A DNA stretch of 64,000 bases, taken from assembly GCA_965153285.1 (NCBI GenBank), contig OZ229115.1, one strand, 5' to 3'. Position numbers and translations under genes: made by a program. The notes below the pieces were generated by a model, which saw only the letters and a list, made by a program, of their open reading frames with translations, was not told the origin of the DNA and did no database searches. This stretch comes from Podarcis tiliguerta (taxonomy: Eukaryota). Shown piece by piece: positions 1 through 64,000 of the stretch (its first letter is position 1; every line of letters starts with the position of its first letter).

Positions 1-1217
1 ATCCTCATTAATTCTCAAATTAGCTCTGGAAACTGCAGAGTGGGTATCCTGCTGCAACTGAGATGTGACCACCCATGATTTGGCACTGAGCTATAGATCA
101 ATAATATCTTCTCCACCAGGGACCTCTCTCAAAGTCCCACTTTGTAGCTCACTGTAGCCTTCTGCACAGTGAGGACTACAGGGGTTGTCAGCACAAAATC
201 CAACACACTATGGCAGAGACAAAAGGAGCATCTGCTGTCTGCAGAACAGCTAACTAAATAAAAGCACTCTTTGCTGTTGCACAAAATGGGCATGTCTCTC
301 CAGATTTTTGGAATCCCCTAACAATGATGCAATGCATCAAATTAATAGTCCCTGCTGTGGATCTTTCCAGAATACTTCTTTCCACATGAAATAACAGAAA
401 GTTGTTTTGTAAACTTTAAGTTGGTGTGTGATTATTCAGCTGCAAAGCTGAAGGAAAGCACACACTGGCTTCTGATACCATTGAGAGACTAAGAAACAAC
501 AAAGTGAATTGGACTCCTTGGCAGGTTTTGAATAAACACTCACAAACTTTTTATTGACAATAACCAGTCAGATAAATTAAGGATTTATACAGTTCTGTAA
601 CATGCAGAGAATAGCATTTGTAGAGAAATGAGAGATTGGAACTGAGGGAAGTCGGGGGAGGGGAAGGTGGGTCATTTTATGGGGGGAGGGGGGAAATGGG
701 GGGGAATCAAGGATGATATGTTTTAAGATAATATGTTTTGTTTAAATTCTTAATTAAAAAAATATTATTTTTAAAAAAGAGAGAGACTGCACCCCCTGCC
801 TCGCAACAAGAACATTGCGGCAATAGGAAGACCAATCTGGCTCCACCCATTGGCTAGTGAAGGTTCCTTCTCCTTCCCCTCCCTGTTTCATGTCTGTTAG
901 ATTGCAAACTTGTAGTCAGAGACTATCTTGTCTTTTGATATATGTGCAGTGCTTAGAAAATAGGCACCTTATAATAACAGTAGTCCTGTAGTTATTCGTC
1001 TGCATGTCTGTGCAGGTGTTTTGTCTTTTGCTAATGTGGGGGCCTGGAGTTTCTAAGCACCCCTGTTTTTTCTTCTGTGAAATGGGTATTATGTGGTGCC
1101 AACAACAGTTGATTCTTCTTCTTCTTTATTAAATTTATTAAACACCTTCTCTCACTGCAGGCAACTCAAGGAGTCTTGACAAAAAAAATATATTTCCAAA
1201 TGTGCCTTTGGGCCAAA

Positions 1218-1225
1218 AAGAAGAA

Positions 1226-1257
<32 letters not shown>
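1218..1257. repeat. (GAA)n microsatellite
   Basis: Direct inspection; explains the poly-S and poly-F ORFs. Confidence 0.9.
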
Positions 1258-1258
<1 letters not shown>

Positions 1259-1292
1259 AGAGAATCGGGGATTCCTGATATAATGCAATACT

Positions 1293-1637
1293 GCCTTTTC
1301 AGTACTGGCCCCAACTTGGTGGAATGCTCTGTCACAAGAGACTAGGGCCCTACGGGACTTGATATCTTTCCGCAGGGCCTGCAAGACAGAGCTGTTCCGC
1401 CTGACCTTTGGTTTGGACTCAGTCTGACCTTTATGTTTCCCTCCCCTTATGGTCTTGATTTATCGGCTACTTTAAAATGAGGCTGCATTTTAAATTGCAT
1501 TTTAACCTGTATTTTAAATTGGTCCCCCCCCCCCTTATGTTTTTACTGTGATTTTATTGTGTGTTAGCTGCCGTGAGCCTGGCTCTGGCCGGGGAGGGCG
1601 GGGTATAAGTAATAATAATAATAATAATAATAATAAT
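1293..1637 (+). mobile_element. L2-type LINE 3' end with (AAT)n tail
   Basis: Translates AFSVLAPTWWNALSQETRALRDLISFRRACKTELFRLTF (L2 ORF2 C-terminus pattern), followed by a 3' UTR and AAT repeat tail. Confidence 0.7.
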
Positions 1638-1777
1638 TACCCAGATATAATAAAATATAGGACATAAGAAGAGAGTGTCAAGGGCAACAAGTCAATGGCT
1701 GCCAAATAAAGTACAGTCTACTACTTCTATATAGATGCACAGTTTGGATACTGGAGTTTTCACAGCTCCTATCTTAC

Positions 1778-4700
1778 CCTTTTGGCGCAGCATAAGGGAG
1801 TACAGGAAATACATGCCTTCCATAGCCTGTTCACCAATTTCCTCTTGGGGGTCATTGAGACGCAGACACAGCTGACCAATCAGACGCCCAAGCTTAGGAC
1901 ATCCATCAGGTGACACCTGAATGGAGAAATTGAGAGTGCTGTCTTTTGACACAGAGGGGAAGAGAAGGAATCTTTGTGGTTCTTGAATGAAAAAAGTTCC
2001 CTTGTTTGGATGAACTGATGTTTGGAATTATATTGTCTTTTTCTGATGAGCCTTGTACCCTGTTCGGGCTATTCTCCTCACCTAGCAGTTTGAAAGCACA
2101 TCAAAGTGCAAGTAGATAAATAGGTACCCCTCCGGCGGGAAGGTAAACGGCGTTTCTGTGCGCTGCTCTGGTTCGCCAGAAGTGGCTTAGTCATGCTGGC
2201 CACATGACCCGGAAGCTGTATGCCGGCTCCCTCAGCCAATAAAGCAAGATGAAAGTGGTAACCCCAGAGTCGGCCACGACTGGACCTAATGGTCAGGGGT
2301 CCCTTTACCTTTACATAGCTGTAGCATGGTTTTTGTAGGATATAAGGGATTCAAGCTATAATAGGCCAATTTTGTCTCTAATAGACCATTTGGATATTAG
2401 AAAATGTCTTGTTCATTTGCTTCTGGCCATCCCAGGCTCTAGTCACTAATTCCCCACCCCCTTTTTCAGTAGAAGAATAGTGATGCAGAAATAAAGCACC
2501 AGATTCCAGTGAGTCCCAGTCCCTAAACTTGCTAGCACAGTCAAGAGAAGAGACATAGGGTTGCTCTTTTGTTTGGTGTGTGCATTCCTTGAACCCATCC
2601 TAGGCCCCTCTAACCTTTTCACAGTCTCTATCCACTCACTTCAGAGCACAAGAGGAATGCAATATTCACACTACAGAGCCATTCACATCTATCTACCTCC
2701 ATTTTCTGTCTTCAACATTTGCAGGTCTCACAAGACCCATTGCCCAGTCGCCTCAAGCCAGAGGGCAGAACTCACATGAAACGTGGGGCAGGTGGCTGCA
2801 AATTTTAACAGGGATACATAGGTGTTCGCTGCTCTTGCCCGCTCATGTGCTTGTCCTGATATCATCCAGGGCATCAAATGCTGCAGGGGTAGTGGGAGCA
2901 AACTGTTAGCAACTGTATAAGAAGAGAAAGTGCATACTATTGTAATTCTTCAAAGTCATGCTTTTGTCTTTCAGAAAGGAACCCAGGAAGCTGCCTTATT
3001 CCAAGTCCAGCCATCATTTCATTAAGCTCGCTATTGGCTACCCTAGGGTTTCCCAAACTTGGGTCGCCAGCTGTTTTTGGACTACAACTCCCATCATCCA
3101 TAGGTAGCAAGACTAGTGGTCAGGGATGATGGGAACTGTAGTCCAAAACAGCTAGAGACCCAAGTTTGGGAAAACCTGGGTGGGGAACTTCAGGCATGGA
3201 CCCTTCAGGTTGCTCTCTCAAAGCTGTCAAAACCTCACAGAGAGGAAGTAAGCTAGGTTACATCCTCCCTCATTTCCCCTCCCACCCTGACACTTTTCCT
3301 GGTTTCCAAAGATTAAAGAACATGGGGAAACTTCCCAAAAGTCAAGGAAATCGAAATTCCACTTTGGGTGCTTTCCTTCCGGTCTTCAAAGTTCTGAATA
3401 ATGTCATGCTAAGTACTGTCAACAATCTTATGGCTTGCTGTCTCTGGCCTCTTATTCCCGTTGTTGTAACTCTCTCTGACCAAACTGAAAGGAGCCATTC
3501 TGAATGGACATCTTTGAAAATTAATTTTAACACCCCCTAAGAAAAACAAAAAACCCACAAGTAGATTTCGGTGAATGAGGCACTTCTATGCTCCATGAGC
3601 AGCAAATGCCATTTCAACCGAAGATCTGTCTGAGAGAGCGTGGTGTGGCAATTACACTGTTTGACTATAACAGGGCACAAACTGGTTCAAATCTCTACTC
3701 AGCCATGAACCTTATTGGGTGATCTCGGGCCAGTGAGTATCTCTCATTCCACGATGACTCACATGGTTGTTGTGAGGATTGTATTGGCACGAGGAGAACC
3801 ATATACACCAAGAAAGAAAAGAAAAGAAAGACTACTTCATGAACCTAGCTATAGGGCATATTCTCATCACTTGTGATTCTTCGAGCCACAAATAGATAAC
3901 AGGAGCTTACTTCTAAGAGTGTGGCCAGTTCATCTATGTTTGGTCTTTCTGCCAATAAGCTTTTCAGCATTGATTCTATAGCCTCTAAGGTCTGCTTGTA
4001 CAATGCCTGAGAAGGAAAAAAAAATGTTGCATAATATATTACTATAACATTGCAGGTGCAACACCTTCGGGAGAGGAAAAGTAAACTCTACACAAATCTG
4101 GAGTGGAGTCCCTAAGATGGTTGGGTGGCACCTTGTACGCCTCCTTCCAGCAACTCCTGCAGCCAAGCTGGTGCCAAACGCATTGCTCTGCTTTCCTTTG
4201 GACCACTGCAAAAGCAACACGGGAGGCAGCAGTTACAAGTTACCAGTCTCTGGGCCCACAGCTGTGATTCTCCAGCAGTTTGACTTCACCCCTGGAGGTG
4301 CACTCCATTGTCTCTTGAGACAGATAGATGCCAACAGTGTCCATGAACTGACATAACTAATAAAGCTGTGATTCAAAAGCCCCATTACAATGCATAATAT
4401 GCTCAGTGTATTTCGTCCTACTTTTGCCCAAGGATGAGTTAAGATGGTTGGGGGCCCTGGTGCAGTTCCCAAAATAGGGTCCCCTTCTTCCTAAAAAAAG
4501 GAATGCATGAAGTAAGGTCCCACAGAATAGTTTTGTGATATCTTAAAGATTAACATGTTTATAATGGCATAAGCTTTCTTGAACTACATGTAAAAACCCT
4601 CTTTCACACTCTCAGCAAACTGCAGGCATTTTTTGTCTTTTTTGTGACCTTTGATAAACAAAAACTCATTGTTTTTGCTCACTTCCTGCCCTGGCCCGGT

Positions 4701-7700
4701 CACCAACCCAGCCTCACCTAGCTCACATGGTCATTGTGAAGATATAGAAGGTACAAAATGGCATCAAAAGGGAACTTAGTGCTTGTATCATCAACATCAA
4801 ATTTGGGTTCCTTTAACCAGACTGATGTATCTTTGTTCCACATAGGGTCATGTTTTTGTGCTCCCCCTTCCCCAATTCAGTACAGTTCTTTCTATTTCCT
4901 TTTAAAACCTTATAGATTCAAACAGCGAGATGTTCTTATTCGGGCACATACCATACCCTCTCCATAAGCAGTAAATCTTATGTCCCCCCAGGCTGGACTC
5001 AAAATCTCACCAGCCCCAGCTAGAATGGCCAAAGGCAAGGAATGATAGGAGCTACAACCCAGCAAGAGACATCTGGAGGGACACAGTCCCCCACCCCCCA
5101 CCTGCAACAAAGTGAGAAAATACCTGTACGTCAACTTCTTCCTTGCTCTGACTTTGTAAGGTGTCAACCGAGGGCAAGGCAAAGACGCTGGCAATGCAAG
5201 TGCTGAGCAGCTTCTCTTTAGGCCAATGAGAAGGCTCCACGTGGCTGAGGAATGGTGGTCGGGGGAGAAGAAACAGAGCATTCAATGTGCGTTACGATTC
5301 TTCCTTATGGAAGTGGAGCGGTCAGCTTAACACAGAAAAAGTCCAGAGTACTGAGGAAAGAAAATAAACTATGTCTGAGCTGTGTAGTGCCTACTGGAAT
5401 GGGCAGGCTACAAAGGGGTAGCCACTGACCTGAATCTGGTGTGGGTATGCCTACCTTGAGCCCATGGCTCTGACTGGAATTCAGAACTACCAGGGTCAAG
5501 ATCAGAGGACTCCATGCTCACCAATGTAGGTCACGTGATTCGTCAGTAGCGCAATAAAGCAAGACAATCCCTTCCATATCAACGGAGCTGAGACGGGTTT
5601 GGCTTTTCTATGTAGTTTGTTTCAAATAATTCCACAGATACAAATGATAATAATAATAATAATAATAATAATTCTTTATACCCCACCCATCTGGCTGGGT
5701 TACCCCAGCCTGAGGCAGTCTCTCCCTGATGGCATTATTCAACTCTATTCTTAGCACTTTTCTTCTGAGCTTTGCTTCAACATTTGGGTCACGGGGGGTG
5801 TTGGGTTGTAGATCCGACATACCTTAGGTCCTGAATGAGAAGCATCCCCTGACAGCGCAAAGCTGTGGAGTGTGAGTCGATGCTGTCCAGAGGCAGGTCT
5901 AAAATCTGTGCCTGTGAAAGAGCAGCAGCAAATTCTGTGAGGAAGAACTGTTCACGTGTCTGCTCTGTTCACCAACGTTGCTGCTACAGCTGCACTAATG
6001 TGTGATTTCCTCCCCTGCACTGGTCAAACACTGACACCAATTTTACAAGCTATTAAATACACAAATAAAGGATGTGCATTGCATCTGACTCACCATTGTT
6101 TGCTCCACCAGCTGCAATTTCTGATTCCCATGCTGATAGTTTTGATTACCGTTCCCACTCATTTTTGAATCGAATTCCTGTGAACGCATATGAGACTAGC
6201 AAGAAAAGGGTGGAAGATTTTGATAGCACTTTCACATATGACCGTATTTGTTCAGAACCAGTTTCCAGAGCCAGTTGCATCATAACATGTGAAAGGAGGG
6301 CAATAGAATGCCGAATGGCATTAGACATTCTGCTGATTGCCCGGTATTCTCTGCTTTAACACAGAAAACACGCATTGAACATCAAGCCAGTAAGGTAAAG
6401 ATAAAGGACCCCGGATGGTTAAGTCCAGTCAAAGGTGACTATGGGGTTGCGGCGCTCTTCTCGCTTTCAGGCCGAGAGAGCTGGCATTTGTCCACAGACA
6501 GTTTTCTGGGTTGTGTGGTCAGCATGACTAAACCACTTCTGGTGCAACGGAACACCATGACAGAAGCCAGAGCCCATGGAAATGTTGTTTACCTTCACGC
6601 TGCAGTAGTACCTATTTATCTACTTGCACTGGCATTCTTTTGAACTGCTAGGTTGGCAGGAGCTGGGACCGAGCAACAGGAGCTGCCTCCCTCATGGGGA
6701 TTCAAACCACCAACCTTCCAATCAGCAGCCGAAGAGGCTCAGTGGTTTAGACCACAGCGCCACCGGTGTCCCCAGCCAGCCAGTACAGTGGTACCTTGGG
6801 TTACATACGGTTCAGGTTACAGACTCCGCTAACCCAGAAATAATACCTCGGGTTAAGAACTTTGCTTCAGGATGAGAACAGAAATCGCACGGCGGCAGCG
6901 GGAGGCCCCATTAGCTAAAGTGGTACTTCAGGTTAAAAACAGTTTCAGGTTAAGAACGGACCTGCAGAACGAATTAAGTACGTAACCAGAGGTACCACTG
7001 TACTGGGATACAGGAAGGGAGCAGTATCTTTTTCATGGAAAGCTGTTTACTAAGACTTTGAACATAATAATTGGAAATCAGTACCATCTCTGCTTCCTCT
7101 ATTTCCTTCACTCACAATCAGTTCGCCTTCCCTTAGTCTTCCCTGAACAAAGGCAAAAAAGTAATCCCTATGATTATACAAGGGCCAGGTCGTCTGAATG
7201 GGAAAAGGAAGACTAAGTTCTAAGAGCTCAAGTCACCATAGTAAAAAAATAATAAAAAAGAGGAATATTTTTATTTTGCAAGACTTCAAGACTTTGAAGT
7301 CAGCAAATTATCTATAAGCTAACATGGAAGGTGAGTCCGTGACTGGGATGGGCCCATGAGAAGAGGGACCCTCATTATACTGGTATAGTCTGATCTCCTC
7401 CGTTAGCACCATACCCCAAATTGAAATTATCTACTATTCACTAAAACTTTATGCCTTCCAAAGTTGAGCTCTTGCACTGAAATGAGTTCTGAAGCTATCT
7501 AATATTAAGGTTCAGGTATATGCAGAATATTGCAGATGTGTATTTACTGTTGAGAGGAAAGGGCAATGTTAGAGTTAGCAGAGTATTAGGAACAGGTTCC
7601 TACCATTTTATCACGGTCATCAGAGGCTAGCGGTGTTTCCTTTTCCTTTCCTTTTGCGTCATACAGCATCATTCCATAGGCATTGCTGGAGGTTACTGAA

Positions 7701-8282
7701 GCTGTTACAAATAAAAAGTAAATGGAACTGAGGTTGCAGTTGGTACAAAAATGTCTCCTGGTACTGTTACTCTAACACAGGGGTGGATAACCTTTGGCCT
7801 CCCAGATGTTGCTGCCATCATCCTTTGTCAATGGCCCTGCTTGCTAGAGCTGGGAGTTGTAGCTCAGCAACATTTGAGGGCCAAAGGGTTCCCACCCCTG
7901 CTGCCGGGGTGTGTAATAATGAGCCGAAGACTAAGACATGCAAAAATCTCCTTCCTCCAAACATAGCTCTTTTGTTCACTTCTAATCTTGAGCCATTTAT
8001 TTGGGACTCTTTCTTTGAAACTCAATGGTAGGTCATCAGGAAGTTAAAACATAGTTTCATGGTGCAAATTAAGACTTCCAGCTGAGGAAGGGTTCTATGC
8101 AAGTAGAAATCCTCCAATTGCAGTCTTCATCTAACTTCATCTAACCATAGCGAGAGTATGGGGTTTTGGTATCTATCATCTACTTACCAACATTATTTCC
8201 ATTCCACTTAATATATAAAATATATCTCACTCAGAGTTCTTTCTCCAGTCTCTGCCCCTTCTTCGGCAGTTGCTTTAGTAGA
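1778..8282 (-). CDS. MROH7: Maestro heat-like repeat-containing protein 7-like, partial (5'/middle exons; gene continues off the left edge)
   Basis: Phase-compatible GT-AG exons on the minus strand: 6177(or 6195)-6094 EFDSKMSGNGNQNYQHGNQKLQLVEQTM; 5911-5823 AQILDLPLDSIDSHSTALRCQGMLLIQDL; 5244-5124 SHVEPSHWPKEKLLSTCIASVFALPSVDTLQSQSKEEVDVQ; 4006-3911 ALYKQTLEAIESMLKSLLAERPNIDELATLLE; 2880-2776 HLMPWMISGQAHERARAANTYVSLLKFAATCPTFH; 1916-1778 VSPDGCPKLGRLIGQLCLRLNDPQEEIGEQAMEGMYFLYSLMLRQK. These match recalled human MROH7 segments (SVFSLPSV, ALYHQTLEAL, PWMNSGKAHERARA, GDPDEEIG), and MROH7 is a PARS2 neighbour in human. Upstream exons 7701-7604 and 8282-8231 are phase-compatible but tentative; start codon not established. 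Confidence 0.85.
2080..2314 (+). mobile_element. Sauria SINE, 5'-truncated
   Basis: gtgcaagtagataaataggtac core, gtcatgctggccacatgacc, and an ACCTTT-type tail. Confidence 0.85.
3044..3178. mobile_element. Short palindromic MITE (ggactacaactcccatcatcc family)
   Basis: Near-perfect inverted arms cccaaacttgggtc...gacccaagtttggg. Degenerate relatives near 7778, 12565, 14605, 18305 and 39080. Confidence 0.75.
6390..6772 (-). mobile_element. Sauria SINE, near full length
   Basis: Reverse-complement ACCTTT tail (gtaaggtaaag), gtacctatttatctacttgcac core, tRNA-like head at the right end. Confidence 0.85.
6786..7000. mobile_element. Tc1/mariner-type MITE
   Basis: TIRs CAGTGGTACCT...AGGTACCACTG flanked by a TA duplication. 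Same family as 54582-54823 and 55560-55801. Confidence 0.88.
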
Positions 8283-10289
8283 CTGGTAAAAATCTAACTA
8301 TCAAATTGCCAGTCTAATTTTGGTACAACGGCAAAATCAGAGCCGAAAAAGACTGATATTTCTTTACTTCACACAGGCCCCAAAGCTGTTTGGTCAAGTA
8401 CTTAGGAAGTTACCTTATAGTGAATCTGGCTATTGGTTCATCTAGTTCAGTACTTGATTACAATTTTTCACACAAGTGCCTGCTAGGCATCAGTGAGGAG
8501 CCTGATGTTTCAATTTTGTGTAAGTTCTGCCTGGTGGTTTAAAGTAGTAACAGATGCATTGTTGCACCTGTGTTTTATTTTACCACATCATTTAAAAACT
8601 TGTTATCTCACTTTGGAATTGCCCGTGGCAATAAAAAGTGGGTAAGAAATTATTTAAATAAACTAAACTGAACTGGGTGATATCCAATGTGAGTAAACAT
8701 CACAGTAGATTCCACGGACTTGATTCCAGTGGGTCTGCTCTGAGTGTCACTTAGCTGGGTATCATCCACTGACTTGCAGTGGCTTCCCAAGGTCTTTTGG
8801 ATGTTATGGTTCCCTAAAGATAAACATTTAGAAGCATTAACCTAGGCAAATAAGGTTGAAGCTTGTGAATTGTCAGACGCACATTGGGGAATGAGCTAAA
8901 AGATTCGAGTTTTAGTATTTATGCCTTATATATTATACTTAGTTCTTCACTCTACATATTTACTCTCCAAACCCTAGAGGTCATTTGTCTTCACCTTCAG
9001 AAATTGTATCTGGCAGGCAGTTATCCAGCAGCAGGGGATTCTTGGATAATTCTGTCTTTGTCGTCAGGGGGCACTGTTGAATTGTTTGGACTTCAGCTGA
9101 CTCTTCATTCTCAGTTTTTTTTATTTCATTTTCCATCTTTGGGATCACAGAGAGTTTATGTTTGTTTGTTTGTTTGTTTGTTTGCTTGTTAAGTACCAGA
9201 AGAGCAACTGATTCTTCACCAGCTAGAAAAAGATTGATGGTATTGTCCTTCCCTCCTTCATTCACAAAGATCTATAGTAAGATCCATTTTGAAAATCTTG
9301 ACCCATAGCTTGACTTCTCCAGACTTTGGCGTTCCAGTCTTGAAGACCGATGTTCACAACATGAGCAGTGTTCCTGTATGAGAGTCAGGAATTTAGAATA
9401 TCAGTGATGCCTCACTGGTGAACTTCAAATATTTTGCCTTGCAGATTTTCGGCTGGCTTTGGTCCTCCTGCTGTTGCATTGCTGTGAGATGGTTTAAGCC
9501 ATGCTTTAGTTTAGTGTCACCTGAATCTGGGCTCATCGTTTCTCTTGCTCCAGACAAAGTACATGCCACAAATAAAGTTTGCCTCCAGTTCTGGAGGAAA
9601 CAACTCATGAGCCCAAACTCAGGCAACATGCTAAGCCAAAGCATGGCTTACTCACAGCAGGACTTGTGGATGAACAAAGTGGCCTCCATCTGGCAGCTTC
9701 CACACTCATGCATTCACATCAAACCATGGGTTGACTTACGTGTAAACTAAGGCATATAGAGTTGTGGTGGAATCAAGCCTTCACATTGTGATTAGGGCTG
9801 AAGAATGTCCAATACCCTATTAAAAACAAAGCAACTGTATTGGAGAGGACCCCAACAGCCAGACTCTCTTCTGAGCTGATCGGTAGAGAGTTCTGTGTAC
9901 ATACAGAAGCTATCAGCTTTTATAGAGATGGTGATGTTATTACAACTTGATTAATTAGAGATCACAAGATATTAGCTGGGGGGGGGGAGGAAAACAGCAT
10001 TGGTGGTCAAAAACCCTTCACCTTTTAAATTTTATGCTTGTTTTACGCTCTAACCATGAAATTTAGATAGCAAATGGCTCAAGCCTATGCAGTCCAAGAT
10101 CCTTGCAGAACCCAGAGCTATATATTTTGGTTCCATAGGCAGCTCTTCTAACCCCTTTAAGAGAAGAAAGTATAAAAGACAGTCTAGTGCCTTTGTAAAA
10201 AGAAAAGTTGACAACCAATTCAGATTTTGATACGACATGTTTGGAAAGCAGTAGTCAGCACTGGGAATGTGAAAACCAATATGCCTTGT

Positions 10290-10785
10290 GGTTGGAATCA
10301 CAGCTAAAGAATCTCTGACAGATGACCATCCAACCTCTCTTGAAATACCTCTACAGAAGGACAGTCCACCACCTCCCGAGGGAGCCTGTTCCACTGCTGA
10401 ACAGCTCTTACTATTGGAAATTTCTCCCAAATGCTTCATCAGAATCATTTGAATCCACTTGAATTCAGGTCCCATGCTCTGGAACAGCAGAAAACAATTT
10501 CGCTCCATCTTCCATGTGACAGCCCTTAAGACATTTGAAGCTGGCTGTCATATCAGTTCTCCTCTCCTCCAGGCTAAACATATCCAATTCCCTCAACTGT
10601 TCCTCATAAGACTTGGTTTCCAGACACTATCATACTGGTCACCCTTCTCTGCAGACCATCTAGCTTGTCAATATTCTTCTTGAACTGTGGTGCCCAGAAC
10701 TGGACACAGGACTCCAGGTGGGATCTGACCAAGGCAGAATAGAGTGGTACTATTACTTCTCTTGATCTGGGCAGTATACTTCTTT
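10290..10785 (-). mobile_element. CR1 LINE 3' fragment
   Basis: Antisense CR1 ORF2 end motifs (tgtggtgcccagaactggacacaggactccagg, ctcctccaggctaaacat, ctgttccactgctgaacagctcttac). Confidence 0.8.
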
Positions 10786-10821
10786 TATAAGAGGCTCAGC
10801 TGATCCCTACAGAAAGCTCAC

Positions 10822-11653
10822 ACACTTGCTTACTTGTTGGTGAACACGCACAGTCATTTGCTAGTTTCACATTCCTTTTCCTCGGATGGAAAAAAGGTCT
10901 TACTAGTCAATGTCACAATGGAGATGTTTGTGTCATCATTCAAGCCAACAGTGCTGGTTGTATAGTATCTAAGATCCTGAACACAATGGGTAAGGTAGCT
11001 GACCATGGTTATAGAATAATACTCGCTGTCTTGAGCAATGCTCTTTCCTTGGACCTGTCTTGTATCCCTTAGCAGTATGCTATTGTTTTGGGTAGGTTAT
11101 CATCCCTACTTCCATCTCTCAGTTTCTTGGGATTTGCATAGAAATAATCCATAATTAAACATGCCAAACAGATTTGTTACATTTATATTTAGTATCTCAG
11201 AAACATGGGACTGAAAATCAGTAGAATTGCCAAGGCGACCTAGTCATGTACTAAATGATGCTGAAACATTTGTGGATAAAGGTATTAGACCAGATACTGA
11301 GGAACTGATGGACGCAACCATAGAGACTCAGTTGAGCAGATCAGAAAAAGAAATACACTTGCTTACTTGTTGGTGATTGCTCCCAGCCGTTTGCTGGGTT
11401 CACATTCCTTTTCCTCTGAGGGAAGATAGGGCTTACTAGTCAATGTCACAATGGAGAGGTTTGTGTCATCATTCAAGACAACACTGCTGGTTGCATTGGA
11501 TCCAAGATCCTGGGTAAGGGAGCTGAACATGGTTGTGGAATACTGTAATACTTGCTGTCTTGAGCACTGTCCTTTCCTTGGCCCTGTCTTGTATCCCTTA
11601 GCAGTACACTATTGTTCGGGGTAGGGAATCATCCATACTTCCACCTCTCAGTT
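10822..11653. repeat. Local direct duplication of a ~300-bp unit (10822-11124 and 11355-11653)
   Basis: Both units start acacttgcttacttgttggtga and share cttactagtcaatgtcacaatggaga, tttgtgtcatcattcaag and ctgtcttgtatcccttagcagta. Confidence 0.9.
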
Positions 11654-13043
11654 ATTTCTTCTGTCAAGAAGAATGATTCCGAAGGAGCCCTCCACTTTTA
11701 CTGGTCCAGGGAGGATGGGTGAAAGAGAGCCCAAGTATATGAAACAGAGAGACCCCCCCAAAAGGGAGGGTAGTCCCCCCCCCAACTCTCCCGGTCACAG
11801 GAACACAGTGGGAGGAAGCAACCTGGCATTTCATTCTCATCTCGTAGCACACCAGAAGAACACCAGCAAGAGTAACTACAACCCCAGACGAAACCAGAGT
11901 CATTATCCCAGGAGACGCAGGCTTAATGCAATGGCTGCTTTTGCTTACATGCTGATCTTCAAGCAGGCCAATCCAAGCCATATTTATTTGTGGATAAATT
12001 CCACTGAATTCAGTGGGCACAGGACTTCCTTTGCAGTAATTCTAAGCACAGCGAACCATGCCTGGTTATGCCTGGCACACCCAGGGGGAGCCAGAGTCTG
12101 GGTCACATCCTGGTCCAAAGTGGGTCACAGCAGCAGCACTATCACCACACAAATATCTGGTAGAGAGAGAGAGAGAAATGGGTTCCCCAATGCACTTTGG
12201 GGTTAAAGGAGAGTCCTGGATTTCAAAAGGTTGAAAACTACTATCCTAAGTGATCAGTTTGCTGCTGGTTTGAGATTTGTACAATTTGACGACAACGATG
12301 CTCTAAGCAGACTGAAGCTAAATTCCACAGAATAGGATTTATTGTAAGGATGCTTTTATTCCCAAGAAAATGTGTGAGAGATAGTAAGAAAAGGGGGGGG
12401 GGGGGGGGAGGAGAGAACAATGACAAATCATGGTAACATCCCTACCAGATATCTAAGTTAAATGGTTATGCACTTAAATGGTATTTCAGAGTACTCAAAG
12501 CACTCCACCTATGTAGTTCTTGTTTGGATGTAACAAACTATGCTTTTACATTACATGAACAAGTACAGGGATGGGGAATGTGTGATTCTCCAATTGTTGA
12601 ACTCCCATCAGCCCAAGGCAATGTGACCAGGCCTTCTCAGAGGCCTGGGGAGGCTCATAGACCCCTTCCAGCTTCTGAGGCCCCATAATAATAAATGCAG
12701 TTATATGACAACATGCAAGAACAAAATGAGGCATGTGGGCGGGGGAGGAGGAAATAAGACATAATTAGATTTTTAAAAAAGAATACTTTTCCAGTCTCTT
12801 TCTGTGCAAATGCACTTATTCTTGAGGGAAAATCTTGCTTACATGCAATGTCACATTTAGCATGTGGCAAAATCTGCATCACTTAACAAAAAAGTAATGT
12901 CTTTTATCAAATCTCAACTCTTATTTGCTTAAATTTGCAGTTCTGAACTTATGAGTGTATTGCAATTTGATCCGCTGTACATAAAAACAAGTTGCAAAAC
13001 TTAACAAGTGCCTGTATTTGAGGCCCACTTTAAGCTAAATTGT

Positions 13044-13428
13044 TGTTGTTTAGTCGTTCAGTCGTGTCCGACTCTTCGTGACCCCATGGACCAGAGCACG
13101 CCAGGCACTCCTGTCTTCCACTGCCACCTGCAGTTTGGTCAGGTTCATGTTTGTAGCTTCGAGAACACTGTCTAACCATCTCATCCTCTGTCGTCCCCTT
13201 CTCCTGGTGCCCTCCATCTTTCCCAGCATCAAGGTCTTTTCCAAGGAATCTTCTCTTCTCATGAGGTGGCCAAAGTATTGGAGCCTCAGCTTCACGATCT
13301 GTCCTTCCAGTGAGCACTCGGGGCTAATTTCCTTAAGAATGGATGCATTTGATCTTCTTGCAGTCCATGGGACTCTCAAGAGTCTCCTCCAGCACCATAA
13401 TTCAAAAGCGTCAATTCTTCGACAATTC
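13044..13428 (-). mobile_element. BovB/RTE LINE, 5'-truncated, with 14-bp target-site duplication
   Basis: ORF ...LRLQYFGHLMRREDSLEKTLMLGKMEGTRRRGRQRMRWLD...AWRALVHGVTKSRTRLND is the BovB C-terminus. (CAA)n tail. TSD ttaagctaaattgt at 13030-13043 and 13429-13442. Confidence 0.93.
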
Positions 13429-13515
13429 TTAAGCTAAATTGTCTTTCTCCAATTGGCTCTGAACATGGCAAAGGGTGAGGGAAGATGGGAGGTGTAAGCC
13501 AACACCTTCTAGAGC

Positions 13516-13651
13516 AGCGGTTCTCAACCTGTGGGTCCCCAGATGTTGTTGGACTACAACTCCCATCATCCCTGAACTCTGGTCTTGCTAGCTAGAGGTG
13601 ATGGGAGTTGTAGTTCAACAACATCTGGGGACCCACAGGTTGAGAAAGGCT
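13516..13651. mobile_element. Palindromic MITE
   Basis: ttctcaacctgtgggtccccagatgttgttggactacaactcccatca and its reverse complement form the two arms. Confidence 0.85.
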
Positions 13652-14969
13652 AGGGTCACAGGCTTTCCATTCCTAGCTTACAGTGCAATCCTAAACATAG
13701 CTACTCAGTAGCAAATCCTATTTAATTCAATGGAGCTTATTTCCAGTTAGGTGGGGCTAAGATTGCAGCCTTACTCTCTTAGCCATGCTCAATGCTCACA
13801 ACTGCTTTATCATTGGGAAAAAGTTACAGAAGTGTTGGTACGTCATATTTAAAGCAAAACAATATTCAAACTTAGCTGTATATCTTTTAATTAAGTGAAA
13901 TGCTTATGAATACTGAAAATTCAGATTACAGTACATGATCTTAAAGAGGGGAAGAACAGCAGCAGCCTATTTGGCAATCAGGTGTCAGGATTTCAGAATA
14001 ATAGCCAATTTAATTGGCTCACTCAGAAGCTCAGCATTAACCAGGTTCCATTAATTTTGTTGTTTGGAATTTGTTTTCCATACTTAGAAATCAAACCCTA
14101 CAGTCAGAAGAGGAAAAAATACTTTTAATCAGCATGCAGATGGGGGTGTGGGGTAATACTCTACTCAAGAAGGCATGATTTTTCTTATATAAAAAAAAAG
14201 TTTACGAAGATCAACTTGGTATATATTTTTTATCAAAGTCCATCTCGAATTCTTCCAGGAAGTATTTGACTAGTATAATCAAGACCCACTAGTATGTAAA
14301 CAGCAACTCAGTCTTTGAATTCATGTAGCTGATGATCAGATAGGACAGATCCAGTTAAGTACTCAGACAATGAGAGTCCCTCACACAGAGGCACAGCGCA
14401 CCTAAGAAAAACTAGAGGTGGGGATTCGCCTTTTGCTTCCATGACCACAGCTGCACTGGCAAAAACATTACTGCAAACTTTCTTTTTACCTTAAGGCTTA
14501 ATCACATCTAGCTTCAGACTGCTGTCTCCCAAATAATTGTCAAGCAGGACACTATTATTATTTTGCATAACAAAAGGCCGGCCTTTGGTTATGCAAAATA
14601 AGCAGTGGGAAAACTGTGGCCCTCCAGATATTGTTAGCCTACAATTCCCATCACTCCTGGCCATTGGGTCATGTTGGCTGGAGATCATGGAAGGTGCAGC
14701 CAACATCATCTGGAGAGCTACAGGATCCTCACCTTTGCAGAAGATCCCAAATGTACAGATGGAACTGTCTGCTGCTGTTGAAATCAAAGGGCAACCAAAT
14801 TTGCACATGAGGCTTTGGCATATAGGCAGCACCATATCTGCCTTCGCAGTAATCCTTGGGCTGGAAGTTACAAATAAAAATAATTCCCATAGACTCCCAT
14901 AGCCATATGCTTAAGATGGCAGAGGGGAAACACTGACATTTCGGTATTCAAAAGCTACACATCCAGTAT

Positions 14970-16400
14970 TTAGCGAGTCTGCACTTTACTCAGCAAGTTA
15001 ACAATGGCTTCTTTGGTAAGGAACAAAGTCTCATTAGTATTTTGATTGCATACTTCAAATAGAGAAGGCTCTTCCAAAACCTTCTTGCCACCTATTATAA
15101 CATAGGGGTACCCAAGTTTACTTGCATCCTTTAATCTTTTACCAATGGTGAATTGTGTCCGGTCATCCAGTACTATCTCCTCCTTAAGCCAAGGGGCTGC
15201 TTCAACAATACAGTCATATAAATCCTCCAGGAGCATTGCTCCTTTCTCCTCCTTGCTCCCTCTCTTTGGGGGAATAAGGCAGACTTGATATGGTGCAATG
15301 AGGCTTGGCCACCGAATGGCGTCCTCCGTAGAAAGCACCTCAATGGAGGCTGCAAGAATCCGAGTCACACCCAGCCCATAGCAGCCCATTTCAGCCAGAA
15401 TATGCTTATTTTCTGCAGTGCGGACGGTAGCATTAAAAACAGAGGAGTATTTTGTGCCCAAGAAGAAGGTATGGCCAACTTCAATCCCTTTGTACTCAGC
15501 TAGTTTCCCTTTGCAAACTGGGCAATGCTTCTCATCTGGGTTTATCGTTTCCTCATTGGCTGCAAAGTCACAGCCTGTGCACATCATCAATCGGTCCTCA
15601 CCAATGTCAGCGGGCAGCTGGAATTCATGAGACATTGTCCCCCCAATGCTTCCAGTAGCTGCTTGGACTTTCACAAACCGAAGGCCTAAGTTGTTGAATA
15701 TGTTGCCGTAAGCGTTGCACACAAGGGCATAGGTCTGGAGGGCAGCTTCCTTGGAGGTATCAAAGGTGTACATATCCTTCATATAAAATTCTCTGCCACG
15801 CAGCAACCCAAAGCGTGGTTTGGGCTCATCTCGAAACTTTCTTGTTACCTGGTACAGCAAGAGGGGAAGCTGCTTGTAAGACAAATGGCCTTGGGAAGCG
15901 ATTAGGTCTGTGACGGCCTCTTCATGAGTAGGCCCTAGGCAGTATTCTTGATTGTGCCTGTCTGCCAGTCGTAATAGTTCACTGCCCATGAGTTCCCACC
16001 TTCCACTGGCTCTCCAGAGCTCTGCTGAGCTCAATGCGGGCATGTTCACTTTCTGACCCCCTATAGCCTGCATTTCTCGGTCTATCACTCTGATGAGCTT
16101 CTCCAGTGCTCGGACAGTGTAGGGCATATAGTGGAAGCAGCCGGGACTGGCTGGGTAGATAAGTCCTGCTAGTAACATCAGTCTCTGACTTTTACATGTC
16201 AGTTCACCCGGTTTGCTGGTTTGCTGTGATGCTATGCTATCCTCCCGCAGATTCATCGACTGGAAGTGCTGGGATACACACTTTTGTCTTGCATGAAGAT
16301 CACAATAAAACCTGCAACACTGTTGCTGCTTTTGGCACCAACCAATCCAATTTTTCAAAGCAGGAAGAATCGTTTTCCCTCTTCTGAGAAGCCCATCCAT
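14970..16400 (-). CDS. PARS2: Mitochondrial proline--tRNA ligase, 476 aa, single coding exon
   Basis: Class II aaRS motifs (LGPTHEE, RKFRDEPKPRFGLLRGREFYMKD, GIEVGHTF, MGCYGLGVTR) plus anticodon-binding domain. Likely ATG at 16400 (MDGLL, compare human MEGLL). Acceptor ctgcag just upstream (exon starts about 16434), so the ORF-track N-terminal extension is intron/UTR. Confidence 0.97.
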   Translation of the reverse strand: MDGLLRRGKTILPALKNWIGWCQKQQQCCRFYCDLHARQKCVSQHFQSMNLREDSIASQQTSKPGELTCKSQRLMLLAGLIYPASPGCFHYMPYTVRALEKLIRVIDREMQAIGGQKVNMPALSSAELWRASGRWELMGSELLRLADRHNQEYCLGPTHEEAVTDLIASQGHLSYKQLPLLLYQVTRKFRDEPKPRFGLLRGREFYMKDMYTFDTSKEAALQTYALVCNAYGNIFNNLGLRFVKVQAATGSIGGTMSHEFQLPADIGEDRLMMCTGCDFAANEETINPDEKHCPVCKGKLAEYKGIEVGHTFFLGTKYSSVFNATVRTAENKHILAEMGCYGLGVTRILAASIEVLSTEDAIRWPSLIAPYQVCLIPPKRGSKEEKGAMLLEDLYDCIVEAAPWLKEEIVLDDRTQFTIGKRLKDASKLGYPYVIIGGKKVLEEPSLFEVCNQNTNETLFLTKEAIVNLLSKVQTR

Positions 16401-17079
16401 TTTGAGACTCACAGATGAAGCTTCTCTTTCAAATCTGCAGGCAGAGAGAGAAAATAAAAGCAACTCGTTTCACATAAACAGATGCACATTTTATATCTAG
16501 CCAAAAGAGATTCCCCACATATTTTAGCTACTGTGAGAGCCGAATGCATTGAACACAGCCTGTTTGGCTAAAAATGGGGCTGAATGGTTCTAGCTGATTC
16601 AGTTAATTGGCAAATAAATGAGGAGTTTCTAGAAGAATGTGCTTCCCACAATTGCCTCAAATGATGTTTAAGACCTGCTTCATCACCTTCAAAATGTATG
16701 CACAGGCACAAAAATATACATTTGCAATGCTCACACAACAGCTGTACAGCTTCCCCTGCCCCACTTAGGGTACACATCTGCACCACAGAAAAGGCTTAAT
16801 GGCCCTTCCATTATCCCTGGCCATCGTCCCTGACCCATCAGTCTGGGGCTGATGGGGCTGCACCCAGCAATACCTTCAGGGCCAGAGTCTTCCTCATCCC
16901 TGCTGCAATACAAGAAGCTGCATGTTTTAATACCAACAATGAGCTAGCTTTTCCTATAGTTGCAAAGATAACATTTGAAGAGCCACGAAAAGCAACCAAG
17001 TGCCTTCACGGTCCAAATTAAGAAGCTGTCCAAATCTGTTAACGCCTCCAGAGACTTTTTGAGGAAGCAGGAAAAGAGA

Positions 17080-17760
17080 AAGAAGAAATTCCCCTGCGCG
17101 TCCCCCAATTACATTGCTATTGTAACATTCGCGTCATTTCCATCACAGGGCACCTATCTCTATGGTGCCTGCTTTGACATTTCTGCGAAGAGGGACGCCG
17201 GCGGATTGGGCGCAAAGTTGCAAGAGCTTCCTCGGGGGGAAGTCCCACCGAGCACAAGCAGGACTTCCTTCCGAGAAAAAACACAAAAGCACTGGACTTG
17301 CACGAACCTCGCTGAACTGGAAGCGCAGCCGAGTCAAGTTTCATACGGAGCAGCTCCTTGAGAAGAAAAGCGACCACAGGCGCCGCTGAAGTGCAGGACG
17401 CAGTTTATATCCCCGGGGAAGCCTGCAGGGCCAGACTCGTCCTTGCAACGGTCGCCGGCGTTACCACCCTGCGCTGCAGCTTTCCAGCTCTTGCAGCGCC
17501 CGTGGCAGAAACCACGCGGCGGCGGGACTGGACGAGCAACACAGTATGCAGCAGCTGCGCATGCGCAGCAGCGATGCCCCGTCCCTTTCGGAACGGAGGC
17601 GGAACCATAGAGTTGAAGGAAAAGAAGAAGAAAGAGCGACGCTCTTTCTCTCCCCCTCTGTCTCGGGCGTGCAGATGAAGTCCGCCAATAACCATGGCGA
17701 TTCAGGTTCAGGCAGCCTCTCGTGACACGTGAAGAGGCCTTGCTAAACAGCACCCCCACT
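17080..17760 (-). promoter_or_regulatory. CpG-island promoter and probable non-coding first exon of PARS2
   Basis: Strongly CpG-rich stretch. Minus-strand donor gtg|GTAACG ends a candidate exon at 17465. Perfect NRF1 palindrome TGCGCATGCGCA at 17556-17567, typical of nuclear-encoded mitochondrial genes. CCAAT near 17685 and CACGTG near 17726. Confidence 0.75.
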
Positions 17761-19747
17761 CTTTAAGTGTTCCTCTTTTTAGGCTCCTTGTTGCAGAAGT
17801 TTCAGTTTGCCGGCCCAGAGAAATGGGAATAGATATGAATTAATAAAATGACTAACTAAAAAGGCCAAAGCAGGAAAAGTTTAGTGGCTCCGTTTTGTTT
17901 CTGCGCTTTCAACGCGTAAACAAGTCCCAGAAGTAACTCACGTTAATTTCCTTGTAGGGATTCGCACCACTTCAAATCCTTATTTGTAAACGGAAATTTG
18001 GCAGAAATTTAAGAAAGGCTTCGCCCACCGAGTCACACAAACCCCCTACACAAAGCAAAATATAGCTTAAATTTGTGTGCTTGAGGAAGAATGATAGGCG
18101 ATATGGAAAATTCCGAGAGATGCCGCTGTCCCTTAGATTCATTGGAGAAGGCTGCTCCCCTTAGGCAGCCATTTGAGAGAACAGGATATTCCCCATCCTC
18201 CACCCTAAATGAAGCCCAGCACTGTATCTGTAGTGTTGAAATGTTATGTTCTGGGGGAAGTTCTCGGAATGAGTGCCTAAAACAGTCCCTGCTTGGAAAA
18301 TTACGATCAAAAACAGGTATGGGCAACCTTTGCCCTTCCCTGTGTTGCTGAATTACAACCTTCACCAGCCACAGCAAGCTGGTCCGATGGCCAGGGATGG
18401 TGGAAGTTGAGTACTATCTGGAGGGCCAAAGGTTCCCCCACACCTGTTGTAAAATACATTGCACACAAGGAAAAGGGGGTGAGAAGAGATATTTACCTTT
18501 TTGACTGCACTTGGCTGTGCCACATTTACTTGCGCTTTTGTAACTTCTAGGCTTGGCTAATGTAGGGTGCTGTGTGTAGAGCTGACCTTAAGCTCAGCTC
18601 TGAAGCATAATTTGGTCTAGAAGACAGCTTTTTACTGGTGGGGAAAAATGCATTCCCATATAGCCTTATTGCATCTGTTGCACTATCACTATGTCTTGAG
18701 GCCCAGTCTAGATGCTATCTGTACCAAAGTAAAAAATATCGCTCTTTCAGTAGCGCCATGTGATACTTTCATTTTTTATTCCCCCCCCCCCAATTTTTTA
18801 TTGGTTTTCCAAATTTATAACAAACAAATAGAAAAAAGAACATCAAAAAACAAACAAAGAAAGAAAGAAACATTTATCCTAATTGTAACAGTTCCACTTT
18901 TGTTAACATTGTTGGGTGACTTCCTCGAATCCCCCTGGCTGAGTTTCCATATAAATCATTGTAGCAGTTTTCCAAAACTATTTTCACTAAAATTTACTTG
19001 GTCAATTAATATCTTTCTTTCTCCATGTGATGCTGTACTTGCAGTTGGTTTGATGCTTGTCTTTTTGTTGTCAACAACTCTCTGGTCCTAAACCTTTTCC
19101 TGTGAAAGTCTGTCACTTTCTCCATGCTAATGATTCTTTTACATAGCTTGCTTCACTGTTAACTGCGCAATACTGTAGAGTATACAGTTTACAAAACCAG
19201 ATTGGCCATATATTTTGGGTGTGTGTTTTTTGTTATCTGATCAGGCATAAGAGCAGTGAGATTTGCCCCCCCTCCCGAAGTTGAAGAAGCCTGGTAGCTG
19301 TAGGATAAAGTTAGTTTTGGTAATATGGGAAAGTTTGACTTAATATTTCCTTGTTTTCTTCCTTCCTTACGCACTGGATTGTTTCCTCAGGGCAACAACA
19401 TGGGGGTAGGAGAAGGGAGTAGTGGGTAGAAAAACTGGCTTTCACTGAATGGACATTTTCAGACTATCCTAGGGTAATTGTTGCAAATACAGTTATGTGC
19501 GGTCATTAGGGTTTTTGTTGGTTTTTTTCCAATGTGTTTCATTTTACATCAATGGGTGCCAACATTTTGGGACTGTGGTCACATTTGGAATTTTGAATGA
19601 GTGTCATGGGTCCCAACTATGGCTTTTAAACTGGTGGGGTTTTGTTTTTATTTTTTTTAACTATGGTTTTTTTTAATGTTGTAAACTAACGTTTGCTCAT
19701 CAGATAAAGGGTACTATATTATTATTATTATTATTATTATTATTAGT

Positions 19748-20153
19748 CAGTGGCGTAGTGTAGGGGGGTCTACTGGGGAGATTGACCAGGTTGCAAACAT
19801 TTTTGGGGTGCGTCTCTGCAGCTTCCACCCTGACTGGAGGCCCTCCCTATCCCCCCCGCCCACCTTACCTAAGCAGCATGCTGAGCAGGTGCTGTAGTGA
19901 GAATGGGCCCTTGCATCCCTCAGCTGTGTGGTATCCCCACCAGCGGAGGAGGTGTGTAGACAGGAGTCTTGCGGCAGCAGCAACCCGTCCCCAGCACAAA
20001 GAAGCGTGCGTGCATGTCCCACCACTGCTGCACAGCTCCCTCTGCGAGCAGCAGTGTGCAGTATGGAGGCACCAGTTAGGGGGCACAATATTTGTCTTAG
20101 GGGGCACAATGCTAGTCTTGCCGTTGGCACTGGCAACCCACGCTACACCACTG
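19748..20153. mobile_element. hAT-like non-autonomous DNA element
   Basis: Terminal inverted repeats CAGTGGCGTAG...CTACACCACTG with a GC-rich interior; source of several spurious ORFs. Confidence 0.65.
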
Positions 20154-20674
20154 CAATGTGACAAGGCAATGGAGCAAGGGATGATGTAATCTGTTCTTTT
20201 TGCTTGCTGCTTGATCACATTTCCCAGAATTTACTTTTACCTTTGTGCTCACTTAAAGTTCAAACAGGTTTTGAAACATGTTTCCGGTTCTCAGGTGCAT
20301 GGCAGCTTGCAGAAAACATCATCACTGCAAAAGAGGCACTTTCACAGTTTATGCATATGATACAATTTGCTTCCTTCCCATAGGTGGATGTTGTCTTCAT
20401 TTGGGAAAATCTCCATGTCAGGTTGGATTAGCATTCATAGGGCATTAGGGTAGATAGTTCACATAGCATAGCTAAGAGCCTGACTTTCAAGAAATCTAAA
20501 CACACATCCTTTTGGGAAGTTACTTTACTCATGGTAGATTTTTATCTCCAGAAAACGTCAGTGCAATGCATCAAGGATAGCCCTGTCATACACTGACCTT
20601 TGTTATTGTGGGTGTGCCTTTCATTGATTACATTAACACTCCTGATCCCACCCTGTAAAATTATTCTTGCTATG

Positions 20675-20699
20675 ATTGGTTAGGTCAGTCTTTATATAA
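20675..20699 (+). promoter_or_regulatory. Core promoter of OSC copy A (inverted CCAAT, AGGTCA half-site, TATA)
   Basis: ATTGG 20675-20679, AGGTCA 20682-20687, TATATAA 20693-20699, about 180 bp upstream of the ATG. The block is conserved in copies B and C. Confidence 0.6.
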
Positions 20700-20877
20700 C
20701 CTTCAAGTATTTTATTGGGAGTGTGAATATTTTAGAAACTGTGGAACTTCTGAGGCAGAAACTCTAGCCCAGAGTCCAAGAGTTCAGTGTCCTATTCAGT
20801 GTCCTGTGTACCTGAAGCCTTGCACCATCTAAAATATAACCAGAACAATCTGAGGCAGTCTTCATCAACCCAAGAAG

Positions 20878-23800
20878 ATGTCTGATGGGACGTAAGTACA
20901 TTGTGTGCAATCTATATGCTTTGATTAGGATGATGGTTAAATAAAATAACAAAGTGTGCCAGTTGCTTGACATGTTGATTAAGCAAGCTTTATTACAGGA
21001 GAAACTCACAGAAATAAGATGGGAAGGGTAATTAACCTGATGCATTAAGGAATAAAAAGGCAGCAATTTGGCTTTTCTTTTTTCCTGATGATAATTTTTA
21101 TTAATTTTCAATTACAATCCAATAATAGCCTCATTTGCAACAATACCAAATTATAATACAATTACTAATACCAATCATTAAAATACTGGATTATATAATT
21201 TAGGTGGCCCCCCACATGCTAGATTTGATGGTTTGGTGGTTTTCTTTATTTCTGCGTTCCAAAATCTTCCTAATTTCAATTAAATTCTGGTTAAAATAAT
21301 CCCTTATACAACAACTGCAGTATTAATAACGTCTATTTGTGTTGACACATTAAATGATTTATAGAACTACAAGTGAGGCACTCAAACTATATCCTTGTTT
21401 TTCCTGTGTATGGCAATTATTCTGTTCGTGGTGTTTCTTCCTGCCCTTGTAAAATGTTATGTCTATCTTTCCCCATCATGCCATGCCTGGAGCTGATACA
21501 GTCATACCTCGGGTTGAGCATGTTTGAGTTGCACTCCGCGGCAACCCGGAAGTAACCGAGCGTGTTACTTCCAGGTTTCGCTGGTTGCGCATGTGCAGAT
21601 GCTCAAAATGATGTCACGCACATGCGCAGAAGCAGCGAAAAGCGACACGCGTGTGCGCAGATGTGCCGTTGCTAGCTAGTCAAGTTCAAACCTTAACGAC
21701 CTTTTTGCTGGTTCTGTTCCGCAGTTTATGATCTCATTTCTTCTAGCATGCACCTGTACTTTAGTCCGCAATTTCTTGATACAAAAAGGTGTGAAAAATA
21801 GAATGGAACTTTTTGATTGTGATTAGGAACATAAGCGAAAATTGGTGTAAAAAGCTTTTGTTGGATTTCTGGCAAAACAACCTGCAAAAACTAACTTGTA
21901 AGCCTTAGGTAATGGTCTTTCATTGGAAAGAGAAACAAGACAGGTGTGGCCTCTGATTCTCAACCCCCCAATTTACTGATGGTTTAGTTATAATAAATTT
22001 GCAATAAAAGAGGAATGAGATGAAAATAACTATGATGTTACGTGAAGCTTAGCAAACACTATTTGATAACAGAAGGGGATAAGCAGAAGATGGGTTAAAA
22101 AATTAATTTAAGTAAAGCAGAGTCTACAGTACATAAATAGTAAATTTTTTTGGAATTGAATCAGTAGTCCTTATTATTTGTCAATTATTGATTTCAAAAA
22201 CAGATTAATTATTGGAGGCCAATGAAAGACTTATTAGAAAATTGCACCTAAATTTTCTAACATGAAATAGTCTACTACGACAGTCCTGTGCATGCTTACT
22301 TAGAAGTAAGGACCACTGTTTCACTGTGGCTTTTCTCCAGGAAAGGTGTGCAAGAGATTGCAGCAAGGAAACCCCCCAATGTGAAAGACAGACACATTAA
22401 AATTCATCATTTTGAAGTTTGAAAAGATATTGTGAAGTAGCTAAGAGAAGAAGGGGGGGGGGGGAATGTTGAGGAGAAGACTTGGGTAAATGAACAGAAG
22501 TGAGGAGATTGGAAATTAAAGCTGTGATCCTATGCCAAATTATCTGAAAATAAGATCTGTTGATCAATCTGGGACTTTTGAATAGGATGGCATTCCTAAA
22601 AATACTATACTAAGGGAATCGGATATAAAAGAAATTCATAAAGCATCCCTGTTAACCTCTTTATGTTCTGAACAAATGGCTTTAACAACTGGGACAAAAA
22701 TATGGTTGTAGAGAATAGGAAGTGTTTCCATAATGAGCTAGTTAGAAAAAGGAAAGGATCTATTGGTGTTACATGACTATGCCATACTCAGAGTAGACTC
22801 AGTGAAATCAGTGGACAAATTAGTCATGAATAGACCCACTGAAATCAATAGACATGTCAGTCCCTCACTTCTGGCTGGAAGGACCACAGAATGGGGTTCA
22901 GAATAACTTCCTGTGATAGGATAACAAACCGATAGTCTGCCTGCATGTTTCAAACTCCCCACCTCCTCTGTGTTCTTTGGCAGATGTCTGCGCAGAAGAA
23001 AAGGTGCACCCGAAATAGAACCCAAAACTGATCTTACTCGCTGGCGATTCAGCTCCGTGGAAGGGCGGCAGAAATGGTACTACGTGGCAGACAGTGAAGA
23101 ATGTGCCCGTGAACAGAATGCACTAGAGGCTTACACTTTAGGGCTGGACACTGTAAGTGGCTTAATGATAACAGATGGTACAACACTGAAAGGCTACAAA
23201 AGGAGCCCAGGGCATGAGGACTGCTGGCTTGGCCCTGCCCAGCAGCAGTTTCCCAAGGGCTGGGTCATTTTTCTTTTGACTTCTCATCTTCTGACACCTC
23301 AGTTAGGAACACAGGAAGCTTGGTTATTGCTTTCATAGAACTGTGGAAGGGATCATGAGGGTCATCTCCCCCAACCGCCTGCCACTTGGTGCTGTACAAC
23401 TGCAACTTGATAATGTCAGGGTTGAATATGAAACCCTACTTGAAAAAAGACAAGCCTGCAAGATGAATATGACAATCTACAGGAAATACATAACTTAGCT
23501 ATCACAAAGTAGCTGCTCTGTGCTTGATACCTAGAAAGCTGAGTGAGTTCATCTGCAAGCCAGAGTCAGTGTAGGGTTCTTACCTGTGGAAAGGGAGATG
23601 GGCTACATGATCTTCGGGTCCCTCATATTCTATAGTTCTCTTATCTGAGAGCTCTGTGGTGTTCTCCTAGAGAACAGCCACTCTCTTGCTCTGTCATCAA
23701 TTTCCAATATACTGTGCCTAATAATCATTTCCATGATGCACAGGTGATGCATCTGCATGAGGCATTTTGATGTGCATGAAAATACTGAGGCACATGAATC

Positions 23801-26800
23801 CAATATGCAGTTTGTTAGGCCTCTGACTGACGGCTGGATTTCTAAACAGTTGTGATATCCCATTTTGTGAGATGTTGGCAGGTGTAGATTTCACTTGAGA
23901 TGTGTTTGTAAAACATAGTTTTGGAACCGTCTCTCAGGGCTAAACCATCCAGTACATTTAATGACTTTTTGTATTTAGCTGACTGTTGTTTTAAACCGAA
24001 ACAAGTTCATGAGGGCCCAGTCCGGATAGGGATTGGGGTGGGTGGAGAAGAAAGAGTTATCCCTTTCCCAGCCTGCCCATGTCTCCAGGCAAATAGCAGC
24101 TGGCGATGGGCGTTTCTTTGAGACTGCTGCTAGGAGGGGAAGTGTTAAATGACACCTCCCCATCTGCCATGGTCCCATTCCTGACCACCCTTCCCTGCTA
24201 TATTTATTTCTAAGTGACCAAATAGTTGCATGAAATGTAGCAGGACATTTAACACAATGCATACTTTGTCTTGTAGATAGTCTGTTTAGTTTTTGTACAT
24301 TTCTCTTACTTTTCCTATTTTGTTTTACAGAGCAAGTTCTTTCCAGATTTGCCCAAAGTTAGCACCGCCCAGGAAGCAGTCCAGAAAGCGATTCAATTCT
24401 TCTCTGGCCTGCAAGCGGAAGATGGCCATTGGGCCATGGAGTGCTCTGGCGTTCTCTCTCTTGCACCAGGTACATGGACACTAGTGGATTTACCACATAT
24501 ACATTAACTGGCTAAGGAGGACCTCCCTGTATATTTTCTATAAACTTGTTTATCTTCTTTTACCAGACAGACACAAATAGGTTGACATTTGGAGAAACCT
24601 CTTAAACTGAGGCCTTCTTTTAAGAGCTATTATGCAGTGTGTGAATGTTCCTCGCTCGAGACACTTCTCCACTCTTTGAAAACTTCTTTGATCTCAGTGT
24701 CATGAATGTCTTCTTCCATGCATGAGAGGCTAAACCTTGAACCCTCTTAATTCAGAAGGGAGTTTTTGTAACTAAGATATATATCCCTGTTATCTTCCAT
24801 CACTGCATAATTATTTCAGCTGACAGGAGTGTCAGGGGTCGACACTTAGTCTTCCATTACCTTCCCTGGAAGTCTGATCCCTGGAAGATGTGTATGTTCT
24901 TCAAGCCAGATTGCCTTGGGTCACCTGCCTGGGAAATTCTTCATTCTCAGAATTTCCTATAGTTAAATTTATATACATATTTAAATCCCTCTATTTAGGA
25001 AAACGAAGTCTAGCCTCTCTCACAAAGCAGAATACTTATTCAGTATATCCAGAACAGGGGGATAATCCATTGAATCCATTGTGCAGGATACTGTCCATCA
25101 ATGGCATCATACAGCTGTATGGAGATGTGGTAGACCAGATGATTTAAATTTTTTCTTCCCCTTACAGTTAATCTTAATTATTATTTTTAACTGTCTTTAC
25201 TGAAAAGTTTAATATTTCCTGTAAACCACTTAGCGGGATTATGTCACTGAAGTGGTATATAAATAAATAATAAAATTTGATTTGTGTGCAGATCAAGATG
25301 AGAGAGAAATTTGATTCAGTTTGCAGTTAAAGGTCTTATTAGCACTTTCAGAAACAGTTTGAGAACTGAAACACAGGCATTCTTTGAAGTTCGCTCTTCA
25401 CTGATTTTTGTAGTGCCACGTAGTGTGTACAATGGCGTATACTAGAGTAAAAACACAAATATTGTTATGTTTGACCTTTTTCTTCTGTTTCAAGATGGTA
25501 AAAACAAACGAACAATGGGGTACAAAAGCATAAGTTACGTTTCAATATCCAAACAGGCGGTTTATTGGCAAATCATACCAAAGTTAAGATTGTCAAGTAC
25601 TACACATCTTCTTCTCCTTTTTTAACCAAACAGCTATTTTGATGTCATGTTATGCTGCCAAGATCTCACTACCAGAAGAGGTTGAGAGAGAGCTCCTGCG
25701 CTACATCCTCTCAAAACAGCTTCCAGATGGTGGCTGGGGCCTGTAAGTAGTCCAAGGAGGGTGTGAGCTTCTCTAGAGTGGCCTGGGGAGAGATGTTCTA
25801 ATTCTGCATATCTTTGTCTTGGGCTGGTCCATGATGCAATTCCCCCATGAAGGCTTCTTTAAATCACTTCTGCATTCTGCTGTCTTTTGACTGTGAGCCT
25901 TTTATTTGCAATACTCACCATGTGAACTGGGCACCAGCGTAGATGACCAGAATGCAAGCTGGCCTCAGCATGTACTGAAGTTGCCCAGCTGTGGCGGAGA
26001 AAGATAGAATTCTGGCATGATGAGTGGAGAGAGGCAACAATAATGAAGATATGATATCTGACATAGCTATTGCCTTTGAAAAGCACCATCTTTAGGAAGT
26101 ATTACTATTGATAAATGGTGTGGTGAGGCCAGGTTGCCTCCATCCAAATGTAGCCTGTCAAACCACAAAATGGATTGGAGTTTGATTGAGCTTTGAATCT
26201 GAATTCTTAGTAGCATAGTATCAACTTTATTTAGCTGCAATGGAATTTCAACTGGTACTCAGGTTGTGTGAGCTGCTCTCAAGCCCATGCTGCCTCATGA
26301 AAGGAAAGATTTCAAAGTACCAAATGCCCTTCATTAAGGCATTACTTTTTTAAAAAGGTAATACCAAACAAAAGAAGGTATTCTGTGGTGCCCCGGCTAA
26401 TGGTTAGCTGACTGGGTATGGGTGAGGCAAATTCTCAGAGAAGCTTTTGAATTTAAGGTAATGCACCAGAAGAATGGAAACTAAACAATTCAAAGAGATT
26501 TCTAGACCTCTGGACTCACTGGTCCACTTTCTAATGGCTCTTTGATTTCTCTTTTCATGTAGCCACCTTAAAGAACAGTCAACAGTATTTGGCACAACCT
26601 TTAGCTACATAGCTATGCGAATCCTTGGACTTGGGCCTGACCATCCAGATGTAGTGCGGGCTCGGATAAATCTGCACAAGAAAGGTAAGGCAGAAATCTC
26701 CGGCAGGGCTGGATCAATCCATTTTGCTGGAATGTAGTGCCCAGGCAAAGCTGGGGGCCCTGATGTAGTTATTTGGGAGCATCTTCCTATTCTGTCTCCC

Positions 26801-28664
26801 GCCCTCCCTTCTTTTGTGGGTCTTTTTAGAAATCACCATAGATTGATCATAGAAATTGTGTCTATGTCCCAAATAGAAGATGCTGGTCATATCTTCCCTC
26901 CCATTTTCCCTTCTCTAAAATTTATATTGGGAACTCTTGGGATGGGGGACATGGACCTGCCCTTTTATGCCACTCCATAATGCACAATATACAGTGATAA
27001 AAATTTATTTTACTGTATTCTTTATTTTACTGTATTCTTAGAAATACAAAGAATCAGGTGAATTATAACCTCCCTTTTGCAGTAGCATTTTGCGGTGAAC
27101 CCCCTCTTAACTACTGCTTATTTTTTTTTTTTTTTGGTTTTATGAAGAAAACTCTCTGGTACTTGGAGACTTAGGAAGCTTAAGCATAGAGGTAGTGTTG
27201 GGTGGTATTAAATGTGGACACCACAGCAGTTCTTATACTCATGTCTCCTCCTGATATAGGTAAGAAGAAATCTGAAAAACCACATGCCATATGGCTCTCT
27301 CTAAATAATGAGAACAATCCTAGAAAAAAGAAAGCTAGGATTAAATGTCTTTGTCGTCTTCCTGTACAAAAGAGGGTCTTTCCAAGCACTATTTCCCTTT
27401 TCATAGTTTTGCAAAGTATCTTCACAGCAAGGCAATAATCGTATCTAGGTTTTCATTGTAAATTTATTTGGCTTTGTCCCCTTCAGTCTACAGAAGCAAA
27501 GATGTTGATAATTCTCTCTCCAGGTGGCGCTCTTGGAATCCCTAACTTGGGCAAAGTTTGGCTGGCCATTATGAATTTGTACAGCTGGGAGGGAATGAAT
27601 TCACCATTTCCCGAGTTGTGGTATGTGTCCGAAAGTTTACTGATCCCCACCCTACGCCACCAATCATGAAATCCCCCTCCCAATGTCTACAGTGTTACAC
27701 AGTAGACAAATTCTTTATTAAATAACAGTGACTTGGAAATTTAAATTAATCCATATTAATCTTCACCACTCTTACAGGTCCAAAGAGGCCTGGGCTAGTT
27801 CCAGTTTTTGAGGCCCCTAGCCATAAAAAAATAAAGATAAGAATGACAACTCTGGAAAACAAAATAAGGCACCAACAACATAGTGGGGGATTATTGCTTT
27901 GTTTGTTATTGTGTTATTGTGTTTTTATACTTTAAATTGCCCTGATCCTCAGATGAAGGGCAATATAACCTGCTTTTAGTGTTACCACTATATCCAGGAT
28001 TCCTGACATTGTCTTCCATGAACCTGTTTCTTCCTTCTTTCTGAAATAGGCTGTTTCCTACATGGCTGCCGGGACATCCCTCAACATACTGGTGTCACGC
28101 TCGCCATATCACCCTCGCGATGAGCTACTGCTATGCCACTCGCCTGACTATAGAAGAAGATGAATTGATCCAGAGTCTAAGACAGGCAAGGCAACATTCT
28201 CCAAACATCCCACCATCTTTGGTCAAAGTGGGACCCTCGTACTGCCTTGGATCTGCACTTGGGGGATTGCTTGCTTGTATCTGATAGGGAGAAGGCTAAA
28301 CTGGATGTCTTATTTTCCATTTAAGGCAGAAGTCGAGCTCAGAGCATTGGTGTTTCAAAATGCCATGGGAATATTTATTTTGGAGAGAGGTGGGAGCATG
28401 GAAACTTGGCCATCCCTATTCCATAGGGGAGGGCAACTTTGGGAGGGTAGAATTTGGAGTGGAGATGGTGCTCATGGCATCACCCTGCTAAGTCACATAA
28501 GTTTCTCTCCATTCATGCTATTATTTTAATTTATTTAAATGGCTCTGTGCTTCCTGTGCCACAAAGTATTCATTAACTCTTTGCCTCTTTTCGTAAAAAC
28601 TGGTGAACAACATCAATATTGCCTCCTACATCACTGTAATACCACAATCTCCCTTTTTGATGCT

Positions 28665-28703
<39 letters not shown>

Positions 28704-31700
28704 CTCCCCCCCCCCCTTTTGGTGTGGTAAAAGGAGCTTTCTTCTCCCCTCTTCTGTACTACCAGAAAAACAAATCAATGAAGAACTGTTGAACCATTAA
28801 TCTCCTATGTAGTACCCTTCTCTTTCTCATCTAATGTTTTATTTATTTATTAATAATTATTTATTATTTATTATAACATACTTTTTCATTTAAGTATCAA
28901 AATGGTGATGACTTAGACTATAGCTCATGAAAGCTGATGCCATAACACAGGGAGGGGAAAATGCTGAAATGAATTTGCTGGGGTTTTTTAAAAGATCCGA
29001 AATGACATTTGTCAAGTACACTAATATCCTGCTGCTTCTTTACTATGAAAGTCATTTCACTTCATGGTTTCCTTCTAGGAGATTTATGTGGAGGACTTCT
29101 CCACCATTGATTGGCCAGCCCAGAGGAACAATATTTATGAAGCCGATTTGCATTCTGCTCACAGCTGGATGCTGGATGCTGCTTTTGGTGAGTGATTTTG
29201 GAATTGGCAAGTCTTTTTCCAGGAGTTCAGGCCTCCAACGTAGGTTTCCTAGGGTTTAGTTGAGAGAAAGAGATTTCTGTTGGTATAGGCAAACACTTTT
29301 CATCAGAGGATATCCATGGAAACACACAACATTTTCCAAGTTTCATATTATCATATGTAGCAAGCAAATATTTAGCCAATTACAAGGACAAGGGATATTG
29401 AATCACACCGTGAAGACAGCGTGTGGGATCTCTCACACGATCTGAATTGTGATTTCTACCCCGCCCATTGCTTTTACAGTGTGAATTGGGATCCCCTGCC
29501 ATTGTTGATCAGTTAAGGAAGAACAAGATATGTAACTACTTGATGCAGGGGTGCCAACAGGATTATCTGGGTCCAATGCATTGTACCTTGATTGGGCTCT
29601 CTGACTCACTTGCCAAAGAGAACGCAGATCTGCATAAAATGTGTGTGTGTGTTGTGTAACATGCAAATTTGTGTCCTCTTTTGCAGGTAAGGTGGGAGGC
29701 CCACAAATGAAGAAGGGCATGTTTTGCTTCTTTACATTCTCATAGTTTGGGGGCCCTACTGATCCCAATGAGAGCTAGTGGGAGGGTCCTAGCAGCAGTT
29801 TTATGGCGCTTAATGACCCCCCCCCCATTTGCTTCCCAGTGAACCTTAAAATGATCAAACTGTTTCATTCCATTTCTCTAGATCTAACCTTGCCCAAGCC
29901 AAAGGAGAAAATCTGGCAGGGATTGTGATTTTGGCTCTTCAATTTTGGGGGTGGGGGTGGGTCCAGGGTGGAGGTTTGTTGGGAAAGATTTTGGGAGGGG
30001 ATCTGCAAAAGGTTCATGGAAGTTGGGGGTAAATGAAAAGAAAAAAACCAAATGACCCCAAACAACTGGTGCCCACCCCTTCACTGATCCCCCCCCCCAA
30101 AAAAAATCATATTTGAAATTAGGGGCTGAAATCCTGCCTCTGTTTTGAGCCAAAATATATTTCAGAAGCAAGTGCCATTGAATTCAATGGCGCCCTCTTC
30201 CAGGTAATTGCATGGAGGATTGCAGCCCCAAACACATGAGGAAGATAGAACTGCATTAACATGATTGCGATGTTCATAGTGACTCTCTTATTCCTTCTGC
30301 AGCTACCTTCAATTTGTATGAGAGATACCATTTCACCAGTTTCAGAAAGCAAGCCATTGCAGAAATGTATGAGCAAATCAAGGCTGACGACATATTCTCA
30401 AATGCCACCAATTCTAGCCCGGTAGGTCCCTTGTGAAGAAAAAAATTGTACTGGGAACAAATTCCTTTTGATGACAGCATATACTCATTCTCTTGAGGAA
30501 GCTTTGCTTCAAAAACCAAACAGAGAGCTATGTTTGTGGCAATCTTGTTCTGCCCGCTTGAGTTTCTGTGTTTGGCTGGTGAGATACAGACAGGTAGTCG
30601 TGTGGCAGATGAGAGTGCTAAGCATGCAGGTATTGCAGAGGGGAATTCCTAACTGTAATGATATTCTCTTTTGTCCTGCAGACTTGTAAAGCATTTCATG
30701 TGCTAATAAGCAGGTATGCTGATGGAGCCGATTCTCCAGCTTTTCAAGAACATATCTCCAGGATCTATGACTACCTTTGGTAAGCCTGGCATATTTATTC
30801 AAACCCATCTTTGTAGAACCCTGAACATGCTCTTGCATAAGTGTGCTTTTGCAGACCTGGATCTTTCCTCAAACCAAGGTCAATCAGACTAGGAAATGTA
30901 AATGGTGTGTACACCTGTGACAGCCGTAGTATGTGCACACATGAGCACAGATGCTCAGATGGCAGCTTCATTACTAGGAGTTCTGTGAGGGTGCGGGGGA
31001 CCAGCAATGGCATGCACACTCTGTAAAGATCTCTGCCTCTGATGTGAAACAACACTGTGCAAATGCAGCTTGCAGTGCAGTAGGAAAAAAAATCACCTTG
31101 TTGTGTTTTAAGCTGCATATGTGAACATATCCTTATTTGCAGCATAGGTGGAACTCAGAAAGGTGTCATGCACACCTGCGTCCCACTCATTGTGTTGTCT
31201 GGAAGAGATTTCAGGGAGATTTTGCTTTTTGGCTATTCTTAAAGCCTATTCTAGTCTTGTCAAGCCTTGGTCTCCTGTTATGCAATGAAGTTAGAGAACT
31301 ACATGGACTTGCGTCTGCTATAATCTCTGCTTCTTATATCTCTGCAGGATTGGACAAGATGGTATGCTAATAAAGGTACAGTAGTGTGGACCCAGATGTT
31401 GGGAATTGCCGTGGCCTGCAATTTGCATTGCTTTGGTGACTCTGAAGCTGAGTTGTCTTCTGCCTGCCTGATATCAAAATATCAGGAGATCCAGTCTTGG
31501 ATCTCCTGCATATAGTGTAGCTTCACCCCAGGATTAGGCTAGGAGGCAAGATGTAACATAACACAAGGTCATGTAGCACCTTTTAAAAATGCTGAACCAG
31601 ATATTATCTAATATGCTGAAAATCCAAAGACTTGTGTTGCTTAACTGAGTTTCAGTTCAGCAGAGAAGTTCAGATTTTTGCAAGTCATAGCTGCAGAACA

Positions 31701-34700
31701 AAGGGAAAAGTTCTTGAACCCAGGGAAATTGAGCAGTACAATAAAAAACAGGCAAGTAAACATGTGGAGGAGCCCTTTAATTACTGATTTATTCTTAGTG
31801 TTCTTGCTTTCTTTTTAAATAGTGCACTGGAACATACATTTTAAAACAGAAAATAAAAATGCGAAAAAACCAGTTGTTTAAGATCTCCCACAATTACCAC
31901 ACAATTCTGACCACATGAAATTCAGGGACCCCCCCCCTACATTTTCCCATCTTCTACTCAGTTAAGCAGGAGGCCTTATCACCGTTCCATGAGACATTCC
32001 AGCCCTTAAGGAGGGTGCAGAGCAAGGCCAGTGGGGGAGGGTGTAGGCTGGGAAGTGGGCATGACTGGGGAAGCATCCAAAGGGCTGGGTAGAGAGGACT
32101 GCCTTTAGATCCCAGGCCATTGGTTCTCCACCCCTGATCTAATGGACAAAACTCTTCTTCATTTCTTTATATCAGGTCATGGGATCACAGACCTGGGATA
32201 CATCATTTGCCATTCAAGGCTTCTTGGAGGTATCATTTTATATTGTCAAATCTTCTGCTTTTGTTCTCTCCACAATAATTTCCATTTACATATATATATT
32301 TTAGATGAATGAACTGGCATGTAGAGAGTGTGTATTCATTATTTAACCAAAGCACACACACTACAAGATCCGAACACCTCGTATGCCTGTCATGGTTAAC
32401 CAAGAAAGGCATGTTCTCCAGGTGATTCTTAGGACATGAGGTCCAGAAATCCACACACTGAGTATTCCTTTTGTAACACTGAAGTTATCCCTGAAGAACT
32501 TGCATTTATTTTTGTGGCTGTCCAAAGTGATGATTTTGTGTAAGTGTCTGAGATTTTCTCTGTGACTTTCCTGGGTCAGAATTCTTAATAATAACTTCTG
32601 TCTTTTTCTAGGCTGGGGTTCAGAACAATCCTGACTATGCGTCCTGTCTGAAAAAAGCCCATGAATTCTTGAAAGCCTCTCAGGTAAAGCACTGATCTTG
32701 GAATAACATACACAGGGAATCAATACCGCTTTCAGCTGTCTCAGCAAAAGAATTAGGAGTGAAACGCTTGTCTCTTTTTGCAAAGTAACATGAGCTCCTT
32801 TCATGTGTTACTCATCATGAGAAGGAGCTATTAGGTTATCAAAGGCAACGGGCCTATTTGACCTAGATGTTGAAGGGCAGCTTCCAAGGTTGTATGGTTT
32901 TCCCTAGCCCTGCCTCTGATATCCTTGCATTTAGACATGGATGCCTGCATAGGCATAGCTTAATGTGTGGGTGTTGTGGTCATGAAATGTTGTGCAACCT
33001 TGAAGGCAGAGCCAGAGTGTGGTCCAGCTGCCTCTTGATCACGTGAGATTCATTCAGCTGAATAATGTGTCATGGTGGGACTATAGAATAATACGTTTTT
33101 AATCTGAAGCCCATGTGATCCTTGACTGTAATGTCAATTCGGTTCTATAGTGTGGCTTCAGTCCTGTGTAAAACCTTGTATATCCACTGCAATTTACCTC
33201 AACCGACACTGTGGGTTGTACGCAGTATGAATCCTATTCAGAGCAAACCCATTCAGGTTAATAAACATGCCCAATTTGAGTTCATAAATTTCAGTGAGTC
33301 TGCTTTGAGTAGCGCTGGCACTGAACACAACCCTATGTGCTGCCATTGTATCAGGCTGTAGCCATATTCTGTCTTCTAAATTGCAGACCATATTTCCGAC
33401 TGAGTTAATTTATTTTCTATTGTTTATTAATTATTGCATAGCCCATCTTTTTTTCCGAGGAGCTTACTGAACTTTTCTTCCTCCTTACTGAATCCGCACA
33501 ACAACGCTGTGAGGAATTTTAGGCTGAGAGGAAGTAGGGATTGGCATCCTGGTCTCTCAGGTCCAACACTCAAACTGTTATGCCACACTGGCTTTCTCTG
33601 GTTATAAATATATTCTGATTGTCTTTTATTAATATGCTGCTAATCTGTTTTTCAGATTGTAGATAACCCACCTAACTACCAGAGATATTATCGCCAGATG
33701 AACAAGGTACATCCAGAATTGTGTCCTGTCTGTGTGACCCATAGCCAGCTAAAAAAGAGTCTTTAAGTGTTAATTCTGAGAACCCAAGGAGCCTGCTGGT
33801 TTAGGCCAGGGCCCATCTAGTCTAGTGTCCTGAAAAAGAAATATGGATCACCCGTCAAATCCCTGGTTGCTTTATTGGGATCTTTTTGGGAGGAGATGCC
33901 TCTACACTGACTGCTGCCCAAGGAGTCCTAATGTATTTTCTTCAATATCCAGGGTGGATTCCCCTTCAGCAATCGAGAGAATGACTGGATAGTCAGTGAC
34001 TGCACTGCTGAGGCCATGAGGACATTGATGCTGCTGGAGGAAAAATGCCCCTTCATAGAAGATCATGTGGCACCTCAGCGCCTCTTTGATGCTGTCAATG
34101 TGGTGAGAAGGGGGAAAGGCCAGAAGAGAAAATGGGAAGCAGGCAGGAGGAAGCTATTGTGGGAAGACTGAAGTCATCTAGCATTCAGTAATAGTGCTGA
34201 GGAGAATATTGGTTTTGTAGGACCGTAGGCTAAGAGAATTGGTGGAAGTGTCCCTATGGCAGCCTTGTATCCTCTGTGAAGGATGATCAGTCTTGAAGTT
34301 TGAGTTCCTTAAGCTCAGGTAAAGGGTTGTAACGTAGCAGGACTGAGAGCAATCTCCCTCAGTAAGCTGGATCGAAAGCTCACTGGGTATTAGGATTGAC
34401 AACAGACGGACTACTGATTTTGTTCATTGGAAAGTAGCTATTACATGCTTATGCTTTACTTAATCAATCTGAAGTCAAATATATAATGAGTTAATCTCTT
34501 TCCATATAGTGGTAATTTGGAGTTAAATCACATTTGATAGAAATACGCAAGTTAGCAAATTTTGTCCTGGAATCCTCATCATAGTCGCAAGGAGCAATGA
34601 CACTTTCTAGTGTTTGCTAGGAGAACAGAATCTTCCCATCCACTGAGTTCTCCATTTGCCTAATATGGTGAGAGAGGGCCAACTGGCACGACTACATATG

Positions 34701-37700
34701 TACGGAGAACCACTCTCCATTTGTTTAACTGCACTTGAAGTAAAAAGATTGGTTTTTCAAGGTGTGATTTTACACACCCCTATAATATTTGGGACTTTTT
34801 AGTTTAGGAAAAAATCAAGTGAAGTAAGGATAAAGGAGTGGCTGGTGGGGCTGGGCAGGAGCTACCAGCCATGTGCCTCTGCAGGCAGGACAAAGCACAC
34901 CATGCCCATTCTTAAACCCTTTGCCTTGCTCCTTCCCCAATCGCACTTGTAATTTTTTTTGCAGATGCTGAACATGAGAAATTCTGATGGTGGTTTTTCA
35001 TCTTATGAAACCAGGCGTGGGAGTTGGCTACTGGAGATAATGAACTCCTCAGAGATATATGGTAAGAACACAGCCTTGGTATCAGAACAACTTAAATGGG
35101 AATCTTATGTGAATTTCTGGTCATCTTCACAAGAAAAGTCTGTTTCATAGTATTGGGGATAGATGCCAAGTCATGCAATCACAGCTTTGTATGTGTGGGA
35201 GCTTTGGGAAGGCAGTGCAAGGGTTCTGGCAGCATCCCAGAGCCTTTGCGCCACGTTTCCCAAAGGTGGGGGAAGCACTTACTGGGCTTTGGGAAGGAGG
35301 CATGAGGGCTCATGCAGTGCCATTGACAGTGGCTGCCAATGAGTCTATGGACCCAGTTCAACATAATTGGTTTTCAACTACACCACATGGGTCTTGCTTA
35401 TTTTAGAAGCCACCTCTCCCAGGATGACCCTACCACCTCACAGCCTTCAGGGAGGGGACACATTACTTTGAGGGTATTCTGTTATGGACTGCATGCCAGC
35501 AGTGGGTGTGGCCAGAGCCAACTCTTCCTCCTTTTGCCACACCCTTTGCACGCCCGTTTTGCTGATTGGCTTTTGGCGGGTGAAGAGCTGGCATTTGACC
35601 TGTTGCTTTTATAAACTCCCCCCCCCCCCCGCTGTTTAAACTGCTAGGTTTGTGCTCCCTTTTAAAGGATATAAATCTGTAAGCCATCTTGAAAGTTAAC
35701 ATTATTGACTTTCTGTTTTTCAGCTGACTGTATGGTCGACCACACCTATATAGAATGTACTTCATCAGTTATGCAGGGATTGAAACATTTTAGGAAAAGA
35801 TTCCCAAATCACCGGGAAGATGAAATCAGGTAAATGTATGAGGGGAAATCCCTAGAAGCTGGGAATGATGTTAGTGTTACATTATAATGCACATATTCTA
35901 TATTCTAAAAAACTGTTTAAGGGTACTCTCATTTCCTTACTCATATTGAAATACTGCCCCTCAATGAGGACAAACTTAGATTCACAAAATGTTTAGCGGT
36001 ATGCGTACCCCTGTGTCCTCCCCAGAAAAAAGCACTGGGAAAATGTATATGTTACATAGCATGCATGTTGTTTCCAACATGGAAGTGATACTTTTGTGAG
36101 ATGTTCATCTCATGTACAGCTACTGCTGGTGGTGGTTTAGATATCCTTAAAGGCAGATGAGGAACACTCTTGATCTTAATCAGCAATCACCTGGTAGGCT
36201 GGGAGGACCTACTACTGGGTCACAGCCTGCTCTAAGGTGGGTCACAATAGCAACACTAACGTCGTCAAAACATTAAGAAGTGGACCAAAGTTACGAAAAA
36301 GTCGAAGGCTACTTCAGGCGGCTGAATGCCATTGTTACAAGGGACTTGGGTTAATTATTGTCTGTTTAGCTTGAAATGTAAGCAGACTCCTTTGTTTTTC
36401 TTCTCAGTGATACTCTAAATAAGGCTTTGCAGTACTGTCGTAATATGCAGAAAGCTGATGGCTCCTGGTTAGGGTGAGTGGCTTACAAATATTCTAAACT
36501 TGACTGTGGTACTGGTTGGTGTAGTTTCTGAATGCACACATAGCATTCTGAAAGTAGGACTTGAAAAGGTTGTTGATGGGCTGTGGAAACCTTCACCTTT
36601 CGAATGACTTTCCTGCACAACAGTTTGGCAGACTGCTGCCTTGTGTGGAATGTGACACACCTAGTGGAACTCTTGCCTTTAGTAGCATCCCTAGGCTGCC
36701 TGTTACCTTCAAGAAGGAGACCTCCAGAACTTCGTCTGATTCATCTGCATTTGCAGTCTGCAGTTTGTGCTTTCAGTATTCTGCAAATATGAAACATTTC
36801 TGCGATGAAGGGTAAAACACATGCACAGAATGGGATTTCTCACTTCCTACTGTAGAGGGTTGTGCTGCAGCCTAACTCTGTGCATGGAAAAGAAAACACA
36901 GGAGCATCCAGCCTATTTTTAGAGGTAATGGGATCCTAAACTGATGTGTAAAATGGGCAGTTTCAGAATATGACACCTAAGAGGGCAGTTGTGAATCTTG
37001 TTCACCACAAACAACTGATTGCTAGCATGTCTAAGGAGTGATTAGAGACCTGCAGCCTAAAATGTAGTACCAATATTCCGGTGTCAGCAGCTTGCTCCAC
37101 CCTCAGTTAATCTATGTCTGTTCTGAGGCAGGATTTTGTGACCGTTCAACTGAGCAGTCTTTTAACAATGTAGTTGCATTAGGTAGTTGCACAAACCTTC
37201 ACATTGTCATTAGGCTTAGAGAGAAAACATACCGTACTGTTGGTAACACCATGTACTGATCCCATGCTGATCCCTACATGATTCATCAGGAGTATTCACA
37301 CCATGAGATCTACAGCCACTAAGTAAAATAACTGGTTATATAAATTAGATCTAGTTAGAACAATAGCAAGCAAGGAAAAACGCACAACTAGTTATAGCAA
37401 CAAGAGATTCTGGCTCTGACCAGGAATTTCACTGCAGGTTTATGATGAATGAACTTGGCTCCATCCCTCCTTTCACTACTTTGAAGAGAGTCCTGTCTGT
37501 AGACGATAAAACTTTGAAAAACTGCCAGCAAGAAGAAACCTTCTCCTCATCTAGTTGTTCACTGTTTGGTGCAGCTAATGGAGGGATATGAAAGTTTTGG
37601 AAGAAATGCAGAAAAAAGCATAGCTGAGATAGCTCAGATGATAGAACATGGGACTAGAAGGATTCTTGCATTGCAGGGGTTGGACTAGATGACCCTCATG

Positions 37701-39986
37701 GTCCCTTCCTATGGTTCTATGAAACAAACAGTGAATGGAAGGGCATACTCAAAGGGTGTAGTCTGTCATTTATCTCAGTATCTTTCATTCAGCGGCTGAT
37801 GGGTTTTTCTTCCCTGACAGGCGATGGGGCGTATGCTTCACATATGGCACCTGGTTTGGACTAGAGGCATTTGCATGTATGGGATACATCTACCGTGGTG
37901 GGTGAGTAAGCAGCCTTTCGGGCAGAAGATTAGTATGAATGTTGCTCTGCTGGGAGCCCTTGATGGAGCTGAGCTTCAGGGGGGGGGGGGTGAAGTGGAG
38001 AGACCGTCAGGCTCCTCCACCCAAAATATCAAAGGCAGGGGAGTCATGTGCATATAATATTGATGCTTTGGATGCAGTCAAAGCCAACAGTGGAACAAAA
38101 CCCAATGAGGCATCTCATGGGCTATTTTTCTCTTTCCCCTCTCATCTTTTCTAGGGAGGCATGCAAGGAGGTGACCAAAGCCTGTGAATTCTTAGTCTCC
38201 AAGCAAATGGAAGACGGTGGCTGGGGAGAAGAATTTGAATCCTACAGGTTTCGCAAATATATTCAGCACACTGTTTCCCAGATCCACCAAACCTCCTGGG
38301 CTCTGTTGGGGCTGATGGCTGTTAGGTAAGCACAGAAGCTGGCAGTTACCTACCTTAGCAAAGGCTTCTGTCTGCTTTTGCCCAAGTGGTTTCTGCAGCA
38401 GCTAGACAAACCAATTAAGGCGTGCTAAAGAAACATGCTAACTTTTGTGAACTTGCAAAGGACAGAATTTTCCTGCAGCTTCATATGTAGATGTTCCCAG
38501 GTGCTTCTTAGTCCAAACAATTGAAATAATGCCAAACAAAGAGGCAGTTAAGGCTGTCTTAAGGACTGGGATGGAGGCCTCACAATTTAATTTCTTTAGC
38601 TGCTTCACTTTTTTGAACTTGTGTGAAGGACTCATGCACTTACAGGTCTTTCCACTAGGGGGACCCATTGAGTTTCTGTGAGCCCATGAGGGTTTCTTTC
38701 TTTTAAAAAGAAAATGTAGTCATATAAGCTCCCCAGAAGAAAATGTTAGGCTTTCCCTGCTGATAACAGAACTAATGACCAGTATTTTTGTGGCTTTGCA
38801 GATATCCTGATGTTCGGGTTCTGGAAAGAGGAATACAAGTTTTGATTGACAGACAGACATCGATTGGGGAGTGGCCTCAGGTGTGTTACAACTTTTAATT
38901 TCTTTTCTTAATCAAGTATCCTCATAGCAATATAATTTCAAGGTTCACAGAAACAGTATATTTCAGCCAGCTGTGAAATGGATCATGTCCTCCAAATATA
39001 TGTAAAATGAATGAATGAACGCAGAGCATTTCCCACCAAGTACTGAGAGTGGGGGTGGCTAAGTTGTTGCCTTCCAGCCTACACAGGCAATAGACAGGGA
39101 TGATGGGAGTTGCAATTCAGCAATATTTGGAGGACCAAAGGTTATCCACCCCTCACTTACTAAATGAGGCAGATCAGAATGTACTCTCATTGGCATTGTT
39201 GCTGTTATAAAGATGCTTCTCATAGATGGCTGCAATGTATTGTGGACACACATGGTCACTTGTGTGGCATTGGCAGGTGAGATCTTACAAGTGCTGCCCA
39301 TGTTCTCCCTCTATTGGACACTCTGATGTTCCTGTGGGAAGTATTCTGTTGCCTTAGGCACCCAAGTGATTCATGTACCTGTCTTGTTACTGCTGTGGCA
39401 TCAAAATGTGCCCTCAGGATTGAGTTTGTGTGGCATCAGAGCACAGGGCACAGCTGGCCCTACTGTTACATAAATGTGGCAAGTCAGAGGGATGCTTTTA
39501 AAAAGCCATAGACTGCCAGTTAATTATTTTATCTTTTAATCATGGAACCATTTGGATATTCTGCCTGAGATGCTACAATGTCTTTAGTCTCCTTTCCTAC
39601 ATTTTAATTGGCTCTGGTCTCTCATTCCTGCTTCCAGAGTCTTGTTTGCCAGCCAAAAGCTCAGTGATACTGTATGTGACAGTTGCTCTTGAAAGAGGTT
39701 GCAGTGATCATACAACCGGCTTCTCAAATGGAATTTAGTCACCATGAAGTCAGGACAGAAGACTGCATGTAGGTTGTTCAGGAATTTCTCTCTTGCCTCT
39801 CCTCAGGGTGACATCGCTACAGCGTTCTACAAAGCTGGTACTCTGCATTACAATGCCTACCGAATCATCTTCCCTATCTTTGCACTTGCCCGCTTCACCC
39901 GGCTATATCCCAGCAGCCCTGTCGCTAAAGGACTCCTGAAGAATGGTTCTGTGCATTCAGCGCAGAGTCAGAATGGAGGGTGCTGA
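20878..39986 (+). CDS. LSS-like: Oxidosqualene cyclase / lanosterol synthase-like, copy A (complete, 22 coding exons, 748 aa)
   Basis: Exons: 20878-20891, 22984-23152, 24331-24469, 25634-25742, 26563-26684, 27524-27620, 28050-28185 (GC donor), 29079-29187, 30303-30421, 30682-30779, 31348-31375, 32176-32229, 32612-32683, 33656-33706, 33953-34102, 34965-35061, 35724-35829, 36408-36473, 37821-37901, 38155-38325, 38802-38880, 39807-39986. Total 2247 nt, open frame from MSDGTCLRRR to QNGGC*. QW motifs (QAEDGHW, QLPDGGW, QKADGSW, QMEDGGW), YWCHAR, and catalytic WIVSDCTAE (D codon 33998-34000). Exon sizes and phases follow recalled human LSS except exon 2 (+3 nt), exon 12 (-3 nt) and a longer last exon. 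Confidence 0.95.
21085..21480 (-). mobile_element. L1-like 3' fragment in copy A intron 1
   Basis: Antisense T-rich tail and L1-like composition; absent from the homologous intron of copy C. Confidence 0.45.
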
Positions 39987-40802
39987 GCAGAGGAGCAGTG
40001 TCATTCCTGAGAGCTTGGGTTTCATCCTTCTCAACATCACCCAGTGCTTTTCTCTCTTGGCTGATATTCCCCTTGTAGCACGATTGCACTTTGAAATGCA
40101 CAAACATGCCCAAAAGAAAGTGGACAAAGAGGCACGTTAGCTTAATTTTCTGGTAGCGATTTGCACCACTTCAAATCCCTCACTGGCAGCAGAAATTTAG
40201 AAAAGGCTTTGCCCACTGAGCGATTCATAACCACGATCCACATTCCTACACAAAGCAAAATACAGCTGAAATTTGTGTTCTTGAGGAGGAATAACAGAGG
40301 GTGTGGAAAATTCAAGATATGTTGCTCTCCCTTTAATAGGTGGATTCAGTGGGGATACCGTTAGGCAACATTTTGAAGGTACAGGATATTCCCCACCCTC
40401 CACTGTGAATGAAGCCCAGCGTCTCTGGGTTATTTGTGGGGCCTGCCTGGTGCTCGTTCATTCCCGCCCCCCCAAAATATTGTCCAGCCCACCACATGGT
40501 CTGAGGGATGGTGGACCGGCCCACAGCTGAAAAAGGTTGCTGACCCCTGTGCTAAGTATTTGGCCCCCTTATTGTAGGAGGGGATTTATCACACTGACTC
40601 TTCCAAGGGGTCTTTTGTGCTGAATAATTGTAGTGGAGAATGTGGCAAGATTTTTGAGTGATGCCATGAAATGACGTTACCATAGGTCCTAAGAGCCATT
40701 TTTGTACCTCATAATGTCTGGACAGTTTTATGCTAAATTATCTCCTACTATGTTTTGTTCTCTGTGTTATGTTCCATGTATACAATGCACTTTTTCTATG
40801 CC

Positions 40803-40808
40803 AATAAA
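40803..40808 (+). terminator. Candidate polyadenylation signal of OSC copy A
   Basis: AATAAA about 820 nt after the stop codon. Confidence 0.45.
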
Positions 40809-41787
40809 GGAGATTGATTGTTTGCATCAAAATCCAAAAAAAAGTGTACATGTTCACAGGGGGAATAGTGATTCAGAAATCTGAAATCAAGTATTTCATA
40901 GCAAGAGATAATCAATTCCTAGTAGGTTTTCCTACTAGGTTCATGGATGCCCAGCGCAGGGTCTCAGCATGAGACAGTAATGTTCAAACGGGGAGACAGC
41001 CCTGTAGATCTTTGAATAAGATTAATTCCTCAAAAAAGTAATGTTTAGACTGCATTGACAGCACTGAGCAAACGGGATACCTGACAGTGATTAATAGTGG
41101 GAATACAACTCATTGCAAACTAACCAGTGTGGCTTTACCCCCAGATTAAAACATTCTGGCATGAAGCATACAATACTGGTTCTATCAACCTAAAGCATTT
41201 GTCTTGCAATCACCTCTTAATCTGAAGCTGTATGAGTGTAGGATGGGTTCTCCCAATACTTAATAGTGAGCTGATCTCTAGAAATGCTTTGATCTCTAGA
41301 AAGGCTTCTAACAGCAGAACACTGTGGCAGTGGAGCAAGGGATAAAGTTACTTGTTCTTCTGGTTTGCTGCGGGGCCAGATTTCCCAGATTTTTCTTTTA
41401 CCCTTGCACTCTCCTAGCCAAGTTTTAAGATACAGGTAAATACATTTTCATGGATCGCAAGTGCTTGGCAGCTTGCAGAAAGTGCCATCACTTCAGAAAG
41501 GCACTCTCACAATTTCTGCATATGATACAATTCTCTTCCTTCCCTTATGTGGATATAGTCTCCATTTTGGGAAATCTTCATGTTAGGTTGTGTAAGCATT
41601 CATAGTGCACTAGGGTAGATGGTTCAGATAGCATAGCTAAGAGTTCGACCTTGAACAAATCTATACACACATCTTTGGGGGAAGCGATTTTACTCATGAT
41701 AGATTTTTATCTTCAGAACCAGTCCATAGGCATGCTTTTATTTACTACAGTAACCGTCCTGATCCTTGTAAAATTATTCTTGCTGTG

Positions 41788-44700
41788 ATTGGTTAGGTCA
41801 GTCTTTATATAACCTTCAAGTATTTTATTGGGAGCGTAAATATTTTAGAAATTCTGGAACGTCCAAGGCAGGAACTCTAGCCCAGAGTCCAAGAGTTCAG
41901 TGTCCTATTCAGTGTCCTGTGTGCCTGTCTAGCAACATCTAAAATATAACCAGAACAATCCGAGACAGTCTTCTTCAACCCAAGATGATGTCTGATGGGA
42001 CGTAAGTACATTGTGTGCAATCTATATGCTATGATGGATATGCTAGGCAGAGGCATAGCAAGGTCAGGTGGTACCCGGGGTGGAATTTTTGTTGTCACCC
42101 CCCAAAAAAAGAACTACTTCCAACCTCCACCGTCAGTGGCGGTTTAATTCATTATTATTTATCTGCTGCAGATACTGATACCTATTTTCAACTTTCCCTC
42201 CTCTCTCTCAGTTTTGCAAAACGTTTATCAGTTTTTACAGTTCCTTGCAGAAGTGTTTTATCAAGCACTTTTCTTTTCTCTGATTTTATATCATGCACTT
42301 GTACACGCACATACAACTTTCATAGCAGTGTTAGAAAGGGGTCACATGAGCAGATTTTACATGTCTTGCAGTCCACTTTTATGCATGTCAGCTTGAAAAT
42401 AAATTTCACTTAGATAACGTGGCTTATTTATTTATTTATTTATTTATTGAATTTATATACCGCCCTATACTCTGATGTCTCAGGGCGGTTCACAGAACAA
42501 AATCACTTCTTGACTTAGTCCCAAGTGTGCATAGGAGACCAACTTTAAAATAAATTTTGAAAAAGCACCAGCAGGACACACCGTGGGGTGGGGGCTGGGA
42601 GGTGAAAAACTAGGAGGAGGAGGTGAAAAACTAGGTGAGGAGGAGGTAGGCCTTTCATAGGGCCTTACATGCATGCATATCAAAGAGGATTCAGAGCAAG
42701 AAGCCAAAGTATGACCATAATTTTTTTTATATCTTGTGAGCACATGAGGAACAAGATTTACCACCACAGCAGGTAAGTCTGTGTGTTCCAGTAGTGGCTG
42801 GCACCTGTTGGGACTGATAGGGTGGAAGGGAGGGAGCCCAGCAGCGCGGCACCAGAGCAAATGACAGGCAGAGCCAACTAATTCTAGTTTTGCCTTCATC
42901 CTCCTTCCCTGCTGAGTTTCACAAGAGACTAACGAAAGGAAGCTGGCACAACCAAGGCCACCCTCTGCACTGGATATTTGTAAGAAGGCAGGCAGGTGGG
43001 TGCTGGCTGATGTTGGTGGAGCACTGCCCCATTCAACCTGACACACCAACTTCCATTGCCAGTGTGTACTTGGTCTCCAGCAAGCAGAAGACCAGTTGAA
43101 TGTTCCTCTTCTGCTCCCTCGCCCTCCCCACCACTCCATTTTGCCTGAATGGCAGCAGAGATCAATCCGCTGGCAAGAGATGCCCATGTGTTCTATGGCA
43201 CAAAACCACTTCCTTTTGATCTCTAGAAATGTAACCCAAGATACCACTGTAGAAACAAAGACAAGTGTGCAAGGTGAATAGGTCAATCTACTGGAAATAC
43301 TGAAGTACCCAAGCCTGCAATTCTTACCTTTGGAAAGGGAGTTGGGCTTCATGATCTTCTGGTCCCTCCTATCCTATGGTTTTCTGATCTGAGAGCTTAG
43401 TCATGTTCTCCTAGAAAACAGCCACTGTCTTGCTCTCGATGATCAGTCTTCAATATACTGTGCCTGATACTCATTTCCACAATGCACAGATGATACATTT
43501 GCATGAGGCATTTTGATGTGTGTGAAAATACAGAGAAAGGCCTCTGACTGACTGCTGGATTTCTGAACTGCTGTGATCTCCCATTGATGTGAAGCATTGT
43601 GAGATGCTTGCAGCTGTAGATTTCAACTGAGGAATCATGGTGTGGTTGTAAAACATTATTTTGGAACGGTCTCTCACAGCAAAACCACCCATTACATCAA
43701 ACAACTTATTGTATTTAGCATGACTGTTATTTTTAACCAAAACAACAAGCGCAATCAGGATGAGCATTGTGGTAGCTGGAGAAGAGGAAGTTGCTTCTTT
43801 CCCAGCTTGCTGGTATCTCCAGGCAAATACAAGTAGCAGCTGGTAAGGGGCAGCATTTCATTGTGACTGCTTCTGGGAGAAGAAGTGTTAAATGACACCT
43901 CCCCATCTGCCATGGTTCCAATCCTGACTACCCTTTCCTGTTATATTTATTTTTAAATGACCGATCAGATGCATTAAATGTAACAGGACATTTAACACAT
44001 TGCATACCTTGTGTTGTAGATAGTGTTTTTAGTGTTTGTACATTTCTCTTAGTCTCCCTATTTTGTTTTACAGAGCAAGTTCTTTCCAGACTTGCCCAAA
44101 GCCAACACGGCTCAGGAAGCACTCCAGAAAGCAATTAAATTCTTCTCTGGCCTGCAAGCGGAAGATGGCCACTGGGCCATGGAGTGCTCTGGTGTCCTCT
44201 CCCTTGTGCCAGGTACAGGAACACCAGCATATTTACTACTTATATATTAACTGGCTAAGAAGGAACTCCTTGTATATTTTCTATAAAGCCGTTTATCTTT
44301 TTTTACCGGATAGACTAGGCACAAATAGTTGGACATTTGGAGAAACCTCTGAAACTGCTTAAACTAGTTTTGACTGTACCAAGCTTTGCATCAAAATAAC
44401 TACCGGTACCTTATCCCACTGGTCCATTCAACTGATAGCAACCCTCTGTGGTTTCCACAGCTCTATGTGGAGATGCCCAGGAACGAACTTGGGATTTTCT
44501 GCAACAAAGCAAAAGTTATCATTCTTTCCAATGAAGGCAGAATAATCTAGAAGAATAGACCTGTGAGTCTTTAGCTATGAAAGGATAAAAGAGATCTTAC
44601 CTGTGACCTTACAGCTAAATAGGTTTTTCTCTTCTTGGGTAAGCAGAGATGTTTATCTTATTCAAGCCAGTTCAGACTGCCTTTGGTCACATTTTTGGAA

Positions 44701-45860
44701 TATTCTCGAGTCTCAGAATTGCCACTAGTTAATGTTTTATCCTTTAAACAAAACAATTCACCCCTGTTTAGGAAAACTAAGCCTTTCTCACAAAGCAGAA
44801 TATATTTTCAGTACATTCTGAACAGGGGGATAATCCATTGAATTCATTGGGCAGGATATTGTCCATTGTTGGCATCACATAGGGGATGTGTGTGTTTTTA
44901 ATTTTTACTCTCAGTCTGAATTATCTATTGTTTTTATGGATAATTTTAATATTTCTTGTAAACCACTTAGAAGTTTTACTACATTGAATTGGTAAACAAA
45001 CAAATAAACAAATATATAAATATATAAATGTGATTGGCATGAAGATTGAGATGAGAGAGAGGCCTTATTAGCACGATTGGAAACAACTCAAGAATTGAAA
45101 CACAGGCATGTTTTGAAATTCACTCTTCGCTGAATTTTGTAGTGTAGTTCTCATGCCAAGTAATGTGTCCAGCTGCATATTCTAGACTAAGGTGTGCATA
45201 TAAATGCATTTATTCATGAAAATAACATCAGAAATGCATAGTATCAGGAAAATTGCTTTGCAAAAATGTGTATATTAGGATGGTGAATTTTCATGAGGAG
45301 TTTTCTTAAAAATCACAAACTGATGTGAAAAGGTGAACTGAACTTTGAAATGAAGAAGTGAGAGGAGCTGAATTCAGGGTCAGGTTTGTCCCGTGGCATC
45401 TCCTGATAGGACTGGGTAAGACCTCTCTGAATCCCAAGATGGACCAGAGAAGCCTGGCACCTGCAGTTCAGTAGTTCACCACACAGGGGAAGTGCATATA
45501 CCTCCAGGCAATCTCTGTAAGTAGCTTCTCACATTGAAAATTGCAGGTACAAATTATGCACCTTCAAGTAAAGTGACAGAAGCGATGATCTTTTGCCTAA
45601 ACTTGCTGGATGATGAAATATTATTATCCTTGACCTTTTTCTTCTGTTTCAAGGTGATAAGAAAACCCAATAGTGATACAGAAGCACAATATAATTTTTC
45701 ATATCCAAACAGGTGATTTAGTGGCAAATCAAACCAAAGATGAGATAGTCAAGTATTATAAATTGTTCTTTTTCTTTTTTTAATCAAACAGGTCTTTTGA
45801 TGGCATGCTATATTGCCAGGATATCATTGCCACAAGAGGTCAAGAGAGAGTTCCTGCGCT
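41788..45860 (+). pseudogene. Truncated OSC/LSS-like copy B
   Basis: Promoter block (ATTGG 41788, TATATAA 41806-41812). Exon 1 ATG at 41988 (extra in-frame ATG at 41985), ending 42001 with a GTAAGT donor. No exon 2: 42030-43280 is unrelated sequence and intron-2 homology resumes near 43280. Exon 3 44074-44212 is intact ([46 protein letters not shown]). Exon 4 starts at 45792 (GLLMACYIARISLPQEVKREFLR) and breaks off near 45860. Confidence 0.88.
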
Positions 45861-46564
45861 TTGTCTCTCTGTTGTCAATAACTTTCTGGTTCTAAACCTT
45901 TTCCCACTGAAGTCTGTCACACTGTTGTTCTCCATGCTGGTGATTCTTCTCCAAAGCTTGCTTCACTGTTACTTGCACAATACAGTATACATTTTTCAAA
46001 ACCTGATCAGTCATATATTTCAGGTTTGTTTTTTCGTTATCTGATCAGGCATAATAGCAGTGAGATTTTTTTTCTTCAAATTGAGGAAGCCTGGTAGCTG
46101 TAGGATAGAGTTAGTTTTGGTAATATGGGGAAGTTTTACTAGTTCCTTCTGTTTCTTTCTTCCTTAAGCACTGGGTGGTTTCCTCAGGGCAACAACATGG
46201 GGGTGGGGGAAGGTCGTGGATGGTAGCAAAATTGACCTTCCTTCACTGAGTGGGCATTCGCAGGCTATCCTAGGGTAAGTGTGGCAAATTCAGTTATGTG
46301 CAGTCATTAGGGCTATTGTTTTTGTTCCAATGTGCTTCATTTTACATCAAGGGTTGACAACATTTTGGGGCCCATGATCACTTTTGAATTTTGAAAGCGT
46401 GTCATGGGTACCACTCTCCCTGATTGCTTCTCCCTTCGCCAGTCATTCCTCTTCCCAAAGACAAGGCCCAGATTAATTTGCTGCTGGTTAACCTTTGGGT
46501 ACTTAAACAATCAATGGCTTTTAAACTGTGGTGTGTGTTGGGGTATTGTTTTTGTTTGCTACTA

Positions 46565-46569
<5 letters not shown>

Positions 46570-46604
<35 letters not shown>
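46570..46604. repeat. (TG)n microsatellite
   Basis: Direct inspection. Confidence 0.9.
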
Positions 46605-46606
<2 letters not shown>

Positions 46607-49149
46607 CTATCTATCTGTCTATGTGATATGTTATATATGAGTATAGCAAGATAGTTTGAAATAATGTCTGTGTCATAATTAATGTAATTACTGACATACT
46701 GTAATAAATAGCCCCTGAAGATTTGGAGTATGAACCAATGAGCAATAGGCATGTATATTCCTAATAAATCCTGCCTTATATAACATAGTATGAAATTACT
46801 ATGTCCCAAGTGAATGACCAATAGCTTTGGATAAATGAGCAACAACAACAAAACTCCTGGCTTTCCAAATTCTTCACAGAACTGTTCTGGTCTTTGGACA
46901 CAAAATTCTTGTTTTCCTTGCTTTTAGACTAAAGGCTGTCAGTCATGCATGAGCAAAAAGGGGTAGGAGTGTGACAATTGAATTCATCTGGGATTTGTGT
47001 ATAAAGGCTAAGTCTTCTGTAAAGATTTGAAGAGGTAGGATTGTGCAGTGGAGCATAGTGATTAAAGTTATTTGAAGGCATCCACCTGTCTTGAAAGAAG
47101 ATGGAAGAGTGCGCCATTGGGGGTAAAGTCAAACTGTTGGAGAGGTATAGTGCCTGCCATGGCTGTAGAGACCAATATGGGAGAGATATGTTTTATTGCA
47201 GAAGATATCTGGCTTCGCTGGTGCAGATGCAACATGGTGTTTTGTCTATCTTCAGTTTATCTGAACAGTAATACATCAGGGTAGAACCAATTCAGAGAAA
47301 GTTTTCTTATTAGTAGGAACACAGTGTTGGGTGTCAACATGGGAGAGCCATATTCAAGTGCAGATTCACCCAAAGTTGCATGGATGACTTTGGCCAGACA
47401 GTGCTTCTCAGTTAAATCCACACCACCAGGTTATGGTGAGGACAAATGAGATATGAATTCGGATTCCCTTTGTAGCTCTCTGTCTTTTCCACCTCGGCTA
47501 CATACGCACCACACATTCAGAACATCCTCCCCAAAGAATCCTAGGAACACTTAACAAAAGCATCTCCCAAGATCCTTTGGGAGAGGGAAATGTGCTTTAA
47601 ATGTTCACTTGAGGATTATTCCACAGAGTCAACTCTACATGGAAGAATAGGGCTGTATCCACATCATAAGGAACATGCAGCCCCATTCTTCCATGAAGAG
47701 TTGGCTCTGTAGAAGAATCCTCAAGTGGACAATTGCAACAGAATGGCATGTGAAGAAAATGGGGGAATTAAGAAATCAATAAATTGAAACAGCAGATTCA
47801 CATGAGTGACAATATTCAAACATTTAGCCAGCTGTAGAAGCATATAATTGCTTTGCGGAAGCAATCTGGCAATACACCCATCTTTGGCATCTCTTTTGAC
47901 TTCTGTTTTGGCCATGATACATTCAGAACAGCACAGTATAAAAAACTCTTTTATGAATTCCCTGTGCTACAGTGGTTACAATGAAATAAAAGCCAAAGCC
48001 AAGCCTAGATTATTTACTCAGTATAGCATATATAGAAATGGACAGAACTACACCTAAATCAGTGATTATTTACATCAGAATTGAATAAAAGTGTGCATGT
48101 GTGCAGGGGAAATAGTGATTCAGAAATCTGAAATCAAACATTTTGAAGCAAGAGATAATTCCTAGTAGGTTTTCCTTATGTTCATGGATGCACAGTGCAG
48201 GGTCTCAGCATGAGACAGTGATGTTCAAATGGCGACTCAACCCTGTAGATCTTTGACTAAGATTAATCCCTCATAAGAGTAATGTTTAGACTGTATTGAC
48301 AGCACAGGGGCAATGGGATTTCTGAGAGTGATTGATCCTGGGGATACAATGCATTGCAAACCAACCAGTTTGGCTTTACCCCTGAATTAAAGCATTCTGG
48401 CATGAAGGAGATAAAACCGGTTCTATCAACCTAATACATTTATCTGTCAATCATCTCTTAATCTGAGGCGGTATAACTTTGGGTGGGTTCTTTAGTGAGC
48501 TGATATTTAGAAATGCTTTGGTGGTTGATGCAACTGCGGACCTCAAAAAAAGCTCTTAACAGCAGAGCACTGTGGCAGTGGAGCAAAGGATAAAGTTATC
48601 TGTTCTTCTAGAGTTAGTTTTGGCAATATGGGGAAGCTTTACTAGTTCCTTCTGTTTCTTCCTTAAGCACTGGGTGGTTTCCTCAGGGCAACAACATGGG
48701 GGTGGGGGAAAGGCGTGGATGGTAGCAAAATAGACCTGCACTGAGTGAGCATTTTCAGGCTATCCTACGGTAAATGTGGCAAATTCAGTTATGTTCAGTC
48801 ATTGTTCAGTCACCATCACTGCAAAAGAGGCACTTTCACAATTTCTACGTATGATACAATTTGCTTCCTTCCCATATGTGGATGTTGTCTTCATTTTTGG
48901 AAATCTTCATGTTATGTTGTATTAGCATTCATAGGACACTAGGGTAGAAGGATCAGATAGCATAGCTAAGAGACTGGCCTTGAAGAAATCTCAACTCACA
49001 TCCTTTGGGGAAGTTATTTTACTCATGGTAGATTTTTATCTCCAGAACCAGTCTGTGCAATGCATCAAAGATAGCCTTTGTAATTGTGGGTGTGCCTTTC
49101 ATTGATTACATTAACACTCCTGATCCCACCCTGTAAAATTATTCTTGGT

Positions 49150-49176
49150 ATGATGGTTGGGTCAGTCTTTATATAA
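49150..49176 (+). promoter_or_regulatory. Core promoter of OSC copy C
   Basis: TATATAA 49170-49176 in the block homologous to copies A and B. The ATTGG is mutated (tgatggttgg) and the half-site reads GGGTCA. Confidence 0.55.
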
Positions 49177-49358
49177 CCTTCAAGTATTTTACTGGATGTG
49201 AGCCTGAATGTTTTAGGAATTGTGGACCTTCAGAGGCAGGAACTCTAGTCCAGAGTCCAAGAGTTCAGTGTCCTATTCAGTGTCCTGCGTGCCTGAAGCC
49301 TTGCACCATCTAAAATATAACCAGAACAATCTGAGGCAGTCTTCATCAACCCAAGAAA

Positions 49359-52300
49359 ATGTCTGATGGGACGTAAGTACATAGTGTGCAATCTATATGC
49401 TTTGAATTAGGTTGATAGTTAAATAAAATAACAAAGTGTGCCAGTTGCTTGACTTAATTCATATTGATTAAGCAAGCTTTATTACAGGAGAAGTTCACAG
49501 AAATAAGATGGGAAGGGCAATTAACCTGATGTAAGTAATTAAAAGGCAGCATTTTAGCTTTTAATCATTCAGAAATACTGTGGAAAATAGAACAGAAGTT
49601 TTTTTGTGATTAGGAACAGAAAGGAAAATTGGTGTAAAGAAGTTTCATTGGTTATAATAACTTTGAAGTAAAAGATATGCAGTTGAGAAATGACATGAAA
49701 CTAGATGTGTTGATGATGTTAAACTTAGCAAACCCAATATGATAAATGATGGGAATAACTAGAAGATGGGCAAAATATCTGGCTGCATATAAATTAATTA
49801 CTAAAGCAGAGTGCAGCACAGTACATACATATTAACTCTCTTTGGAACTGAATCAGTGGTCCTTATTATTTGTCAATTATTGATGTCTAAAACAGTTCAA
49901 CTAGTGGAGGCCTATAATAGGCCAATTATGAGAAAATCACCCCTAAATTTTAAACATGGAATAGTCTACTAGGACAATCCTATGCATGCTTACTCAGAAG
50001 TAAGTACCACTGTTTCACTGGGGCTTTTCTCCAGGAAAGGTATGCAAGAGATTCCACCAAAGAGATAATGTGAAAGACAGACACGTGAAAATTCATCATT
50101 TCCAAGTTAGAAGAGATATTGTAAAATAACTAAGAGAAGATGGGGGGGGCAGTTTTAGGAGCAGACTTGTGGAAATGAACATATTTGGACAGATTGGAAA
50201 TTAAAGCTGTGGTCCTATGCCAAATTATCTGAGAATAAGTCTTGTTGATCAGTCTTGGACTTCCATACTTAAGAACCCTAAAATGAGCTCTGTCATTGGA
50301 ATGAAGCAGGATATAAAAGAAACTCATAAGCCATCCCTGTCAACCGCTTTCTGCTCTGAACAACTGGGACAAAAATATGGTTGTAGAGAATAGGAAGTGT
50401 TTCCATAATGAGCTAGTTAGAAAAAGCAAAGGATCTATGGGTGGTATATGAATACGCCATACTCAGAGTAGATTCACTGAAATCAGTGGACAAATTAGTC
50501 ATGAATAGACCCACTGAAATGAATAGACATGTCAGACCCTCACTTCTGGCTGGAAGGACCACAGAATGGGGTTCAGAATAACTTCCTGTGGTAGGATAAC
50601 TGAAAATCTGCCTGCATGTTTCAAACTCCCCCCCCCCCCCGTGTTCTTTGGTAGATGTCTGCGCAGAAGAAAAGGTGCACATGAAATAGAACCCAAAACT
50701 GATCTTACTCGCTGGCGATTCAGCTCCGTGGAAGGGCGGCATAGATGGTACTACGTGGCAGACAATGAAGAATGTTCCCGTGAACAGAATGCACTCGAGG
50801 CTTACACTTTAGGGCTGGACACTGTAAGTGGCTTAATGATAACAGATGGTACAACACGGAAAGGCTACAAAAGGAGCACAGGGCATGAGGACTGCTGGCT
50901 TGACCCTGCCTAGCGCAGTTTCCCAAGGGCTGGGTCATTTTTCTTTTGGCTTCTCATCTTCTGACACCTCAGTTAGGAACACAGGAAGCTTGGTTATTGC
51001 TTTCATAGAATCATAGAATTGTGGAGGGGATCATGAGGGTCATCTCCTCCAACCGCCTGCCACTTGGTGCAGTACAACTGCAACTTGATAATGTCAGGGT
51101 TGAATATGAAACCCTACTTGAAAAAAGACAAGCCTGCAAGATGAATATGACAATCGACAGGAAATACTGAAATACACAACTTGGTTATCACTTTCTACAA
51201 AGTGGCTGCTCTGTGCTTGATACCTAGAAAGCTAAGTGAGTTCATCTGCAAGCCAGAGTCAGTGCAGGGTTCTTACCTGTGGAAAGGGAGTTGGGCTACA
51301 TGATCTTCTGGTCCCTTATATTCTATGGTTCTCTGATCTAAGAGCTCAGAGATGTTCTCTAGAAAGCCACTTTCTTGCTCTCAATGATTATTCTCCGGTA
51401 TACTGATAATCATTTCCATGATGCACATATGATACATTTGCATGAGGGACATTGTGTGTGTGAAAATACTGAGGCACATGCATCCTCTATGCAGTTTGTT
51501 TAGAGAAAGACTCCTGGATTTCTGAACAGCTGTGATCTCCCACTGATGTGAAGCATTGTGAGATGTTTGCAGATGTTGATTTCACTTGCGGAATCATTGT
51601 GTGGTTGTAAAACTTTATTTTGGAATGGTCTCTCAGGAGCAAACCATCCATTACATTAAACAACTTTTTGTATTTAACATGACTGTTGTTCAACTACATG
51701 AGCACCCAGTCAGGATGGGGATTGTGGTGGGTGGGAAGGAGGGAGTTTTGCCTTTCCGCGCCTGCTGGTGTCTCCAGGCACATACAAATAGCAGCTGGCG
51801 AGGGGCGGGGGGATTTCATTGAGACTACTGCTAAGAGGGGAAGTATTAAATGACACTTCCCCATCTGCCATGGTCCCTATCCTGACTACCTTTCTCTGCT
51901 ATATTTATTTTTAAATGACCCAACAGTTACATTATATGTGGCAGGACATTTAACACTATGCATACTTTGTACTGTAGCCAGCCTTTTTAATTTCTGTACA
52001 TTTCTCTTATTTCCCCCATTTTGTTTTACAGAGTAAGTTCTTTCCAGACTTGCCCAAAGCCCATACGGCCCAGGAAGCAGTCCAGAAAGCGATTAAATTC
52101 TTCTCTGGCCTGCAAGTGGAAGATGGCCATTGGGCCATGGAGTGCTCTGGTGTCCTTGCTCTTGGACCAGGTATAGGAACGCTAACAGACTTACCACAAA
52201 TACATTAACGGGCCTCCCTGTATATTTTCTATAAATCTATTTCTTTTTTTACCAGATAGGCTAGGCACAGATAGTTGGACATTTCGAGAAACCTCTGAAA

Positions 52301-55300
52301 CTGCTTAAATCAGTTGTCTTTCTTTTGCCTGTACAAAGCTGTTCATCATAATAACATAGGAAGCTGCCTTATCCCACTGGCACATTTATCTCAACACTGA
52401 ACTGGTAGCAACCCTCTGTGGTTTCCCCAGCTCTATGCCCAGGATCCAACTTGGGATTTTCTGCCACAAAGCAAAAGCTATCACTCTTTCCAATGAAGTC
52501 AGAATAATCTAGAATAATGGACCTGTAAGCCTTTAGTATGAAAGGAACAAAGAGCTCTCACCTTTCAGAAACAGCATGAGAACTGAAACACAGGCATCCA
52601 TTGGCATTTGCTATTCACTGAATTTTGTAGTGCAGTTCTCCAGTCACATAATGTGTAGAATGGCATATGCTAGAGTAACAACAACAGCAGAAACAACAAT
52701 AATAGCTTTGCACAAATTTGTATATTGGGATGATGAATTTTCATGAGAACTAAAATGAAAATGAAAATCACAAACTCATGCAAAAAAGTGAACCAAACTT
52801 GGAAATGAAGTGAGAGAAGTGAGAGAAGCTGAATTCAGTTCAGTCCCTGTATGCAGAAGGTCCTAGGCTTGTCCTCTGGCATCACCTGATAGGAGACCCC
52901 AGCAGTTTGAAGAAAATTCACTGAGAATCCTGCTGGCTGTTGTTCAATGGTCTACCACACAGGGGATGTGCATACAGCTCCAGGCAATCACTGTAAGCAG
53001 CATCCAACATTGAAATCATGCACCTTCTAGTAAGGAGGCAGAAGTGATGATATTTTGCCTAAACTTGCTAGATAATTAAATCTTGTTATGTTTGACCTTT
53101 TTCTTCTGTTTCAAGATAGGGGAAAAAAACCCCACATCTACCAGGGGTACAAAAGCACAAATTACATTTTGATATCCCATCAGGTGGTATCCAAACAAAT
53201 CAAACCAAAATTGAGATAGTCAAGTATTACACATTGTTATCTTTTTTGAAAAATCAAACAGGTTTTTTGATGTCATGTTATGCTGCCAAGATCTCACTGC
53301 CAGAAGAGGTCGAGAGAGAGCTCCTGCGCTACATCCTCTCAAAACAGCTTCCAGATGGTGGCTGGAATTTGTGAGTAGTCCAAGGAGGGTGTGGTGTTCT
53401 AATTCTGCATATGTTTGTCTTGGGCTGGTCCATGATGCAATTCCTCCATGAAGGCTTCTTTAAATCACTTCTGCATTCTGCTGTCTTTTGACTATGAGCA
53501 ATACTCACCATGTGGACTGGGCAGCAGGGCAGATGACCAGAAGGCCAGCTGGCCTCAACATGTACTGAAGCTGCCCAGCTGTGGCAGAGAAAAATAGAAT
53601 TGTGGCATGAGGGGTGGAGAGAGGCAACAATAATGAAGACATGATTGTGACGTTAACATATGAGAGAGTGCTGGAGGTGAAATAGTTAAACAGGTTACCC
53701 AATCAGGACCCAGGGGGGTGGAGTCAGAGGGACTATAAAACCAGCTCTGGGAGGGGCAAAGGGGGAAGTTTGTTGGGAGTTGGGTGGTTGGTTGGAGTGG
53801 GAGTGAATTGGGCTAGAGTTTGTGAGTAGGTTGAGTTAGTGTTACGAAATAAGCTTAGGGTTGAGTTAGTGTTATGAAATAATACTTAGGGGCTAGGAAG
53901 ACAAGTAAATATCTGAGAGGGGGTTTAGTGAGTGGGAGCAGGTAGCGGAAGTTATAGGTCTGGATAGGCACCCCATGTTTGTAATTGACTGATACCGTTT
54001 ATTAAACCACATGCTTGTTAAACTGCAATAAATAAACAAAAGTTTATGTTCCAATTTAACCCTGACTGGGCTCAGTATTGCACCAGGTAGGGCCTGGGTG
54101 GTGGCAGCGGGAAATAAAGTGGTGGCACAGGGATCAATAGACGGTGAAACGTCCGGGGACCCTGTGTGATCGCCACAATGATATCTGACATCACTCTTGC
54201 CTTTAAAAAGCACCATCTCTAGGAAGTATTACAAGTGATAATGGTCTGGTGAGGCCAGGTTGCCTCCATCCAAATGTATCCCGTCAAACCAATAGCAAAC
54301 CACAAAATAGTTTGGGGTTTGACTCAGCTTTGAATCTGAATTCAGAATCTACATTCTCATTGACCAAGATCAGCTTTATTTATCTGGAATGGAATTTCAA
54401 CTGGTATTCTGACTGTATGAGCTGCTGTCAAGCCCATGCTGTCTCCTGAAAAGAAACATTTCAAAGCACTACATGTCCTTCATTAAGGCATTACTTTTTT
54501 AAAAAAAAGGAAATAGAAAACAAAAGTAGGTATTCTGTGGTATCCCGGCTAATGGCTAGTTAACTGGGTATTCTTGGAGTACAGTGGTACCTTGGGTTAA
54601 GTACTTAATTCGTTCTGGAGGTCCGTTCTTAACCTGAAACTGTTCTTAACCTGAAGCACCACTTTAGCTAATGGGGCTTCCCACTGCTGCCACGCCACCG
54701 GAGCACAATTTCTGTTCTTATCCTGAAGCAAAGTTCTTAACCTGAAGCACTATTTCTGGGATAGCGGAGTCTGTAACCTGAAGCATATGTAACCTGAAGT
54801 GTATGTAACCCGAGGTATCACTGTATTCTGACAAGTTCTCAGAGAAGTTTTTGAATTTATGTTAATGCACCAGAAGAATGGAAACTAAACAATTCAGACA
54901 GCTTCTTAGACATCCAAACACTCTGGTGTACTTTCTAATGGCTCTTTGATCTCTCTTTATGGTAGCCATCTTACAGAACAGTCAACAGTATTTGGCACAA
55001 CCTTTAGCTACATAGCTATGCGAATCCTTGGACTTGGGCCTGACCATCCAGATGTAGTGCGGGCTCGGATAAATCTCCATAAGAAAGGTAAGGCAGAAAT
55101 CTCTGGCAGGGCTGGATCAATCCATTTTGCTTGAGCGTAGTACCCAGGCAAAACTTGGGGGTCCTGGTGTTGTACAGTTATATGGGAGCACCTCTCTATT
55201 CTGTCTCTTTTCCTTCCTTCCTTCCTTCCTTCCTTCCTTCCTTCCTTCCTTCCTTCCTTCCTTCCTTCCCTCCCTTGTGGGTCCTTTTAGAAATCTCCAT

Positions 55301-58300
55301 TGATTGGCATATTGACACCATTTCTATGATCAAACAGAAGATGCTGGTCATATCTTCCCTCCTGTTTTTTTCCTCCTCCAAAATTTATATTGGGAACTCT
55401 TGGGAGAGTCTGGACACGGGCCCTTTTGTGCCACTCCATAAAGCACAAATGCAGCGATAAAATATTATTTAATAAATACAAAGAATGAGGTGAGTTATAG
55501 CCTTTTTATTGCAGTAGCATTCATACATAGGGTTTAATGGCACAGTGGGAGGTGAAGTACAGTGGTACCTCGGGTTAAGTACTTAATTCGTTTGGGAGGT
55601 CCGTACTTAACCCGAAACTGTTCTTAACCTGAAGCACCACTTTAGCTAATGGGGCCTCCTGCTGCCGCCGAGCCGCCAGAGCATGATTTCTGTTCTCATC
55701 CTGAAGCAAAGTTCTTAACCTGAAGCACTATTTCTGGGTTAGCGGAGTGTGTAACCTGAAGCGTATGTAACCTGAAGCGTATATAACCCGAGGTACCACT
55801 GTAGTTACTTCTGCATGGATACAGTCTGAGAAACATATGCATATGGTTCCAGGATGATCAGGGCATTCACTCTGTCCAATATAGAAATGAAGAGGGGACC
55901 CTTTGGCTCAAACCTGTTCAGAAACTCTACACTGAATGTAGCTGACAGCTGTGCAGCTGCTGCTAGACTTGCCCTCCAATGTGTGGAGTGTGGCCAAGCC
56001 AGGCAATGAGGGTATGACAGGGCAGTTAACATATATAAATATATTAAATTCAGTCGTTGTTACAGGCGTCTAAACAGGGTGGAAAACACAGCTTATTTTC
56101 ACTTCAATTTCTTCAGCTAATTGCCTAGGTGTTACAGCTTAGGACTTACGTAATACTTTGGTTCTGAAACAGGGTGGTAATATCTTTATATACATATATA
56201 TTAATATTTTATTTTAAGAATTTGTTGCTTACATTTTACATTCATATCAACACAACAAAACACTACCTTTTGGAGGTTCTCAACCCCCAGACTTCCCCCC
56301 ATCCTCCTCCCCGGTTTCCCATCGTTACCACTTATCTTTTCTGCATCTTTATATATTTCTCTAATTTATTCATTTCCCTTATTACAGAATTTACCCTAAT
56401 TATATCACCAGTGCTATTCTAAGCCTGCTAAAGTTTTTATGTGTTTACAATGCTCCTTCAGATATTCTACAAAATTAGTCCATCTTTTAAAAAACATTTT
56501 GTCCTCTTGGTGTCTGGTCTTCCCAGTCAATTTCGCCATTTCAGCATAGTCCATTAATTTCGTTATCCATTCTTCTTTTGATGAGGTTCTTTCTTCCTTC
56601 CATCCCTGGGCATATAACATTCTCACTGCTGTTGTCGCATGCATAAATAAGACCTTTTTCTCCTTTGGGATTTCTTCTCCTATTATACCTAATAGAAAAG
56701 ACTCTAGTTTTTAAATAAAAGTTATTTTAAACATTTTCTTTAATTCATTATATATAATTTCCCAATATGCTTTTGCTAATTTGCAGGTGCACCACATATG
56801 GAAAAATGTGCCTTCTTTATCTTTACATTTCCAACATGTACTAGACATTTACTCGACATATCATTCCACACTTTTACATAATTATCTTGAAATAAGTTTA
56901 TTTATTTTTTATGTTAACCGACCCCTAAATATTTTACTTTTCTATCTTTAATTCTGTTATTTGTTCAAGTTCATTTTTATTTTGTTCTGTCATATTTTTA
57001 ACCAGCATTTTTTATTTTCCTTTATTTAACTTAAAACCTGCCACTTGGCCAAATTCATTCAATTTCTCTAACACTTTTGGTACCGATTCCAAAGGATTTT
57101 CTACCGTTAATACTAAATCATCTGCAAATGCCTTAAGTTTGTATGACCTAGTTCCAATTGTGATGACTTTGATTTCTTCATCTGTTCTTATCTTTCTCAA
57201 CAAAGTCTCTAACACCAGAATAAATAACAGGGGTGACAATGGACACCCCTGTCTTGTTCCCTTTGTTATATTACATTTTTCAGTAACTGTATTGTTTACT
57301 ATTAATTTAGCCTGTTGCTCAGAATAAATTGCCTCAATACCCTTAGCAAAGACCTGTCCAAAATTCATTATTTCAATTACTTTTTCCATATATGTCCATG
57401 ATATATTATCAAAAGCTTTCTCTGCATCAATAAAAATCAAAGCTGCTTGCTTATCAGTTCTAACTTCTAGATATTCAGTCACATCAATAATGTTCCGTAA
57501 ATTATCTTTCATATATGCACCTGGTAAAAAACCGGCCTGATCTCCATGAATTCATGGGTGTAATTCAGGGTGGTACTTTCTGTCAGTTTCCCAACCTTCT
57601 ATAAATCTTACTTGTGAGGCTCCTCTAGTATAACAGACCAGGGGATCAGCTCACCCGTCCGACTGGTTTGGGATTCTTCTCTTTCAAGAAGATCTCTCCC
57701 CTTCTTACTGAATTGAGAATCCAAATAATATGTCCTCTCACATGTGCTGTTCCCAATTCAGCTTCCCAGTTTTCTCTTGTCTATATACTCTTAAAATCAC
57801 TGTCTCTCAAACTAAGTTCAGAGGCTTTTTTTCTGATTACAGAGTGGATTTAACACACAGCTCAGGAGCTATACAACAATCCAGCTGAATGCCAGAACAC
57901 CAGTTCCTTAGCTGCTTTTTTCTCATGCCTACGCCAAGTGCTGTCACCACCTCCCTCTGGCTACCTGTACCCACAACCAATCAAAAGGAGGCTGCGGCAC
58001 AGCACTCTAGTGGAATTCTGAGGCACTGCATCACTAAACTCTAAACAAGTTGCGCTTTCAATCTCACAAGGCTATAAACATATCTCGGTTTTCACTGAAG
58101 GTTTCTTTGACTTTGCCCCTTCAGTCTATGGAAACGAAAAATTTGTTAATTCTCTTTCCAGGTGGTGCTCTTGGAATCCCTCATCTGGGCAAAGTTTGGC
58201 TGGCTACTATGAATTTGTACAGCTGGGAGGGAATGAATACACTGTTTCCTGAGCTCTGGTATGTGTCCTAAAGTTTACTCATCCCCAACCCACCCTGCCG

Positions 58301-61300
58301 ATCATGAATTGCCAGAGAAAGGTCTCTGCTGCAATAGTATTACACAGTAGACAGATCCTTCACTAAATAGCGATGACTTGGAAATGGAGACATCCATATT
58401 AATCTTCACTACTTCGTGTCTTTGTGACAGAACCTGTTCCTCACAGGATATCATGTAGAGGTTACTCAGAGGAAGAACATCTACTCATGAGTCAGAGTGA
58501 GGTATGGCTGGTTGCCATACCTCTGCCTGATTGGTGAGCAGATACATGTCATGGATGTGGCATATGCTGCATGCTAAGGAGCAAAAACTGCAAGCCGCAA
58601 ATGGAGCTCAAACAGCAGCCCATAGGCCTGGGAAATTATTTTAATGATTTTAGGACTGCTTTAAGCAGTGCTCTTCCCCCTAAAAAATTGTTTAGGGGTA
58701 CTCTCATTTTCTGACTCATATTAAAATACTGCCCCTCAATGAGGCCAAACTTAGATTCACAAAATGTTTAGATGTATGTGCACCCCTGCATACCCCCAGA
58801 AAAGAAGCACTGGTTTTAAGCAAGAAGTAACCAGAAGCTTGCAGAAGATACTAGGTTTCAGGAACTACGTGTGTAAAGAAATGCTGAGACCATTTGGTCT
58901 CTGTGACCAGTGAATTCTTGTCTATCATATTTTTTTTTTGGTAATAGGGTATAACAGGGTTTCAATCTGTATATATAAGAGACTATGGACTCAGCTATAC
59001 AGCTGCAAATAAAACGCTTTAAGTGTGTTTTAAGAGCAATATACAATGTGACACAAGATGGCGATGGTGAGCCTTATGGAAAATTCAAGGTATTTTTTAA
59101 AAGCATTTTCAGAACATTTTTTATATGTGTGTAGATTCTACCTATATAATAGTTTGCTCATGTGCAACCGTCTCTCTGCCTTTTTGATGTGCTTGGGATT
59201 ACAAAGCACAGCTACAAAGATGTTTGGTGCACATTATGCCAATGTGCACATCATGGCAATACTGCACTGGTCCCCTCCACACTTCATTTCCAAGCTCAGA
59301 GTGCAGGCACTCTCAGAGGTCCACAGAGGCCTAGGCCGCTTCCAGTTTTTGAGATCCCTAGCTTTGATAAAAATGAAGATGAAAACGTCAATACTGGAAA
59401 GCAAAATAAGGCACAAAAAATATAGTGGATTGCTTTGTTTGTTATTATGTTATGCTTTTTTGTCTTTTTATACCGTAAACTGCCCTGTGATCCTTGGATG
59501 AAGGGCAATATAACCTGCTTTTAGTGTTACCACTACATTCAGGATTCCTGACATTGTCTTCCATGAACCTGTTTCTTCCTTCTTTCTGAAATAGGCTGTT
59601 TCCTACATGGCTGCCGGGACATCCCTCAACATACTGGTGTCACGCTCGCCATATCACCCTCGCGATGAGCTACTGCTATGCCACTCGCCTGACTGTGGAA
59701 GAAGATGAATTGATCCAGAGTCTAAGACAGGCAAGGCAACATTCTCCAAACATCCCACCATCCTTGGTCAAAGTGGGACCCTCGTACTCCCTTGGATCTG
59801 CACTTGGGGGATTGCTTGCTTGTATCTGACAGGGAGAAGGCTAAACTGGATGTCTTATTTTCCATTTAAGGCAGAAGTCGAGCTCAGAGCATCGGTGTTT
59901 CAAAATGCCATGAGAATATTTATTTTGGAGAGAGGCGGGGGCATGTAAACATGCCACTTGGCCATCCCTATTCCATAGGGGAGGGCAACTTTGGGAGGGT
60001 GGAATATGCAGTGGAGATGGTGCCCAGGGCATCACCCTGCCAAATCATGTAAGTCTCTCTCCTACCATGTTTTTGTTTTAATTTATTTTAATGGCTCTGT
60101 GCTTCGTGCTCCACAGAGAATTGCTTCAGACCTTTGCCTCTTCTCCTAAAAACTGACAGACAACACCCATGTTGCCTTCTCTATCGCAGTACCATAATAC
60201 CAGACTCCCCCTTTTTGATGCATCTTTTTCTTTCTTTCTCCCTTTCGTTTTGGGTGGGAAAATGTGTTTTCTCCTCCCCTCTTCAGAACTACTGAAAAAC
60301 AAATCAATGAAGAACTGTTGAACCATTGATCTATGGAGTTTCCTCCTCTAATATTTAATTCAAGTACACTAATATCCTGCTTCTTCTTTACTATGAAAGT
60401 CATTTCACTTCATGGTTTCCTTCTAGGAGATTTATGTGGAGGACTTCTCCACCATTGATTGGCCAGCCCAGAGGAACAATATTTACGAAGCCGATTTGCA
60501 AACTGCACACAGCTGGATGCTGGATGCTGCTTTTGGTGAGTGATTTTGGAATTGGCAAGTCTTATTCCAGGAATTCGGGTCTTCAACGTAGGTTTTCTAG
60601 GGCTTCCATGGCACAGAGAAAGAGAGGAAGAGACTTCTGTTGGTATAGACAAACACATTTTCTGAGGAATAAGACGTGGCTGTTTTGCATGTCCTTGGCC
60701 CAGACATATATCCATGGAAACATACAACAACTTCCAGGTTTCATATTATCACAGCTTGTTAGCTGGAAGCAAACAGTCAGCTCTGAGAGCAAACACAACA
60801 CAAACCTTTGTAGCAAATACAAGTAAGAGCCTTGCTTTGTGAGCAAGAAGCCTGAACCATGCTATGGACATATGCCATGGAATTATGGATTTTGTTGTCT
60901 CATAAACATTCATGGTGATCATCACTGTGGTTTTGCCTGTCAGACTACAGGATAGTTTGGGACAAACGATCGTAGAAAGGTTTTGAGAAGGGGATCTGCA
61001 AAATGTTCATGGAAGTGTGGGCGGGGGTTACCACAGATGGAAGGCATGGCATTTTGGGTTTTTTCTCTGTGTTAAAAAATTGATTTTTTTATTTTTTTTT
61101 AAAAAAAACTTTAACTGTTGAAAGCTAAATTGTGTTTGTCTTGGCAGACTCTGGCTGGTATCTGCCATTTTCATCTACAGAGAATGCGCTGAATTCTGGG
61201 GGATATGTCAGCTGCCACAGTAACCACCATTGGTGGGCACAATTTCGGTGTGGTAGCAGCTGTTCTCCTTTTCCCACTGAATTCTGGGGGAAAGAAAATG

Positions 61301-63920
61301 GTCAGCCTGCAGCTGCTGAGAATTCCGCTTACCCTTTAAATGGGTAACAAGATGGCCAATCACAAATCTGCTAAGTGGTGTCACTTGGGTCCACACATGA
61401 AAGAGGGTGTCCCATTAAAGGGATCCACAAGGAGTTGCTTCTGTCTGAACATCCAGGCGGGGGTTAGGGTTATAGCACTCATTGACCAGGGACCCTTTGG
61501 GGGGGTACCCCAATTTGGTGAAGGTCATAGTATTGCGTTGGTTGACCTTAGAAAAACTTCCAGTCGGTAGGTTGGACTTCAAATGATATACCCAATGCCT
61601 ATGGCTAACATTCACATCTGTAATCAATAAAGTTGTGGCCTATTTGACCCATTTTACATTTACTCTCTTTGTCCTGTCTGGTTATTTCACTGTAATGGGG
61701 GCAATGGGGTCATTCATGGTGACTTGGCATGCAAGCTCCTCACTTTTAGAAAGGCAAAGGGAAAAAACCAAATGACCCTAAACCACTGGTTCCCACTCCC
61801 TGGTAAACCCCTTGTTCACACCCATGTTAGTTTTGCAGATTCCCCCCAAAATCATCTTTGAAATTTGGGGGCTGAAATCCTGGCTCTATCTTGAGCCAAA
61901 ATATCTTTTGGAAGCAAGTGCCATTGAATTCAATGGCGCCTTTTTCCAGGTAATTGCATGGAGGATTGCAGCCCAAAACACATGAGGAAGATAGAACCGC
62001 ATTAACATGATTGTGATGTTCATAGTGTCTCTCTTATTCCTTCTGCAGCTACCTTAAATTTGTATGAGAGATACCATTTCACCAGTTTCAGAAAGCAAGC
62101 CATTGCAGAAATGTATGAGCAAATAAAGGCTGATGACATATTCTCAAATGCCACTAATTCTAGTCCGGTAGGTCCTTTGTGAATGTCTTTCAGAAATAAT
62201 TGTATCGGGACCAAATTACTTTTGATGGCAGCATATGTTCCTTCTCCTGAGGAAGATTTCCCCCAGAAACCAGTATACTTCCAAAGGTAGAGCTATGCTT
62301 GTGACAATCTTGTTCTGCCTGCTTGGAAGAGTTTCTGTGTTTGGCTGGTGACATGCAGAGACATAGCCATGTGGCAGATGAGTGTGCTAAGCATGGAGGT
62401 ATAGTGGAGGAGAATTTCTAACTGGAATGATATCTCTTTTGTTCTGTAGATTTGTAAAGCGTTTCATGTGCTAATAAGACGGCATGTTGATGGAGCCAAT
62501 TCTCCAGCTTTTCAAGAACATATCTCCAGAATTTATGACTACCTTTGGTAAGGCTGGCATATTTATTCCACCCATCTTTGTAGTGTCCTGAACATGGTCT
62601 TGCATAAGTGTGGTTTTGCAGACCTTGATCTTTCCTCAAAAAAGGATCAATCAGACTAGAAAACGTAAAGCACATTCACACCGTACTTCAGAATGGTGTG
62701 TATACCTGTGACATCTGTCATATGTGCACAGATGAGCACAGATGCTGAGATGGCAGTTTCATCACTAGGAGTTCCAGGGGGTTGCAGGGGGAGGGGCAGA
62801 AAGGGCATGCACACTCTATAAAAATATCTCTGCCCCCTATCTGATGTGAACAACCCTGTGCAAATGTGGCTTGCATTGCAGTGGGATAAAATGACCTTGC
62901 TGCGTTTTAAGCCATTGATGTGAACATATCCTTATTTGCAGTATAGGCAGATCTCATGCACACCCATGCCTCACTCATGGTGTTGTATGGAAGAGATATC
63001 AGGATGATTTGGGTCTCCTATTATGCAATGCAGATAGGTAACTACATGGTCTTGTGTCTGCTATAATCTCTGCTTTTTATATCTCTGCAGGATGGGACAA
63101 GATGGTATGTTAATAAAGGTACAATAGTGTGAACCAATATGTTGGGAAATATTATGGGCTGCAATTTGCATTGCTTTGGTGACTCTGAAGCTCAGCTGTC
63201 TTCTCCTTGCCTGACAGCACCAGCTTCTTTGAAGTGAATATCAAAATATCAGGAGATCCAGTCATGACTCTCCTGCATAAAGTGTAGCTTCACCCCAGGG
63301 TTAGGGCTAGGAGATAAGATGTAAGATAATACCAGGTCATGTAGCACCTTTTTAAAATGCTGATTCAGATCTTATCTGATGTGCCAAGAATCCCAAAACA
63401 CATGCTGCTTAACTGAGAGAACAAGAGGAATTGATCAGTACACAATACAATCAAAACAAGGGCCAAGTGAAGGTGCAGAAGAGCCCTTTAGTTACTGATT
63501 TACTCCCAGTGCTCTTGCTTTCTTTTAAAATAGCGTATTATAAAATAAAAATGGGAGGAAACCAATTGTTCACCACTCCCACACAATTCTGACCACACAA
63601 ATTTCAGAGGCTTCCACACCAGTCCACCCACATTTTCCCATCTTCCACTCAGTTAAGCAGGAGGCCTTATCACCGTTCCATGAGACATTCCAGCCCTTAA
63701 GGAGGGTGCAGAGCAAGGCCAGTGGGGGAGGGTGTAGGCTGGGAAGTGGACATGACTGGGGAAGCATCCAAAGGGCTGGTTAGAGAGGACTGTATTCAGC
63801 TCCCAGGCCAGTAGTTCTCCACCCCTGATCTAATGGACAAAACTGTTCTTCCTTTCTTTATATCAGGTCATGGGATCACAGACCTGGGATACATCATTTG
63901 CCATTCAATGCTTCTTGGAG
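49359..63920 (+). CDS. LSS-like: Oxidosqualene cyclase / lanosterol synthase-like, copy C (exons 1-12; continues beyond window)
   Basis: Exons: 49359-49372, 50655-50823, 52032-52170, 53262-53370, 54966-55087, 58162-58258, 59595-59730 (GC donor), 60427-60535, 62049-62167, 62450-62547, 63091-63118, 63867-63920. All are the same length as in copy A, frame open, splice sites intact. Confidence 0.92.
53646..54177 (+). mobile_element. Solo LTR in intron 4 of copy C
   Basis: TGTGACG...CGCCACA termini. 5-bp TSD ATGAT (53641-53645, 54178-54182; single atgat in copy A). CCAAT 53699, TATAAAA 53734, AATAAA 54027. Confidence 0.85.
54582..54823. mobile_element. Tc1/mariner-type MITE
   Basis: CAGTGGTACCT TIRs with TA flanks; absent from copy A intron 4. 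Confidence 0.88.
55211..55270. repeat. (TTCC)n microsatellite
   Basis: Direct inspection. Confidence 0.9.
55560..55801. mobile_element. Tc1/mariner-type MITE
   Basis: CAGTGGTACCTCGGGTTA...TAACCCGAGGTACCACTG with TA flanks; absent from copy A intron 5. Confidence 0.9.
56200..57550 (-). mobile_element. L1 LINE fragment (RT domain plus ORF2 C-terminus, internally deleted)
   Basis: RT motifs [21 protein letters not shown] and AFADD (57012-57512) lie very close to the C-terminal Cys-rich region and [14 protein letters not shown] (56414-56644), implying an internal deletion. 3' UTR towards 56200. Confidence 0.9.
58666..58811. mobile_element. hAT-type MITE
   Basis: CAGTGCT...AGCACTG ends with a near 8-bp TSD (gctttaag/gttttaag). 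A partial relative lies at about 35905-36037. Confidence 0.7.
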
Positions 63921-64000
63921 GTATCATTTGTCAAATCTTCTGCTTTTGTTCTCTCCACAATAATTTCCATTTACATATATATATATATATATATATATAT

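What the first reader, a model, noticed from the sequence alone, without database searches (positions are those of the whole stretch)
20878..63920. Tandem array of divergent oxidosqualene cyclases: candidate neofunctionalised triterpene-synthase locus in a lizard
Seen: three head-to-tail LSS-like copies (one complete 748-aa gene, one truncated, one intact as far as visible) with the 22-exon LSS structure. Catalytic and cation-stabilising residues are kept in copy A (human-LSS equivalents D455/C456 in SDCTAE, C533, W230, H232, W387, F444, Y503, W581, F696, Y704, Y707). Cavity-lining and adjacent residues are changed together: Y98C, P101V, F103S, W192L, C233A, Y237T, SIGP to NSSP, I338T, a GTN-loop deletion, F521Y, I524C, S580R, N697Y, C700G. 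Established: vertebrates normally use one conserved OSC (LSS), while OSC duplication with product switching is known in plants and sea cucumbers. Inference: intact catalysis, a remodelled pocket and gene-family turnover suggest a vertebrate triterpene cyclase making a non-lanosterol skeleton. It may serve skin or femoral-gland secretions, which in lizards are steroid/lipid rich. I am not aware of a characterised enzyme of this kind, but I cannot search the literature here.
Basis: partly seen in the sequence, partly recalled or inferred. Interest (0 to 1): 0.92.

Follow-up and report, generated by a model that had tools for sequence, protein, structure and literature searches.

The report
Second, remodelled oxidosqualene cyclase family in squamates
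This lizard locus holds tandem copies of an old, well-conserved duplicate of lanosterol synthase that keeps its catalytic residues but has a rebuilt substrate gate and pocket, so squamates probably have a second triterpene cyclase that nobody has characterised.

Summary
On the + strand there is a complete 22-exon, 748-aa oxidosqualene cyclase (OSC) gene (copy A, 20878-39986). It is followed by a truncated relic (copy B) and a second intact copy that runs off the window after exon 12 (copy C).

This is not the species' LSS. Podarcis, Lacerta, Zootoca and Rhineura each have a canonical "lanosterol synthase" on a different, larger sequence record, plus these "lanosterol synthase-like" genes.

The LSS-like genes form one clade (lacertids, an amphisbaenian, snakes, Pogona, Sceloporus). 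It sits on a very long stem (0.53 substitutions/site) beside canonical squamate LSS.

Residues invariant in 41 vertebrate LSS are replaced and re-fixed across the clade: Y98C, W192L, C233A, Y237T/L/S, T381V, F521Y, I524C and C700G. The catalytic residues D455, C456, C533, H232, Y503, W387, F444, W581 and F696 are kept. Copies A and C differ with dN/dS 0.26.

My best reading is a functional epoxide-triggered cyclase with changed substrate gating or product. The product and tissue are untested, and presence in snakes weakens the femoral-gland idea.

I found no paper describing the family. A 2022 paper says all animals except sea cucumbers have one OSC.

The parts
20830..20839 (+). TATA-like box (taaaatataa) 48 nt upstream of the copy A start codon. 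The same box is at 41940-41949 (copy B) and 49311-49320 (copy C). The surroundings are CpG-poor.
   Evidence: CpG observed/expected is 0.13 (A) and 0.06 (C), against 0.64 at the PARS2 5' end. A promoter role is inferred, not shown.
20878..39986 (+). Copy A: complete LSS-like OSC gene, 22 coding exons, 748 aa. Exons: 20878-20891, 22984-23152, 24331-24469, 25634-25742, 26563-26684, 27524-27620, 28050-28185, 29079-29187, 30303-30421, 30682-30779, 31348-31375, 32176-32229, 32612-32683, 33656-33706, 33953-34102, 34965-35061, 35724-35829, 36408-36473, 37821-37901, 38155-38325, 38802-38880, 39807-39986.
   Evidence: Gap-free 98.5% match to P0355.
24331..24469 (+). Exon 3: rewritten Tyr98 loop (canonical GDYGGP becomes MECSGV), giving human-equivalent Y98C, P101V and F103S.
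   Evidence: The same loop is in copy B exon 3 and copy C exon 3.
28050..28185 (+). Exon 7: W230 and H232 are kept. Gate and pocket residues are changed (C233A, V236I, Y237T). The intron after it has a GC donor, conserved in copy C.
30303..30779 (+). Exons 9-10: canonical SIGPIS (334-339) becomes NSSPTC. P337 is kept and I338T is specific to the copy A lineage.
31348..32229 (+). Micro-exon 11 and exon 12: the canonical MQGTNGSQ loop becomes IKVMGSQ (G380 lost at the exon junction, T381V, N382M). W387 is kept.
33953..34102 (+). Exon 15: catalytic SDCTAE (D455, C456), with F444 and V453 kept and C449N.
34965..35829 (+). Exons 16-17: Y503 and C533 are kept. F521Y and I524C (a gate residue) are changed.
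39807..39986 (+). Exon 22: F696, Y704 and Y707 are kept. N697Y, C700G and I702L are changed. There is a longer C-terminal tail, then the stop codon.
41988..45860 (+). Copy B: truncated relic. Exon 1 is at 41988-42001 and exon 3 at 44074-44212 (open). Exon 4 begins at 45792 and homology ends at about 45860. Exon 2 is absent.
49359..63920 (+). Copy C: exons 1-12 of a second intact LSS-like gene (398 aa visible), which continues beyond the window. Exons: 49359-49372, 50655-50823, 52032-52170, 53262-53370, 54966-55087, 58162-58258, 59595-59730, 60427-60535, 62049-62167, 62450-62547, 63091-63118, 63867-63920.
   Evidence: It is 97.5% identical to the second Podarcis raffonei LSS-like protein P0422, which is full length.
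14970..16463 (-). Flanking single-exon gene for a bacterial-type (mitochondrial) prolyl-tRNA synthetase, PARS2-like. It serves as a context marker and is not part of the array.
   Evidence: Best PDB matches are proline-tRNA ligases, E = 6e-92.

Best explanation
The locus encodes a squamate-specific paralog family of lanosterol synthase (LSS-like), tandemly amplified in lacertids.

Shown here: it arose by duplication of LSS in the squamate stem or early crown. It then went through a burst of change concentrated on active-site segments. It has since been kept under purifying selection alongside the unchanged housekeeping LSS.

Inferred mechanism: it is still a class II, epoxide-triggered cyclase.
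- D455, polarised by C456 and C533, protonates the 2,3-epoxide of (di)oxidosqualene.
- W387, F444, W581 and F696 stabilise the carbocation cascade.
- H232 and Y503 end it.

Four things are changed:
- Tyr98 is lost. In canonical LSS it forces the B-ring boat.
- All three channel-gate residues are smaller (C233A, Y237T/L/S, I524C).
- The distal pocket is larger (W192L, and I338T in copy A).
- The 380-382 loop next to the deprotonation dyad is rewritten.

I therefore expect a product other than lanosterol, or the use of a bulkier or different epoxy-polyene. It would feed a squamate-specific lipid pathway rather than bulk sterol synthesis. Copy A and copy C are two diverging members; copy B is a dead fragment.
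For: Gene and fold:
- Intact 748-aa gene, gap-free against the NCBI model.
- P0355 carries both squalene-hopene cyclase Pfam domains.
- The AlphaFold model (mean pLDDT 85.9) matches human OSC 1W6K with TM 0.93/0.96.

Paralogy:
- The same species carry canonical LSS on a 133-139 Mb record and LSS-like on a 95-102 Mb record.
- The LSS-like clade has SH-aLRT 100, a stem of 0.53 substitutions/site, and is sister to canonical squamate LSS.

Constraint:
- dN/dS is 0.26 between copies A and C.
- Between-species identity is only slightly lower than for LSS: Podarcis-Rhineura 86% against 89%, Podarcis-Protobothrops 76% against 83%.

Residues:
- D455 is kept in 28/28. C456, C533, H232, Y503, W230, W387, F444, W581, F696, Y704 and Y707 are kept in nearly all.
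- Y98C is found in 27/27, W192L in 25/27, F521Y in 27/27, I524C in 25/27 and C700G in 24/24. These sites are invariant in 41 canonical LSS from sharks to mammals.
- Re-fixed switches are 5.5-fold enriched within 4 residues of pocket positions (18/91 against 27/624, p = 1.5e-6).

Literature:
- C233 and Y237, with I524's yeast equivalent Ile531, are the published constriction residues. Squalene-accepting SHCs have Val or Ile at the Tyr position (PMC3141018).

Pocket size:
- Nine pocket and gate residues lose about 320 cubic angstroms of side-chain volume. The residue volumes come from my own knowledge, so this is rough.
Against: - No enzyme assay and no product were available.
- Enrichment of switches among the strictly defined pocket residues is modest: 6/17, p = 0.10 with a list taken from a docking paper, and 9/23, p = 0.02 with my additions.
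- F444, the residue that sets product choice in sea-cucumber OSCs, is unchanged. H232 and Y503 are also unchanged, so lanosterol formation is not excluded.
- Codon-based tests on the stem branch could not be run because only proteins of other species were available.
Confidence: 0.6

Rival explanations
1. It is a tissue- or stage-specific isozyme that still makes lanosterol (subfunctionalisation). The substitutions tune kinetics, regulation or membrane context and do not change chemistry.
For: All residues that directly start, propagate and end the lanosterol cascade are kept. F444, the sea-cucumber product switch, is unchanged. The non-CpG, TATA-type upstream region fits tissue-restricted expression.
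Against: Y98, W192, C233, Y237, T381, F521 and I524 are invariant in every canonical LSS sampled, yet they were replaced and re-fixed. Tyr98 is also conserved in the Capsaspora and two other non-vertebrate OSCs in the set. The burst on the stem (0.53 substitutions/site) is focused on active-site segments, which a purely regulatory split does not predict.
Confidence: 0.2
2. It is a non-catalytic derivative, for example a sterol or triterpene binding or regulatory protein that kept the OSC fold.
For: The gate and pocket are heavily altered. The AlphaFold model has lower confidence in three active-site loops, around residues 430-450, 500-530 and 690-700.
Against: The catalytic Asp is kept in 28/28 sequences. 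Its Cys partners, the His/Tyr dyad and the cation-stabilising aromatics are kept in nearly all, across lineages that split well over 100 million years ago by my own knowledge of squamate dates. A mere binder would not need them.
Confidence: 0.1
3. It is a decaying duplicate array (pseudogenes) or an assembly or annotation artefact.
For: Copy B is a truncated relic. Several database models of relatives are fragmentary or flagged low quality.
Against: Copy A is fully open with all splice sites intact, and copy C is open as far as it is visible. Full-length 748-753-aa orthologues occur in lacertids, Rhineura, many snakes and Pogona. dN/dS is 0.26. The copies differ by 12-20% in introns.
Confidence: 0.03

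Closest known systems
Canonical vertebrate lanosterol synthase (LSS; human OSC, PDB 1W6K)
   Same: Same fold (TM 0.93/0.96, 57% identity). Same 22-coding-exon layout (the human exon count is from my own knowledge). Same DCTAE acid, Cys partners, His232/Tyr503 dyad and aromatic cation stabilisers.
   Different: It is a separate clade on a different sequence record. It is 58-60% identical to the LSS of the same species, whereas that LSS is 76% identical to shark LSS. It lacks Tyr98, all three gate residues and Trp192, and has a shorter, rewritten 380-382 loop.
Sea-cucumber parkeol synthase and lanostadienol synthase (Thimmappa et al. 2022, PMC9236903)
   Same: It is an animal OSC duplicate, arranged in tandem, diverged from LSS, with the His232/Tyr503 dyad kept.
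   Different: In sea cucumbers a single pocket residue (position 444, F to L or Q) makes the switch and canonical LSS was replaced. Here F444 is kept, many pocket and gate residues change, and canonical LSS persists beside the new family.
Plant OSC families that arose by duplication of cycloartenol or lanosterol synthase (beta-amyrin, lupeol synthases and others)
   Same: Duplication, tandem amplification and pocket remodelling with catalysis kept.
   Different: By my own knowledge, plant dammarenyl-type enzymes have Tyr where LSS has His232 and keep the Tyr98 equivalent. The squamate family keeps His232 and loses Tyr98. No plant beta-amyrin-type sequence was in my data, so the loop parallel is not tested.
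Bacterial squalene-hopene cyclase
   Same: Same class II fold (TM 0.74/0.88). It has an aliphatic residue instead of Tyr at the gate position equivalent to human Tyr237 (PMC3141018).
   Different: By my own knowledge SHC uses a DxDD-type acid for olefin protonation. The squamate family keeps the epoxide-type DCTAE motif.

Membership tests
Oxidosqualene cyclase / terpene cyclase-mutase family (class II triterpene cyclases) | Both squalene-hopene cyclase domains (Pfam PF13249 N-terminal and PF13243 C-terminal) | tested here: met
   Precomputed Pfam hits for P0355, which is 98.5% identical to copy A. The copy A exons were not scanned directly.
Oxidosqualene cyclase / terpene cyclase-mutase family (class II triterpene cyclases) | Catalytic acid in a DCTAE motif with its Cys456 and Cys533 partners | tested here: met
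   SDCTAE lies at 33995-34012. D455 is kept in 28/28, C456 in 25/28 and C533 in 26/26 across the clade.
Oxidosqualene cyclase / terpene cyclase-mutase family (class II triterpene cyclases) | Double alpha/alpha-barrel fold with QW repeats | tested here: met
   Mean pLDDT 85.9. Foldseek top hits are 1W6K and 1W6J at TM 0.93-0.96. Q..DG[GS]W motifs lie in copy A exons at 25717-25737, 36448-36468 and 38204-38224.
Canonical lanosterol synthase (LSS orthologue) | Orthology: groups with the LSS of other vertebrates and is the species' LSS locus | tested here: not met
   It forms a separate clade (SH-aLRT 100) on a 0.53 stem. The same species have 'lanosterol synthase' on another, larger record. The flank is PARS2, which is not the human LSS neighbourhood by my own knowledge.
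Canonical lanosterol synthase (LSS orthologue) | Invariant pocket and gate residues Y98, W192, C233, Y237, T381, F521 and I524 | tested here: not met
   All seven are replaced in copy A and across the clade, and all are invariant (T381 nearly so) in 41 canonical LSS.
Canonical lanosterol synthase (LSS orthologue) | Converts 2,3-oxidosqualene to lanosterol | not testable with these tools
   Needs expression in an erg7-null yeast and GC-MS/NMR.
Sea-cucumber-type neofunctionalised OSC (parkeol / lanostadienol synthase) | Substitution of Phe444 by Leu or Gln | tested here: not met
   F444 is kept in 26/28 LSS-like sequences, including copy A. The criterion comes from PMC9236903.
Plant dammarenyl-type OSC (beta-amyrin / lupeol synthase type) | Tyr in place of His232, and a loop one residue shorter before GSQxWD (criteria from my own knowledge) | tested here: inconclusive
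   His232 is kept (26/27), so that criterion is not met. The one-residue-shorter loop is present in 26/28. No plant reference sequences of that type were available to confirm the criteria.

The most novel reading that the evidence does not exclude
Squamate reptiles have a dedicated vertebrate triterpene synthase family. It is descended from LSS, about as old as crown squamates, and amplified in some lineages. It would make a non-lanosterol triterpenoid, or cyclise a different epoxy-polyene, for a squamate-specific purpose such as the epidermal lipid barrier, chemical signalling or defence. That would make it the first specialised OSC pathway known in a vertebrate.
Probability: 0.4. Interest if true: 0.9.

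Novelty: new variant of a known kind. Interest (0 to 1): 0.8.

Why it matters
Vertebrates are treated as having one OSC whose only job is lanosterol. A 2022 paper states that all animals except sea cucumbers have a single OSC gene (PMC9236903). A 2026 review of 348 characterised OSCs has no occurrence of "vertebrate" or "reptile" in its text (PMC13657253).

Here a second OSC family has been conserved for a very long time. Its catalytic residues are intact, its gate and pocket are rebuilt, and it exists in thousands of living species.

If it makes a new product, it opens an unknown branch of vertebrate lipid or natural-product metabolism. It would also be a natural experiment on which residues steer OSC chemistry. 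The question is directly testable with a cDNA and an erg7-null yeast.

Tried and rejected
- Aligning separate exon translations to a scaffold protein, to use as a profile query, failed. MAFFT scattered the short pieces over the QW repeats, so alignment A2 was not used.
- The one search of protein representatives, made with one exon, gave mostly fragments. It was useful only because it yielded P0028 (Crotalus LSS-like) and, through its cluster, the goat LSS P0151.
Neither tool was retried.
- A first gene model of 739 aa lacked the 28-nt micro-exon and had an impossible donor. It was corrected.
- Proteins named 'lanosterol synthase-like' in turtles, birds and fishes carry the canonical signature and are not members of this family.
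- A duplication after the gecko split is not rejected (AU p = 0.33), so I do not claim a date finer than squamate stem to early crown.
- Ten literature searches found no paper on a squamate or vertebrate LSS paralog. Two of them, which required only a minimum number of terms, were uninformative.
- The joined 748-aa translation was never sent to a search, fold or database tool. It was assembled only inside scripts from the window file, for local alignment and trees. The database protein P0355 stood in for it elsewhere.


Full report
**What is in the window.**
A six-frame scan found OSC hallmarks on the + strand only. These were one SDCTAE motif at 33995-34012 and several Q..DG[GS]W repeats. The exon with SDCTAE aligns to human OSC 1W6K residues 439-491.

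A self-comparison shows a segmental tandem duplication:
- Copy A, from about 20.2 kb.
- A partial copy B, at 41.3-46.4 kb.
- Copy C, from 48.1 kb to the window end.

Introns are 69-90% identical between copies.

**Gene models.**
I used a full-length OSC from Capsaspora (P0061) as guide and scored GT/GC-AG pairs. This gave a first model of copy A. One junction was impossible, and a 28-nt micro-exon at 31348-31375 resolved it.

The final copy A model has 22 coding exons and 748 aa, with one stop at the end. It aligns without a gap to the NCBI protein 'lanosterol synthase-like [Podarcis lilfordi]' (P0355), with 11 differences. It has 13-16 differences from the P. raffonei and P. muralis proteins. 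The window therefore comes from a Podarcis-like lacertid.

Copy C exons 1-12 keep every length and splice site of copy A, including the unusual GC donor after exon 7. They are open throughout. Copy C is 97.5% identical to a second, full-length P. raffonei protein (P0422).

Copy B has exon 1 and exon 3 and loses homology inside exon 4. Exon 2 is missing.

**Handling of the spliced model.**
The joined protein was built only inside scripts from the window file. No search, fold or database tool received it. Searches used exon references or database proteins.

**It is not the species' LSS.**
Cluster look-ups show two kinds of protein in each of Podarcis lilfordi, P. muralis, P. raffonei, Lacerta agilis, Zootoca vivipara and Rhineura floridana:
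- A 'lanosterol synthase' on a 133-139 Mb record (240 Mb in Rhineura).
- 'Lanosterol synthase-like' proteins on a different 95-102 Mb record (158 Mb in Rhineura).

There are three LSS-like proteins in L. agilis. Rhineura has twelve isoform proteins, three of them called X1, so probably at least three genes. The gene next to the array in the window is a single-exon mitochondrial-type prolyl-tRNA synthetase.

Copy A is 58-62% identical to every canonical vertebrate LSS, including that of its own genus. Canonical Podarcis LSS is 76% identical to shark and monkey LSS.

**Phylogeny.**
I built a 70-sequence maximum-likelihood tree (LG+G4, quick search). All LSS-like proteins form one clade with SH-aLRT 100. 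The clade includes lacertids, Rhineura, ten snakes, Pogona and Sceloporus.

The clade sits on a stem of 0.53 substitutions per site. It is sister (support 90) to the canonical LSS of squamates, geckos included. A placement inside squamates after the gecko and scincoid split is not rejected (AU p = 0.33).

No LSS-like protein of geckos, Hemicordylus, Elgaria, Varanus, Anolis or tuatara appeared in the searches. The searches were capped, so absence is not shown.

Within lacertids there are at least two old tandem lineages:
- The copy A type.
- The copy C type, which includes P. raffonei b, Zootoca and L. agilis a and c.

L. agilis b lies outside both.

**Constraint.**
Copies A and C differ at 31 of 398 residues. 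dS is 0.147, dN is 0.038 and dN/dS is 0.26.

Between species the family is only a little less conserved than LSS:

| Comparison | LSS-like | Canonical LSS |
|---|---|---|
| Podarcis vs Rhineura | 86% | 89% |
| Podarcis vs Protobothrops | 76% | 83% |

The pattern is a burst of change on the stem, followed by long purifying selection.

**Active site.**
I used the 732-aa Saimiri LSS as a ruler for human numbering. It was checked at D455, C456, C533, H232, W581, W387, F444, Y503, F696 and Y98. I then compared 41 canonical LSS, from sharks to mammals, with 28 LSS-like sequences.

Residues kept in the LSS-like clade:
- D455 (28/28).
- C456, C533, H232, Y503, W230, W387, F444, V453, W581, F696, Y704 and Y707.

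Residues replaced and re-fixed:
- Y98C (27/27) and P101V/I.
- W192L (25/27), C233A/T, V236I and Y237T/L/S.
- SIGPIS 334-339 changed to NSSP(I/T)C.
- Loss of G380 (26/28) with T381V and N382M.
- C449N, F521Y (27/27) and I524C (25/27).
- S580R, N697Y, C700G (24/24) and I702L.

All of these positions are invariant or nearly so in canonical LSS.

Statistics on the switches:
- Of 398 sites at least 95% invariant in canonical LSS, 79 have switched completely, 51 of them to a new conserved residue.
- Among 17 pocket residues taken from an independent docking study on 1W6K (PMC8911567), 6 switched (p = 0.10).
- With six residues added from my own knowledge, 9 of 23 switched (p = 0.02).
- Re-fixed switches are strongly concentrated in the segments flanking pocket residues: 18 of 91 positions against 27 of 624 elsewhere, odds ratio 5.5, p = 1.5e-6.

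Tyr98 is also present in the three non-vertebrate OSCs in my set, Capsaspora and two unidentified sequences. Its loss is therefore unusual for the whole eukaryotic family.

**The gate.**
A yeast mutagenesis paper (PMC3141018) reports three points:
- Human Tyr237 and Cys233, with the residue equivalent to Ile524, form the constriction between the membrane channel and the active site.
- Substituting the yeast equivalents lowers activity.
- Squalene-accepting bacterial cyclases carry Val or Ile at the Tyr position.

All three gate residues are smaller in the LSS-like family. Nine pocket and gate residues together lose about 320 cubic angstroms of side-chain volume in copy A. The residue volumes are from my own knowledge, so this is rough. 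This makes altered substrate entry or a different substrate a serious option beside an altered product.

**Structure.**
An AlphaFold2 model of P0355 was built from a 46-sequence alignment. It has mean pLDDT 85.9 and pTM 0.88. Foldseek puts 1W6K first (TM 0.93/0.96, 57% identity), then a plant OSC and squalene-hopene cyclases. Confidence dips in three active-site loops.

**Differences between the tandem copies.**
The 31 A/C differences include position 338 (Thr in A, the canonical Ile in C). They also include a run at copy A residues 104-109, just after the rewritten Tyr98 loop. This hints at diversification within the array, but I did not test it.

**Regulation (inference only).**
All three copies keep a TATA-like box 48 nt upstream of the ATG, in CpG-poor DNA. 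That is typical of tissue-restricted genes and not of housekeeping genes. Multiple Ensembl and NCBI isoform models in P. muralis and Rhineura are only indirect hints of transcripts.

**Literature.**
No paper in the searchable library links lanosterol synthase or OSC paralogs to squamates or other vertebrates.
- Thimmappa et al. [quoted passage not shown]
- A 2026 review listing 348 characterised OSCs has no occurrence of "vertebrate" or "reptile" in its text.
- The family is named only by automatic annotation.

**Verdict.**
- It is an extra, divergent OSC family.
- It is selectively maintained.
- Its catalytic residues are intact.

It needs widening in three respects:
- The family is squamate-wide and old, not a lizard peculiarity.
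- Snakes have it, which argues against a femoral-gland-specific role.
- The gate changes suggest substrate selection may have shifted.

What the enzyme makes is unknown.

Noticed in passing
window 14970-16463 (-): Intact single-exon ORF for a bacterial-type prolyl-tRNA synthetase (PARS2-like). A CpG-richer region lies at its 5' end (16400-17800, CpG o/e 0.64). It sits about 4.4 kb upstream of the first OSC copy, on the opposite strand.
   Followed up: partly
window 31375/32176 (exon 11/12 junction of copy A); 63118/63867 in copy C: The missing residue (human G380) falls exactly at an exon junction. Two family members (L. agilis b, Protobothrops) keep the Gly. The deletion may therefore have arisen by a 3-nt splice-site shift and not by an in-exon deletion.
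   Followed up: partly
window 28186-28187 and 59731-59732: A GC-AG intron (GC donor after exon 7) is conserved between copies A and C.
   Followed up: yes
window 55088-58161 (intron 5 of copy C): This intron is about 3.1 kb, against 0.84 kb in copy A. It contains an AT-rich stretch with strong negative GC skew (56001-58000: GC 0.35, skew -0.27) and a local 251-nt repeat (54575-54825 vs 55553-55803). This is probably an inserted repeat element.
   Followed up: no
window 6799-7004 vs 54578-54794 and 55556-55772: A dispersed repeat of about 210 nt in inverted orientation (86-87% identity) is shared between the region upstream of PARS2 and intron 5 of copy C. It is likely a transposable element family.
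   Followed up: no
protein P0321 (Coryphaenoides rupestris, hypothetical protein, 431 aa): A fish OSC fragment only 59% identical to salmon LSS. It has its own rewritten Tyr98 loop (Cys at 98), Phe at His232, Thr at Cys233 and an altered GTN loop. This may be an independent divergent OSC in a deep-sea gadiform, or a poor gene model.
   Followed up: partly
proteins P0344 and P0347 (Logan assemblies, 217 and 212 aa): Short fragments closer to snake LSS-like (68% and 55%) than to canonical LSS (40-49%). They may come from LSS-like genes of squamate lineages not otherwise sampled. Only part of each fragment aligns.
   Followed up: partly
AlphaFold model of P0355, residues about 430-450, 500-530 and 690-700: Confidence drops (pLDDT 56-71, below 50 at 697-699) in exactly the loops that carry F444, Y503/Y521/C524 and F696/Y697/G700. 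This could reflect mixed signals from canonical and LSS-like rows in the alignment, or real flexibility.
   Followed up: no

Follow-up and report, generated by a model that had tools for sequence, protein, structure and literature searches.

Results and discussion

A tandem array of lanosterol synthase-like genes

The 64,000-nucleotide stretch of DNA analysed here (the window) contains a tandem array of genes related to lanosterol synthase (LSS) from a Podarcis-type lacertid. The array comprises a complete copy A, a stump (copy B) and a copy C that is intact as far as it is covered, all on the plus strand. We use LSSL as a working name for this paralogue family, whose genes are already present in databases under the NCBI name 'lanosterol synthase-like'. 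Copy A (20878-39986) is a complete LSS-like gene of 22 coding exons, extending from the ATG exon (20878-20891) to the stop codon (39984-39986) and encoding 748 amino acids in an intact frame. Apart from a single GC donor at the end of exon 7 (28185), its splice sites are canonical, and its protein is 98.5% identical to the NCBI entry 'lanosterol synthase-like' of Podarcis lilfordi. Exon 2 lies at 22984-23152. Exon 3 (24331-24469) encodes a Tyr98 loop that is rewritten relative to DGHWTGDYGGPLFL, while exon 15 (33953-34102) encodes the catalytic motif VSDCTAE (33995 onward) with D455 kept and the replacement C449N.

Copy B (41988-45860) is a fragment consisting of exon 1 (41988-42001), exon 3 (approximately 44074-44212) and half of exon 4 (approximately 45792-45860). 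Since exon 2 and exons 5-22 are missing, it contains none of the exons encoding the loop discussed below. In copy C (49359-64000), which continues beyond the end of the window, exons 1-12 are intact and their splice sites canonical. The proteins of copies A and C are 92% identical, with a dN/dS of 0.26 and a divergence of 5.8% in exons and about 20% in introns. A pseudogene reading of these two copies was ruled out by their intact frames, the dN/dS value and the existence of transcripts. A PARS2-like gene adjoins the array, and the locus with this neighbour appears to differ from the canonical LSS locus.

A missing codon at the exon 11/12 junction

Exon 11 of copy A (31348-31375; 28 nt) follows a ctgcag/G acceptor and ends with GQDGMLIK at a phase-0 donor (AAG/gt). 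Intron 11 (31376-32175) has GT..AG ends and about 80% identity with the matching intron of copy C. Exon 12 (32176-32229) measures 54 nt between a tatcag/GTC acceptor and a TTG GAG/gtatca donor. It lacks the codon for LSS G380 and encodes V-M in place of T381-N382; Q379-T381-N382 of LSS therefore correspond to K-V-M in LSSL, in the loop between a beta-hairpin and the W387 helix. In copy C, exon 11 (63091-63118) ends with MGQDGMLIK and exon 12 (63867-63920) is again 54 nt long. The original prediction, an exon 11 ending in GMLIK followed by a 54-nt exon 12 in both copies, was thus confirmed in the DNA. Alignment to the human oxidosqualene cyclase (OSC) 1W6K by HMMER contained exactly one gap (dgmlik.vmgsqtwd against DGMKMQgTNGSQIWD).

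It had also been claimed that no NAGNAG acceptor restores the codon, and this held for both acceptors: no AG was found 3 bases upstream or downstream of either of them. Likewise, no GT occurs 3 bases past the exon 11 donor, which is followed by gtacag in copy A. The codon is thus not restorable by a tandem splice site, so that rescue by NAGNAG or tandem donors could be ruled out from the sequence itself. A spliced transcript contig of 2588 nt from a public run joins 30779/31348, 31375/32176 and 32229/32612 with GT..AG ends and places exactly 205 nt (28 + 54 + 72 + 51) between exons 10 and 15. The contig hence uses the 31375/32176 junction, with no length-restoring alternative, as the prediction entailed. 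Spliced LSSL transcripts are present in two studies; this evidence consists of assembled contigs, so minor isoforms are possible. Furthermore, DNA contigs from two further organisms contain exon 12 without indel or substitution, while the flanking intron differs. We regard it as practically out of the question that the missing codon is an assembly or exon-boundary artefact: nothing was found in favour of this explanation, the spliced contig of exactly the predicted length refutes it, and the two copies in the window concur with the DNA contigs of other organisms and with independent NCBI models from many species. The short exon 12 (54 nt) is real, transcribed and of long standing, and it marks a squamate paralogue family descended from LSS.

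Distribution and origin of the paralogue

About 25 annotated proteins, from lacertids, the amphisbaenian Rhineura and at least eight snakes, share the loop K-VMGSQTWD, and the member from the agamid Pogona has the shortened loop Q-VLVPQTWN. Many LSSL models in the databases are partial or flagged as low quality. Canonical LSS, including that of squamates, turtles, birds, mammals and fish, keeps MQGTNGSQ in 117 sequences. Because ordinary sauropsid LSS retains the full-length motif, a shared deletion that would have undermined the original prediction is absent, and the deletion is specific to the paralogue. As annotated, two relatives (Lacerta agilis XP_033007924.1 and Protobothrops XP_029141446.1) show a full-length KGVMGSQ, and the deletion may therefore be dispensable. 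In Zootoca and Protobothrops, LSSL coexists with canonical LSS.

Phylogenetic analysis placed LSSL in a separate clade (100/100) with a stem of 0.53 changes per site, about five times the length of the canonical squamate LSS branch. The canonical squamate LSS sequences form a clade of their own (100/100), and LSSL falls outside of it. A duplication of LSS, in the sauropsid or the squamate lineage, evidently gave rise to LSSL. After the stem, LSSL evolved only moderately faster than LSS: between lacertid and viper, identity amounts to 77% in LSSL and 82% in LSS. The loop deletion predates the lizard-snake split and has persisted since.

Fold and catalytic residues

For Pfam, PDB and AF2 analyses, the Podarcis lilfordi protein (98.5% identical) served as a stand-in for copy A. 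Pfam searches returned PF13249 (SQHop_cyclase_N, 5e-41) and PF13243 (SQHop_cyclase_C, 7.5e-58), and the AF2 model (pLDDT 87.8) showed the double alpha/alpha-barrel fold. Foldseek comparison with 1W6J and 1W6K yielded TM scores of 0.94/0.97 at an rmsd of 2.2 Å. According to its domains, DCTAE motif and fold, LSSL belongs to the oxidosqualene/squalene cyclase superfamily (terpene cyclase/mutase).

LSSL retains D455, C456, C533, H232, Y503, W387, F444, W581, F696, Y704 and V453. Lacertids, Rhineura and most snakes have D455, C456 and C533 in their LSSL. In the Thamnophis model, position 456 is G and position 533 falls in a gap; the Pogona member, which may be decaying, reads DGTGE in place of DCTAE. 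These observations bear on the idea that LSSL has no cyclase activity at all, either as a decaying family or in a non-catalytic role, with the deletion as tolerated damage. The fragmentary copy B, the Pogona motif and the number of partial or low-quality database models would fit such a loss, which we nevertheless hold to be improbable: the 22-exon frame of copy A and the 12-exon frame of copy C are intact at a dN/dS of 0.26, loop and DCTAE are conserved in lacertids, Rhineura and snakes, spliced transcripts were found in two studies, and the fold is confidently predicted.

A rebuilt active-site cavity

A comparison with 117 canonical LSS sequences, from urchin to mammals, revealed 59 sites with a conservation of 95% or more in LSS that are replaced in every LSSL. 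Seven LSS-invariant residues, Y98, W192, C233, Y237, C449, F521 and I524, are changed in all LSSL. The replacements include Y98C, W192L, C233A, V236I, Y237T, I335S, G336S, C449N, F521Y, I524C, N697Y and I702L. Of 25 cavity residues, 8 are such diagnostic sites, compared with 51 of the 707 other residues (p = 4e-4); this enrichment is indicative only, and its cavity list is reportedly that of Thoma et al. 2004. Y98 is said, likewise after Thoma et al. 2004, to force the B-ring boat. The original prediction had ranked the short loop as the strongest single hint of a changed product class; this ranking is doubtful, since Y98C and the changes at C233, Y237 and I524 are no less informative.

Positions 381, 449 and 453 separate LSS from cycloartenol synthase (CAS), and of these V453 is described as the best indicator of the lanosterol route (PMC2817430). 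From the LSS signature T381, C/Q449 and V453 (PMC2817430), LSSL keeps V453 alone, with V at 381 beside the deletion and N at 449. Retention of H232, Y503, F444 and V453 would on its own be compatible with lanosterol-like termination and counts against a changed product. LSSL might still be a lanosterol synthase, acting as a tissue-specific or regulatory isozyme in which the loop and the other changes are compensated or product-neutral. Such an isozyme would agree with V453, with the complete set of retained residues listed above, with the unchanged fold and with the full-length loop in two relatives. We consider it unlikely, however, in view of the loss in all LSSL of seven residues that are invariant in 117 LSS, the roughly fivefold longer stem compared with the canonical squamate LSS branch, and the fact that a change of residue 444 alone shifts the product in sea cucumbers (PMC9236903).

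We favour the explanation that LSSL is an active oxidosqualene-type cyclase with a reshaped pocket whose main product is probably not lanosterol. The loop shortening arose on the LSSL stem branch alongside the replacement of many otherwise invariant cavity residues, while the catalytic set, namely the proton-donating Asp455, Cys456, Cys533, the His232-Tyr503 pair, W387, F444, W581 and F696, was retained. In the reshaped pocket, the cation cascade could be folded or terminated differently, or another substrate could be admitted; from this reshaping we infer a main product other than lanosterol. A change of product is likely, and the short loop would be one contributor among several, with no decisive role implied.

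Significance

Vertebrates are thought to possess a single oxidosqualene cyclase with lanosterol as its single product. It is conceivable, and in our estimate just short of an even prospect, that squamates have a dedicated LSS-derived triterpene synthase, approximately 150-200 million years old, which forms a non-lanosterol scaffold from oxidosqualene or a related epoxide, with the loop shortening as one product determinant. If true, LSSL would be the first enzyme of this kind from a vertebrate. It is conserved, expressed and amplified in tandem, and its combination of the catalytic acid with a rebuilt pocket suggests that lizards and snakes have a triterpenoid so far unrecognised. Roles for this compound in signalling, in defence or among the lipids of skin or glands could be imagined, all of them speculative. 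Full-text literature searches turned up neither a paper on LSS paralogues of squamates nor unusual triterpenes associated with such genes. In plants, the same indel divides sterol-type from amyrin-type cyclases, and LSSL would represent an independent natural replicate. The loop deletion moreover offers a simple mutagenesis handle for a direct test of the effect of loop length.

Comparison with known cyclases

LSSL resembles vertebrate LSS (human 1W6K) in its fold, its Pfam domains and about 60% identity, as well as in the catalytic DCTAE, the H232-Y503 pair and the cation-stabilising W387, F444 and W581. It differs in forming a long-stem clade, in the loop shorter by one residue with T381V and N382M, and in the replacement of 59 near-invariant sites.

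The original prediction also drew a parallel between the short loop and those of plant dammarenyl-type OSCs. As far as length is concerned, this parallel stood. The HMMER alignment of the LSSL loop with friedelin synthase TwOSC1 of plants (8J5Z), which reads DGMKVQSFGSQLWD, was gapless, and published alignments give MQSF-GSQ for beta-amyrin (BAS), mixed-amyrin (MAS) and lupeol (LUS) synthases against MQGYNGSQ for cycloartenol synthases (PMC4346913). The gapless match together with these alignments makes the parallel real, but local. Both groups lack Tyr98 and have a loop with one residue fewer than that of CAS and LSS, and LSSL shares E97, V101, F84, H528, L702 and H703 with 8J5Z, as read by eye from the alignment. 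In other features the two differ: LSSL has VM where plant dammarenyl-type enzymes have SF, and in place of MWCYCR/MLCYCR, with Tyr at the H232 position, it reads YWCHARH (8J5Z: IWCYCRM). Y503, V453 and I452 are LSS-like in LSSL, whereas 8J5Z has W, L and Q there. Approximate counts made by eye over the 59 diagnostic sites gave about 25 at which 8J5Z has the LSS state and only about 7 at which it matches LSSL, the rest being unique to LSSL. The origins are unrelated as well, plant dammarenyl-type OSCs descending from CAS and LSSL from animal LSS. As a sub-case of the favoured explanation, and counted within its probability, the LSSL product could be a triterpene derived from the dammarenyl cation (chair-chair-chair), with convergence on the solution of BAS, LUS and friedelin synthases including the short loop. 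The shared loop length, the lost Y98 and the six residues in the 8J5Z state would suit this product, while the VM loop, the kept H232, the LSS-like Y503, V453 and I452 and the few shared diagnostic sites speak against it, and we judge it rather unlikely.

In plant OSCs, the equivalent Tyr410, which belongs to the CAS triad Y410/H477/I481, controls hydride shifts and deprotonation. The loop residue altered in LSSL corresponds to CAS Tyr410, which is proven to determine the product. The loop of CAS is full-length and contains Tyr; LSSL combines a short Val-Met loop with N449 and with V453 as in LSS.

The sea cucumber OSCs were the only animal precedent that we found in the literature. Their parkeol and lanostadienol synthases are LSS-derived tandem duplicates with a new product, LSS itself having been lost, and replacement of one cavity residue, F444, by L or Q accounts for the product shift (PMC9236903). 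LSSL is similar in that it consists of tandem duplicates derived from LSS, with three copies in the window and a clade within vertebrate LSS. Unlike the sea cucumber enzymes, every LSSL retains F444 and differs at many cavity residues, and canonical LSS is present beside the paralogue.

Gene structure and transcription of the shortened loop

Copy A (20878-39986), a member of the tandem array of lanosterol synthase-like (LSSL) genes, was mapped with a snake relative (P0021) and the Capsaspora lanosterol synthase (LSS; P0047) as guides, both of which had been retrieved with a single-exon query. The gene comprises 22 coding exons for 748 aa (ATG at 20878, stop at 39984-39986), which bears out the exon numbers 11 and 12 used in the original prediction. 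All splice sites are canonical except for a single GC donor after exon 7 (CAG/gcaagg; 28185/28186), which is common to copy C (59730/59731) and lies outside the read-covered stretch. Exon 11 (31348-31375, + strand, 28 nt; ctgcag/G ATT GGA CAA GAT GGT ATG CTA ATA AAG/gtacag) has the C-terminal end GQDGMLIK, and exon 12 (32176-32229, + strand, 54 nt; tatcag/GTC ATG GGA TCA CAG ACC TGG GAT ... TTG GAG/gtatca) encodes 18 residues. Exons 11 (63091-63118) and 12 (63867-63920) of copy C are arranged likewise on the + strand. There is neither an AG three bases up- or downstream of the exon 12 acceptor nor a GT three bases past the donor, so a tandem splice site cannot restore the missing codon. Runs of N are absent from the window. 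A (TA)n microsatellite closely follows exon 12 (63955-64000 in copy C, 32290-32300 in copy A), the tract of copy C being longer.

Public read contigs were then aligned to positions 30200-36100. A 2588-nt contig from run X1 (organism A, 2017) omitted exactly the predicted introns, with GT..AG at every joint (30421/30682, 30779/31348, 31375/32176, 32229/32612, 32683/33656, 33706/33953, 34102/34965 and 35061/35724). In the contig's own coordinates 205 nt (28+54+72+51) separate exon 10 from exon 15, demonstrating that the 54-nt exon 12 is present in the transcript. Three of these joints were also seen in run X3, which stems from a different organism and a different study; all transcript evidence consists of assembled contigs, from which rare isoforms, tissue and expression level are unreadable. 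In organisms C and D, the DNA contigs spanning exons 11 and 12 carry neither an indel nor a substitution there, while the adjoining introns differ. In each of the four runs, contig depth rose to between thousands and hundreds of thousands over two intronic stretches, 35125-35320 and 35900-36040. Both consist of interspersed repeats with a high copy number; a second occurrence of 35905-36038 lies at 58680-58813.

Copy C (49359 onward) has intact exons 1-12, where the window stops. Copies A and C differ at 31/398 residues (dN 0.038, dS 0.147, ratio 0.26) and their introns are ~20% diverged, indicating purifying selection on both. LSSL is a genuine paralogue that is expressed and kept in place by selection. 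Of copy B (41988-45860) only a stump is left, made up of the ATG exon 1, an open exon 3 and one half of exon 4. Exon 2 is missing, as are exons 5-22, and unequal crossing-over within the array probably left this remnant behind. Upstream of the array, a class II aminoacyl-tRNA synthetase exon on the - strand (14970-16463; 497-aa open frame with core and anticodon-binding domains) lies head-to-head with it, and the first ATG exon is ~3-4 kb away; the sequence of the synthetase exon is consistent with PARS2.

Distribution and history of the LSSL family

Family members were collected by protein word searches and cluster look-ups. Copy A is 98.5% identical to P0270, a 'lanosterol synthase-like' protein of Podarcis lilfordi. 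LSSL occurs in lacertids (three Podarcis species, three Lacerta agilis genes, Zootoca), in Rhineura, in snakes (Candoia, Crotalus, Protobothrops, Pantherophis, Pituophis, Erythrolamprus, Pseudonaja, Notechis, Naja, Ophiophagus and Thamnophis) and in Pogona. The loop reads K-VMGSQTWD in ~25 models, with single paralogues showing Q-VM or K-FI; that of Pogona, Q-VLVPQTWN, is likewise one residue short. MQGTNGSQ was found in canonical LSS of Anolis, Zootoca, Elgaria, Eublepharis, Protobothrops, turtles, birds, mammals, amphibians, fishes and sea urchins, and in 117/117 full-length canonical sequences, a set chosen for having GTNGSQ and DCTAE. The one-residue deletion is therefore explained neither by a junction that restores the length, as the transcript keeps the short exon, nor by an identical deletion in ordinary sauropsid LSS.

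Two LSSL models, P0379 of Lacerta agilis (XP_033007924.1) and P0387 of Protobothrops (XP_029141446.1), are exceptions: they read KGVMGSQ, a full-length loop with the Gly kept, whereas their closest relatives read KVMGSQTWD. Since both are scattered on the family tree, either the Gly was regained twice by a recurrent, real 3-nt indel or the models are wrong. A NAGNAG acceptor or GTNGTN donor was excluded as the source of the extra codon. P0406 of Pogona vitticeps (XP_078249186.1) has EGFW for DGHW, DGTGE for DCTAE and VPQ for GSQ in an open frame; with its catalytic motif damaged, it may be decaying or serve another role. The turtle protein P0261 (Mauremys mutica, 'lanosterol synthase-like') carries MQSTSGSQ, with positions 380 and 382 substituted and no deletion, and its grouping with turtle LSS marks it as a separate, milder case.

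In the maximum-likelihood tree LSSL forms a single clade (support 100/100, stem 0.53 changes per site) nested within the sauropsids (84/85). Canonical squamate LSS make up a different clade (100/100, stem 0.10), to which LSSL does not belong, and the branching within LSSL matches the species tree. Between lacertid and viper, identity is 77% in LSSL and 82% in LSS, so that divergence within the family is only moderately faster. LSSL and LSS of the same animals share 61% identity, compared with 77% between lizard and paddlefish LSS. As judged from these sequences, LSSL changed rapidly at first and was constrained thereafter.

The active site and its predicted product

We identified 59 positions (LSS numbering) at which one residue occurs in >=95% of the 117 canonical LSS and is absent from every LSSL member. 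Replacements include D97E, Y98C, G99S, P101V, F103S/T, W192L, C233A, V236I, Y237T/L/M, I335S, G336S, C449N, F521Y, I524C, N697Y and I702L, while D455, C456, C533, H232, Y503, W230, W387, F444, V453, W581, Y587, F696 and Y704 are retained. Thoma and colleagues are said to have described in 2004 how Y98 enforces the B-ring boat, and reportedly assigned the substrate-channel constriction to C233, Y237, I524 and loops 516-524 and 697-699; all of these are altered in LSSL. The AF2 model of P0270 (pLDDT 87.8 overall) superposes on human OSC with TM 0.94/0.97, and its only internal segments with pLDDT <70 are 501-530 and 691-700. These presumably coincide with the constriction loops of human OSC, rewritten in LSSL. 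With a cavity list attributed to Thoma et al. 2004, diagnostic sites were sixfold enriched in the cavity, a figure that is indicative only. Positions 381, 449 and 453 are published discriminators between lanosterol and cycloartenol synthases (PMC2817430). Tyr410, the plant homologue of 381, acts with the Y98 and Y704 homologues and steers hydride shifts and deprotonation.

In LSSL the loss of one residue from an active-site loop is conserved, and the pocket has been extensively remodelled around a catalytic core that remains intact. With D455 and C456 in place, a protein devoid of cyclase activity seems improbable; an isozyme still producing lanosterol would share these residues as well as H232 and Y503, and is unlikely beside the replacements at Y98 and in the channel. 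We rather favour an active cyclase whose main product would be something other than lanosterol.

Comparison with known cyclases

HMMER aligned P0270 gaplessly through the loop to the cryo-EM structure 8J5Z (TwOSC1, the Tripterygium friedelin synthase), whose stretch reads VAEDGMKVQSFGSQLWD, whereas the alignment with human OSC required one gap at this place. Together with the published table of MQSF-GSQ in beta-amyrin, mixed-amyrin and lupeol synthases and MQGYNGSQ in cycloartenol synthases (PMC4346913), this substantiated the plant loop comparison made at the outset. Read by eye from the alignment, 8J5Z also shares F84, E97, V101, I131, S536 and L702-H703 with LSSL. Unlike LSSL, it is in the LSS state at ~25/59 diagnostic sites (by eye), among them W192, C233, V236, Y237, I335, G336 and I524, and it differs from both at H232 (Tyr), Y503 (Trp) and V453 (Leu). 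Convergence on the plant enzymes, as first suggested, is local, affecting the loops around Y98 and T381 and the LHY segment, and does not extend to a general approach. A dammarenyl-type product, a sub-case within the non-lanosterol reading and not an addition to it, would fit the loop likeness but is doubtful, because the retained His232-Tyr503 pair favours either a cascade that ends near C8/C9, as it does in protosteryl-type enzymes, or a product whose cyclisation is incomplete.

Full-text literature searches returned no papers on squamate LSS-like genes. The closest animal precedent for LSSL, as a cyclase with a probably altered product, is provided by the parkeol and lanostadienol synthases of sea cucumbers, in which the product change arises from a single residue, 444 (PMC9236903). 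LSSL, by contrast, has kept F444 and changed many other residues.
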